DNA of 64,000 bases from Phoronis australis (taxonomy: Eukaryota; Animalia; Phoronida). The stretch lies in NCBI GenBank assembly GCA_002633005.1, contig NMRA01000014.1:332187-396186 (forward strand), written 5' to 3'. Below, piece after piece: positions 1-64,000 of this stretch; position 1 is the first letter of the stretch, and every line of letters begins with the position of its first letter. Under the pieces are notes generated by a model, which did no database searches, was not told where the DNA came from, and saw nothing but the letters and a program-made list of their open reading frames with translations. A program made the position numbers and the translations under genes.

Positions 1-810
1 AAAATAAAGTTTTCCCGAAACTGAATCTTAATAAAAGGAAGCTTGACCTTCGACTCAGCTATAATTACGTCAGGCAGCTCCCAACTACCCGTCAGTGCGC
101 TCGTGGCCTAGACCAATTTTTACTCTCCGTAAATCTTTGTATGTTTACGGTTACTCAAATCCTGATGGCTGCAACCCCGGTATTACCCCCACCTATGGCG
201 GACGTGGAGGTGGGGTTCGGTACAAATATGCTGACATCCAGAGAACTGGGGCGTTGACGATAGCAAGTGTGTAGGTTGTCGATGTCAAATTGTTTTGTGC
301 CCCCCAATATTTTTTTCTTTCCTACTGGCCTGCAACACGACCAGCATGTCCAGTTTCTGGTGGGTGGGGAAAATGAAACAGGGTTTCTCAAAAATCTACA
401 CACTTCAACGCCTGAAGTTCAGTTCCCGTGGATCCCTGAGATTCTGCGCTGACCTATTGCATGGTATATCTTATTTTTAACGTGGTTGCACGGGAGTCAG
501 ACAAGCAAACAATTTAGTTCTTAAAGACAAAAATCCATTGTTCAATACTACTAGAAAATAAAAACACCAAGGAAATACAAAAACAACTTTTCCAAGCAAT
601 GAGTTTGATTTTATTTATTTAAGGATTTTTAAAGCTTTTTTCGATCTACGGTTTGTGAGTCTGAATTTCATCAATGTCTTTAAGAGTTATTTTAGAGAGG
701 CAAAATCTTCTAAGCGTACATGTACTTTACTATTTGAGGATCGGATTACAGAGTTTTTCAAACTTCAGACTCCAATTAAATTCACGGAATCATCATCATT
801 TCTAATTGTC

Positions 811-1536
811 TGTCAGAATATAGACTGACACTGTTTTTAGTTGTATTGTTTTGTTTTGTTTTGTTATTTTGATTGATTGGCATGACCCCTGAGTTAAGTA
901 AAATGATGATGTAATTTGTTTACTGCAGAATAGTATGGAACTTTCTAGAAGACTAAGGTCAGAACAGTGATGATGTCATTTATTCACTGCAGTATAGTGT
1001 GGAACTTTCTAGAATGACAATGATTAATGCAGTCTGAAATATTCTGTAGAATAGTATATGTTTGTAGAATGATTGGGTAGATTCAGGAAAGTTCTAGAAT
1101 GTGCTTGAATTGATATAAAGTTCCAGAACAATGCATTAGGCTATAAATACACAAGCACGGGTTTGTGTTAGGGAGATCAAATCAGTTCAAGAAAGTTAAT
1201 CAGGAGAATTGCAGTTGAGTTGCAGTGAAGAGAATAAGAAGTTACAGCGACAGTCAATAGAGAGCCAGCTATAGAGACAGCAGGTTATTGAATCGACGAG
1301 TGTAACAGTTGCTGAACGTGTCTCAAAAGTTCATCACAAGTCAAGGCTTCGCAGCACTGGCAGGAGCATAGAACGGACATTACGTCGGACGTTTTGTTTG
1401 AGTACGCTTGTAAACATACTGTCGGGATTAATAAAGGATTAACTCGAACCAGTCTTCAGTCAATCGTCGCACCTAAAGCTATTACCACAGGTCTGTAACA
1501 ACCTGTGCCCACCCACACACAAGGAAAAACGTGACA
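811..1536 (+). mobile_element. Solo LTR (Gypsy/BEL-type)
   Basis: Starts TGTCA and ends TGACA; perfect 5-bp TSD TTGTC (806-810, 1537-1541); TATAAATA near 1142; AATAAA near 1430; internal duplicated tgatgatgt...ggaactttctagaa blocks. Confidence 0.85.
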
Positions 1537-1914
1537 TTGTCATCTATGACTCTATCGATTTTTGTTGATACATAAACAAGTAAAATAAAAACCGACGAAT
1601 TTGATAATCAAAACAAAATGTTATAAGCAATTTCCGCAGGCATGCTCGCAGATTATTGACGGGTAACCGGGAGAACATGGGAGATGGGGCATTCGTATTA
1701 AAGTGTATTTTTGCTCATTTCAGAGGTACATGTGCCTATAACGGTTCACGAGGTAAATTTGAACTCCACTGACAAAAAACGCTGAAATCATTGTTTATGA
1801 TTGCGAGAGTCCTTTGAGTACCCCATTCTGACATGTACGCGGTCAACAGAAATAGTAGCATAGACAGCCGTATTTTCCACATGCGGAAATTCCTTACAAA
1901 CAAACCATAGTAGC

Positions 1915-2183
1915 CATACACGCACCCAAGTGGAGCACGGGGGACTCGCACGTGGCCCTCCCCCCATTTGGCATAGTAGGCAAAACGGTCCGCAAAAAGT
2001 CAGAGAAAAACGAGACAAAGACCACTAAAAAGACAAAAAGGCAGGAATTCGGCGGGAATGCTCAATTCATAGATTTGATGGTAAAGATGGTAAACTCAGT
2101 TTTTTCTTTGTCTCCGTTTTTAGTAAAAGGTCCGCATTCTCAAAAGTTCGAGCTCCCTATATTTTAGGCTGGGTGCGCCCATG
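1915..2183 (-). mobile_element. MITE with CATG(C/G)GCGCACCCA TIRs and 5-bp TSD (hAT5-like), copy A
   Basis: Ends CATACACGCACCCA...TGGGTGCGCCCATG; flanks GTAGC/GTAAC; reverse-orientation relative of the copies at 14059 and 14435. Confidence 0.65.
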
Positions 2184-4876
2184 GTAACCATCTTCAAAAG
2201 AGATACTGTTCTTGTGGTACTATGGGAAACTGTAACATTATTTTATAGCTAACCATCGGAAATAGTCTTTTTCTGTAATTCACATATAGTGGTCTTCACG
2301 TTCTTCAAAATTAAACCCTTTTGATGGCGGTCAATCTTATTGCATTTTGATCACATTTTTTGGTTGTTTGGGTCGAATGTCTTGATACTGCTGTGTTGGG
2401 CACGAATGTACGCTAGTACGCTCCGAAAGAGCTTTGCTTTACAAATTTTCCCGATTTTTCGAAATATATGTACGAGTGCGAATGGTTACTTGCACATTTT
2501 CAAGTGCGTTTAGACGACCTGTGCTGCAAAAGCGGAGACCCTATCAATGTTCTGGCCAGGGTCCTTAAAAGGTAAACCATGCACTGTTGGTTAATGTTCT
2601 CTTAGAATTTTCTCTCTTATCCGTATTTCGCAGTCTTTCTTTTCTCTATTGTACGCGGCCCCACGCCTATGTCGGTTGCCACGGTTTAACCCTGACGCTT
2701 GAGAATTTTTAGGGGGTCGGTGCCCCCGCTTCCTAGGGCCCTGAACTAACAGTGGGGTACGAATGACGAGAGAAAGGTCTAAACAGAAACGGGTAGGTAA
2801 CTACTGGGGTGTACAGTGTATTCACTACAGATTGTATTGAGATAGAACCCTTATGTCCATGTTTAGACCTCTGGCGGAAAACTCATATCATTATAAAGCT
2901 CCTTATCATTTCTTGATAGTGTATGATTATGCCAAAAGAAAATGTAATAGATAATTTGATTCAGAAGAAAATATAATTTCCCATTCCTGGCAGGTTTATT
3001 TGTTCAATTTTAAAAACCAAGAGTGTTACCAAAATGCGAAAAAATAACAAGTTATATCCTATCAAGGCAAATATTTTGTAATATGGAACCCTCTAAGTAG
3101 CTGTGAATAATTTAGTTAGGCATACATCCAATATTATACATCTTTATATATCACTCAGACCTTTGTTGCCGTTGGATGGGCGTCGACATTTACAAAAACC
3201 CGATAAACTATATTACTCCAACGAACTATCCCAATTTGTAGATAAATGCTTTCTGAAAGTTAAAGAACGAGCAAACTTCTACTGTGCAGCAATTAAATGT
3301 ACTCTGGATAAATCATTACATAGGTTGCAGTGTAATGTTTTTCGTAGTAGTTCATAAATAACTCACTTCTTCAGAAAACAAAAATTAGTGCTCCTGATAC
3401 TTGCAGCGTATGTTACCTAAAGGAGAGACATTGGGACACATTTTTATGATAGTTATGTTACTAAAAAATGGACTCTGGAAAATAAAAATATTCATGACGA
3501 AGAGATAATGTTATTTTGAACACATGTTGCAGAGCTGTCAACATTCGAGAATTAAGAAACGGGACAGTTGATTTGAAAAGCGGGATTTTAGGATGGAAAA
3601 CGCGACATCTGGACATCTGGGCCTATACCAGAACGTAAGTGTAAAATGTTCGTCGCAAAACATAAAAACGTCCCGACCGCGTTTTTTTTGTCTAACGGGA
3701 AACGTAACACCCAAAAGCGAATGGGAAAGACCGTGAGCCTCAAAAACTCATGAAACGTCCCATTTTTTCTTTTTAGTCGAAGAGACAATTTCGCGTGAGA
3801 TATTACATTGTGCATATGATAAAATTTCAGTTTTGCCATGTGTCAAAAAGCGGGACATTTTTACTGTGTGGCGGGATGGTGGCAAAAATTCAAAAAGTCG
3901 GATAGAGCAATGCAGTTGGAAAGTACAACGTACGTTTTCAACAACACAAAGTATTGGATTGGATACTTTTACAAGATAAACGTTTCATGTTTTAAATTTT
4001 ATTTCACGGATACAGGTAAATACAATATATACCTTATTCATAGCTCAGAAATCGAATTAACAAAAAGTATCTCGGCAACAGGTAAACCTTGCACAAATGA
4101 ATTATTATCAAAACAATAAAACAATAACAATATTTACATGCATATATACATACACTCTTAGCTACGCAACTGCATGTAGTTTTTCGGAAGTAACGTAAAC
4201 ACCCTTGTTAGTGTAGTCTAAACTTTTCATTGTAGAACAAACACTCAAAAACCAAATGTCACATCTTTCCGTAAAATACAGTAACCCAAAAAATATTAAA
4301 ACACTCCTTGTTTGATAGGTTGTCGACAGTGTGTTCTAAGACTAGAGCTGAAAATACATCAGAGGCCACATTATTCCCGGCACCCAGCCAGAACCAAAGG
4401 TCGTTGTGTACTGACTCATGTTATTGTCGGGTGTGTTGACCAATTTTGCTGGGAAATCGCTGGTTGTCTGAAACTGTACATCAACAGTCTCGCTTGGTGA
4501 ACGAAAATAATAAAATGAAAACGATGCTTTCAAATTGGGCTTGGCTTCACAACTATATACACGACTCGATCAAAGCTCAGTCCAGGAGACAACCGGGAAT
4601 TCACAATGTAAACTCTTGCAGCAAGTCTCGGGGCGCAAGCTTTAATAATAGAATACATAGGTTAGGTGCGGGAGTTGACATTACAGGACCAGAGTTCTTT
4701 GGTTAGGCGCTTGCTAACAAGTCATGCCGGAAACCAGCTAGGTACATGACCGTAGAAATATTCCCGATTTGAACCATTCAGAGGCACCGGAATAGCGGAG
4801 CTGCAACGCCGCCATATTGGAAATGGGTCAGAATGTTGCATTGTGGTCGATAAACAAGTACGCCGGTGAGCGTGGG

Positions 4877-5248
4877 ATGAACCGGCCACAGGGAGGTTAT
4901 ACGTGTTGTGTGCCTGGCTGCTATAATACCAGTTAGCGAGACAAAGAATTTAGTTATTACCTGTTTCCCAAGGATCAAGAACTGCGTTAAAAATGGGTCA
5001 GACACATCGGTAGAGTTGGTAGCAAAGACCGACTTAGTGAATTGTTTCGTACTTCGTGGCACAAAGTATGCAGCGCCCATTTTGAGGGCGGCAAGAAAAC
5101 GTATCTTGGAAACTGGCCAAACATATTTCCCTTTAAAAAAAAAGTAACATATACTCCAAGACGGAGGGTATTGAAAAATAACGTGTTTTCGCTTGACCAG
5201 AACCAAGCCAACCAAAGCAATTTTGAGGATAATGCCTCTATACAATAA
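4877..5248 (+). pseudogene. THAP-domain pseudogene (DNA-transposon derived)
   Basis: [42 protein letters not shown]...HKVCSAHFEGG...WPNIFP: the THAP C2CH, FP, W and HF motifs with two in-frame stops. Confidence 0.8.
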
Positions 5249-6137
5249 CCTGTTCTGGGTCGACACACTTAACGCACATTATGCATTAACGTGCTAAGGT
5301 AAAGTCCAGAATATTATTATTTACTTTCTACAAAATTGCGGTGCATTGCTATCAAAATTCTTTGTTAAATTACGATCATTTTTCAGAAAATTGTGCTGAA
5401 ATCCCAGGTCAAAATCTCGCCGACAAATGCGTTACTGCCGGTCTCGCAATCGTCGATAGGGCTTGAATTTTTCAAGAAGAATACAGTTTCGACTCAACAA
5501 ATTACCTGAAATCCTCCTCAAGTTTTCAAAATAGCGTCTCTAAGAATTTGAAGTTATTGTGGAGTCTGGATTAACTGCAGATTAAGACCAAATCTGCGCT
5601 AGATCATAGTGTAGCCCGCAAAACGAGAAAAATCACATGTTGTTGTCACGTAACGTTTGATTTGAAGTTTGTATGCCTGTGTGAGAGTGAGCGTGCGTGT
5701 GCTTGTCATCAGAGTTCATTTGCCAGAGTAAATGCGATATAATGAGCTAGGTGTGAATTGTAAAAAAAGAAATTAACTCAAGCAGTCAAGTAGAGTGTCT
5801 TTTAATCTTTAACACTTGCTGGGCTCATCTGCCAAAAACCGCTCGAGAATTGTTTCGGTAGGACCGATATGTCGCCGGGTGAGTGGATGCGTGACCGTAG
5901 TGTAACAGCTATTTTCCGGAAGATACGGTGTATGCGAACGAATGTGTTCACTATCACGGGTCATTTTGACTTTGAAAGCACCAATTATGATTAGTTAAAT
6001 AATTTCTCTTTAAAATAATCCAAAAGTGTTCCACTGTATTAGAAACTTTCGGAAATTAGTGCTAATATTTATTCCTTGCCGATGCTGTTACCCGTTTCAT
6101 GAACAGATATTTCCCGACTAAATGTCTTCGATGACAG

Positions 6138-9100
6138 CATAGATTATAGCATAGACTATAGTACATGGACCGCCAACTCCGTATACTTTCAATGAACGAA
6201 ATCTGTGACCTTACGCACAAGCCCTTACATGTACGTCATTATTCACTGGCGACATCTGGCTAAATTATCTGGTGCAATTTCCGGCAAGTACGTCGTCTGC
6301 TAATCATGGTCGGCTACTATGTGGCCTGTTGTTCGGCCACACACGCGAAATGCAAAGGAAGTAGCCTCCATACCATCTGAAGACCCCATAATCGGCTGTG
6401 GGAAGAAAACCTTACTTCTTGTGTCAACGTGAATGGCAGTTGTTTCAGCAATAAGACTTTATACATTTATTCAAGGCACTTCGAAGATGAATGTTTTTAA
6501 GAGCCTCTACTACTTAGTCTTAATCCTGTCTTCACAAATCCATTTTTGTTTTCTCAGTTTTGATGAAAACTATCTGGTAAATTTTTTGACGAAAATTATC
6601 CGCTAAATTTCTTCCAAAGGTGGTGACTCGTAAACTCTTGTCCTTACGAGGAAGTTCAGCCATAGCCTAGTGTACGAATTAACCAAATTACTCTTCGCTG
6701 GTCCTGATCAGACGGTTGGTCTCAGCAGAATGCGCACATTTGGCCAGGATTTGGATCAGCGATTTCAACACATTCACATTCGTGTACAAATAAATAGAAC
6801 GCTGGTAAAACCTTTAACATGAATAAAGATTACATTAATACTTCATAAACAAGCACCTGGACCAGTCAAAATCTATCTCGCAATTCAACAGCAGGTTACA
6901 TACTCATTTCATGTCGAATACATGCCGCACAAAATCTCTCGACTGCCGTCTATGAAAATGCAACCAACTTCTTTGAAAACATGGAACAGGAACACCAGCG
7001 GGGTGTAAAGGTTGTTTTTATTCTTCAGTGTTAATTTTTTGTAAGCGGACATATGCTTTTTTAAATTTCCGCCTTAAGTCCTAACATTTCTAAACTTAAG
7101 TCTTTCAAACGAACGTATATGACGAAAACAAAATTCTTCAACCAGATTTTTCAAGTCCTTTGCCACCTGTAGGGTACATAATGAGCCAATCCCACTCCTA
7201 ATGTAACAAAATGTGCGTAAAGGATACCAAGTATTGCCCTTCTGAAATATTACCGTATGCGCCCTACTAATCGGCCCGGATGCTTAGAAAAATCCGCTTC
7301 ATGAAGGGGGCGCTTATTATAGCCCAAAAGTGGTTGAAACCCGGTCTCCGAAACAGGTGAAATCGTAAGCTAGAATTCATCAAACTTACGCTCTGTAAAA
7401 GCAACACTTTGTATCTTATTCTTATTTGACCAATCTGTTGATACAGAAAATATCCTTATTTATGCCCATACTGATTTGACTGCAACTTGAGCTTGTTGGG
7501 TTCTATCATATGGGTTTCCATTGGGACCCACATGATGCTTACACGAATGGGCTTTATTTTACCAAGTATTTCAAATTGAGGTGAAGTATCATCACCAGTA
7601 TTTCATCATTAGTATCTTTTGCCGGGTTCTCAAATTTTCAGAGACTAGGGATTGTCAGATTTGTAAGGTACAAGTGTTTCGCTGGATTTCCAGGTCTGTG
7701 GCGTTATTTATACCTGACCAAAATTAAAAAACAGACCTTGATTTAAATCAGGAGCTGCATCATACACATTTATTAGACGTGCGCAGGCATTGCACTGATC
7801 ACTTGGAACCATTTTATGGTTTATTAATATATAGTTAAACCAAGCTGAGGAGCTTGAAACCTGATTCACGGCAATTTTTGGCAGTGGTATTTTCTGAAAA
7901 ATGCTCGTAAGTTGGCAACAAAGTTTGATAGCAATGCACTGCAGTTTTGTAGAAACTCTGTTCATACAGTAGGTTAGAGATGCGTCACAGAGCGTAACTT
8001 TAATGAATTCTAGCTTACGATTTCACCTGTTTCGGAGATCGGGTTTCAACCACTTTTGGGCTATAATAAGCGCCCCTTCCTGAAGCGGATTTTTCTAAGC
8101 ACCCTGACCGCTTATTAGGACGCATACGGTAATATTTCAGAAGGGCAATACTTAGTATTCTTTATGCACGGGACCCTTTTGTTACATTAGGAGTGGGATT
8201 GGCTCATTATGTACCCTACAGGTGGCATAGGACATTACAAAACTGGTTGAAGAATTTTGTTTTCGTCATATACGTTCGTTTGAAAGGCTTTAGTTAAGCA
8301 ATGTTAGGATTTAATGCGGAAATTTTAAAAACCATATGTCCGCTTACAAAAAATTTAACATTGAAGAATAAAAACAACCTTTACACCCCGCTGGTGTTCC
8401 TGTTCCATGTTTTCAAAGAAGTTGGTTGCATTTTCATAGACTGCAGTCGAGAGATTTCGTGCGGCATATATTCGACATGAAATGAGTGTGTAACCTGCTG
8501 TTGAATTGCGAGATAGATTTTGACTGGTTCGGGTGGTTATTTATGAAGTATTAATGTAATCTTTATTCATGTTAAAGGCTTTACCAGCGTTCTATTTATT
8601 TTTACACGAATGTGAATTTGTTGAAATCGGTGATCCAAATCCTGGCCAAATGTGCGCATTCTGCTGAGACCAACCGTCTGATCAGGGCCAGCGAAGAGTA
8701 ATTTGGTTAATTCGCTCACTAGGCTATGGCTGAACTTCCTCGTAAGGACAAGAGTTTACGAGTCACCACCTTTGGAAGAAATTTAGCGGATAATTTTCAT
8801 CAAAACGAAGAAAACAAAAATGGATTTGTGAAGACAGGATTAAGTATTAAAAGCAATCATCTTCGAAGTGCCTTGAACAAATGTATAAAGTCTTATTGCT
8901 GAAACAACTGCCATTCACGTTGACACAAGGTTTTCTTCCCACAGCCAATTATGGGGTCTTCGGATGGTATGGAGGCTAATTCCTTTGCATTTCGCGTGTG
9001 TGGCCGGACAACCGGCCACACAGTAACCGAACATGATTAGCAGACGACGTACTTGCCGGAAATTGCACCAGAAAATTTAGCCAGGTGTCGCCAGTGAATA

Positions 9101-9184
9101 ATGACGTAAGGGCTTGTGCGTAAGGTCACAGATTTCGTCCATTGAAAGTATACGGAGTTGGCAGTCCATGTACTATAGTCTATG
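6138..9184. mobile_element. Foldback DNA transposon with about 1.2-kb TIRs (P superfamily, Galileo-like, non-autonomous)
   Basis: Arm 6150-7396 is the reverse complement of 7987-9184; termini CATAG...CTATG; 7-bp TSD ATGACAG (6131-6137, 9185-9191); 590-bp spacer without coding capacity. Confidence 0.85.
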
Positions 9185-10053
9185 ATGACAGCCGGTTCAT
9201 TATGCAGCGCGCGCTTTTTGGCCGCGTGCTAACACTGGTCGATTTTATTAGTCTTCGGTGATTCACGGTTTTCACGTGTACAAAGAGGTTTGGATTCCTG
9301 TTGAGGCCGGAGAAGATCTGTCCCGGAAAGATACAATGCATTCCCCCTGACCGTACAAGTACGCTGCGTGTGATTTCAAAGTGCAAACCATAGTGGGGCA
9401 CATCCCTCGCAAGAGCAGCAAAACTTTTGCGTTCTTTTTGAATCGCGGCGTAAGTTTGAAGTGTATACGGACATAACGGTCAGGCTCGTGGTCTACAAAT
9501 CCAGGACTGTCGGATCTTTCAGTTGATAAATTGGAGACGTTAGAACTGTAGGTAAGGCATTTTTCGCATGTAGTTCATGGGCTGGGCGCTTACTTTAAAG
9601 CGAAGTCTGAAAACGCGTTGGGGCACTTATTGTGGCATGGGCGCTTATTAGGGCAAATAGCTACAGAATTACATACAGCAGCGTAATTTAATACACACAA
9701 TCCACACGTCGCGCAAACCAATCGGCCATTCCACACAGGTTTATCAATCCCAATAGCCTTTGCGCACCCTAATTTCCGGACATGCGCAGTCGTTAAACGA
9801 CTCGGCTGCAACTCCGCTTTTGAACAAAGGAACAGTTCAACATTAATCCAGCTAACTTGTTTGTGCATCCGTTCAACTTTCCTTGTCTTTGGTTGAATTA
9901 GGGAAGGCAGAGAACTACATGTACACATTTTACATCCACTGATATTTGTCAATAGATTTTATCAAATACTGTTCCTTTGGAGTGGCAACCCAAAGCACAG
10001 CAGTAACACTTTTTTGTACTGGAAGGACGAAAAGCGAAATGCAGACAAGGAAA

Positions 10054-12345
10054 ACAAGAGCAACGCGGAGCGATGAAATGAGCCCACGAAGGCACCGCAA
10101 ACGGTGCGCTTCTAGGGGTGTTTATTTGTATCAGATAAATGGCCAATAGATGGCACAAAATAATCCGAATCCATCCAAAAAACGGGAACTTGTCATCGCT
10201 TCTTTAAAATATGTCTTGTAATTTAGTCCCTACAGAATGTTAATAGCCACTAGTGTCATAAATTGCCAAATGTAAAGAACTGTTAGGCGTATTGGCTTGC
10301 TTTTGTCTACGTCATCGCGAGAATCACCTTTTAATTCAAACAGTTGAGAATAACACCCGTTCTATTAACAATCCTATTCAATACAACTGTTATCAGCCCC
10401 TTCTTGTATGCGCTGGGATCTCGCGGTGACGACACATGTCACGAAAAGGCAGTTTCACTTATCATTTCACGGGCTTACATTAGCGCAAATGATCTCGCGT
10501 TTTCTTATCAACTAAGGCTTTGCTATGATTATCTGGTTAGCCCAATATCTAAAGTAACCAAATTCCGTTAAAGTTAGGCTTTAATTGAAAGCTTTTTATC
10601 AAATATCATAAAACTCCGTTAATGAATTTCAGAAAATCGGAGGAAACGGAAAACATGAAATTGTCACTGTAGGGATATGGGCAAAAAACATAACTGCCGC
10701 TCGAAAGTAGAGAATTATGACATTTAGATGGCGCTTGCTATTCGCCCTAGCCGCCATGTTCCTTTTGTCTCTAAGACCATTGTTTAATTAGCGATAAGAT
10801 TCCCTCATTTGTTGTAGCCTTAGCACATCTGTAGCATTGTTAACCTATTATAATCACACGTCCCTTATCAGCGACCTAGTATTTACCCTCTGTCTCTGTT
10901 CTTTCAGGTTACGATCATCCGTAGTTTGCTGTCAGTAAAGAAACACTTGCTAGTTATTTTCTATGATCGTGACCGCTAATCCTCTTAAACCAGTGACTTC
11001 AAACGATGCCCACCGCCCAGTGTCCTTACCCCGGGTGCAGCTATGAACCTGCCGACAGCGAAGTAACACTACCTGTTAAACTTCTAAAAATACACGGACA
11101 CACACAGACCGCCGACGCCTGATCCTCCACCCCAACTTTCTCCGGCGGCAGCAGTCCCGCAGTCGCCGGCACCATCGACTTCGCCGGCTCCGGCGCACTC
11201 CACGCCGCCGCCACGATGTTCCCTACACGAGAAGAGGCGACCTGCGTGGGTTGGAGTTTTCTTGCCATAGCCTCTTTCCCGTCGTTGATATCAGTCCTAC
11301 CGTAGATCTATGTTCTTCCCGACTCCGGTTAGGACTTGGGGAGATAGATAATTATGACATAAAGATGGCGCTTGCTATTCGCCCTAGCCGCCATGTTCCT
11401 TTTGTCTCTAAGTCCATTGTTTAATTAGCGGTAAGATTGTTCCCTCATTTATTGTAGCCTTAGCACATCGGTAGCATTGTTAACCTATTATAATCACACG
11501 TCACTTATCAGCGACCTAGTATTTACCCCCTGTCTCTGTTCTTTCAGGTTACGATCATTCGTAGTTTGCTGCCATCAATAAACAGTAAAAAATACTTGCG
11601 AGTTATTTTCTAGAAAGCACCGGAAAATCCTCGTCAACCGTCCTTTTCACACTGAGAACATATATGTCAATTGTCATAATCATACTTAAGAGTGATTTGG
11701 TTGAAAGAGGGCCAGACGCAAAAGACAGGCCAAAAAACAGTAAAAATGGCCACTAGATGGCACAAAATATGTCAAATACATCCGAAAATAGAAACATGTC
11801 GTCGTTTCAGTAGACTGCTATTTACAAAATTGCATAATTATCTGGAGCTTGGATTAGAGAAAAAAGAGGAAAACGGAAAAAAATAAATTGCCACTAGCGG
11901 TACAACGTTTGTCGGATTCGCCTGAAAGTCGCCGCCGTTCATTGCCAACTTCATATAAATACATTTGCTAAATTTAATAAAGATCCTGCAAAGTGTTTGG
12001 AAGTTACAGCCATGCGCGTAAATAAAATCAAATTGCCACTAGGAGGCGCCACAGTAATCAAGGACATCGGAAAATCATCGACAGCCAACCTTTTCACAGC
12101 AGGAACATACATGCCAGTTTCCACAATCATCCTTAGAGTGGCTTGGTTGAGAGAGTGGCGGACGCCAAAACAGACTTGAAACAATGGAAATGGCCATTAA
12201 TTAGGTGGCGCAAATCACCTTGAATCAATCCTAAAACGAATGGATAGCGTCACCTCACTAATAGATGCCACATTTTATGGAAATCAAGTGAGGACCTTTG
12301 AAGCTAAACGTAAAAATCTAAAATTGCCACTAGGGACACACCATT
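10054..12345 (-). mobile_element. Helentron-associated (HINE/pearl-like) repeat, interrupted by an LTR element
   Basis: Begins AACAAGAGCAACG...ATGAGCCCAC as at 21784; internal tandem units aaattgccactaggaggcgccac...ggaaaatcatcg shared with 21784-23312 and 61490-63330. Confidence 0.6.
10708..11612 (+). mobile_element. Miniature LTR retrotransposon (TRIM-like Gypsy derivative) with TA...TA termini
   Basis: LTRs 10708-10963 and 11345-11612; termini TAGA...TCTA; 5-bp TSD GAAAG (10703-10707, 11613-11617); purine-rich tract before LTR2; AATAAA 11577-11582; internal Pro-rich frame ending PRCSLHEKRRPAWVGVFLP*, like Gypsy pol tails. Confidence 0.85.
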
Positions 12346-12605
12346 TTAAATTTTTGTGTCTTCAATATCTACACCATTTTGAAGTCCAATATGGCTGATA
12401 TTTTGCAGCGTTTCAAAATAAAAATTCTTCAATCCATGTTACACGCATATAGGTTTTGACAATCTCACTTCCGTTTGAGATGTACAAATACACCTACACT
12501 GTACAGTGATATTCTGGCCGCCATTATAAAATACAATTTGGCTGCAACCACGTTGATTCGTTCAGAAGTTCTTACATAAGTTCCCTGTGGCATATTGTGT
12601 AAAAT

Positions 12606-12937
12606 CATAGATTATAGACCGTAGATTCGGAACTCCGACATTTGCTTACGTGCTAGCCAAGAGGCGACGCCACTCTCCTAAATTTTCTGGTGCAGTTTCC
12701 GGTTAGTGGATTTTGACGGGAAATTCTGGCATCTACTTTACTGTCAAGCATAACGAAAAAAAATATTTTCGGCATTGAAACGCCGTTCAAAGTCTTTCAA
12801 TAGTAGTAGTGTTGGTATCGTGAGTACTTTTGGCAATGCTACTGGTAATTAATTACAAAATTCAAACTTCGGTGCCGACTGACTATGTCGTCTGCTTGCC
12901 CAATAGCAGCATATTTATCGATAGTTTATGATTTATG
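12606..12937. mobile_element. Degenerate small P-like element related to the foldback termini
   Basis: Starts CATAGATTATAG (identical to 6138-6149); shares ctaaatt.tctggtgca.tttccgg and gtcgtctgct with the foldback arm; no clean TSD. Confidence 0.35.
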
Positions 12938-13241
12938 GTTTACATAGGCCTACTGAGAAAACTACGAAGGCATGTTTGTGCACAATTCCAAGGAGTACCT
13001 GTGAATGCAAAAGATACTTATTTTATGCTTTTGGTTTAGAAAAATATTAATTTTGTTCGAATAAAAAATGCGCCTCTACAACGATTTGACTAGGTTAACC
13101 TTTGCCTTTTTATAATTCAACATTCTCAAGTGAGCAGTTCTTCTGGGAAGAGTTGAGTGGCCCTTAAAAGGGCCGTTGGCTGTAGTGTGCATGAGCCTTA
13201 GGTATAGCGTGAAATGGTTCTTAAAAGAACCGTTGAATAAT

Positions 13242-13622
13242 TCAACATAAATCACACAGTATACCGTGCTCACTCAAGTACTGAAGGTCCTCTTCATTCA
13301 AGTTTTCATCTGGGAAGGCTGGATGAAAACAGAGGAAATGACAGTATCGATGACAGTTGTAACACCTTAAATAGATATTGCCGTTCACCAACTTTGTCAC
13401 GAACCCTGCATCGTTCAGTTCTTGTTCATGTATCCACAAATAATCCTGAACTGTAGGGAAAAAATGAGAGATAACACAACGAATCAAATTTCGAAAATCA
13501 TCGCCTTCGTACGATTGCGTGTTGCTGTCACCAGACTGATGTTCTTCTCTAACGTCCATGTAGAAAATCGACGTTGCAAGTGATGGAAACTTGTCTACGC
13601 TCTCGTCCTTTGTTTCTGACAT
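13242..13622 (-). CDS. Intronless 126-aa ORF with C-terminal PHD-like Zn-binding motif (function unknown)
   Basis: ATG-to-stop ORF with CYNCHRYCHFLC...CDLC (Cx2Cx4Hx2C...Cx2C); TA-rich box about 90 bp upstream. Confidence 0.4.
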   Translation of the reverse strand: MSETKDESVDKFPSLATSIFYMDVREEHQSGDSNTQSYEGDDFRNLIRCVISHFFPTVQDYLWIHEQELNDAGFVTKLVNGNIYLRCYNCHRYCHFLCFHPAFPDENLNEEDLQYLSEHGILCDLC

Positions 13623-13917
13623 TTAACCCATTTTTAATAAAGGGGTGTACTGTTTTTGTCTCATGTTGATAGTGCATAGCTTTTGGTTTTAAATGTATTA
13701 ATCGTGTTAAATGCATATATATATATATGAACTCGCCTCATTGAGATGCACAGCAGTTAAATTTACTATAACACATTAAAGTTTTGAAAATATAAAGAGC
13801 AGTAACAGACTCTCTAAAAACCAGGCTTGTTTTCAAAAGGTTTGCGCCATTGGTGATCTGATTGTTTCAATCGCTTGCGGCGAGAAAATGACCCAGTTAT
13901 TGTGCGCTTGTGCACTG

Positions 13918-14412
13918 TAGCAATGCTTTGTACATGTATCTTATTTTTATTTGTCTAATCTGTTGATACAGTAAATTTCCTTATTTATGCCCATTCTGTA
14001 ACCGCGACTTCAGCTTTCTGGGTTCTACCATATTGGGGCTGTCATAGGGCCTCACGTGCATGGGCGCATCCAGCCTTCACAATGAGGGGCTCGAATTCCT
14101 GACGTTATTGAACTTTTGCTAACAAAAGAGCGGGCAGACCTTTGGGTGCGCGCATGACGTGGTGCTTACTCGAATGAGTTTCATTTTAGCGGCTATTTCC
14201 AATTGTGTAGGTGAAGTAAATTAACAAAGTGGATGATTATCATCACCGGTATTCTACCATTAGTATTTTTCTCGGTTTCTCAAGTTTTCCGAGGCTAGTG
14301 ATTGTCACATCTGTAAGGCAGACGTGTTCCAGTGAACTTCCATGTTTGTGGCGTTATTATACTTGACCAAACTTTAAAAAAGAAGCCCGCGTTTAAACCA
14401 GGAACTGCATTG
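13918..14412 (+). repeat. Dispersed copy of the foldback spacer sequence
   Basis: Aligns by eye to about 7400-7760 (ctttgtatcttatt...aatctgttgatacag...ttatttatgccca...ggagctgcat). Confidence 0.7.
14059..14156 (+). mobile_element. hAT5-like MITE, copy B
   Basis: TIRs CATGGGCGCATCCA / TGGGTGCGCGCATG; TSD ACGTG on both sides; empty site with a single ACATG in the paralogous sequence near 7530. Confidence 0.8.
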
Positions 14413-14434
14413 GGTGCAATTTGTGTAGACGTTT

Positions 14435-14587
14435 CATGCGCGCACCCAGCCTCTAATATGGGGGGCTCGAATCTCTGGCAAAATAGACCTTTCGCTAACA
14501 AAAAAGCGTGAGAACTAAAATAAAAAATGGGGTACTGTGGTGGACTTTCATCTCTTTCTCTAGGACTTTTCCTTGGGTGCGCGCATG
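14435..14587 (+). mobile_element. hAT5-like MITE, copy C
   Basis: Perfect 14-bp TIRs CATGCGCGCACCCA / TGGGTGCGCGCATG; TSD CGTTT (14430-14434, 14588-14592). Confidence 0.8.
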
Positions 14588-14608
14588 CGTTTGTCTACGT
14601 TGCTAAAC

Positions 14609-14830
14609 CACGGAGTATTAGTGGTTAAGGTGCTGGACTCGAATTATCTGTAGTTTCAGAAGTCATGGGTTCAAATCCTGCCTCGCACAAAAAAATCACA
14701 CCATGAGTTTACCACGTATCCGTGCTCGTTCTTCTAAGAACGCGGGAACACCTGACGATGGCCGGAGAAGAGACCGACCAAAACGTCGCGACATTGTATA
14801 TAGACCAAGAGATTTTAATAATAGTTGTAA
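14609..14830 (+). mobile_element. tRNA-derived SINE head followed by a degenerate hammerhead-like motif
   Basis: A-box-like TAGTGGTTAAGG, B-box GGTTCAAATCC (14668-14678); CTGACGA-T-GGCCGG...CCGACC-AAAACGTC at 14752-14787. Confidence 0.4.
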
Positions 14831-17649
14831 GGTTGAAGTAGCCGGTAACACTTGCAGTAGTCGTTAAAGATGGAAACATTCACATTTGAAACAGTTTTAG
14901 TGGAATAGGCACAAGATTTTTGAGACCTTTTGACAGTATATAGTTTCCATGTTTTCAGGGTTTGTACCCCACTAATGATAATAGTTTTTTTCTGAAGACT
15001 TTAACTTCAATGAGCCGGTTGCGTGTGATATATCCAGTGATATTTGAGTGTAATGCAAATTATCAGTTTGACAGAATTAGATCCAGACACAGACGGACAT
15101 TTCTTCAGATCGTCCTCTGCGACATCACAGAACAAAAGAAGTATTTTTATTGTGAAAGATATCTAAAATTTTGCTTAAGGTTATGTAGGGCCATAGAAAA
15201 ATTTCAAAATTTGGTTATAATGCGTGATTTTCTCATACGAAACTTCCAAATACTTTGCTTCATGCATCATTCATTAAATGGCTCTTAGGAATTGTTTTTA
15301 TTTGTTTTACATGTATCATATTTTGCATAATAGGATATCGACAACATGAATATGGTGATTTTCATTAAACATCTTAAAGTGCATGAACAAAAACGAAATA
15401 ATGGGATCCAATAAATGGCAGATCGTTGAAAAGTACAAAATCAAATTGTACAAGTTTTCTACTTTCAGAAAATAAATACTTTTACTAAGTTAAAAATTTT
15501 GTAGATATTTGGCTACTTGTGTGGGCTTGTCAGCGAGATATTAATAGCCTTAAAAGTTCCAATTTACACCAGAAAAAATACAAGGAAGTGTCTCTTAACT
15601 TTGATGTTTATTATAATAGAACATATTCCAAAAATATGGTTGAGAAATTTCATATGCACGATAACCCTGTTTACTAAGCGAAGTACACGGGAGTTCTCAT
15701 TGGGATTGCGCTGACGTCAAAAACTAGTTTCAACAAGAATGAACAGTGACCTAGAGATAAAGACAGTATGCAATACCGTTCTTCTTCCAATTAAAGCCCA
15801 TGGAACACAGGGCAGTAAATTTCAAGGAATTAGCGAGATATTGTTAGAATTAGCAGAGAAGTATAGTTTAATTTTGGTTACCACGACAACAAAAACAGAT
15901 TACATATCGTCGGCTCTTACACCATACGGTGATGAATTCTCCAAGTTCTCTTTCCCGCTGCCAGCCCCCAATCCTCTAAATGCAAGATGGAACAAAGAAC
16001 TAACAGAGATTATTTCAAAGACTGCAAATCCACGGAGTGTATTTAACCAGAAGGGTTGATTTTCAAGCACATAGACTAAGATCACAGTACCAGTGGATGA
16101 TTTTGACCTTATCACTGGCCCAGGTCGATCAAAGCCCTTGTTTGCACAGCTGTCTCAGAAACCTGGAAAAAGCATAACTGACATAAAGAACACTGCATGG
16201 GTTTTTTCAAAAATGAAGAAATTCAACAAAGCCATGCCTTTTTTACCTTGCTACATCACCGTGAAAAAATCGAGATGACAAATATGACCAAAAAGTGCGA
16301 TTTTAGCCAAATTTTACCGAAAATCACAAATTCACAAATGTCCCGGTGATAAAAAACATCATGCGAATGCTCTTTCACTCAAAATTGAAGAACTTTGGTA
16401 TAAAATATGTCATTAAGAAACAGATTATTGACAACTGCCACTTACTTGAAGGGTACCAGGATTCGCACCAAGAATTCAAGACCTTGCAAGGCTGTGCTTT
16501 CAAAATGGCTGCACTTCCGCATCCTAGTAGACAAGAGCACTTGCAAAATTTATGAACTAGTTTACTCAAAAACAACTCTAAAGAACTACTGACTACCATT
16601 TGTGGCAATCACTTCCAATTTAGTCCACAAAACTGCCGCCAAACCCGACCCACCCCATTTTATTTGGGAGTTACAAGGGCCTGTATCGTGCAGGACTTAG
16701 ACCCATGTTCGTGGGAGAATCTTTTTCAGCATAAGCATATATTTCGTAAAGTGTGGTAACTTCGGAGTGAAGGACTTTGGACGCTGGTTTACCCGAGTTA
16801 CGGTCTAATATGTTCAAAACAATCACCCAGTTCAGCCGACAGAGAAAGGAGCATATACGTAAGTGTATTTGCTGGAATTACATGAGAAAAAGTTTTAGGC
16901 AGACCGATTATGACTGATGTACAAAATGTCAGGTAATACCAGACCTGTGCATGAATGTACTTATCGTCGTCTTCGTCGAGATTGCCTTATTAAGGGTGTT
17001 GCTTGTGCTGCTCTGATTTTAGGACCTGACGGGCGACTTGTAAGAACGGTCTGCACAAAAGTACGTTAGTCATTGAATTCATGTGATTTTACATACATGT
17101 AAACATCAGTGAACGCCTGATTCTAAAGCAAACACTCTGCTCGTGTACGCAGGCATACAGAGGCGATGGTACACACCGAGGACCTAAAGTCGTGAACGTA
17201 ATCATTTAGCCGGTTTATTGACGTACCCACCGATCTTTTTCAGTAACTAATTGTGTGGTGTAGTAAACATGATTAAATCCTCACAAATGCTCAACTGTAC
17301 TCACAGTTAAAACACGTTTTCAATCCATAGACAGTTTTTGCAAGACTTATGAAAACGCCGGTCATTTTCTTTGAGGCCCTAAACAAGGATTGCAGAATAT
17401 GTACACTTCTTGCCCTAAAGCCGTGACCATGCGACCCTCTTTCTTGTAGACGGGAAAACATAATAAGGCCAACCAAAATTGTGATTTTTAAATTTTAGTT
17501 AAGAAAAAAGATCATTTGTAGTTGTTAATAATCAAGTTTTAATTAGACCAGTTAACATGAAATAACCAGCATAGTTCATTCAACCATTTCGTGGTTTCTG
17601 AACCTGACTGTTGTTGCTGTTATTCTCTCCACATGCCTTGATAGTCACC

Positions 17650-18060
17650 TTTGACATTTTATCACCTGTTTCTTTGTTATCTCTTGCGCCTTTTTGCGAC
17701 CTGTGCCTTCGTTCTTTTCTTTTACTTTTCCAGCGTTTCTGCATTCTCTGTCAGCACATTACAAGACAAACTTGCAGAACGGCTTGAACGTACTTGGTCA
17801 CTTGGCAATGGCCTCTTTGCTTCTGTGCACCTTTCCAACCGTTTATTGAACAAAATCAGTTTCTACCTCATTTCCACCAGAAGTCAACAAGAACGCTGTG
17901 GAAGGAGTTATCTTTTCAGGGGGGTAATGGTGTTGTCAAACGGGTATATTCCGGACTTTTGGAAAGCCGATCGAAGATTTCCAGGCGACAGCGCTTTGCT
18001 TGCCATGAAACAAAGTATCGGTTTTGATAACAAGCTCTCAACACAGTATTTTGTTTCGCA
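17650..18060 (-). pseudogene. pogo-family (Tc1/mariner superfamily) transposase C-terminal relic
   Basis: Minus frame MASKALSPGNLRSAFQKSGIYPFDN matches the KALSxxNxxSAFxKxGIYPF segment after the DDE_1 domain; frameshifted. Confidence 0.6.
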
Positions 18061-20449
18061 TCATGGACAGCTACGTGTCCAGGTACTCTTTTAAAAATCG
18101 TAAGCCGAAGAACGCTGGAAACTTCAACGTTAGATGTCGCGCGACCTCACAGAAGCGGAAACGAGATGATTCACGACTTTAGGGGATTGCCGACTTCTGG
18201 GCCTAGGTTGGTACATTTTCATAAAAAGTTAATCATTTCAAAATGCATCAAATAAAGTCGAATGAAACACGCATGTATGCAAACGGAGTTATAATTAACA
18301 CCACGTGACTCTGGATACAATTTAGTCATTGTAACTTACATTAACATACCATGAAAATATCGCGGTTTGCTCAAGTTTCTCTCACCGGGTGCCATTGTGA
18401 AGAAGTTACGTGAAATCACGCCTGTTGACAAACAAAAATCCAAGTAACACAAATCTTACAAATTTCACCTAAAATCTTCCCATGCTATTTTGCAAGTGTA
18501 ACGCGCAAGGTCGCGCGCTTCGCTCAGTCTCACGCGCTAGCCTTTCCCACCATCACGTGACTCAGTTGAAATACTCTGTGGGTATCGCTCGCTCGGTGAA
18601 AAGTGGACTTGGAATTCTTCGCCAAAGTCAAAAACAAGTCGTAGCTATGCTTCATCGAAGATAAGTGTAGAAGCATAATGGATCACTGAAGAAAGTAAGT
18701 ACTTTTTAAGTGATAGTTTTAAAGTCCTGGTATCACACGTTGTTAACCCTTATTACATGGTTAGAGGATGTTATAAGGATCCAAGAAGTACTTACCCCAT
18801 AACTAATACACGATCCGTGCTCGAAAAAAGTTAAAATGAACGCACCACTCACGATTCGCACCCGAAGAACCACAGCCATTTTGAACTTACCGCGAACCCG
18901 GAAGTACAATTCATTCAGGAACCCAGGCTAAGAAAAAGCCGTCAGTTTAAATGGACGAGTGCCTGTTACCAGCCTGCAAATGGGGATAAAATAATCTAGA
19001 GCGCGTCTTCATTTTAATAAAATTAAAATACCGACGATTTTATCGAATTTGTTGAAGAATGTGGCGAATAAATTTTGACAGAAATTATTTTGCCGGACTC
19101 GGGACCGCAGCCTATAGGACCTGGTGCGGATCGAGACCAGACACTGGCGAACGGTAATGGCATGCGGTTGCAAGCTGTTTTGTCGAATTTCAAATCATAA
19201 ATTCCGTATACATCCAAAGGTAGTTTCAGACACTTGCATAAAATTACGGGCTGGTCATACTGCCGCGGCAGCCCTTAGCTAGCCTCAGTGCCAGCTACCA
19301 GTACTACAGCTTGTTAGTAGGTCTATACAGCTTTGCGTCAGGGCTACCCTTAGGCCTACCTGGTCTCTGGACACAGCGCTCGCTCAAACGAGGTTTATTT
19401 AGAGCTCGGGTTCTTCTGGCGAACTGTGCAAAGTTGTTGGCTTTCAACAGAGATTTTCCCAGACCTTGTATGAGAGCACCAAGCCTAAAAAATGGGGGCT
19501 GGAATTTTGGGAATGCCTATCTTTTACTATAAGATTCACTAGGTATATTCAGAGCTATGAATTGCAGACGCTAAATTTTGATACGTTCTGTCCTCTAGTG
19601 GAATATTGTCTCGATTGTTTCAATTTTTGCTGAGTAGAATGCACTACCTTTCCGACGATAACAAAGTACTTATTAAAAACGAGAATAAAAATCAAAACGA
19701 AAAAAGTTGGTTCGACCCTTATTGGTTCCTAGGTTCGACCGCCCTATGTAAGGAACTAAACACTAATGCTATTTTAACATAATAAGTACGCGTAACATTC
19801 CAAAAAATCCATCGAGAACAAACTACAAACTACAAATACACTACATGTGCAAACGAGATATAGCTAATGAAACAAAATAATGAAGACTTTTCGAACAAGT
19901 GATAGTACATTCAGTTACAAGGAAAAATGGCGGTGTTCAGGACAAGTTTGGTAGTAATCATATCGAACAGAAAATCACCGGAAGTCGACCCCTTGTCGAT
20001 CGACATCCCTCATTACAGTAAAATGGGGTGAAGTTGGTAGAAAAACTGGATTCTACTTAATGTGGTCGTGCTTCGGCCATGAGGCACTTGGCGAAAACAA
20101 ATGCCGTGTGTAGCAGAGGGCGTTAGTTGTTCCTTTTGTCGACTGCTACACATGCTTGGCTCCGACATTTTTCACGTGAATACCATCATTTCATTTCAAA
20201 TCCATTAAAACGCATTACTTTCATGTCGTAAGCATAATTCCGAATAGAGTGAGCAAGGCTGTTTCTGTGCGCCAGTTGCAGTAGCCATCACTGATCACAT
20301 CACCAGCATGACGATTGTTCTAAATTTTCGAAGTCGAGGTGAAATTGGCATAACAGAGCTGCCAACTTTGCCCGACGCCACGCCAAATTTAACCCCCCCC
20401 CCCAATATGTGCTCTGTGCCCAAATAAAGCTATTTTAACCACTTTCAGC

Positions 20450-20880
20450 ATGCCTCAGACATATATAAAATTAACGACTTTTTCAAGTACTACCCGGAAT
20501 ATCTAAGAAATGTAATTATCTGCAGTTGAAGGTGGAGCACGTCAAGCTGAGGCAGCGAAAATGTTTAAGGTCCCGAGGGGGGGCCTACAAAATCGCCTAA
20601 AGGGAGACCACATGGAATGTCACAGGGGGCCAGAAGGTGTTGTCGGACACTGAAGAAAATTCAATCGCAGTGATGGCTGATTGGGGTTTCCCCGTGGACA
20701 ATTTGGATTTACGCTTGATGGTGAACGCCTTTCTAGAAAAAAAATGGTCACAAAGTGGAACGGTTCAAACAAAACTTCCGTGGGAATGAATGCGTTCGCA
20801 GTTTCCAGAAAAAAATATGCAAACCGTTGCAAGCAGAACATGTCAAAACATTAATCGTGCCAAAGCAAAAGTTTGTCTCG
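20450..20880 (+). pseudogene. pogo-family transposase N-terminal relic (HTH_psq + CENP-B-type HTH)
   Basis: Frameshifted pieces AAKMFKVPRGGLQNRLKG, VLSDTEENSIAVMADWGFPVDNLDLRLMVNAFLEK and RTCQNINRAKAKV; TA|CAGTAAAATGGGGT end-like motif at 20014-20029. Confidence 0.7.
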
Positions 20881-21783
20881 AAACACATAGCATAAATGAA
20901 TTATTACAGAAACAATTGAAAACAGTATTAATTTATGCAAACACAAACGCACACACACACAGCCACGAAAATACAGGTAGTTTTTTTTTAGTTAAGTAAA
21001 CACGCCTCTTAGTAGGGCCTAAATTGTCAATTGCAGATCAAACACTCTGAAACAAAAAATAACTTCTTTCCGAAAAATACTGTAACACGATTTTAATACC
21101 CAAAAATCTCTTGTGAAATTTTTCTACCATTTAATTTGATAGGTTGTCGAAAGTGGGTTATACTGTAGCTGAAAATATGTCAGAGGAGAGACTATTCCCT
21201 GTATTCAGCCAGGGCCATGGGTCAGTGAGTATAAAGAATGAATAATGTAAATGTATGGCTTGGTTGTTAACTTTGTCTGGAAATCGCTCAAGAATCTTGG
21301 GTTTGATACTTACAACACTCGATCAAAACGGAAATTCACAGTGCACACTCTCGCGACTAGTCTCGGTTTTGCAAGCTCTAATAATAGAATACATTGGTCA
21401 CATGGTGGAGTTGGCATTCCGGGGCTAGAGTTCTATGTCAAAATACCAGTTGGTTAGGCCGCACGCTATTTTCTTCGCAGAAGTGTACTTACGGAAAATA
21501 AAATCAGTAGAGTCTCAATTCCAAGCTTTTATCGAGCAAGACTATGCGCGACGTCTTGTTAGGATGATTTCCATATAGATGCTTGCATAGGTCGACTTTT
21601 TCACTTGCTAAAGTTCATGTCCCGACTTTCATCGCGTCTACTTTGTAGTCAACCCCAGCACAGCTGCACTTTCCACCTATGCAAGCAAACTCATCCTCGT
21701 CTACGTCTACTTCTGCCTCTTTGAAACCATTTTACAATGCATATGTAATTAGAACAAAGATGAACGACGGAGACGAAAGCAAT

Positions 21784-23312
21784 AACAAGGGCAACGGGGA
21801 GCGCTGAAATGCGCTCACGAATGCATCGCTAACGGGGGTGCATATTTGTATCATAAAAATTGCCCCTAGATGGCAAAATACATCAAATCCAACCGAAAAT
21901 GGGAACATGCTATCGCTTCTTTAACAGAAAGCAATTTACCGAATTTCATAGAAATCTGTCAAGGAACTTTAGAGAGGCAAAGGAAAAAAGAAAAAAAAAA
22001 CTGCTGCTAAGGTGCACAACGTTCGCCAGATTCGTCCTCGTCCGTTGTCAACTTCATATAAATACACTTGCTAAATTTAATAAAGATCCTGCCGTAGGTT
22101 TAGGAGATAGAGCTGTGAGCGCAAAAAATGCCACTAGGAGGCGCCACAGCAGTCTCAGTCGTCGGAAAATCATCGCCAACCATCCTTTTCACACTAAGAA
22201 CATATATGCCAATTTTCCCCACCATCCTCAGAATGGTTTGGTTAATAGATGAGCGGACTCCAAAACAGTAAAAATGGCCATTAGGTGGGCAAAATACATC
22301 GATTCCATCCGAACACTGGAGGACAGTGTCATCTCACCAATAGTTGCCTATATTCCAAATTTTATGAAAATTCGTTAAAAAACAATTGTAGGTGGTATGA
22401 TACACGTTGTACCAGACGTGCGCAGGCCTTGCATGTGGGCCCATTGCATTGATCACCAAGAACTATTTTTATGCTTTATTAATATATGCTTAAAACCGAG
22501 CTGAGGAGCTAGAAACCTGGCTCAAAGGTTTAGCAGTGTGACCTGGTGGGACTCGAACCCACGACCTCGAGTAAAGAAAACCGGCACTTATCAACCAGGC
22601 CACACTGCCTCCTCCTGAAAATCCGTTTTTTTGGGGGGGAGGTATAAAACTAAAATTCCCATTAGGGAGCACACCGGTAGTCAGATCCATCCAAAATTCG
22701 TCGTCGTTCATTGTCAAATTTAGTAACGATCCTGCATAGTGTTAAGGAGATACAGCTATGGGCGCAAAAAACAAAACTGCCACTAGGAGGTGCAATAGTA
22801 GTCGAAGTCGGGTCGGTCCATAACTCGTCGACTTCTGTCGTCAATCCTACAGGAACACACCTGCCAAATTCCAATAAGATGATGTGTAGTGTTTTTAAGG
22901 AGATACAGCCATGGGTGCAAAAATGCCACAAGGAGGCGCCACACTATTCGAAGTCTTCGTAAAATCGTCGTCGTCCGTCCTCTTCATAGTAAGAACGTAC
23001 ATGCCAATTTTCACAGTCATTCTTAGTGTAGTTTGGTTGATAGAGGGGCGGGCGCCGAAAACAGACTCGAAAACAGTAAAAGTGGCCTCTAGCTAGCGCA
23101 AAAGACATTGAATCAATTCGAAAATGGGAGGAGAACGTCATCTCATTAATAGATGCTTTTGTGCCAAATTTCATGAAAATCAGTTGAGGACCTTTGGAGA
23201 TACAGACGCAAACGTAAGAATTAAAATTGCCAATAGGGGGCACAGCGGTATTCGGGTCAGTCCGAAACTCGTCACCCTCTGTTGTCACATGCGTAGGTGG
23301 GCGCATAAAAAT
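21784..23312 (-). mobile_element. Helentron-associated (HINE/pearl-like) element with internal tandem units
   Basis: Ends AACAAG...GCATAAAAAT; subterminal inverted repeat ATGCGCTCAC (21809-21818) / GTGGGCGCAT (23297-23306); repeated aaa.tgccactaggagg.gc units; interrupted at about 22390-22620. Confidence 0.7.
22536..22612 (-). mobile_element. tRNA-derived SINE head / tRNA pseudogene
   Basis: Minus strand GGAGGCAGTGTGGCCTGGTTGATAAG...GGTTCGAGTCCCACC has A and B boxes but no good cloverleaf. Confidence 0.6.
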
Positions 23313-25365
23313 AAATAACTCTCCAAATGTCCTCGCAAATTTCAGCCATGTGATGTTGCGCAAAAATACCTTACAATAAGCAGATGTGAGGTAGCGCTAT
23401 ACATGTACGTATTTCGCGAATCGTCTACACACATCTAAATTGCACTTTCCCAGGGCAATTTCATAACAAACTTTGTTTTGTTTGATCATTTCAAAACATT
23501 TCTTAAAAGCTGGAAGAGGCACCAATGCTGCAATGAACCCGTTCATTTTGGAAGCATTTTTCGATTTAAAATTGGCCTCAAATTGCTCCTTACTGAAGAA
23601 TAATTTCCGGGCTATGGAAGAGCTGGCAGTTTGGTAGTGCTTGGGACAATGTTTGTCACTCAAAATGACACGTAGTTACCAGCCAACTAGTATCGAGCTT
23701 GATTTCAAGCAGTAATGAACTGGTAGTCTTTCCGTGCAGTCTTTTAATTTAATTCCGAACGTTAAGGCTGGTTCAAATAACAATACATTAAATGTGTTCA
23801 TCATTTACAAAAACTCTCAAACCAGTTTTACAACTTGTAGCTGACATGGAGACATGTACTGCTATACTTTTTATCTCTGTTAGTTGGATAACAATTGAGC
23901 TTCCCAGACATCAACGTATCTGTATTATAGACCAATCTACAATGTACTTATTTTCTGCCTATTTTACGTGCTCTTCCTCATTTTACTTGTTATGTAACAT
24001 AAGTTCATACACTCAAATATCAAAACCTGAATAATTCGGGTCATCGATGAAACGTGTGACGGATTTGTAGAGTTTGATTAGGAACATTATAATACAAACA
24101 TTGCGGTTTCGGGAAGAATTCAATACCTCGAAATATTAATTGGAAGAAAACGATCTCATTGATACCCTTTTAGAAAATACCGTCTCAAACCAAGTCTCGT
24201 GCGAACGTTTCGAACGGTCAAGACTGCTCGCTTTTGTCGAGGAAAATGTGACACTATACATGTACATGCGCTCAAGTGCAAAATACTGAAGTAAACAGTT
24301 TTTTTAAAATTTATTATTTCGGGTATAGGCAACTGGGCTTAAACACGCTCACGCACGGTTTTAGATTTGTCTTTAAAATCAAACTTATCTGCTTCAATTC
24401 GCTCATCTTTGCTTTCCAAGTGTTTGTGGCAAAGCGTGGCAAATTATGCCTGACACCTCGGTCTCCAATTAAAATTTGCTAATTTTGACCCTGCCCATTG
24501 ATGAAGTACACGGGACTTGCCGCTTGGACATTTAATCTTCTACAAAATCGGGAGTTCAGAGAAATCTCGTGGAGCCCAATTTAGCACACATTTTTCAAAC
24601 CAACACTTTACCTTTGGTAGTTGTAATGACCAGTGAAGCAAAAGTTAGCCTTGTCTGCTTTTAATCACGAAATGGATCGATTGGCGTTCTGCGCCGAACA
24701 ACTCTTTTGACAACAATCCTCACAAGTCCTGATGGTTCTATGTTTAATCTACGAATCGACTGCAAATTACGACAAGGACACCTCTCTTCCAATGTTGATT
24801 CTCTACAAAAAGACTTAATCTGTCCCTTAGAAGCTACACAAATCTACAGAAGGTGTTTTTATATTATCTGTTTATAAAATTTTGGCTGCAAAGGTAATGA
24901 TTTGTAACAACATGGCAATGTTCATGTACTGTTCCAGGCTTATTGGATTATCATTCAGATGTCTAAGAAGGTTGATGGAATTGACCTTGAAAAGTGTGGT
25001 GTTTCAGCAACAGTACCGTACGAAAGGGGACTTTTCAAGAAAACTCTTTACAAATAGGTAACCGTAATCCGAGCGTGCTGAGTATATCAATTTTCCGGAT
25101 GTACTCTAGATAAAAAATGTAGTCGAGTCCCCCGGTGTTTGAATTTGTTAGGATCTACGAAGGTGTCTATGTTGCGGAGGCGCCGCTCGCGTTTCTAAAA
25201 GTCACATTTAGTAAGTGAGTCCTGAACGGTAGGAGAACATTTCAAGCGCACTTTCACCTGACAATTAACATTCTGGTATGATGAGATATTCATTATTTAA
25301 AAAGTTGCCAAACTTTATGTCCCACATTTTGTATTAGAAAAGGTTGATGAAATGACTTTGCATAA

Positions 25366-25682
25366 TTGTTTACCAATAGACGGCTCTGTAAACAACAGCA
25401 CAAGCCAATCACAGTTAGACAGGGCACTAGACTATTACAGCAGAAACAAGGCGGCTCTATTCTGGCTCATGATTGATCTGAAAAATGACGTCGTAACTTA
25501 GCAACGGAGACTGGTCCTTCCAACAAGGCACAGATTTACCCGTCATCACAGAAACTCTATTTTACTTTGAATTCCGTGTTGATGTCCGTTGGGTAACGGC
25601 AACACAATTAATCTCACTGTCCGCATATACTGCTCTGATGTGAAGCGACACCTACGCATATCGGGTAGTCAACTCACGTGAC
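25366..25682 (+). promoter_or_regulatory. Candidate promoter of the SLC16 gene
   Basis: Cluster of two CCAAT boxes (25373, 25405), forkhead-type TTGTTTAC/TGTAAACA, CRE-like TGACGTCG (25486) and E-box TCACGTGAC (25674), 1.6-1.9 kb upstream of an ATG that directly follows a splice acceptor. Confidence 0.3.
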
Positions 25683-26139
25683 TTTACAAGAAGGGAGGTC
25701 AATACAGCTTAGACGACCAGGTTGCATTTTCGGCTGGCACGAAGCCGAGTGCGCGCTAAAGGCTGGGTGAGGCTGGCACGTACAGTTGTAAGGTGACCAG
25801 TAAATAAATATTGACAGACTGTTAACTGTCTGAGAAACTCATTTTGGTACTTGCTGTAGATATCTAACTCGGGTAGTAGAAAAAGCTTAACGTGCTTCAA
25901 CAGCAAAGTTTAAAGAAACGGTTAAGCCTATGTTACAATATTGACAGCCATCGATTGGGATTTTTTTACAGAGAGCTCGGACCTACCTTCTGATACAGTT
26001 CACTGCAACATTACACGAACTATGTATCTTTAACTCGTGAACTTGTTCAAAAGGTGCACATATGAATGAAATGGGAGTTGTTAAAGAAACAGTTTTTTAA
26101 AACCGTGTGTGCTTCAGGAGATTTGAAAAGCTCCTACAA

Positions 26140-26520
26140 CTCAGGGACCACTGACTAGTGGGATCATATAGCTCATTGCCCATTGTCTAATGTGATTCTA
26201 CTGCTCAGAACCCACTCACTAATATCCTCCTACAGGTCAAGGCCCATTTACTAATTTGCTCCTGCAGATCAGAGCTCACTAACTACATGTAATGTGCTCC
26301 TAGAGCTCAGATCTCACCAACTAATGCGCTCCTACAGATCACAAACCACCAACTAATGTGTTCCTACATCTCAAGACACACTGATTAATGTGCTCCTACA
26401 GCTCGGAGCCCTCTCGCTCATACACTCTTTTAGAACTGGGCCTACACAACAATGTGCTCCTACAGCTCAGAGTCCACTCACTAATTTCCTCATACATCTC
26501 TGGGCCTACTAACTAATTTA
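26140..26520. repeat. Degenerate minisatellite, unit about 33 bp
   Basis: Repeated cactaactaatgtgctcctacagctcagag-like units, about 11 copies. Confidence 0.8.
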
Positions 26521-27306
26521 ATGTCACCCTCATATGTTTCACTGGCTTAATTCATAGCTTGCATTCTTTAAGGGAAACGAAAAATGCGTTCTTTCATATT
26601 GTGCTTGTTTGCTATCGCATATATTCAGCTGATCGGCCCAGGTCAAGTCTACCTAATGCAAAAGAAAATGTTTCTCATTCGTCTACAAATATCGTTAATT
26701 TACAATGCAAATGCCACAAGCCCGTCGTAAAACCATATTTACATGTACGCTTTCCTTCGCAACCACAGTTAATTTGTAAAATATGGCGACTACCGTTGTT
26801 TTGCAAGTGACCGTCGCCCTGATTGCCTGGAATTGCAGTCCAACCTCGTTACAGTGTACCCTACCCAGAAAGTTGAGAGGACTATAACGTACAAACGGGC
26901 AAGTTCCGATTTAAGCCAATGAATGAAACTCTACCCTGGTTGGAACGAAATATCAAACGTAGTTAATTTGAAGGTCCCTTGTAGACGTTGTAAAAGGTTA
27001 GACTCTATTTGCTTGATTAACGTGTTGGAAATACTAGAGAGTAACCAGGTGTCGCAAATGTTTTCTCAGACCCAGCGCTAAATAACAATAAAATTTGGTA
27101 GTCTCCTCAACTGAATCCAACTACCGGCACAATGACCGGGTTTGCGAAGCAATTAAAAACCACGTCGTACCAAAAATCTATATCCAAGCAAAGTATAACA
27201 TTTAACTGATAACTGAAAGGTCGCTGTGTACAAGCTGTAAGCATGAGATACTTTTTTCGAACTACAACAAATTAGTTTTCATATTGTACATTTATTGTCT
27301 TTCCAG

Positions 27307-27505
27307 ATGCGTGACCGTGGGATTCCCGTCGACAAGGGGTGGGCATGGGTTGTGATGCTGTGCGGGCTTGCAATACACATCCTAGTCGGTGGCGCTGTCT
27401 ACAGTGTCAGCGTGCTGAACGTTCTGTTCATCGAGGCGTTTCAGGACAGTCGTGCCAATACGGCTTGGATTGGCGCACTGACGAACACTATGTTGTCTTG
27501 CACAG
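27307..27505 (+). CDS. SLC16 coding exon 1
   Basis: ttccag|ATGCGT...ACAG|gttag; MRDRGIPVDKGWAWVV...TAWIG. Confidence 0.9.
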
Positions 27506-30500
27506 GTTAGACATTTAAATGTCGCGATTGCTTGTCAGAGATGTTTACATGCATAGTACGTATTTGCAATTATATAATACTATTCAAGGTGCGCGTCCTG
27601 TGACGCAAGCCATTCGTGAGACCCCCTTGCGGAACGAAACCAGTGAGCATCAGTTTGCTCCTGCAGTACTGAAGATTGTACTGGCGTCCCTCAGTGACAA
27701 ACTATTTTTTTTTGCTTGCACTGGCGTCCCTTAATGACCAATTAGTTATCTTGCCAAGTGTTTTAATATCACCAGGTTCCTAGATACATCTTTATGAAAT
27801 TAGGAATACAAGTGTATGAAGGAGTCGACGGCACCTGCTCGTTTCAAGGGGAACTTTCAGTCATATCCATTATCTATATGATTGCTTGGCCAAATTGGTT
27901 AGAAACGCAACTGATAGCGGCGATGTGAATATGAAGTAGGTTGAAAATTGACAAACGTTTTTAAAGGAGAATGCCACCTAATTTAATTAATCTTTTTTAC
28001 CGTCTTAATCGGTCTATATCCACATCGCCTCTTATACGGTCGACCTCCCCTTGCCGAGAGGTGTCGCGTCAACCTGTGAGGAAGGTGAGAAACGACGCAG
28101 CGACGTCAGTGGTTCGTCTGCAGAGTGAATGCCGCTATATTGCGGTGCATCGTTCTCGCTTGTCCGACATATAAAGCCGCGAAGAAAGCGGGTATATCGT
28201 TTTTTCGACTTCCTCGAGAGCCCAGCATGCTTAGGAAGTGTCTTGCGAAAGTGAAGAATGGAAGGTACGCTGTTAATAGAAATTATGAGGCCGTGAAACA
28301 TCTCCGTGTCTGTGGCCGGCATTTCGTCGACAGTGATTTCTCGACGAATTCCGGCTTACCAAAGAACTATCCATACGTTCCGTTACCTGTGCATGTTCAC
28401 AGCGCCTCTCTAGTATTTCTTGGTCGGTGTATTACGGTTCGAAGTGATAGCCTGTGAAGCCTAACTATCCGACCCGTGAAGTCTTCGTCTGATGAGCTCT
28501 CGAGTAAGTTGGGATTAGCGCCGGGCAAGGTGCCATGTAGACGTTTATTATTCTGCGTTCTGTTTCAAAATGAATTGTTCTCATCCTAACCAATGCTTAT
28601 ATAAAACTGAAACAAAGTCTGTCTCATTAGATACAAATTGTAATGCCTTTGCAGTATTCGTTAGTGCAAATGTTGAGAACCCATACACCACTGCGTTACC
28701 GGCTTTTGATGCCGGCAATAAAGATAATTGACCAGGAAACCAGGCCGTGTGAGCGCGTGCTAATCCAGTGTTTGACAGAAAGCTGTTGTGAAACAATTAC
28801 ACGGTTTTACATGCTATGGTCACATGTTAGGGAAAGGTTTATTTAGAAATACAAACACATTATTCGAATCATTGATACTGTACAACCTTTGATCAGACGG
28901 TCTGTGGAAGGGTAACCCGACTTCGCGGCGACGGACAAGTACAACTCCTATCTGTATTTCTTGGAAAAATACTTCGAATTTATCTCCGAACAGACCTCTA
29001 ACTCCTGCTACGGACCTTGGTAAATTGGCCTGCCGAACTTTGTAGGTTACGGTGTGTCCAAATACCAATAAATCCGTAACAACGAAATAAAAACACATTT
29101 TTATAAAAACTCGGTGTATTTTTAAGGGTTTTACATCGAAGTTTGATGATTTTTTGGTGTTAAACGATGAATTCAAGCGATAAGCTGACACCAGTAACCC
29201 CTGTTGTGAACTGCTGAACAGACTGCGTGTGAAATCAATGACGTCACTGGATAATTTCAACGTCTGCCGTCAGGTGTATTGTAACGCAACCGAACAAGGA
29301 GTAGAACTACTCGATCGAAATTGATACAATATAGGTTGTTTTTTTTGGGTGGCATTCTCTTTTAAGAACGAGTTTTGTGGCGAAATCACCCGCCGCAAAT
29401 ACCTTAAGCGTGTCAAATAAGTATCGTGACGTGGTGCGTGCTATGTGAGCCCGCGAGGCACGTTATTACTGCAAAGGTCACCTATTTGCAGATTTTTTTG
29501 TTTTCACGTTTACAAGTTGTCAATAAATACAACTGCAGTTTGTGGTGTAGATTATCTTTAAATAGCATTGTCGTTTAGTTTCTGTTATACGTTAGCACAC
29601 TTCATACAAAAACACCATTAAGCAGGATACGACCTATTAAGAGAGAGTACAGTGTACATTACTAGTGTTGATTTTAGGCGGATTTGGCTAATGTGGTGCT
29701 CCCTCGAAGCTGTATAAGTTTTCTTCCCCTCAGACTCATTATGTCTCAAGTTCATTCTTGGCTCTTCTTGAAATTTGGCGTATGGGTTTCTGCTCAGAAA
29801 AGCACAGCTGATTTTGATTTAGGACTAATGTGACTACCGTGGGGCCCCTTGTAGAAAATACATATTACGTCTGCCTTAAATTTTATCAAATTCTTTGATG
29901 GACATTTATGATAACCGAAAGCTGGTGTTGATTTTCAAAGCATGATGCGTCCATGTTTTTATCCATGGTACATGACACCGCCCGTTCTAAGGGGGCTCAG
30001 AACAGTTCTCACAGGGTTGGCCTGTCAGAACACACCTTAATGTATTCGTCAACCTTTCTTCACTGTCATAAACTGCATGCAAAGAAAGAAAAGTTTCGAG
30101 TCATTTCACATCACAAGCGCTACAGATGAGCACAGAAACTGCATTCTCTTTTGTTTTTTTTACTCTTTCACTCTTACTGAAAATCAAGAAAAATAGGGCC
30201 AAAAAACACAAAATCACCACTTTTCATCCCAAAATCCCCACTTTCCCCGCCGATGCTCGACTAAAGCCTACATTAGATTGCGAAAGCAAATTTCCTACCG
30301 ATTTCAAATTTTTTAGACATAGCTAAATACCGGGCAACCTACGTCTGACACCTCCCATGTAACGTTTTTATTAATTTTGCAACTTCCTTTAGGCTCGCCA
30401 GCCTTTGAATTCGTCCACGCTTTCTCTGGGCATATGATGTGCCGCGTAGGCGTACATGTACATATACGCAGTCATGCGATTTTGCAATTTCGCTAAAATT

Positions 30501-33500
30501 AGATGATTTCAGGGAGCGACAACATGTGTCATTACATAGTGATGCCATTTTGTCGCACTCTACAGTGTCGCATAAGGGCCGACGTGTGACACTATACTCG
30601 GTAACAATGAACACCGACACATGAACACTCGGGCGATATTGAGCGTCGATGTTGATACACTGTAGCATACACTGTTGCCTTGCCGACAGTAGAAATATTG
30701 TGACAAACAAGGTGGTGCATGTGATTAAAAACTAAAATCTTTTGTTTTTTGTGACGGCTGTAGAAACAAGTGGAAAAGTATTGAAAAGTAATTAATTTTG
30801 GTACTTGGTTGTCATAACGGGTACATGTACGATTCGAAATTAACCAAGTTCATTAAAGCCCACTACACGTTTTCGGGTCTGAGAGTACATGCACATGCAT
30901 TTGTTTTATTCCATTCCAGGTATATTTTCCAGCTTATTAGTTAGCTGGTTTAACTTCCGCTGGACTGTAGTGATTGGAGGTATTTTGGTAGCAACGGGAT
31001 GCTTCCTCAGCGCCTTCGCCAGCACCTTGGTGCATATGATGCTGACATATGGACTAATAACTGGTACGTTCAGCAATTCTCAGAGTAAAATAATTTTACT
31101 GGCGCGCGACTTACCTTAATTTATGTGTGGTGCACTTACCGACTACCTAACAATGTTGTCCCATAATTTTTAGACTTCTGAATAAATTGATAAGGGTCCG
31201 GAGATGGTTGCGATCACCTGCGACGACTATGCGAATATTTCTGGAGTACATGTTTAACGGCAAATATCGCGCGTGCGAAGAGTTAACCTAAGGAAACCAG
31301 GGGAAGTTTGCAATCATTTCTAGATATACAATTTATTCCTATTCATAATTAATGAGAGAGAAGTATGATCTTTACGGTACTATCTCACATTGTTAACTAC
31401 TTGAGCTTCTGCACTACGAAGAATGCCTTATGCACTGGAATCAATCATTAACATAACCTTTAAATCAAGCGAAATACGATAGCAACTAAGGTTGCGCATT
31501 TTCCCTTCATTTAGCCAAATAATTACAAAATTGTAGAATTTAACATCGCAAAAGTATGTATTTTTGAGCGCCAGAAAGTCTGTAGAATTTGAATATTTAC
31601 TTTATACCAATATACCACCAATAACTGAGTTCACATAACCTTTGTTTTTTAACGATTAGCAATAAATAAAGGAAAAACAACAGGATCAATTACATGACCA
31701 AATTTCAAACAGCTGTTTAAGTTTTCTAAATTATCGTTTCGTGAACGTTTTAATATCTTTCACAAATATCATAGAAGTTTTTTCTTTTATAGTTCATCAT
31801 GCAAAGAGGAACATTCCAAAACAATTCCAGAATTTGGAGAACAGTGCATAAAACATTATTTGCAATTTTCAGGTGAACCAGTTCAACGACTTCTGAGACA
31901 TGATGTTCCAAATTTGGCCAAAATTGAACATTTCTCTGTTGTCTCGCACAACCTTAAGACCCCGTAACGTAATGGTCGCTGTCGCGAACCCCCACTACCG
32001 TTGTATTATACAATAAGTAAATTATGTTACCATAGTGACTTCTTGCAATGCATTGTGAATAGGAACTGCTACTACAGAAGCTGGCAACAACTGCCATGTA
32101 TCAGTAAAAACACCAACGTCCACAACAACTTGCAAGAGGCTGCAAGTGACTCTCGCAACATTATGGAGATCACCTTTTAGACATTTGTCAAAGTTCCATA
32201 TTTGGTTTTATTGAAGGTAAATGTTACTGACATATGAATCTGCACTAAAACAAAACAATCAACCACATTCGTGTTGCTTTGCCTTGAGAGAAATTGGTCC
32301 AGTTCAATAAATTGGTTAATTTTATAGATAATTTGTTGTGGATTTCGCGCCTTACCATGTTTCCGATGCTATTATAGCGGAGCGGTCATTGAGTCCTTCA
32401 TTGTAGTGGCACACGGCATAAAGTGAGAAGTACATGTAGAGGACGTAACAGTAGATATTGAATCACTTAGGCCTGCAATAGATGGCTCAGGGATGCGCAA
32501 TATTTTTTAAATACTGAGGCTAGTTTACGACAAAGATAAACATTGAAAAGGAACTCTATTTACTTGACACATGTAATGACAAGCGAACCATTTTGTAGGC
32601 GTTGGATTCGGAATGGTCGTGACGCCCACGTGTGCTGTCATTGGATTTTACTTCAAGAAATTTCTCATCATCGCCGCAGCTGTCGCAAGCCTGGGTGCTG
32701 GAATTGGGGCTCTCGTTATGGCACCTTTGATACAAAAGTTAGCTGACAAACTTGGCTGGAGAAGTGCTATGCTCATTCTTGGTGCCATGGAATTGCACTT
32801 ATGTATATTCGGTGCCCTTATCCGTCCTGTCAAACGATTGCCACCCAGTGGCATTCCAGGATCATACCAGCAGAGGAGTCCTATTATTAATACTGGAATT
32901 TTTCACCAGTACTTTATACTGCTGAAAAACAAACGATATCTCTCGTTATGTTTAAGCCAGTTCCTCATCTCAACCGGCCACTGGATTTTCTACATACATA
33001 TTTCAGCATTTGCAATAACGTGTGGCTCAAGTCAGGAAAACGCGTCATTTTTGATGTCCATTGTTGGCTTTCTCAGCATGACAGCACGCCTCCTCATGCC
33101 TTTTGCCGCCACCGACAAAAACATTGACACTTTATTGATAGTAGCCGGATCTCTTGGACTGAATGGGGTGTTCCTTCTTCTGACTCCTCTCTTAATGCCG
33201 TACGATTGGGGACAGATGTTATTGGCGGCCCTATTTGGCTTCTATGGTAACGGTTACGTCCCACTTTTGACTGCAATAACGGTGGAAGTGGTTGGTTTGG
33301 ACATGCTAACAGCGGCATATGGCGGATGGAGTCTTATGTATGGTATTGGTGCGCTGGTCAGCCCACCTCTTGCCGGTATGCCAGGCATTCATGATTACGT
33401 GTCAGTCAGGCTTAAGTTGCTAAAAAGTACATGAAAATGTGCGGATTGGCTTTGTGTTATGACCATAAGGCGCGAGGCAATTTAAGAAATGCACAAAACC

Positions 33501-36500
33501 TGTGTCAAAGGACTAGAATTAACTAAAGCTTCGATGTGAAATATCAGAAATGAGTGAAAGTTAATAAGATCATATGCACGTCATTATCAAACTTCTAGAC
33601 AGTGTGAAATATTATGTTGTATTCTTACATTCCAGGATGGCTTTACGACATGACACTGTCTTATCAGTATAGCTTCTTGTTGTCCGGTAAGTGTATTGTG
33701 TGCTCCATCTGACTGTCATTTGTAGTTCCAACAGGTTGAACAGTTGTCGAATTCCCTTTCATCAAGTAAACAATGAAAAATTATGGATGCAGCTTTCATC
33801 AATAAGGGTCTGGTCATGGAGTGATCCATAGGCAGTTACGTGAACAAACAATATAGACGAGGGTAGCAGAGGTGTCATTTGTTGTAAGCTAAGGCCGGGT
33901 ATGAGGAGAGTGTCAAGTGTAATTAACTGTTATCTGGGCTAGCCATAAGTATTTAGAAATCTTCACTATTTGGCCTCCAAATGACGACTAGGAGGGATAT
34001 TAGAAAGATATTGGACATGTTTCAAAAAAACTGTAGTTCGCAACTCTGATATTCGGGTGAATCAACGTGCAACGTTTTTACCTCATCTGTCATGATTTGA
34101 CATGCTATTACACTCCACACTTTTGCAACTTAAATTTGACTGGTGTATACTAAAATTCTATTGCTCATTAAACATACAGTGCGCGTGTAAAGTAATACTT
34201 TATCTTAAAAAACGACCAACTCGTTCTCCGACGAATTGTTTGGTCCTTTGTAAGTGCCACTGTCGCAGGTGCTTTGGTTTAGGCGTGAGTATGTTTCAAG
34301 ATACACCCTTGCAAGTAAAGCCTGTGTGAGGAATGAACCCTGGGAGGCACTCATATTGACAAGGTTAAAGTACTGGTCAGAAAATTCGGGTAGGCAATAC
34401 TTGCCCTGTCTTGCAGGATTCGTGCGGTATTCAATAGGCCTCCTAAGGAGACCTGGTTCTTACCTCAGCACTGGCTAGCTTCCTATCCGCAATAAGCGTC
34501 ACTGCCGTTTTCTATACCTGAAATTTCCGCAGAAAGGCCCACCCGAGGAAATGCCCATGCCTATGAGCGATTATTTGGTGTTACAACTTTGGGTTTCAAG
34601 TGTTCAGACGTTGGGACGTTTATTCGAAAATTTGTAAGCGGTGCAAATTGGTTCTGAGATACATCGCCTTTGACAAATGCGCAAGGTTTGAAGCAGTTCA
34701 TGAACGGGTCAAATAGGGTTGCGTTGTGACTCTTTTGAATGGACATGACAACCTCACGGGGCTTTGTGCCAAGCTGCAAAAACGAGATGCTGACGACGCT
34801 TCCAAGCTCATTGACATAGCAGTTGACGAAATGCAAGCGTTAAGAACAAACATCGAAGGTGTCTGGGTTGAATGGTTCCAAGACGCGCAAACCAAAGCTG
34901 AGAACATTGGATGCGATATCCAGATTCCTCGGCAGTCCAGACACCAGAGGCATAGGACTAACTTTCTGCAAACTCACCCAGGTAATATATTATAATTAAA
35001 CACATTTTGTACATAATGTCGGGTTTTTAACTTTTTTCTTTGCTGTTTGTGTGTAATGAAAGTAGAAATTGTTTTTGGACATGTCAAATTTACCTAATAA
35101 AGCACAGGTCTACGAGCGCATAGAAACTGATTCTTGTTTGTATTTCCACTTGGCTCTTTATCTGGTATATAACCAAAATCTATGTCACGTAGTGCGTAGT
35201 TAAACTTGATGTCAATACTTGTTTCTTCCACTGAGCTCTGCAGAAGAACAGCGAGAACATCCTTCCTAGACAACATCCCACAACAGTTGACCACCAGGTT
35301 TTCGAAAGACAACAGGTAGGTGGAAGCTGTCATATCTTGTGTAGGAGCAGGATGAAGGATGCAGACTTAGGTTCACTAGAGGATCGTATACACTTCTTGG
35401 ACATAGACTCGCCATCAGCAGATTCCCTGAAGGTGACTGATTCCCTTCTGACTGTCAATATTTTGAGTAACATGTTTGTCTTACATATTGCCCTATGTAA
35501 TGGTAGAAACATAAAAATATCAATATCTTTTGCTCTCATTTCAGCGAGAACTCCGACGCTGGCGGTCCTTCTGGAATCCTGCAATTACCAACTGAAGTAA
35601 CTTGTGTTTCACACTCAAGCACGCAAACGGCGACATCTTCCCAAATGTCAGGAAGCTGATATGGATAGCATGAGTAGCCCCTATTCGATCCTGTGATGCA
35701 GAGAGATTATTTTCTGTGCTCAGGCGTGTGAAGACACATTCTAGGGCTACTACGCCTGAGTAAAGAGTTGTTAGGTTATCACTTATGGCCATGCATTACG
35801 AAACAACGAAAAAACTAGACAGGTCACTGGACGTCAACTACAGCGCTTTCTCCAGAGCAACCCAGTGCGTGTGTTCTGCAAGTGCATCTTGTTTGACTGA
35901 ATGTGCGTCAAGTCTTGTCAATGATTAAGGCAAGGTACATACAAGCAACCTCTAGGGATCAAAAACTTTCTAACGAACGGCCAATTGGTCTTGTACTATA
36001 TTTTCACCACGGTGTAGAGCTACAGTATGTCAAAATCTTACATGGATGTCAACCAACTGGTTAGGTGTACAGTACCTTACTAGGCTGACAACCAACGAAC
36101 ACACGCCACCTTGTGGTTTGTTGACATCCAACATAGCTTCGTAAAGCTAGAAGTGTTTCGCTGGATTTCCAGGTCTGTAGCGTTATTTATACCGGACCAA
36201 AACTAAAAAAACGAGACCTTTGTTTGAATCTGGAGCTGCATGATACACGTTTTACCAGACGTGCGCAGGCAGCGCATGTGGGTCCATTATACTGATCACT
36301 TGGAACCATTCTTATGGTTTATTGATATATAGTTAAACCAAGCTGAGGAGCTTGAAACCTGATTCACGGGAATTTTTCGCAGTGGGATTTTCTGAAAAAT
36401 GCTCGTAAGTTAACAACAAAGTTTGATATCAATGCACTGCAACTTTGTAGAAACTCTGCCATAGGTTACAGATGCGTCACAGAGCGTAAATTTGATGAAT

Positions 36501-39500
36501 TCTATCTTACGATTTCACCTGTTTCGGAAACCGGGTTTCAACCACTTTTGGGCTATAATAAGCGCCCTTCCTGAAGCGGATTTTTCGAAGCGACCTGGCC
36601 TCTTATTAGGGCGAATATGGTAATATTCCAGAAGGGAAATACTTAGTATCCTTTATGCACGTGACCCTTTTGTTACATTAGGAGTGGGATTGGTTCATTA
36701 TGTACGCTACAGGTGGTATAGGACTTTACAAAACTGGTTGAAGAATTTTGTTTTCTTCATAAACCTTCGTTTGAAAGGCTTAAGTTTGGAAATGTTAAGA
36801 CTTAAGGCGGAAATTTAAAAACCATTTATCCGCTTACAAAAATTTAACATTAAAGAATAAAAAACCTTCACCATTTGAGCATTTATTGCAATAATGCATT
36901 TGTCAAAGGAAGTGTAGGGGGATGGATTTTTTTTCAAATGAGAACCATTCATTACACAACACACATCCCGTGGAGTCCGCTCGGTGTTATCATCGAAAAA
37001 TTATTATTGATTACTGCAGCAGAATATTTGTGCAAGTCGGAATGTTGCGATGTTGCATTTTAAAGGTACGTGTACCAAAAGATTTCAAAAGAAATTAGAC
37101 AGACTTCAATGGAAGTCTCCCAGACTGCCAAATTTGGATAAACTTCTTACCAGAATAATTTGTTAGTTTACGCAGTCGAACTTTTGTCAGAGTTGAATGC
37201 CGACATTGTGTCTACTTCCTTAACTTTTTGTTTGTGAATGGTCTTGCGCAATAAATTTTTTTTGTTGAGATTTAGCTAGAATTGGGTTGGATTCTATTGG
37301 AAAAGAAATAAATATTTTATTAGTCTTGTCATATTGCGACATTGTGTAGTTTAGTTTGAAAAATACTGTATGCTAGCCTTTCTACCTTTACACAGGATGT
37401 TTTTTGTTGTATTGTAATTTGGTGGTATGTTGGAAAAAATAAAAACTTAGACCTGTCCATGCAGATATTGTTAAAGCAAAGTCACATTCTTATTTTTAAA
37501 TATCTTTACAAACTATCCACCATTTTCGTTGTAACATGTATCGTCTCCATAGACTCCGGTCCACCTGCACTAACATGGAAAACGTGTTTTCTGTGATCCC
37601 CTGAGCTTTCCAAAAAGAATGGGCCCAACTCGAGGGTTTCATTTTTGTCTATGAAAGTGTCTCATTAAAGGTATTAAAATTTTTATAAAATTGAAAATGT
37701 GAAACCCAATACTGTTTTAAGTATTGGTTAAATTTGGAATTATGTGGAAGACGATTGCTAATGTGTTAGAGTAGTCTCAAGAACAGGAATTGCGTTTACA
37801 GTTTATTGTAATCTGCGAGAGAAAGCTTGCTTCACCGCATTTTTTTTGTAAAATGAAAAGGCATTGATTCCAAGTTTGCTTATTATAGGGAACAGTATTT
37901 TGTTCTGATTTAATTTAGCATACAGCTTTGTACCAAGGCAAGAGCGACGGCTGGTATCCTATGTCCGCCCTCTTAGACGACACCTTTTTCGCAGAGTTTA
38001 AGCAACTAGGTGCCATACAAAAAGGCGTGGAGAACTTTTTACTACACTGGCAGTAAATAATAAGAATTGGTGATGCAATGATGAAACGCGATGTAAACTC
38101 TATCCACTCAAGCCGCAATATGGAGCAGAAATGTGTGATAAGTAGTCGATGTCCTATCAACAACTGACACATCAGTCAATCAGATTGCTGTCAGCATTAG
38201 TGTTTTTACAATAAAACGTGAATCAGCTTTTGTTTGGAGCGCAATTTGGGCAAATGTGAGTTTTATTTGTATGTTAGAACCGGTTTACTGCTGCATTATT
38301 TTTACAACAGTCATCTTTTAAACTTGGCACTGGGTAAAAATTAATCGCTGATAATTTGCAGGGACAGAAAAAATGTTCATGATGTCTTGGTATCTTTCAG
38401 ACATAGGGTTTGTAAAGCGAAAATAGAATGGCCTGCTTAAACGTGGAATTCGGAAGAAAATAATTGTCAATGTGTTCAATAAAGTCTCAAGATAAGAAAT
38501 AAATTGTGCTTACAACATATTGTTACCAACCACAGAATGTTTGGTTCACCATGTGACTTTGTAAAGCTAATATACAATCATTCTACATGTAAGTTTAAGC
38601 AAAAGCGTGGCTTGCTTAAACTTGGAATTTACGGGGTAGAAAAAACTCGGCCACAAGTCTTCCGAAATTAATGGAAAATGCATAGAAAGTTTATTGCAAC
38701 CAGTTAATGAATGTTTAATTCTCCTCTTGATCAAACATCAAGCTTTATTTTTATATTGGAATGTGCAGTATCACAGAAATAATACGACTCAAATGGCCAC
38801 CGTAGCCGTAGGGCTATGACCTTGAATGCCCCGTCCATTACTGAGGGAACATGTAATCACAATACAGTCCTTAAATGGTTTTTTATTCCAGTACCTCTGT
38901 ACTAACCAGTATTCATGGCCAGGCCACGGTAGCTTTATCTCGATTTTTAGAAATCTTTTCTCTCCGTAGCCTACCAGTTCAGTAACGATTTCAGCCCAAG
39001 CGCTTTTTTCTGTGTGTGCCAGGCAGCCGCTTAATTCCAAGTTCACGTACGGGGTGTGGCAGTTTGCTTAATCTCAAGTTCACGCAACACTCACTTCCGC
39101 TTATTCTTGAGATTAAGCAGGATTCCAAGTTCAAGTACAACATCATTGCCAGTCCTCACGATGTCAGGGAATCCCATTCACTCTTCTTAAATTTGAAGCC
39201 GCCGTTGGTCACCACAGACTTGACGTGTCCCCCAGATGTTGTCTGTGCTTGAGAATATAAGTCGTGATCACACAATGAAGAGTAATGAACTGTCAGATTT
39301 GTTTGGAATAGTGGAAATTCCAAGCAGTGAATTTTAGAAGATAACGAACCTGCGGAGTAGTGGACATTCGGAGTACTGGACTTTCGGAGTATTGAACCTT
39401 CGTCATAGTGACATGGAACCTTGGAAATCTTTTACATCAAGTTTGGAGCTCTTATAAAGTCTGTAGGGTTGTGCACCATTGACATTGATTGACTAGAGAA

Positions 39501-42500
39501 GATTTTCATTGACCAATGGGGAGGTCCAGGCCTACTTTTCCGGCATACTCGGCGGGTTATTCTCAGTGCAAGAAAACACGGTAGCTAAAAGTCTGGTTTT
39601 TGAGCACGACAGGGTAATGAACTCACTGACTTTAGAACAGAAACGCTCACACCTGTACACGCATGAATGTCAATCCACCAATCCACAATCAAAGTGGACA
39701 CTGGATGAACAACATATTTGCATATTTGACGATCACTTTCAATTCCCCCACACTTCTACCGCGCGTAATTGCTTGCAATTAAACCAAAATGGCAGAATAA
39801 CAAATTTCAGTTTTCTGGTGTTTGGTTTCTTGGCCGAGTTTAAGGCATTCACGCCACACTATTTTTGGGGAGCTCTCTCCTTGTACATGTAGCTCACTTA
39901 GCTCGTAATGCTATACTTTTATGCTTACATGTATGTATAGTAATTCATTTCTAGACTCCCATGTTACCCTTTGGTGTAGCCACTACGCGCCTAGTTTATG
40001 AATAACATAAAGCCTCCTCTTATCGTATGCACGATCCTGTCATCTACACAAACAACCGCACTCGGGCGAATTCGGCCGAGTACAGCTCGATGCCACGTGA
40101 ACCCCCTGGCTGTAACTATATATTAATAATAAAAGTAAAAATGTGAAACATAAAGTAGAATCAGTATTAGATTCAACTTCAAATCAGTCACGAATTCCAA
40201 AAAGATTATACGCAGCGGTTGGATAACCCCTACCCCAATATGGATGCCCGAGGCCGTCGCCACGAGGACTGAATGCCATATATAACATCTATTAATAATT
40301 AATTTGAACGTGTTTTATATCCACTATGAAGACAAAAAGCGGACAGTTCCATTGCCTGCATAGCTGTGTCGTGCAAATGAAATGATCGCCAATCTAACTA
40401 ATCTGAAAAACTACCAGGACTCGTTATTCCCACAATTTTCCCCATCTGGCGTAGTTTGGGCGGTACTTCAGCATTGTCGGGGAAGATGTTGATACAGCTA
40501 CGTGCTGACGTCTTTGGTTTAGACGCATCTCTGGAGTTCTCTGTGGGCTCGGTTTATGAGAAAGATGTAGATTGTACAAAACTGATCAGCTTTCCCAAAT
40601 TTGCCATTAATCACTTTGTGAAATGATAAAAGCTGGCGCGCATACAGCAAAAGACGGCATTTCGATTATTCCTGGTTTTAGCAGTTGCATCAAATGACTC
40701 GTCCGAAGACAGAGGGAAGCTCACTGGTATAATAGAACAACGAAAAATCAAATTTCGTGCAAAAACAATGTGCCATCCCTCAAGGACGGATTGTAGGTTT
40801 TGTTTTTAATAGTGAATCAAATGGAGTATTCCGCTGTTGTGGCATAGACTTGCGAAGTCGCTCCAACCGCAGGCGCGATGTTTCTGGTTTTCATGTCTGA
40901 CGTAAACCTGCGGACAAAAATCTCTCACCTTGTGTGGTTACTTATGTCGTACGGACTCACTGGCTTCATTAAAAATCGAATTGCCTGGTTCTTCAATGTG
41001 ATGCTTATTCAACGTGAATGAGCTTATAATCAATTTTGTTTCCACTCTTCACAATTTATCTGACGGGGGCACCACACCGCTGAAATTGTATGGAATCTTA
41101 CTTTTGTGCCACGTGCGCTGCTGCTGAACATCAAGCAATTGGTTTCAAACGGTTACCTGGTGGGTTGGTCTAGCTCAATTCAGGTACTTCGGCGTGTCTG
41201 GCGGGATAACCCACCATTAGATTTGTCTTGCAGAATTTATTCTGATACCTGGGCTTACGACGAATATTTTGCAACTGGTTTCATGCTGTTACCTCTTGGG
41301 TTGATCTAGCTCAACTCAGGTATTTGGGCGTGTCTGGCGGGGCTAACCCACCACTATATTTGTCTGGCAGTATTTATTCGTCATACCTGGCTTGCGGTGA
41401 ATATTTTGCAACTGATTTCATACGGTTACCTCTTGGATTGATCTAGGTCAATTTTTACCTTGTTTATAACCGTCTGACTGATACTCCCAACACTGAAATT
41501 GTCTGGCAGTGACCAATTTTGATACAGTGAATTACATCGTAGGTATCGAAGGCAGTTTGAAGTGGTTACCAGAAAAGTTGATCTAGCTCAATTTTTGAGT
41601 GCCATTCTCTTGGCTCCCCTGACCAATCCCACCAGAGCGAACCTGCCAGACGGCCATCTCCAAGCATGAGGATACCCATAGACCACTCTGGTACCAAAGA
41701 AAATTGGTTACCTTTTCATGCCCAAAAAAGCTCTGGGATCCCGGTCTATTAGGTCAAGCGCTCAACTTTAAAACTCAATGCTTGGATTACTGACAAGTCC
41801 AGCATTTACTTTTCAAATCACGTTTGGAAATACGTAAAAATGCGCCAAAACAGCTGTCCCTTCCTGCTAATGGCTTCCTAATATTTTTTGGCACCAAAAG
41901 AGTTAGAATATTAAATTCAATGAAAAGCTATAATTATTACGCAGAAACGTCAGCTCTGAAACCAGGACTGCCCTAAACTGAGTAATGTCTAACTTGGCTT
42001 CACTCGCCGAAGGCACTGGTATGGGAGCTTCGAATTCGTTCACGAGTAGTTTGCCGACAACTCGTAGTCTGTTTCTCCGACCCATCTCCCTATCTGTCTT
42101 CCTAATACTCGTGAAGCTCACTCTCTTAGTCTTCGTTTCTTACTAAATCTCTGTTGTCCGCCGTTTAATAAGCTGTCAACTGATCAACGTCTTCCAGTGG
42201 TGAAATCACGTGACGGGACACCAAAAATGATTTATTTTCCTTCAAAATTCAACAGCCGGCAATTATTTCTCCAATCAAGTGAATCTTTAGTTAGAATTTA
42301 TGTTAAAAAATTATAGGCCTACACGGTTTAAAACCTTAAAAAGTCATGTGCAGGAACTCTTTAATGTTGACCTATTGGCATACATGCATGAATGTCATTA
42401 ACTTTTTCTGTTTTCCAGGTATGCTGATACTTCTCAGCTCCGTATGTCTACTGACTATTCCAATGTTTCCGTTATCAGCCACCACCAAATGGGGTATGCA

Positions 42501-42537
42501 TAAAATTCCACCACAGGACGAAGTTCTCGTACAGTAA
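27307..42537 (+). CDS. SLC16A: Monocarboxylate transporter family (MFS, SLC16/MCT) gene, 5 coding exons, about 429 aa
   Basis: join(27307-27505,30920-31063,32599-33375,33636-33686,42419-42537) = 1290 nt; all introns GT-AG, phase 1; motifs DKGWAWVV, FYFKK, GWRSAMLILG, GALIRP, SPPLAGWLYD. Confidence 0.92.
27965..29361 (+). mobile_element. Kolobok non-autonomous element with THAP relic (SLC16 intron 1)
   Basis: TTAA TSDs; TIRs AGGAGAATGCCACC / GGTGGCATTCTCTT; 28125-28457 encodes CIVLAC...FFRLPRE...RVCGRHF (THAP). Confidence 0.8.
30920..31063 (+). CDS. SLC16 coding exon 2
   Basis: ttccag|GTATA...ACTG|gtacgt; IFSSLLVSWFNFRWTVVIGGIL...TYGLITG. Confidence 0.92.
32599..33375 (+). CDS. SLC16 coding exon 3
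   Basis: tttgtag|GCGTT...GCCG|gtatg; overlaps the 273-aa ORF with multiple TM helices. Confidence 0.95.
33636..33686 (+). CDS. SLC16 coding exon 4
   Basis: ttccag|GATGG...TCCG|gtaagt; GWLYDMTLSYQYSFLLSG. Confidence 0.9.
34726..35900 (+). pseudogene. hAT (ZMYM1/PRKRIR-like) transposase relic, interrupted
   Basis: LCAKLQKRDAD...IQIPRQSRHQRHRTN (34726-34980) and the dimerisation domain DIFPNVRKLIWIA*VAPIRSCDAERLFSVLRRVKTH...RLSLMAMHY (about 35610-35810), with stops. Confidence 0.8.
36151..36872 (+). repeat. Dispersed copy of the foldback spacer plus inner right arm
   Basis: Aligns to about 7672-8388 (aagtgtttcgctggatttccaggtctgt...aagaataaaaaacc). Confidence 0.85.
41050..41600. repeat. Degenerate tandem repeat, unit about 140 bp
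   Basis: Recurring ggttacct...gg.ttgatctagctcaa...ttgtctggcag blocks, about 4 copies. Confidence 0.7.
42419..42537 (+). CDS. SLC16 last coding exon (TM12 + short tail)
   Basis: ttttccag|GTATG...CAGTAA; GMLILLSSVCLLTIPMF...DEVLVQ*, phase matches exon 4. Confidence 0.8.
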
Positions 42538-43379
42538 GAGAGGTTACATTTATCGCGAAGAACAATCGGTTATTTGCCCTTTTACCAGCCACGAGCCTGT
42601 CTTCAACTCAACCTTAGTAGTAAGCATGCTTTCGGCAACGTGAAGTTCAAAACAACAACATTTATTAAACACAGATTGTTCTTGGATGATCAGTTGGAGC
42701 CAAATTAAAGTCGTACCTCCATGTAAAAAGCCAGTGCGTATTTTAAGGGATAGGATTCGAGGGTATACCTGTGCAATGGAAAGATTTATAAGGAGGCTAA
42801 CTTTCCTGGGATTATGAGATCGTTTGGAAATGGTGTGTCTGAGGACTATGCTTTGTCGCAAGCCCAACCATCAGGTCGTGATCAAATCAATCCCTAGGCC
42901 ATGCTTCATTTCCACTGTTGAGTGTTTTTTCAATCACCATCAACCTGTTGCCACCAAGTTTACGTGCTTCCTTTCAATAATTGTGCGAACCAGACTCGAG
43001 ACCTTAAACTGATGCCCCGATTGGACATTGTACTTTGTTGATAGCGTGTGATGTGAACAGATATTTCGGTCTAGTGGTATTAAATTAAGAGCAGTCTTAA
43101 CAGGGATCAAACCGAAATGCGCAATAAGATACCAGCAGCTTGTAATTATTTTCCGCATTTCCGTTCCACTTTTGTGCAAACTCAAGATCAGTGTTGATAT
43201 CCTGTACTCAAGAATATCATAGATGATGCAAGTGAGTTTCTTATTTCCAGTCCATAATTTGCATTTGACGACCCTAGATTTGAACTAAAATGTCATTTCA
43301 AAATTCAAGATTTCGATTAAAAGTCGACATTTCGAGTTCAGACTCGCACTCGTACTTTTAGGGTACTTTTAGGATGGGT

Positions 43380-45290
43380 AATTAAGTGCAGACTACGATT
43401 AAGGATGGCCTCAAAGTACGGAACAATTAAGAAATAGATGGAGTCCTCAGATCAACGAAGAGATTAATATGAAAAGGAAAAAATGCCAAAAACAACAAAA
43501 ACCTACAAGAAAGTTTATATTGATCCAATATTTAGATAGAGCAAAGAAACACGAGTCACAACCTCAGAGCCATGCTATCAGCTATGGGGAAACAAGACCA
43601 ATTTTACATTAAAGGTGGCAACATCATTGAAAAGGTGGGAAGTTAGTGGTTAGAAGAGTGCTAGAACATAGATGGTGCTAATATCGGTTCAACAGGGAGA
43701 AATTTTAAAGAAGCAGCCATTCATAAATATGAGCTGGATATTCAGTGCTGTTGTGGGGCGTATGCGCAGGTAGGTACAGCCAACCACCTTTTGGTATTTA
43801 AACGTAGCACCTACGCACCGTAAATTACGTTCAATGCTCAAAGTGATACAGTGGGCTTTGGGCGCCTACTTATCTCTAATTTTACCAGTACAGCACTGTG
43901 GATATTGTTAGTATCGCCGAGTCGCTTCTTACAGGAGATGAATCGTGGCACATCCCCAGCTACAGAGGGTTTGGCACAACATGAAAAGCAAGCACAGGAA
44001 AGCAATTAGAGGCTCCAGTGGTGTTGGATTGCTTGTCAAGGATTGTCTTTTTGATATCTTTAACTTTCGTATCATTGACAACAGTGTGTAGGGGATCCTA
44101 TGGCTAAGGGCTACTCACCTTGTATCAAAAACGTTAACGAATTTTCGATAAATTACTGGAGAAAGTATACTTATTCCAGCAGGAGAGTGAGATATGGGTT
44201 TGTGGTGATTTTAATGCTGGATGTGAATAATTTGTTGACTTTATTTAAGGTCTTGATAGTGTTGGAGAACATGAGGTTATTGACCATGTCAAAAATGCGC
44301 ATGGTGCGCCACTGTTCCATTTTTGTGTGGATACCAATTTTGTTTTTTTGAAAGACAGAAACAACCTGCGTATCTGTTAGAGGGAGAGCGGTGGTCGATT
44401 ATTGTTTAGTTCCACGTGAGTTGTTTCAGTGGTTTCTCAGTGCTACGCAATACACAGTTATCTGATAAAATAAATTGGACTCCAGTGCCCGGTTGCATGA
44501 AACAGTCCCAAATAGGGATTCAACGAAGGTCCCTAAATCTACTGCTTGTTTGCGGACTTATGAAAACATCAATCGCCCTTTTTGTATTGTTTTAGTTTCA
44601 TTACTATGTCAACTTTTGACTTTGATACAAATCGAGTGTGAACTCTACGTTGAATTGTCAATATTATCAAAAATAATTTGGGATCTTTTTATGCAACACC
44701 CCCAATTTAAGGACTGAGTCCTATTTATTTTCAATGAACACTGGACTCAGTTTTTAGTTATATTATTAGAAAAGTTCATTAATCAAAGAGGAGCTCATAA
44801 TAAAGATGAAATGATAGAAAAATATTGCATCTGTGCGCCATAAAGACACAAATGTGCAAAAAGACTTAGTGACCTTAGTTGAGTCCCTATTTGGGACTGT
44901 TTCGTGCAACCGGTCAGAGGAGAAAAAGGTGTCTCAGGCCATTCTTTGATAGTATGGAAGTGCAATATTACTGAGGCACTGAGGCTGCAATCTGTTGGCG
45001 AGGAGAAGTCCTCAGGTAAAGACACCCATTTGGAGAAATCAGTAATTGATAGAGTAGCCCCTACTGGTTAAATGGTAGAGTCAGATATGAAGTTATTGTT
45101 AGACGAAGTTAGGTGTGTCTCTTATGACTCTTGCGACTCTGCTTATTCAGAATTTACTTTAATTATCATTTCTCGTGAGATGGGAGATAGTAAGAGCGCA
45201 GAAGTTTTAAACCCTGATGGAAAAAAACTTATTAATCAAATATCAGGTAGTAAGAAGGGCAGAGAGGTGGAGTCAAAAGGTGACATTTTC
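43380..45290 (+). mobile_element. Degenerate LINE 5' part (ORF1 end + APE endonuclease)
   Basis: YKKVYID; GSSGVGLLVKD...GILWL; CGDFNA; IDHVKNAHG; SVRGRAVVDYCLVP; SGHSLIVW resumes after the MITE. Confidence 0.7.
44486..44916. mobile_element. MITE with about 55-bp TIRs (PIF/Harbinger-like) inserted in the LINE
   Basis: GCCCGGTTGCATGAAACAGTCCCAAATAGGGA / TCCCTATTTGGGACTGTTTCGTGCAACCGGTC; imperfect 3-bp flanks CAG/GAG. Confidence 0.75.
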
Positions 45291-46230
45291 TGTCAATTTA
45301 TCGCTCATCATCCAACCGCCGTGTAAACACGTTATGTAGCACCCTCGGGACAACACTGAATAAAATAGCGAATTACCTACAAAACTATAGAATTTATCTC
45401 GGAAAAAGCATGCATTTTCTAATAATTATGTAGAATTTGATTTTTGCCTTCACACCAATCACGTAACCATGCCTTTTAAGTAAGAAAATAGGAACAATAC
45501 GGTTTCAATAACATGAGCAATTTCGAATGATAGAAATCATCAAAAAAATTCAGTTTTCTAAATTATCGTTTGGTTTTCATTTTAAAAACAGTATGTGTTA
45601 CAGGATGTTTGATAATAGCGCCACCTGTAAATTTCATGTGCACCAAACACGCCATTTCTCAGATATGATGTTCCAAACTTGGTTAACTTGACATTTTCAT
45701 AACTTTAGAAAGCCACATGTGTTTTACTGGTGTATAATGTGGTAACCTAGCTGTCAAGAGTGGTGGCCACATGAGTACATGACACAGAGGTCGCTTGCTC
45801 ATTTATTCGTGACTTTAGACTCTTGTCCCGGGATATTGAACCAAGAATGAAGTTCATTTATTGACCGAAAATGGCTCGACTTTAGGTATATGTTCAATCG
45901 AGAATATCCGACATGAAGACATTCAGAAATTGAGCAATTATCAACTAAGATCGAAGGCTAATTAATAATATTCTTGTATCTTCGGGAACTCTTTTCTTTA
46001 ACTTCTAAAATGTTGAAATCACCATGTTGTCATGAGAGTTATTTACTCATCATTTGAAGCCTGTCTTTGAACCCTGCCTTCCCCACTGTCTCGGCACATG
46101 AACGGAACCTGTCTAACTTTGAATTGAGTACATGCGACCTCACCTAGTGGTTTAGAATAAGGTACTGGTCACCAAGTATTAGTATACACGAATCACTCCA
46201 TTGAAACCAAAAATATACATGTATGTTCAG

Positions 46231-48528
46231 AAGGAGTTATGACCTGCATCCCTAAGGGAGCAGATGAAAGTAAACCTTTTTTGGAAAACTGGAGACACAT
46301 ATACTTACTCAATGTGACGTATAAATTGGCTTCTTCGGCTGTGGCTGAACGGTTGAAACCCGTTTTGGGAAAACTAATAAGTAAGGAAGGACCAGACAGG
46401 TTTCGTTTCTGGAAGAAATATGAACGAAAACATCCGCGTGCTACATGTATATGATTTAATATTTCATGCCCAGGCAGCTAACAAACCTGGATTGCTTTTA
46501 CTGATTGATTTTGAGAAAGCATTTGATTCATTGTCGTGGAATTTTATTCAAAAAACTTTATCTGTCCTTAATTTTAGTAGGTCTATCAGAAGGTGGGTGA
46601 GTCTTTTACACTAATATTGAGTCCTGTGTTGTCGTTAAGGGCCACCCATCTTCCTGGTTCAAAATTTCGCGTGTTTGCAGACAAGGTGACCCTCTATCTC
46701 CCTACATTTTCATATTGTGCGCGGAGATTTTGGCGTATTTAATTAAGAATGATAAAAATATTGCTGGCGTAGTTGCAGGAAATAAAGAATATTTGATTTC
46801 ACAATATGCGGACGACACGTCATTTACGTTGGATGTGTCGAATTTATCATTGTCAGTCTACCACATTGGATGTACTTCATTTGTTTGCTAGTGTCCCCGG
46901 TTTCCAAGTGAATGTGGATAAAACAAAAGCCATATGGTTTGGAAGTAAAACTGCTAGTGATGACGTGATTCCTACAAAGGAAAGTCTGTCTTGGACAAAA
47001 CAATCTTTTAGATTTTTGGGGATGGATTTTGGATAGTATGACGCATAAGAACTTCACTGCAAGAATAACTGAGATTAAGCTTTTATTTAAAAGTTGGAGT
47101 CGACGAAATTTAACGCCGTTTATTAGAATAACGGTAATTAAAACATTAGCTATTTCTGAACTTTAATTTTTCCGTCAAGTTTACCAAATCCACAAGTAAA
47201 TGTCTTGGATGAATTGAATATATTTTTTTTAGATTTGTATGGCAGGCTCGTAATGATAAAATAAAACAAACCACGGCCTATTTAGGACTTGGTCAAGGAA
47301 CCTCAAATAATCAATATGCATCCTTTCAGCAAAGCTTTAAAACTCGCTATAGCCCGTAGATATCTTGAAAGCCCTGCGTCTGAAAGCGGTTTATTGCATT
47401 TGTAGATGACTTCATTAAGTCGAAGTTAGCTCTAATTGGTAATTCCTACTGGCGTGAAGTATTTGGAAGTATGACATCTTTCTATAAGAAAATAATTGTT
47501 GCAAGTAAGGACTTTTTGAATCGACCTTTGTGGTTTAATAGTAGCTTGGCGATCGGAGGCACAAGTGGTTTGTAAAAGGCTTAAGATTTATTAGAGATAC
47601 ATGTATGTATACCTCTGATGGTGATTTCGTTAGTTAAGTTTGAACCACATGAAAAACAAGTTCGATGTTAAAACCATCTTTGTAGAATATAATGGTGTTG
47701 TTTCCGTTTTAAGAAGGTTTCAAAAGTCTATTTCAAAGTAAATTTAAAAGTTTAATGTTTACACTCCTTTTATGCCTTAGCAATCACTCACTTACGGAAA
47801 GATTTGTAGGGTTGTAGGCATATTTGTTCAGTCGTTAATGACGTTAAGAAACCTTCAGAGTGTAAATGGGAAATAGAGTTAGGACTGGATAGTTTAGACT
47901 GGAAGAAAATATACGCGCTGTCTTACGAAATTACAAAGGATCCCAACATTAGATGGTTCCAATTAAGAATAATACAAAGGATTATTGCAGCAAATACCTT
48001 TTTAGTCAAAATCCGTGATCGGGATTCTAATTTCTGTTCCTTTTGTAATAAAGCTCCAGAGACACTGTCACACCTTTTTTGGGAATGTCACATTGTACAA
48101 GATTTCTGGAAGGAATTCGGACAGCTAATGCAAAAGTGTCGCATTCAGCTTCCCAACAGTCTCTCTTAGGATCGAGTTGTTCCTGGACTTTACGAGAGGC
48201 ATGATTTTCTTTTTAACATTTTGCTTCTAATAAATAGCCAAACTGTACATTTACAAGGAGAGATTTCACAGGTTTATTACAAACACTTATGACCCAGTAC
48301 TACAATGCTGAAAAATTAATTGCATATACATGTAAAAACTTTGTATATGACAGTTTCTCTGCAAAATGGGAAAATTTCATTGTTCACGTTAACTGCATGT
48401 AGAAGTTATTTACTGTAAACGAGATACGAGAATGGTCTTTCCTGGGGTGTGCATGTGTGAATGAATGGATGTACTTATTTGTTTGTTTATTTTTGTACTG
48501 TTTTGTAAATGATAATAAATTCTTAAAG
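46231..48528 (+). mobile_element. 5'-truncated L1/Tx1-clade LINE (RT + Zn knuckle), pseudogenised
   Basis: ENWRHIYLLNVTYKL, LIDFEKAFDSLSW, RQGDPLSPYIFILCAEIL, SQYADDT, CSFCNKAPETLSHLFWEC; AATAAA 48514; TSD AAAATATATGTTCAG, the left copy carrying a CATGTA insert. Confidence 0.92.
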
Positions 48529-48927
48529 AAAATATATGTTCAGTTGAAAATCTGTATTTGAAATTGCTCTAGTCAGGGAGATAAAAAAATATAAAATAAC
48601 ACACAATTAAAGAGTATTTTCCACACCCGCTTTAAAATAACATCTCTCAAAACTAACACCCAGATCTCGGAGGTTAAGTTAAAAACTTTCACAATGCAGT
48701 ATAAGAAGTTCCTGTGCCATCTAACTCCTGACACTGCTGTCTAAAACTCACATGTAGTAATCCTGATACAACAAGGCACACAACTTTTCCAAGCCACACT
48801 CATAACCCAGGGTTTGAAAAGTGAACACCACAACGTGAACTCGCTCAACTCACCAAAGTACAGGGCATGTACATTCATCAAATGACCATATAATCTCCTA
48901 ATTGAAATAAAAATAGCACGAGTTTAA

Positions 48928-49432
48928 AGGCCCTTTCATATTGACTTAACTCCTGGTCTGAGCGGAGCGTCGACGTAAACATCGCAGTAAACTGGACCGT
49001 TTATATTGGCTTCGGTAGTTAATGACCATCCAAGTAAACAGTAGGTGACGCTGTCATCATCAAAGTTATCCCAAGGTAGTGCTGCATGCTAAGATTTTTT
49101 TTCAATGTTAGATTTGGAAACATTTACATGTGCTAAATGACATTAAACTTATTTTTAAATCGATTGGTAATTATTAAACCAAAATATAAACAGCTATTAG
49201 AGACGGCCCTACCCTGTAACTGTTGACCATAACAGTGGCACCTGGCAATAACTTCGATTGGACCAAAGTTAAGCGTTCATACTGCAACGCGTAGACCCTG
49301 CACTATTAAATCCATTTGTTAACTGCGATGTTAACTGGAGCTGTTAACTGCGATCCAGGACCGGAGTTAAGCGTTCATACTGACCGAAACTCCCCAAACC
49401 ATCGACGCGTCGGCGTTAGTATGAAAGGCCCT
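48928..49432. mobile_element. PIF/Harbinger-type MITE downstream of the A2M stop
   Basis: TAA TSD; TIRs AGGCCCTTTCATATTGAC / GTTAGTATGAAAGGCCCT; subterminal inverted ttaactcc.ggtc motifs. Confidence 0.75.
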
Positions 49433-49712
49433 TAAAACACCACCTAGTGTAAGATATTAAAAAAGAAAAGCAGTCTGTTTGCACTTGCTAGTTAATTCTT
49501 ATAAATGATACGATTGTCGCTTGCACTCAGTATCATGGGTTATTTGCATCTATATGCAAATAAGTGTTTACATAAAATCATTTGTATCAATCAAATTTGT
49601 CTTTAGTTGTTAAATTCTTTTGCAACTGGTCTAATTTCAGTTGCAGTTATATATCCTGTAATAGTAGATATAATATTCATTAGCAATAATTCCACTTATG
49701 GGAACCAATCCC

Positions 49713-49885
49713 CTATTTACAATTGCCTCGCTTAATGTGTTGCCTTATCAGTCGTTCAGTGTTAGAGCCAAGGCTTACAATCTGTGTTTTAGCATCCAGC
49801 GTCATGTGCACTGTATTTCCAGTGTCCGGTTTCGGGGTCAAAGGGTCATCAGAAGTTGTGATAGCAACGAACTTCTTGCCGCTTT
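49713..49885 (-). CDS. A2M-like terminal exon
   Basis: ttttcag|AAAGC; [14 protein letters not shown]...[10 protein letters not shown]. Confidence 0.75.
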
Positions 49886-52800
49886 CTGAAAATGTTTTAA
49901 GTTATACTTGTATTCCATAAGCAACACACTACATATTCACAGAGATTAACAGCTGTTGGAGGGAACCTGTCCCAGACTTTCAACTTGGAACTCTACACAC
50001 AGATACCTCCTTGTGTTCCAACAACAGTCTCGAGATCTGAGGAAATTTGTATTTGAACCAGAATCAAATTTATGGATGGATTGAGCACAAAATATTACCT
50101 ATTTCTGACAAAAATTATTCTCAAAATCGCTCATTTTCTAATGTCTTTTAACATAAAAAATTGCTTGTCTGCCAAGCCTTGATTAATGTTTGGCATAGAA
50201 CCTGCCCCATACCATTGCTCCGAGAATGGTGGAGCTGCACAAGTTCTTGAGTACTATTCTACCATAAATTAAGTACATTATAGCACCACTAGTATAGTTT
50301 AGCACAAATAGGAAACATGCCAATATCGGGGTCAATTGGGACATATTCAGAAATGTCCCTAATATATTTTAAGATTAGAGAACTCTTAAATTGCCAAAAG
50401 TCAAAGAGATTTCATTAGAAGATGAATACTGAATTTTGTGTTACTTTTTTAAAATGTACATTCGCTCAAACTTGTGAATGAGTCAGCATTAAGTTGGAAA
50501 TGGAATTGTCATGTTCCCACCATGCACATGATTGTATGCAAAATGGGCTGCTGCAAAACTAATCTGATTTCAACTATAAATTATGAAAAATAGGTGGTGA
50601 TATGCAAATTAATTTTTACTTATCCTCTGTAACACAAAAAGAAAGACCAAACTAGATCTGGCAACCCCACAGAGCGATTCATGGAACACATTGTCAAAAA
50701 GATGACCATATATAGACCAAACTAGACCAGGCAACCCCGCAGAGCGATCCAGCTTAGCTAACAAAACCCATCCCTCAGCTTGAAATTCAAATTATTCAAT
50801 TTACCTGCAGCAGACAGGAGATCACAGGAGCACGGAAGCTCTGAAGAGAAGGATGCAAATTTGCCAAGCCACATCTTGGTTTGTGGTCGAAGGTCAGCCA
50901 TAACCTTCAGAGGGTACACAGATGATGGACGCTTCCGTAGCTTGTACACTGTGGATTACGTAAAAGTGGTTTCAGAAACAGAAGAGTAAAGCACACAGCA
51001 TCCAATATGAGTCCACTACTTTAAAAGATGACTTTGTTAAAGGATCATTATTGCTTTTACAACTGAATAACACATTTTTGAGATTCTTATCGGAAGTTAC
51101 CAGCTTTAACAGAGGTATCAAAAAAAAACAATTTGGCTCAGTGGAAGAGATTTTGGCTACAACTGTCAAGTTAATGGGTTCGACTATTTCGAGGAGCACT
51201 AATTGCATTAGATGATGCAGTCAGGATAATACTTACAGTGACTTAAGAATATTACAGGATCTTGTTCATAATTGGACTTTTCCCTTAAAGGGTCAATATC
51301 GGGGAAATGCACTTAGCATCAGCATAGAATTGAGCCAGACTGTATGATTGGAGACAACTGCACATAAGAGCAGAAACATTGCTAATATGGAACTGCAGCT
51401 TTTGTGAAAAAACAAGACAATGAAACGTTAGTTGGACACAATACTGAGAAAGGCAATTTTATCGTTTTGTTTACTCTTAGTTTTTGCTTGTCTTAGAAAT
51501 TCATTATCAGGTTGACAATCAATTTGCAGCATCACTTCTCGTAAACCTCTAATGCTCATTTGTCATTACTCAGCAATAAGAAATCANGTGGATTACGTAA
51601 AAGTGGTTTCAGAAACAGAAGAGTAAAGCACACAGCATCCAATATGAGTCCACTAATTTAAAAGATGACTTTGTTAAAGGATCATTATTGCTTTTACAAC
51701 TGAATAACACATTTTTGAGATTCTTATCGGAAGTTACCAGCTTTAACAGAGGTATCAAAAAAAAAAAACAATTTGGCTCAGTGGAAGAGATTTTGGCTAC
51801 AACTGTCAAGTTAATGGGTTCAATTCTATACTGATGCTAAGTGCATTTCCCCGATATTGACCCTTTAAGGGAAAAGTCCAATTATGAACAAGATCCTGTA
51901 ATATTCTTAAGTCACTGTAAGTATTATCCTGACTGCATCATCTAATGCAATTAGTGCTCCTCGAAATAGTCGGACTTAAGATTTGAGCCAGACTGTATGA
52001 TTGGAGACTACTGCACATAAGAGCAGAAACATTGCTAATATGGAACTGCAGCTTTTGTGAAAAAACAAGACAATGAAACGTTAGTTGGACACAATACTGA
52101 GAAAGGCAATTTTATCGTTTTGTTTACTCTTAGTTTTTGCTTGTTTTAGAAATTCATTATCAGGTTGACAATCAATTTGCAACATCACTTCTCGAAAACC
52201 TCTAATGCTCATTTGTCATTACTCAGCAATAAGAAATCATCATTATATATCATGGCTGATCATAAATCTCGCAAGAAAAAAAATGCATTAACTATCAATA
52301 CAAATTATTGTCAACCAATTAACCATGTCACAGTTGAAATGAATCCATATAAAAACCTTAATGATAATGATCAATCAAAACTGATTGTGTAGTGCTCTGA
52401 CTACCTTGATCACTAGTCTTGTATTATCAAAACAAAGTTCATTTAAGATTTCCCTGAACTCACTTCTGATTACTGCAGAAAGCTGAGATTTTCCATAAGC
52501 ACATTTCAAAATATTCTAAACAGACTTCATCATAACTGTGTCATACTCTGTTGAATTTGTACAAAGTAACATACTGGCAAAGTTAATTGCAACATTTGTA
52601 GCAGAACAATGACATTTTTGTTAAACTCCAGGTCATACAACCTTATTGTACATAGTGGCTAGCTATTAATTAGTTCAAAGGCAAGTTGTTGAGGTGTTTT
52701 TGACAAAATGCGTGGAACACCTCCTGTAGTGATCAGTATGTCGAGATTTAGCCCAAACTGAAAGGTACTCCTGACAAAAAGGAAATTCCTTGTGATATCG

Positions 52801-55800
52801 TGTGTCACAACTTTAACAATATTTGACATTGCCCTCTTTACTTTGAGAAGTTTAGTAGGCAGACATCCGAAATAGAAATTTTGCAGCCCTCACTTTTAAT
52901 ATATTTTTCTGTTACAGGGACTGGTATGGAAGCCAAAAGAACCCTTAGTTTTTTGATAATTCAAGGCTGACAGTCAAGGGTGAAGGGAATAAACATGTCT
53001 AATAACATAATCATTGGTTTTGTTACATTAAAAGTGACTTATGACTACCCTTCCAACTCACAATTACCAAATTAAGTTTTGCCACATACTTGCTAGTTCA
53101 GGACATTTCCACTAATGCTACGCCTTGTAAGAAACTAGCAATAAGTGGAAGATTTTAGAAGACCTTGAAGTTCTGCTGAGGAGAAAAAAATTCTCTTGGA
53201 AATAGTTGCCTGGTGTCCCAAGTCACTTTTCATGAAATGGTTCCCAGGCTTTGGAAGAAGAACTGACAGCTTGTGATGCTGATTGGCAACTCACCATGTG
53301 AGGCACTACACACTGCAGTAAGCAGATCCTCCTCACGCACACTGGCAAAACAGAGTGGACAGCTAGCCTCATAAAGGACAGTGGGTGGGACCACCCTCAA
53401 ATTGCCGATTGGCTCCACAGAATCTGATCTTGATACCGGAACTACCTGGGGCTCAGTGTTGTTTGCTGAAATAACAAGCACTGATGTACAAAAAGCAAGG
53501 TATTGTCACATAACGCCAAATAATCATAATAATAATAATAATATAATAATAATTACTTTATTTATAGAGGATAAAAAACATGTTAAGCGTAAAACTTATC
53601 AACCACATGGTCCTCGAAATTACAAAAAATAGATAAATAAAATAAATAAATAAGATGAACAATGATATGAACAGATGAATGAAAAATGAAATAAATAAGT
53701 AAGTTAATTAATATATACAATTTTGACATGCATGGGGATATACAGTTAACTAGATAATAAATAAGTTATTAAGTTACTTCTAAATGCACGTTTGACAGTA
53801 ACTGATTTAATAGAAAATGGTAAACCATTCCAGGCAATCACTCCATCTACAAAGAAAGAATCTGTACTTGGATGTTTTGTAGTTTGGTAAAACTAAATTG
53901 CCAGCATTTGAGTACCTGGTATGTCTCGAATGTTTATTACGTACTAGAGAAAGTTCATTAGCTAAATACTGAGGAACATCCTTGTGGAGACATTTAAAAA
54001 TCATGCACAGTCTGCGCAAAACATAATATTTATTAATTGGCATCCACCGAATATTTGCAAACAAAGTCACAGATGGTGCCTCATAGTTTCCAAGAATAAT
54101 TCTTACAGCCTGCTTCTGAATTTTGACAAGTTTATTCATAATATTAGTGCAACAACTTGACCATACAGAGATGCAGTAAGTGAAATGTGACATAATACAT
54201 GCATTGAAAAATTTAATTCTACCCTCGATTGGTAAAAATTGCTTAATTCGCTTCAATAATCTCAATCCCTGTCTAATTTTACCCAAGATAAACTACTAAC
54301 TCTGAATTTTAACTCCTAATAATTTCTCACTAGTGCCTTCCACAGTCTCTTACCAGACATAAAAAGATTAAGTTATATTTGGTTTCTAGCCTTTTTTGCT
54401 TTGAAGCAAGACACATATATTTGGTATTCTTTATATTAATTATCATTTTATTGTCATTACACCACTCTTCAACGCAGTTTAAGTCATTCTGCAGTGTATG
54501 CTCAATATCCCCAATACAGTTACTGGTATAATGAAGAGGGGAATCATCCGCTTACATATCAGTTCGAACATTCATGTACAGTCATGTGGTAGATCATTTA
54601 TAAAAATTAAAAATTGGAGAGGACCCAATATAGATCCTTGAGGCACTCCGTGTGTTATTTCAACTGGACTCAAAGTTTGCCCCCCAGGGATACCAACTGG
54701 ACTCTCTTATGTAAATAAGACTTGAACCGTGAAAGTGCCTCCACAGATACATTATAAAGAGACAATTTCCTAATTACAATCTCATGATCCATTAAATCCA
54801 ACGCTTTCTTAAAATCAATTAATAAAATGCCAGTCAAATGGTTGTAATAGAATCTCAGGGGTTACAGGGACTATAAACTTGACACACTTTTATCAGGAAA
54901 TTTAATAATTCATTACCCACTCCGATGTGGGGACAATTTACCCCTGGTCTGGCAGTGAAACTACTTTTAAGTGAATGGTGAGATGCCTTGAATGTCAACA
55001 CAACATTCATATAATGAAACTCTTCTCGGCGGCCAAATTTACGAACCAATAACCCCGCACGACATTAACTTTATACAGTAGAGCACTTTTGCGACAAGCC
55101 TCTTTAGTTAACCCAATATCTACAACTAGAACTGGGGTTCAGGAAAAGCACAATGGAGTCGCATTATAATGTAACTGTCGTTTATTACTTTTGACCATTC
55201 AATTCTTTCTACAATTCGTTTTTAACGAACACAGATACACTTGTAACAAATGCATGTTTGAGGATGGCCTAACCACCAAATAACTATGTCGCGGTCGAAC
55301 CACTGTTCAGCCTTGATCGTAATCTGGTGGTCTTAAAAGTTCACGATAATTCTCGTGGAAAATAGATAGAATTTTGAAGCAAAACCTTGCGGTAAATTTT
55401 CAACAATTTTGGTGTCATTTTCTGCCCAACTTTCTTCCGGATTTTCGCCATGACTTCGACCAACAAAAATAGTCAATTCTTGAAATTAGCGTTACTTTTC
55501 GTCCGATTTTCATCGGTAATTTTGCTTTACGACAAAAATGTATGTGCTTGAACATGGTCACCCGTCGCTCTCATTTTGAAAGGCAAAAAACTTTACAGAT
55601 TACTTAGAATACTATGGCACTGGTCAAATTAGACCGTTGCGGATTCATAAATTCGTGAAATTTGTTACTCTGGAATTTTAACTCAGGTTTACTAATATTC
55701 CACACTAATTTCGGTGTATACTTTGAAATTATTAGTGTATATTAAATTCTTTACGGATATAAAATTCAAAACAACGAAAACTGCTTTACTGCATAGTAAT

Positions 55801-58800
55801 GCTAAAAGTTAATTCAAACACAGCTGATCTGACCGAAGCGACCTCAGCTATAACTCTAAACCGATATTAACAAAGAGAGCACGTACGGAGGTCAAAATTT
55901 TATGAAGATTTTGAATCTTCTATTAGTTTAAATCAATCAGAACCGCAAAAAAGCGAAAACAGACGTGTTGTTTCATCAGGCAACTCTCATCTCAATGCCA
56001 TCAGCTAATGTGTATTAGCATGAAATCGCATGTTATCGACCAAATAAAGTAATGTGGTTTACTCAGAAATTTCGAACGACCCGAAAGTGAGGGGATGATT
56101 TTCAGGCTGCTCTATCACAACCAAACCACGTCATGAACTTTTTATGATTCTTTGGTAAATTGCCTTGAAATCAATTAATTTCATTAAATGGACTTCCATC
56201 AAATGATATCACTTACTATTCATTATGAACTTAAACAAGAGCAACGTTGTGTATAGGTATGCGACCAGTGTAGTTACATGGGATAACAATTATCTTAAAC
56301 ATAAACACTAAAGGGAGCACAGCTGGTACAGTTAACATAATCTCCAGAAAGTGAAAGGTAAGTCAGCAATGCAGCCCTAAACAGGTAAACACCTGTCATT
56401 TTTTATAATGATTCTTCAAGCAGTTTGAAGGATAGGGTGTGCACACTAACACCTGGTGTCATTACTTAGCACGTCATGAAATGACAATTTTACGCTATTA
56501 TGCACCTCACAGAACTACATACCCTGTTTTAAGTTGCTTTAACTTTCAAATTGATTTCCATGATAAAAATTTTGCTAATTTTATTTCAGTCACTCCAGTC
56601 ATTAATCAAAAAATCTTGCAGTAAATCATTTCGGTCCCAGACCATGGTCACACGAGACCCTTATACCATGTTTCGGCTTGAATTTTGATAAATACATAAG
56701 AAACATTACCTTCCGTTGGCGGCATGAGAGGCTCTATCACGCGGACCTGTAAACCTTCGTTGATGGCGTCCTCAAGGTCAGGACCAGTGTAGAAGGGGAT
56801 CTCCAGTTTTGTACCACAAATCTTACGCAAACTGTAGGTGGTCACAGCAAACTGGTCTAGAATGGATGCAGTAATAATGACAGGAGGTGCGATGAGCGCT
56901 GATTATCAGTTACCTCGACAGTGACTTTTGCCTGTGCTAAGCTTTTATGACCTTCAAGGCAAGTTGCATATCTTTGTGTCAGAATTGTTTAAGAATATCA
57001 TTGAGTATTTTCGAAAAGCACTGATTTCATTGACAAAAGACTGTTACTACTGTCAGGCACTTGACAGCCCAGGAGCAATGGACGATACATTTTTGTGTGA
57101 AGGTGAAGCGTTCCGGGTTTGTATATGAAACTACACAGAACTGCAGATCTGCTCTTGAACAGAAAGCTCCTAATCAAACAGGCATAATTTATGTTAGTTT
57201 TATCTTAAAATACGGGTGACAAAAATAACTGCAGCAAAGCGTAGATTCTTTAGAAACTTCTCGATTTATGTCACCGGTAATATTTCTTTCACATGACCGA
57301 CATGGCTTGTAATAAAATTCATTTCCAAAATATCCACAAAAGGTCAGGTGGCATGGTTGCTTATTACAAATGTTTACAGTGATTAATAATGAAGAAATAA
57401 TCTTATAACACTTCCAAACCAGAGAACAAGGCATCAGTGTCGAAATTGGACCTCGACAGAACCAAAACATTATGACATTTTCCTGATGTTTCAAACTTGT
57501 TCGATTCTATAGCCCAACTACAAGTTGGGAAGAGGACATCCCGTAGTCAATATCTTATACGACAGATTAACTCCATTCTGGCATTTATGATTGAGGGCCA
57601 GCTCTCTTTTGTTTGATAATTGCTCTAATCTCCAATAAGGTCATATCTAGACTGACTGGGCTGCGTTGTTTAAAATAAAAGTTTAAGTTATAACATATTT
57701 TTGATCCTAAACCAATAGCATTATTTCTGAATTCCCAGTCAAATGCTCATCATTCCTAGTTTTTGAAGCACCTAAGCCGCCCAACTACAACCGAAGTTAC
57801 GACAATCTATTTTTTCCGAATGTACCAATTCGCTCTGGGTTTGACTGTGTTCACAGTTGGTCTGTAATAAGCCTGGTAGATAATTGGCCTGTCTGTTGTC
57901 ATACCAGATAAAAAACTTGGTTTGGCAGTTAACAAAGGAGCTAGATGTTATCACACGCTCACAACCATCTACGTCTAGTAAAGTCACTGAACGGAAGAAT
58001 GCCATAATGAAGTTATGACCCATCACAGTCCTGCCGCACACTAAGAATTATCCATGGAGCTAAATGTATGGTGAGATGGTAGTAATCACACTGACCTCGT
58101 TCATAGTAGTCGTATACTCTGATTGTGGAGGGTTTAGGCTGCTCAACTTCAATGGTCTGCTCAATCTCGAATTGAAAACAAGTTGCCACACCACTGATCT
58201 GGAAAGACGAAGAATCAACACAATTCTCCATTAATGTTGCTTTCCCATTAGTTAACATTTATTTACGGCATTTTCCCGTTGCTCCCAACCTGTTCGATTC
58301 TATAACCCAACAACAAGATGGGAAGTTTACCCCAGGGCCAGTAGCCAAAATCTTACACGACAGATTAACTATTCTGGCATTCATGGGCCAGCTCTCTTTT
58401 GTTCGATATTTGCTATAATCTCCAATAAGGCCGTATCTAGACTGGCTGGGCAGTGTTCTTAAAAAAAGTTAAGTTATAACATATTTGAACATAAACCAAT
58501 AGGATTTCTGAAATTGTCGTCAAATGGTGATCATGTTTAGGTTTTGAATCGCCAAAATCGCCCAAATGCAACCGAAGTTACGATAACCTATTCTTTTGGA
58601 ATGTATCAATTCACTCTGGGTTTGCCGGTGTCCACACATGGTCTGTAATAAGCCTGGTAGATAATTGGCCTGTCTGTTGTCATTACAGACAAAAGATTAT
58701 GCGTGGCAGTTAACAAACAAGCTACATATTATCACACACTCAGAACCCCCTACGTCTGGTAAAGTCACTAAACGGGAAAAGGCTATCATGAACTCAAGTC

Positions 58801-60724
58801 TATTATAACTGTGTCAAAACCCCCAGCCCAACACTTAGCAGTAACTCATCTCCAGTAGCATTATTAGTGTTACTGTTACTTCTAGACATCAAGCATCAGA
58901 GGGAAGAGCCGATTAACACTCTTGACTGAACACAAGTGCATTACACAAAAGCGATAGAATCAGCAGTGTATGAATTGAAAGTGGTCTTTCTAATGTTTTC
59001 ATTACACATGACTATTGATTGATCCCAGGCAGATCATACAGAAACTCTTGACAGGACAAAGAAGTTGCCACCAACACAAGAGACACACCTCATCAAAATA
59101 GAAGTGCACAAATTTCGGGTCAACATCGTATCTCTTCAATCTAAGGGCACGATTCTTCATCAACCTCTTCAGACTCGATTTCACTGGAATCCAACCAGAA
59201 ATCATCTTCACCTCAACGACGGCCATGTTTGAAGCTCCATCTTCACCGCGGTAACTAGAAAATAACGACAACCATGCATCAGTAATAAGTGTCATGCATG
59301 TTGAAAACATGACTTTGCATGACGGCAGCAATCACACAACCTTCATGGGTTATTTCAAGGCTTATTCAATGACACGCAACTAAGACTCTGTATTTGGCGT
59401 GGGTGTTTTTTAACAAGTCTGCAGCACACGGAGAAACACGCAAGCCATAAACATGGACACTTGTCAATAACAATAGCATACTGTTGCAAGCAGTGACTTA
59501 CCTGGTACAGATGTTAAGCAGTCTTAGGTTACATTGTGGGGCACGTTTGGTGGCCACTTTGAGCAAGAAGGCTGCTGCTGGCTTCCTGGGGACATCCATG
59601 TTATACTTGACGTTGGCCTAAAAGGAACAATGAACAACAACTGTACTAAGAGTTCACATGAACATCAGAAGAGTAAGAATTATCATGCCATTATCACTGG
59701 TACTGAAGCAAGAAAATCAAGTTCTTAGCTCATTCTAATGAACCGACATGGCTATAATATGCAGAAAATTAGCTAAAATGGTTCCACCAGTTAATATGCA
59801 ATACATAATGGATAATGCTTTTAAGTTTCCATTGCAACTGCCCATATTGACAGAGGACTTGCAGAGCAAGGGAATTCTTTTAAGAGTTTCCGAACACAAA
59901 AACCTTCCAATGTGAGAATTTAGTGTTCCCTACGGTGCAAAAACTAAGTAATTAGTTGAACTGGGATTTTGTATTTTTTGCTTGTCAAAAACTGTGTTCG
60001 AAGCATACTCAAATCATAGCAAGTCAAAACAACAAACAAGTTTGGATGATTTTCATCCACGACTCTAACCTGAAGAAGGGCACAACCAGATCCAGTGACT
60101 TTGTAAGCCACAACTGCTGGGAGATTGTCTACTGAGACTGACTGTAGAACAAGACTATTGGATGCTGTCACTGTCAACTCGGTCTCGGGTTGGTTGGGAA
60201 TATCCAACAGGACAGCGAGATCAATTCCATCTTTGTAAGCCAGAGCTGCATATCTGGCCAGTGCTTGAAGAGCAATAACCGTATCCTGGGGGGAAAACAG
60301 AAAATATTATGTGAAGAACAAAGCAATGCAAAGATCAGAGATCTAGGTTCTCCTGTCAGTTTTTCACGGAAGAATACTTTGAATAAAAGGACTCACATAT
60401 AACCTGCATTTGCCATTTCACAAACAAGACTTGACTAATGCTTATTCTAGAGACCAATGGCAGGTCAGAAAAACTAGACACAGGGTAAAACTCTTTGTAC
60501 CTGTGTTGATGCAAATCCTCCGTACCCATTCCTCTGTCGACTCAACCAACGAACAACAGGTAATCCTTTCACCAGGACGTCATCGCCACCCTCTGCAATC
60601 ATGGCCAGGAGCGCATAAGCGGACATCTCCACAGAGGCAGCGTTCGTCTGGCCATATGGACGGAACCAATCACTGCCACTGGCTTTTCTTCTGGAGTCTG
60701 GATTGTGCCAGTGCATAAGTCCAT
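49713..60724 (-). CDS. A2M: Alpha-2-macroglobulin-like thioester-family protein, 3' portion (9 exons, about 485 aa) with C-terminal NTR-like module
   Basis: complement(join(49713-49885,50805-50948,53295-53465,56710-56856,58096-58198,59089-59254,59502-59617,60070-60285,60501-60724)); GT-AG and phase-consistent; motifs [48 protein letters not shown]; the gene starts beyond the window. Confidence 0.9.
50805..50948 (-). CDS. A2M-like exon (NTR-like)
   Basis: ccacag|TGTAC...GCAG|gtaaat; VYKLRKR...[12 protein letters not shown]. Confidence 0.8.
50951..52239. repeat. Near-identical tandem duplication across a 1-nt N gap (probable uncollapsed haplotypes)
   Basis: 50951-51586 is repeated at 51588-52239 with N at 51587; an internal segment of about 150 bp is inverted in the second copy. 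Confidence 0.9.
53295..53465 (-). CDS. A2M-like exon (linker + start of NTR-like module)
   Basis: atttcag|CAAAC...CATG|gtgagt; ...[26 protein letters not shown]. Confidence 0.8.
53519..54850 (-). mobile_element. 5'-truncated CR1/L2-group LINE in an A2M intron
   Basis: [48 protein letters not shown]...IQKQAVRII; 3' end with AATAAA and a (TTA)n tail. Confidence 0.9.
56710..56856 (-). CDS. A2M-like exon (end of receptor-binding domain + linker)
   Basis: ttctag|ACCAG...GAAG|gtaat; [22 protein letters not shown]. Confidence 0.85.
57498..58793. repeat. Direct repeats of about 510 bp flanking one A2M exon
   Basis: 57498-58012 and 58291-58793 align along their length (tgttcgattctata...ggtctgtaataagcctggtagataattggcctgtctgttgtcat...aaagtcact). 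Confidence 0.85.
58096..58198 (-). CDS. A2M-like exon (receptor-binding domain)
   Basis: ttccag|ATCAG...CGAG|gtcagt; [14 protein letters not shown]...[12 protein letters not shown]. Confidence 0.92.
59089..59254 (-). CDS. A2M-like exon (receptor-binding domain)
   Basis: ttctag|TTACC...TGAG|gtgtgt; [23 protein letters not shown]...HFYFDE. Confidence 0.93.
59502..59617 (-). CDS. A2M-like exon
   Basis: ttttag|GCCAAC...CCAG|gtaagt; [10 protein letters not shown]...LLNICT. Confidence 0.88.
60070..60285 (-). CDS. A2M-like exon (TED end / CUB)
   Basis: ccccag|GATAC...TCAG|gttaga; [14 protein letters not shown]...[10 protein letters not shown]. Confidence 0.93.
60501..60724 (-). CDS. A2M-like exon (thioester domain, C-terminal part)
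   Basis: ttttcag|ATGGA...ACAG|gtacaa; MHWH...[10 protein letters not shown]...[19 protein letters not shown]. Confidence 0.95.
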
Positions 60725-61489
60725 CTGAAAAAACAACAAAATTGAATGTCATTCTTGATATGAAACATTTCAAACTGTCAACACTTATGCCAAGATGTTT
60801 CAGGTTTGGCAACATACTTTGGAACCAGTAGACCAATGAGTGAAAAATGATTTGCATAACGAAATCATCTATTTTCAAGAACTTGCTTGATATATACATT
60901 TGGTAATTTTTTCAAAGATTTAAATTAATTTTATTCTTCAACAATATGAAAACTTATAAATGTAAAGGGTGAACAAGGAAAAAGGGGGGGGTTACTTTCA
61001 CACACTCATTCACACACGTCATCGTTTAATAGAAATAACACTAAACAATTTTTGAATTTAATATATAACAGATTCAGTACTGGTAACATAATTAATCAAC
61101 AGGGAAAATTCAGGAGAACTCAAATGGCAAGATGTGAATTCATTCTTCATTATTTTGACATCTTCCTTAAGGGAGTGTTCAGTATTCTGCACAAAATTAC
61201 AGTAGAGACATTTATCTGATTTAACAAAGAGTAAAGCCTAGTGTACACTCAGGCCTTAAATATGAACACAACCAGCTGTAAGCAGGTTACTGGCAACTGA
61301 GAGAAACTGATGGAAATTGACAATGGCGAATGCTTGGACAATAGACGTCATCATAAAGTGAAATCTATGGCTTGGACTGATTCTGCGAATGATGCTGTCC
61401 TTGAAATGTGGATATTTACTCCAAACTTAATCCTTAAGGATTATATGAATAGAAAACTGGTCTATTGCATAACAAGAGCAATGTGGATC

Positions 61490-63330
61490 GTTGACATGTG
61501 AGAGATACAGCAACAAAATTACCACTAGGAGGCGCCACAGTAGTCAAAATCATCGGAAAATTATGATCAGCCATCCTCTTCATAGTAAGAACATACATGC
61601 CAATATTCACAATCATCCTTAGAGCAATTTGGTTGATAGAGAGATGGGTGGACGCCAAAAAACAGAGTAAAAAAAAACTGTAAAACTACTAAGTGGTGCA
61701 AACAACGTGAAATCCATCCGAAAACGAGAGGAGAGCGTCATCTCACTAACAAATGCCTATATGTCAAATTTTATGCAAATACGTTGAGGACCTTTGAAGA
61801 TACACAGGTAAAATGTAAAAAAATAAAATTGCCAGTAGGGTACACACCGGTAGTTAGATTCGTCCAAAAGTTGTCGCCATCCATTGCCAACATCATGTAA
61901 ATCAATGCACTTGCTAAATCTAGTAAAGATCCTGCAAACGGTTTAGGAGATAAAGCTACATGGAGGCGCCATGGTAGTCGAAGACATTTTGGAAAATCAT
62001 CGTCAGCCATCTTCTTCATAGAAACATAAACGTGCCTGTGCCTTCTGAGAGGGGATTTTTTTCACCGACTGAGGGGAAAAATCTACCTCGCGATCACCAT
62101 CAATAGCACTCCCGCCCTGTTACAAGCTCTCATAGGCTCTGTCTCAAGTAGCATTTTGTGTGCTTTCAAATTGTCACCTGTGTGGTTACAGGTGATTTGA
62201 ACTTTGCAGAAGAGAAATTTTCACTCACTAGGGCAATTTCTAGGACTCGTGGGGGGAATTTCGTGTGATTTTTCATTTCTTTGACAGGGGAATAGGGACG
62301 ACATTTGGCCCCAAAATCAAAAAAATGCAACATGTTTCAACCCGTAGTCACGAAAACAGCCTGGCTGGCTGAAGATTCTCCGGTCGTTCGTATGATATAT
62401 GCTCCGGCAGCAACCGAGATGAGACAAAATATGATCTAACTTTTCGAAATCATTTTTAAATTTTACACAGACATATTTTTCTTTGTCGCGGCATATGTCA
62501 ACGACCCAACGCTTCCGAATCTCAACGTCCATAGGAATTGTAAAACAGACAGTTAAATGTCCGTATTTTTCTAGCCGTTTGAGCAACGCGGAATACAACT
62601 AAGCCGATAAGCCAACAGAGCTGTCGTAGTGAGCCTCGTTTTGGAACGCGCCTCCTGTTGGCGTGAATTTGGTCTATAACACAAACATTTTCAGTCATTA
62701 TGACTTCTCAAATTATTACAAATTTCATTCAGAACTATATCCCTTTCTCTGTCTTCGAGTTCTTTTATGCCATTCCATCGTTTTGCTAAATTTAATAAAG
62801 ATCCTGCAAACAGTTCGGGAAATACAGCCAAGGGCGCAAAAAACAAAACTGCCACTAGGAGGCGCCACAGCAGTGGAAGTCGTCGGAAAACCATTGTCAG
62901 CCATAATTTTCATTGTAAGAACACACACGCCAATTTTCACAATCACCCTAAGAGGGATTTGGTCAATAGAGGGGTGGACGTCACAAAAATGGTAAAATGG
63001 CCACTACGTGGTGCAAACTATGTTGAATCCATCCAAAAAAGAGAGAATAGTGTCATCTCACCAACAGATTCCAAATTATGTGAAAATACGTCGAGGATGT
63101 CCGAAGATACAGAGGTGAGCGTAAGAAACTAAAATTGCCACCAGGGGCACACCCGTAGTCGAAGATATCCGAAATTTGTAGTCATCCATCATCAGTTTGA
63201 TAGGAACACATCTATCAAATATCATCAAAATCATGCCATCGGTTTAGGAGATACAGCTGCGAACGCTGGATGCCCAGACAGAGATGATGGCAATATGTGA
63301 CCTCATGTAAATATGTAGGCGCATAAAAAC
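61490..63330 (-). mobile_element. Helentron-associated repeat (third copy), interrupted at about 62030-62770
   Basis: Same ccactaggaggcgccacag...ggaaaa units; ends GGCGCATAAAAA as at 23312. Confidence 0.65.
62400..62630 (-). pseudogene. Degenerate THAP-like relic
   Basis: CFTIPMDVEIRKRWVVDICRD resembles the THAP FxxPxDxxxRxxWxxxIxR segment; the Zn ligands are decayed. Confidence 0.4.
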
Positions 63331-63754
63331 CAGATATTCCTCAAAGAGTTTATATGAAACCGTATTGAAACGACCATTTTCATCACTTTACACAGCAATG
63401 TTTTTAGTGTTTTGCGAAACATTAGAATCAAATAATATCAAAGTTCCTGTACTACGTCTCGTTCCAAAGCTTGAAAATTTAAGACTATTCCACTCTTTTT
63501 CCACAGTATGTTCAATTTCTGGACTAAAATAAATTTCCTGTGAATGTTAAATATGCTATGTGATATGAAATTCACTAAGTGTTTCCACTTAATATGTAAT
63601 ATCTGAATTTAATACCCGGTCATTTAAGGATACCAGTTGTTTAAATTATTCACCTTCAAAACAATAGAGAACCTTGATGCCTCACACAAACGTACATAAA
63701 TTGACAACAGTGTCCTAAATAATAACGATTACTTAAATACAGCACACATCACGA

Positions 63755-63945
63755 ATTTTTGGCCGACCGGTCGGAAATTGGTCGACGACCGGCCGTCGAC
63801 CGGTCGTCTAGCCGACCAGCAGCCGACCAACAACGGTCGGCTAGGGGCCGTCTGCTTAGTCGCCTCTGTGGTCGGCACTTGGGTCGGCTAATTGGTCGCC
63901 TAGCGTAGACGACCAATTCGGATTAAGCGTGTCCTTGGTCGGCAA
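63755..63945. repeat. GC-rich cluster of GGTCGGC/GCCGACC motifs (likely MITE interior or end)
   Basis: Many direct and inverted copies of ggtcg(g/a)c in 190 bp. Confidence 0.5.
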
Positions 63946-64000
63946 TTACCATTTTATGACTTAGCGGGTGAACTTTGGACAAACAAACATTTAACTGTTC

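What the first reader, a model, noticed from the sequence alone, without database searches (positions are those of the whole stretch)
717..48334. Pervasive precise 6-bp CATGTA insertions at TA sites (TA -> TACATGTA scars)
Seen: I count 20 TACATGTA (717, 6226, 9916, 13931, 15308, 17094, 23400, 24257, 26284, 26740, 30453, 30822, 32431, 38584, 39884, 39926, 46216, 46442, 47598, 48327), against roughly 2 expected from base composition. Four have internal empty-site controls that differ by exactly CATGTA. (a) Foldback left arm gccctTA[CATGTA]cgtcatt (6226) vs right arm gccctTAcgtcatt. (b) ctttgTA[CATGTA]tcttatt (13931) vs ctttgTAtcttatt (about 7407). (c) Minisatellite unit aacTA[CATGTA]atgtg (26284) vs aacTAatgtg. 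(d) Left LINE TSD aaaataTA[CATGTA]tgttcag (46216) vs right aaaataTAtgttcag. Known: TA-CATG-TA is the classic footprint left when Tc1/Tc3-type elements with CA...TG ends excise from a duplicated TA. Inference: a hyperactive insert-and-excise process, or another site-specific 6-bp insertion activity, has scarred this DNA about every 2-3 kb in unrelated contexts, far more often than intact donors are seen. That would be a genome-scale mutational signature.
Basis: partly seen in the sequence, partly recalled or inferred. Interest (0 to 1): 0.9.

Follow-up and report, generated by a model that had tools for sequence, protein, structure and literature searches.

The report
Six-letter transposon scars pepper animal DNA
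This DNA carries the same six extra letters (CATGTA) added at TA sites about once every 3,000 bases; they are likely scars left when a cut-and-paste jumping gene, not found here, hopped out, which would make such scars one of this genome's commonest small mutations.

Summary
All 20 of 20 TACATGTA sites are at the stated positions, against 1.4-1.8 expected. Controls a, c and d hold; b is weak. New here: three sites lie in the reading frame of a dead LINE. At 46442, 118 of 120 homologous proteins lack exactly those two codons; 47598 (11 of 11) and 48327 (12 of 20) agree. The long allele is therefore the derived one, and slippage deletion is rejected. Empty-site flanks are non-random and partly match the Tc1 target consensus (P=0.0009). 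The +4 scar typical of worm Tc1 shows no excess. The same word is 4-fold enriched in 80 unrelated LINE loci from metagenome assemblies, and the scan noted it earlier in urchin and mollusc DNA. Best reading: excision scars of a TA-targeting Tc1/mariner/pogo-type element with CA...TG ends, with both 2-nt overhangs kept by fill-in repair. No donor element or transposase is in the window, no genome was available, and polymorphism stayed untested. The scar type is known. Its density, precision and rate (roughly 0.25-1 times the substitution rate per TA, from two repeats) were not found in print.

The parts
717..724 (.). TACATGTA site, no empty-site control
6226..6233 (.). TACATGTA in the left arm of a foldback element; the right arm (9108) is empty
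9916..9923 (.). TACATGTA site, no control
13931..13938 (.). TACATGTA at the edge of a repeat copy; probable empty site at 7412 (weak control)
15308..15315 (.). TACATGTA site, no control
17094..17101 (.). TACATGTA site, preceded by TACA (TACATACATGTA; nesting possible, unproven)
23400..23407 (.). TACATGTA site, no control
24257..24264 (.). TACATGTA site, no control
26284..26291 (.). TACATGTA in the one 38-bp unit of a 32-bp minisatellite (11 of 12 units are 32 bp): derived insertion
26740..26747 (.). TACATGTA site, no control
30453..30460 (.). TACATGTA site; spanned without gaps by read contigs of runs X1, X2, X3
30822..30829 (.). TACATGTA site; spanned without gaps by read contigs of runs X1, X2, X3
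32431..32438 (.). TACATGTA site just before an MFS-transporter exon; spanned by an X3 contig with 1 gap letter in 2311
38584..38591 (.). TACATGTA site in repeated DNA, no control shown
39884..39891 (.). TACATGTA site in repeated DNA, no control shown
39926..39933 (.). TACATGTA site 42 bp from the previous one
46216..46223 (.). TACATGTA in the left target-site duplication of the LINE; the right copy (48529-48543) is empty
46442..46449 (.). TACATGTA in LINE reverse-transcriptase coding DNA; adds 2 residues against 118 of 120 homologues: derived insertion
   Evidence: loose end at 46447 in 4 X2 contigs reads as the empty form in other copies (my reading)
47598..47605 (.). TACATGTA in LINE ORF2; adds 2 residues against 11 of 11 spanning homologues (27 hits, 16 not spanning)
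48327..48334 (.). TACATGTA near the end of LINE ORF2; +2 residues against 12 of 20 spanning homologues (7 show 0, 1 shows -5)
46210..48543 (+). 5'-truncated dead LINE (RVT_1, zf-RVT) with its 15-bp TSD; the internal clock and polarity control, 4 scars among 185 TA
6138..9184 (.). Foldback element, arms about 1.25 kb, CATAGAC ends, 7-bp TSD ATGACAG; host of control (a), not a candidate donor
26125..26519 (.). 32-bp minisatellite, host of control (c)
2812..2820 (.). TACAGTGTA, possible +7 sister scar (5 such words vs 0.83 expected; none has an empty-site control)
12495..12503 (.). TACACTGTA, possible +7 sister scar
26850..26858 (.). TACAGTGTA, possible +7 sister scar
29648..29656 (.). TACAGTGTA, possible +7 sister scar
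30656..30664 (.). TACACTGTA, possible +7 sister scar

Best explanation
Most of the 20 TACATGTA words are 6-bp insertions at TA sites, and they are likely excision scars of a TA-targeting cut-and-paste transposon of Tc1/mariner/pogo type with CA...TG ends. Shown: the insertion, its constant sequence in unrelated flanks, its direction at four sites, and non-random flanks. Inferred: (1) the element inserts and duplicates TA; (2) on leaving, a 2-nt staggered cut leaves CA as a 3' overhang on each flank; (3) germ-line end joining keeps both overhangs and fills across the gap, giving TA-CA-TG-TA, rather than ligating one strand as in the worm's +4 scar; (4) each hop leaves one scar, so scars pile up while donors do not. 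If the TACA(C/G)TGTA words are 3+2 scars of the same element, its ends would be CAG...CTG.
For: 20 vs 1.4-1.8 expected. Direction: 118 of 120, 11 of 11 and 12 of 20 spanning LINE homologues lack the two codons; a frameshift-aware alignment places a 6-nt insertion at all three sites with 2 of 3 proteins and at two of three sites with the third; 11 of 12 minisatellite units are empty. The insert is identical in all flanks. Flanks: the published Tc1 consensus CAYATATRTG (passage in PMC9635669) scores 61 vs 43.7 for random TA, P=0.00085; -3 A 20 of 40 half-sites (background 0.31), -2 pyrimidine 29 of 40 (0.50), -1 purine 26 of 40 (0.49). In 78 half-sites from other organisms' loci, -3 A (36, P=0.008) and -1 purine (52, P=0.002) replicate. 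Tc1 breaks have non-complementary 2-nt 3' overhangs (figure legend, PMC4490562), and taCATGta is a recorded Tc1 footprint (passage, PMC3520976). The pogo element Passer targets AAGTACTT (passage, PMC9976928); -1 G is 14 of 40 here (P=0.025).
Against: No donor: 0 of 201 ORFs of 65+ aa hit a Tc1/mariner/pogo domain, and TA-flanked CA...TG inverted-repeat pairs were at chance level or internal to larger repeats. No occupied allele was seen. The scar spectrum differs from characterised elements: +4 words 48 vs 43.3 and +5 words 14 vs 12.6, and no +4 scar in the LINE that holds four +6 scars, whereas the worm's somatic scar is +4 in 78% of events (PMC13148408) and its germ-line scars are varied (PMC4490562). 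The flank match is imperfect: -1 A (Tc1) 12 of 40, not enriched; -2 A (Passer) 5 of 40, depleted; -2 pyrimidine did not replicate, 37 of 78. The predicted 3+3 word TACAGCTGTA is absent. The implied flux is high.
Confidence: 0.65

Rival explanations
1. Same class of event, different chemistry: the donor's ends read CATG...CATG and it is cut with a 4-nt stagger, so the two flanks carry self-complementary CATG overhangs that re-ligate exactly, with no fill-in.
For: Explains directly why the scar is uniform and +4 and +5 scars show no excess. A 6-bp footprint is attributed to Minos in earlier scan note e1-7787227; the 4-nt stagger is recalled, not checked.
Against: No TA|CATG...CATG|TA element in the window; the one near-perfect pair (6162-9172) lies inside the foldback's longer arms. 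It needs a second element to explain TACA(C/G)TGTA (5 vs 0.83), which the CAG-ended model explains with one.
Confidence: 0.15
2. No travelling donor: a host activity (a domesticated transposase, or a repair polymerase acting at TA breaks) writes CATG between duplicated TAs directly.
For: No donor seen. High per-TA rate. The same word recurs in distant lineages.
Against: No template for a flank-independent CATG is apparent. Polymerase-theta inserts copy flanking DNA (passage, PMC4490562), and hairpin repair gives flank-derived palindromes (established knowledge). Only 64 kb was searched for donors, where none need be expected.
Confidence: 0.12
3. The word is a selected transcription-factor site, as proposed for Phytophthora motif-1 and Irx homeodomain proteins.
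For: PMC3520976 reports TACATGTA upstream of 12,070 Phytophthora genes and cites it as the preferred Irx site (passages).
Against: Here it arises by one-step insertion in a dead LINE reading frame, a TSD, a minisatellite and one foldback arm. Selection could keep some sites but cannot create them.
Confidence: 0.04
4. The long form is ancestral and the short form arises by slippage between the two TAs, or the words are assembly or library artefacts.
For: Controls a and d alone give no direction. Runs X1-X3 are one sample and may be the source of the assembly.
Against: LINE homologues and the minisatellite show the short form is ancestral. Deletion cannot create a 10-fold excess of the long word. 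Read contigs span 30453, 30822 and 46216 without gaps and 32431 with one gap letter.
Confidence: 0.04

Closest known systems
Tc1/Tc3 excision footprints of Caenorhabditis elegans (taCATGta and the +4 scar)
   Same: TA duplication around the element's terminal CA and TG; the identical word is on record (PMC3520976 passage); flanks partly fit CAYATATRTG.
   Different: In the worm the +6 form is called rare, +4 makes up 78% of somatic scars (PMC13148408) and germ-line scars are varied and polymerase-theta dependent (PMC4490562). Here +6 dominates, is inherited, and marks about 0.4% of all TA in the window.
pogo-superfamily Passer, and Tc1-family ZB and Sleeping Beauty footprints
   Same: TA targets in a palindromic context with A at -3; Passer has G at -1 and favours open chromatin (PMC9976928 passages).
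   Different: Their footprints are 0-4 bp (Passer) or 0-3 bp (ZB, PMC7913693) and mixed, in cell culture. The +5 TACAGTA/TACTGTA words show no excess here. -2 A of Passer is depleted.
Phytophthora motif-1 (TACATGTA) / Irx homeodomain site
   Same: Same eight letters, very abundant in non-coding DNA.
   Different: Published as a regulatory motif, and the authors dismissed a footprint origin because of its abundance (PMC3520976). Here the word is shown to be an insertion in functionless DNA.
Earlier notes of this scan in sea-urchin, mollusc (TACATGTA) and diatom (TACCGGTA-type) DNA
   Same: Same reading, same missing donor (unchecked AI notes).
   Different: This window adds protein-based direction at three sites, a rough rate, and a flank test repeated on other organisms' loci.

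Membership tests
Tc1/mariner/pogo excision footprint | Insert flanked by a duplicated TA | tested here: met
   Empty sites hold one TA, filled sites TA-CATG-TA
Tc1/mariner/pogo excision footprint | Constant central bases that read as inverted element ends (CA+TG), independent of the flanks | tested here: met
   Same CATG in 20 unrelated contexts
Tc1/mariner/pogo excision footprint | Filled state is derived | tested here: met
   Three LINE sites and the minisatellite
Tc1/mariner/pogo excision footprint | Flanks follow a palindromic transposase target preference | tested here: inconclusive
   Non-random, Tc1 consensus score P=0.00085; -3 A and -1 purine replicate, -2 pyrimidine does not; neither the Tc1 nor the Passer consensus fits fully
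Tc1/mariner/pogo excision footprint | Cognate TIR element with CA...TG ends, TA TSD and DDE transposase in the same genome | not testable with these tools
   No genome held; none in the 64-kb window, which does not show absence
Tc1/mariner/pogo excision footprint | Same TA occupied by the element in another haplotype | tested here: inconclusive
   One read lay over 10 of the 20 sites; tables were cut to the best-supported rows, the second individual had about 3-fold depth, no occupied allele was listed
C. elegans Tc1-type footprint spectrum | +4 scar (TACATA/TATGTA) dominant | tested here: not met
   48 vs 43.3, upper bound of excess about 20; none in the LINE
Hairpin-type footprints (hAT, CACTA, Transib/RAG) | Added bases copy or invert the flanking target DNA and vary by site | tested here: not met
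   Insert is constant; the defining feature is recalled knowledge
Selected transcription-factor motif (motif-1 / Irx) | Confined to or conserved in regulatory DNA | tested here: not met
   Four of 20 lie in a dead LINE and its TSD, one in a minisatellite, one in a single foldback arm

The most novel reading that the evidence does not exclude
Across several marine-invertebrate lineages a single exact insertion, TA to TACATGTA, is a major germ-line mutation class, arising per TA at a rate of the order of base substitution. It is made by very active TA-targeting elements (or a donor-free derivative) and repaired almost without variation by polymerase-X-type fill-in that the fly and probably the worm lack. 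Such scars would record past transposition and accessible chromatin, and could be the origin of abundant 'regulatory motifs' such as Phytophthora motif-1.
Probability: 0.35. Interest if true: 0.8.

Novelty: new variant of a known kind. Interest (0 to 1): 0.6.

Why it matters
Counting surviving copies misses cut-and-paste activity, because elements leave. An exact, countable scar gives a record of every hop, of target choice and of germ-line repair. If it holds genome-wide it is a large, so far unmodelled part of the indel spectrum. It keeps reading frames intact, so it can add two residues to proteins, as it did three times in the LINE here. It also warns motif-discovery studies that an abundant palindrome such as TACATGTA can be made by mutation rather than selection.

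Tried and rejected
No whole genome was held, so no genome-wide count or donor search was possible. Donor search in the window: Pfam on 201 of 201 stop-free frames of 65+ aa gave only THAP, MFS, A2M/TED, RVT_1, zf-RVT and four weak unrelated hits. A regex hit TGDESW at 43931 (motifs recalled) lies in what reads by eye as a LINE endonuclease remnant, not mariner. TIR candidates 747-1048 and 34660-36916 were rejected: the first is at the level of other chance pairs, and the second spans unrelated repeats with uneven depth. The TA|CAT...ATG|TA pair in locus L037 encloses what reads by eye as a GIY-YIG-like coding remnant and was rejected as a donor. TACATGTATGTA at 47598 is not a nested scar, since the second TATGTA matches conserved codons. 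Decayed scars: 1-mismatch words 43 vs 36.7, no clear excess. In the 80 outside loci, 6 TACATGTA sites fell in aligned ORF: 1 looks like a +2 insertion (L074, 5 of 7), 2 are ambiguous, 3 are ordinary codons; enrichment there is shown, insertion mostly is not. Host taxon: two homologue searches with host exons found nothing, so 'marine invertebrate' is inferred from gene content and from the sources of LINE relatives. Polymorphism: the read lay on 30300-48700 listed only 12 of 87 gap rows and 15 of 485 joints, none a CATGTA allele; sites between 9916 and 26740 have no read data. CpG link: 0 of 20 sites in the five 2-kb bins with CpG o/e under 0.65 (P=0.03, threshold chosen after looking); largest-gap test P=0.076; suggestive only. 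Literature: 9 searches showed no paper on a genome-wide TACATGTA insertion signature in animals, but I saw only 40 of 425 listings for the bare word, 3 of 3 with 'transposon' and 'footprint', 25 of 53, 25 of 2,492 and 25 of 6,163. Subscription journals are missing and no supplements were read.
Full report
Observation. All 20 listed coordinates carry TACATGTA, and it is the most frequent 8-mer in the window. Markov orders 0-4 expect 1.4-3.3; orders 5 and 6 expect 7.1 and 13.9, but only because the sites supply their own sub-words. With the sites collapsed, orders 1-5 expect 1.36-1.77 (P<=7e-15), and no other 8-mer ranks higher under order 3. About 18 of the 20 are therefore in excess, roughly 0.4% of the 4,436 TA dinucleotides.

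(a) holds exactly: 30 and 21 identical bases either side of one 6-bp gap between the foldback arms; it is 1 of 7 gaps between the arms and the only one of this kind. (b) is weak: homology to 7410-7511 begins at the site, with 10 of 12 bases alike to its left. (c) holds: 11 of 12 units are 32 bp and one is 38 bp. (d) holds: the LINE's 15-bp target duplication differs only by CATGTA.

Direction. Against 120 related ORF2 proteins (the best 120 of 455 hits), the window has exactly two extra residues at 46442 in 118 of 120 alignments. At 47598 it has them in 11 of 11 that span the site (27 hits, 16 not spanning), and at 48327 in 12 of 20 (7 show none, 1 shows -5). A frameshift-aware alignment puts a 6-nt insertion at all three sites with P0001 and P0101, and at two of three with P0061; each protein also gives one other 6-nt call that is not CATGTA. 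Four contigs of run X2 have a loose end at 46447 that reads as the empty form in other copies of this LINE (my reading). With the minisatellite, four sites are polarised and all four are insertions. Read contigs span 30453, 30822 and 46216 without gaps and 32431 with one gap letter, so these are not assembly errors; those runs are one sample and may be the assembly's source.

Rate and age. The LINE and its TSD hold 4 scars among 185 TA (2.2%). Its 2-4 in-frame stops imply about 2-5% substitution (95% range 0.3-12%). The foldback arms hold 1 scar among 168 TA at about 2.5% divergence per arm (61 mismatches in 1,254 columns). The per-TA rate is thus roughly 0.25-1 times the per-base substitution rate. 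This rests on five events in two repeats, one of them noticed because it is rich, so it is a rough and probably high figure. One-mismatch neighbours are not clearly enriched (43 vs 36.7), which puts mean decay near 4%, at most 13%: the scars are young.

Spectrum. +4 words (TACATA, TATGTA) number 48 vs 43.3 and +5 words 14 vs 12.6; the LINE has no +4 scar. TACA(C/G)TGTA is 5 vs 0.83 (P=0.0017, found after scanning 13 spacings) and 11 vs 3.8 in outside loci, of which 3 are in one locus and 2 are plain codons. None of the five in the window has an empty-site control.

Target preference. Around the empty TA, the 40 half-sites show A at -3 (20), a pyrimidine at -2 (29) and a purine at -1 (26). The Tc1 consensus CAYATATRTG (PMC9635669, passages read) scores 61 vs 43.7 for random TA sets, P=0.00085. 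The fit is partial: -1 A is not enriched (12 of 40), -1 G is (14 of 40, P=0.025), as in the pogo element Passer's AAGTACTT (PMC9976928, passages), but Passer's -2 A is depleted (5 of 40). In 78 half-sites from other organisms, -3 A and -1 purine replicate and -2 pyrimidine does not. A sequence-selective protein, as a transposase is, likely chose these TAs.

Breadth. In 80 metagenome-contig loci around related LINEs (the best 80 of 396 confirmed), TACATGTA occurs 40 times vs 10.4 expected, in 22 of 80 loci. Of 6 sites inside aligned ORF there, one looks like an insertion, two are ambiguous and three are ordinary codons. The scan noted the same word earlier in two sea-urchin windows and one mollusc window, and analogous words in diatoms (unchecked notes, not evidence). 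The host here was not identified; an intron-split A2M/TEP gene and an MFS exon point to an animal.

Donor. None was found. No Tc1/mariner/pogo domain occurs in 201 of 201 frames of 65+ aa, and no convincing TA-flanked CA...TG element occurs in the window or the loci. No genome was held. The one read lay covered 10 sites, and its tables were cut to the strongest rows, so polymorphism and occupied alleles remain open.

Mechanism. Tc1 excision leaves non-complementary 2-nt 3' overhangs (PMC4490562, passages and figure legend). taCATGta is a recorded but rare worm footprint (PMC3520976, passages), and +4 is the usual somatic one (PMC13148408, passages). Keeping both CA overhangs requires synthesis across unpaired ends. 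X-family polymerases mu and lambda widen the range of ends that can be joined and have not been identified in Drosophila (PMC2895639, passages); that the worm lacks them too, and that polymerase mu bridges unpaired 3' overhangs, is recalled. End joining generally leaves the two TSDs separated by a few transposon bases (PMC3894167, passage). I give this route 0.65. A CATG-ended element with cohesive 4-nt overhangs (0.15) explains the uniformity more simply but not the 9-mers. A donor-free host activity (0.12) is not excluded. Selection (0.04) and slippage or artefact (0.04) fail as origins. ZB footprints of 0-3 bp (PMC7913693, passages) and a general review (PMC2874221, passages) gave no case of a dominant +CATGTA scar. 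PMC11134190, on a Phytophthora MYB factor, has the word in its abstract by the search listing; I saw only the listing.

Chromatin hint. The 15.7 kb after 48334, which holds the A2M/TEP gene and the most CpG-depleted bins, has no site (P=0.03 with a threshold chosen afterwards; gap test P=0.076). This is a lead only.

Verdict. Real, derived, precise insertions; a known kind of scar at an unusual density and purity; maker not found. Nine paper searches showed no description of it as a genome-wide signature in animals (most listings seen only in part, no supplements read). New variant of a known kind; interest 0.6.

Noticed in passing
window 6138-9184: Foldback element with 1.25-kb arms, CATAGAC ends, a 12-bp tandem duplication at the left end and a 7-bp TSD (ATGACAG); resembles P/Galileo-type elements (recalled). 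A related partial copy lies at 36144-36871 in high-copy DNA.
   Followed up: partly
window 27956-29370: Old TIR element with TTAA next to its ends and a THAP domain (Pfam E 3.6e-8); Kolobok-like by recalled features. A second weak THAP piece lies at 4991-5245.
   Followed up: partly
window 10053-12395, 21784-23315, 61300-63260: Dispersed repeat family with several copies of a CTCF-like word (motif recalled); 8 of the 11 matches with at most 1 mismatch lie in it.
   Followed up: partly
window 43850-44470: Decayed LINE endonuclease-like coding remnant, read by eye, interrupted at about 44480-44922 by a roughly 1,000-copy inverted-repeat element.
   Followed up: no
window 34550-34990: High-copy DNA whose translation resembles the C-terminal part of a hAT transposase by eye; no Pfam hit.
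   Followed up: no
window 50951-52239: 98-99% identical direct and inverted duplications around the single N at 51587; probably an assembly-gap artefact.
   Followed up: no
window 48335-62000: CpG-depleted stretch (o/e 0.30-0.64 in five 2-kb bins) holding an alpha-2-macroglobulin/TEP gene on the minus strand, with a duplicated receptor-binding exon (57470-58011 vs 58263-58792), and no TACATGTA.
   Followed up: partly
window 32580-33431: MFS (monocarboxylate-transporter-like) exon, Pfam MFS_1 E 3.3e-18; no homologue passed E 1e-10 among proteins of 460-2000 aa.
   Followed up: partly
window 46230-48400: The dead LINE has about 10-13 frameshifts but only 2-4 stops in about 700 codons, a high ratio of small indels to substitutions.
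   Followed up: no
L080 15519-15532; L060 5918-13574: A nested TACATGTACATGTA in L080, and six sites in 7.7 kb of L060, in other organisms' contigs.
   Followed up: no
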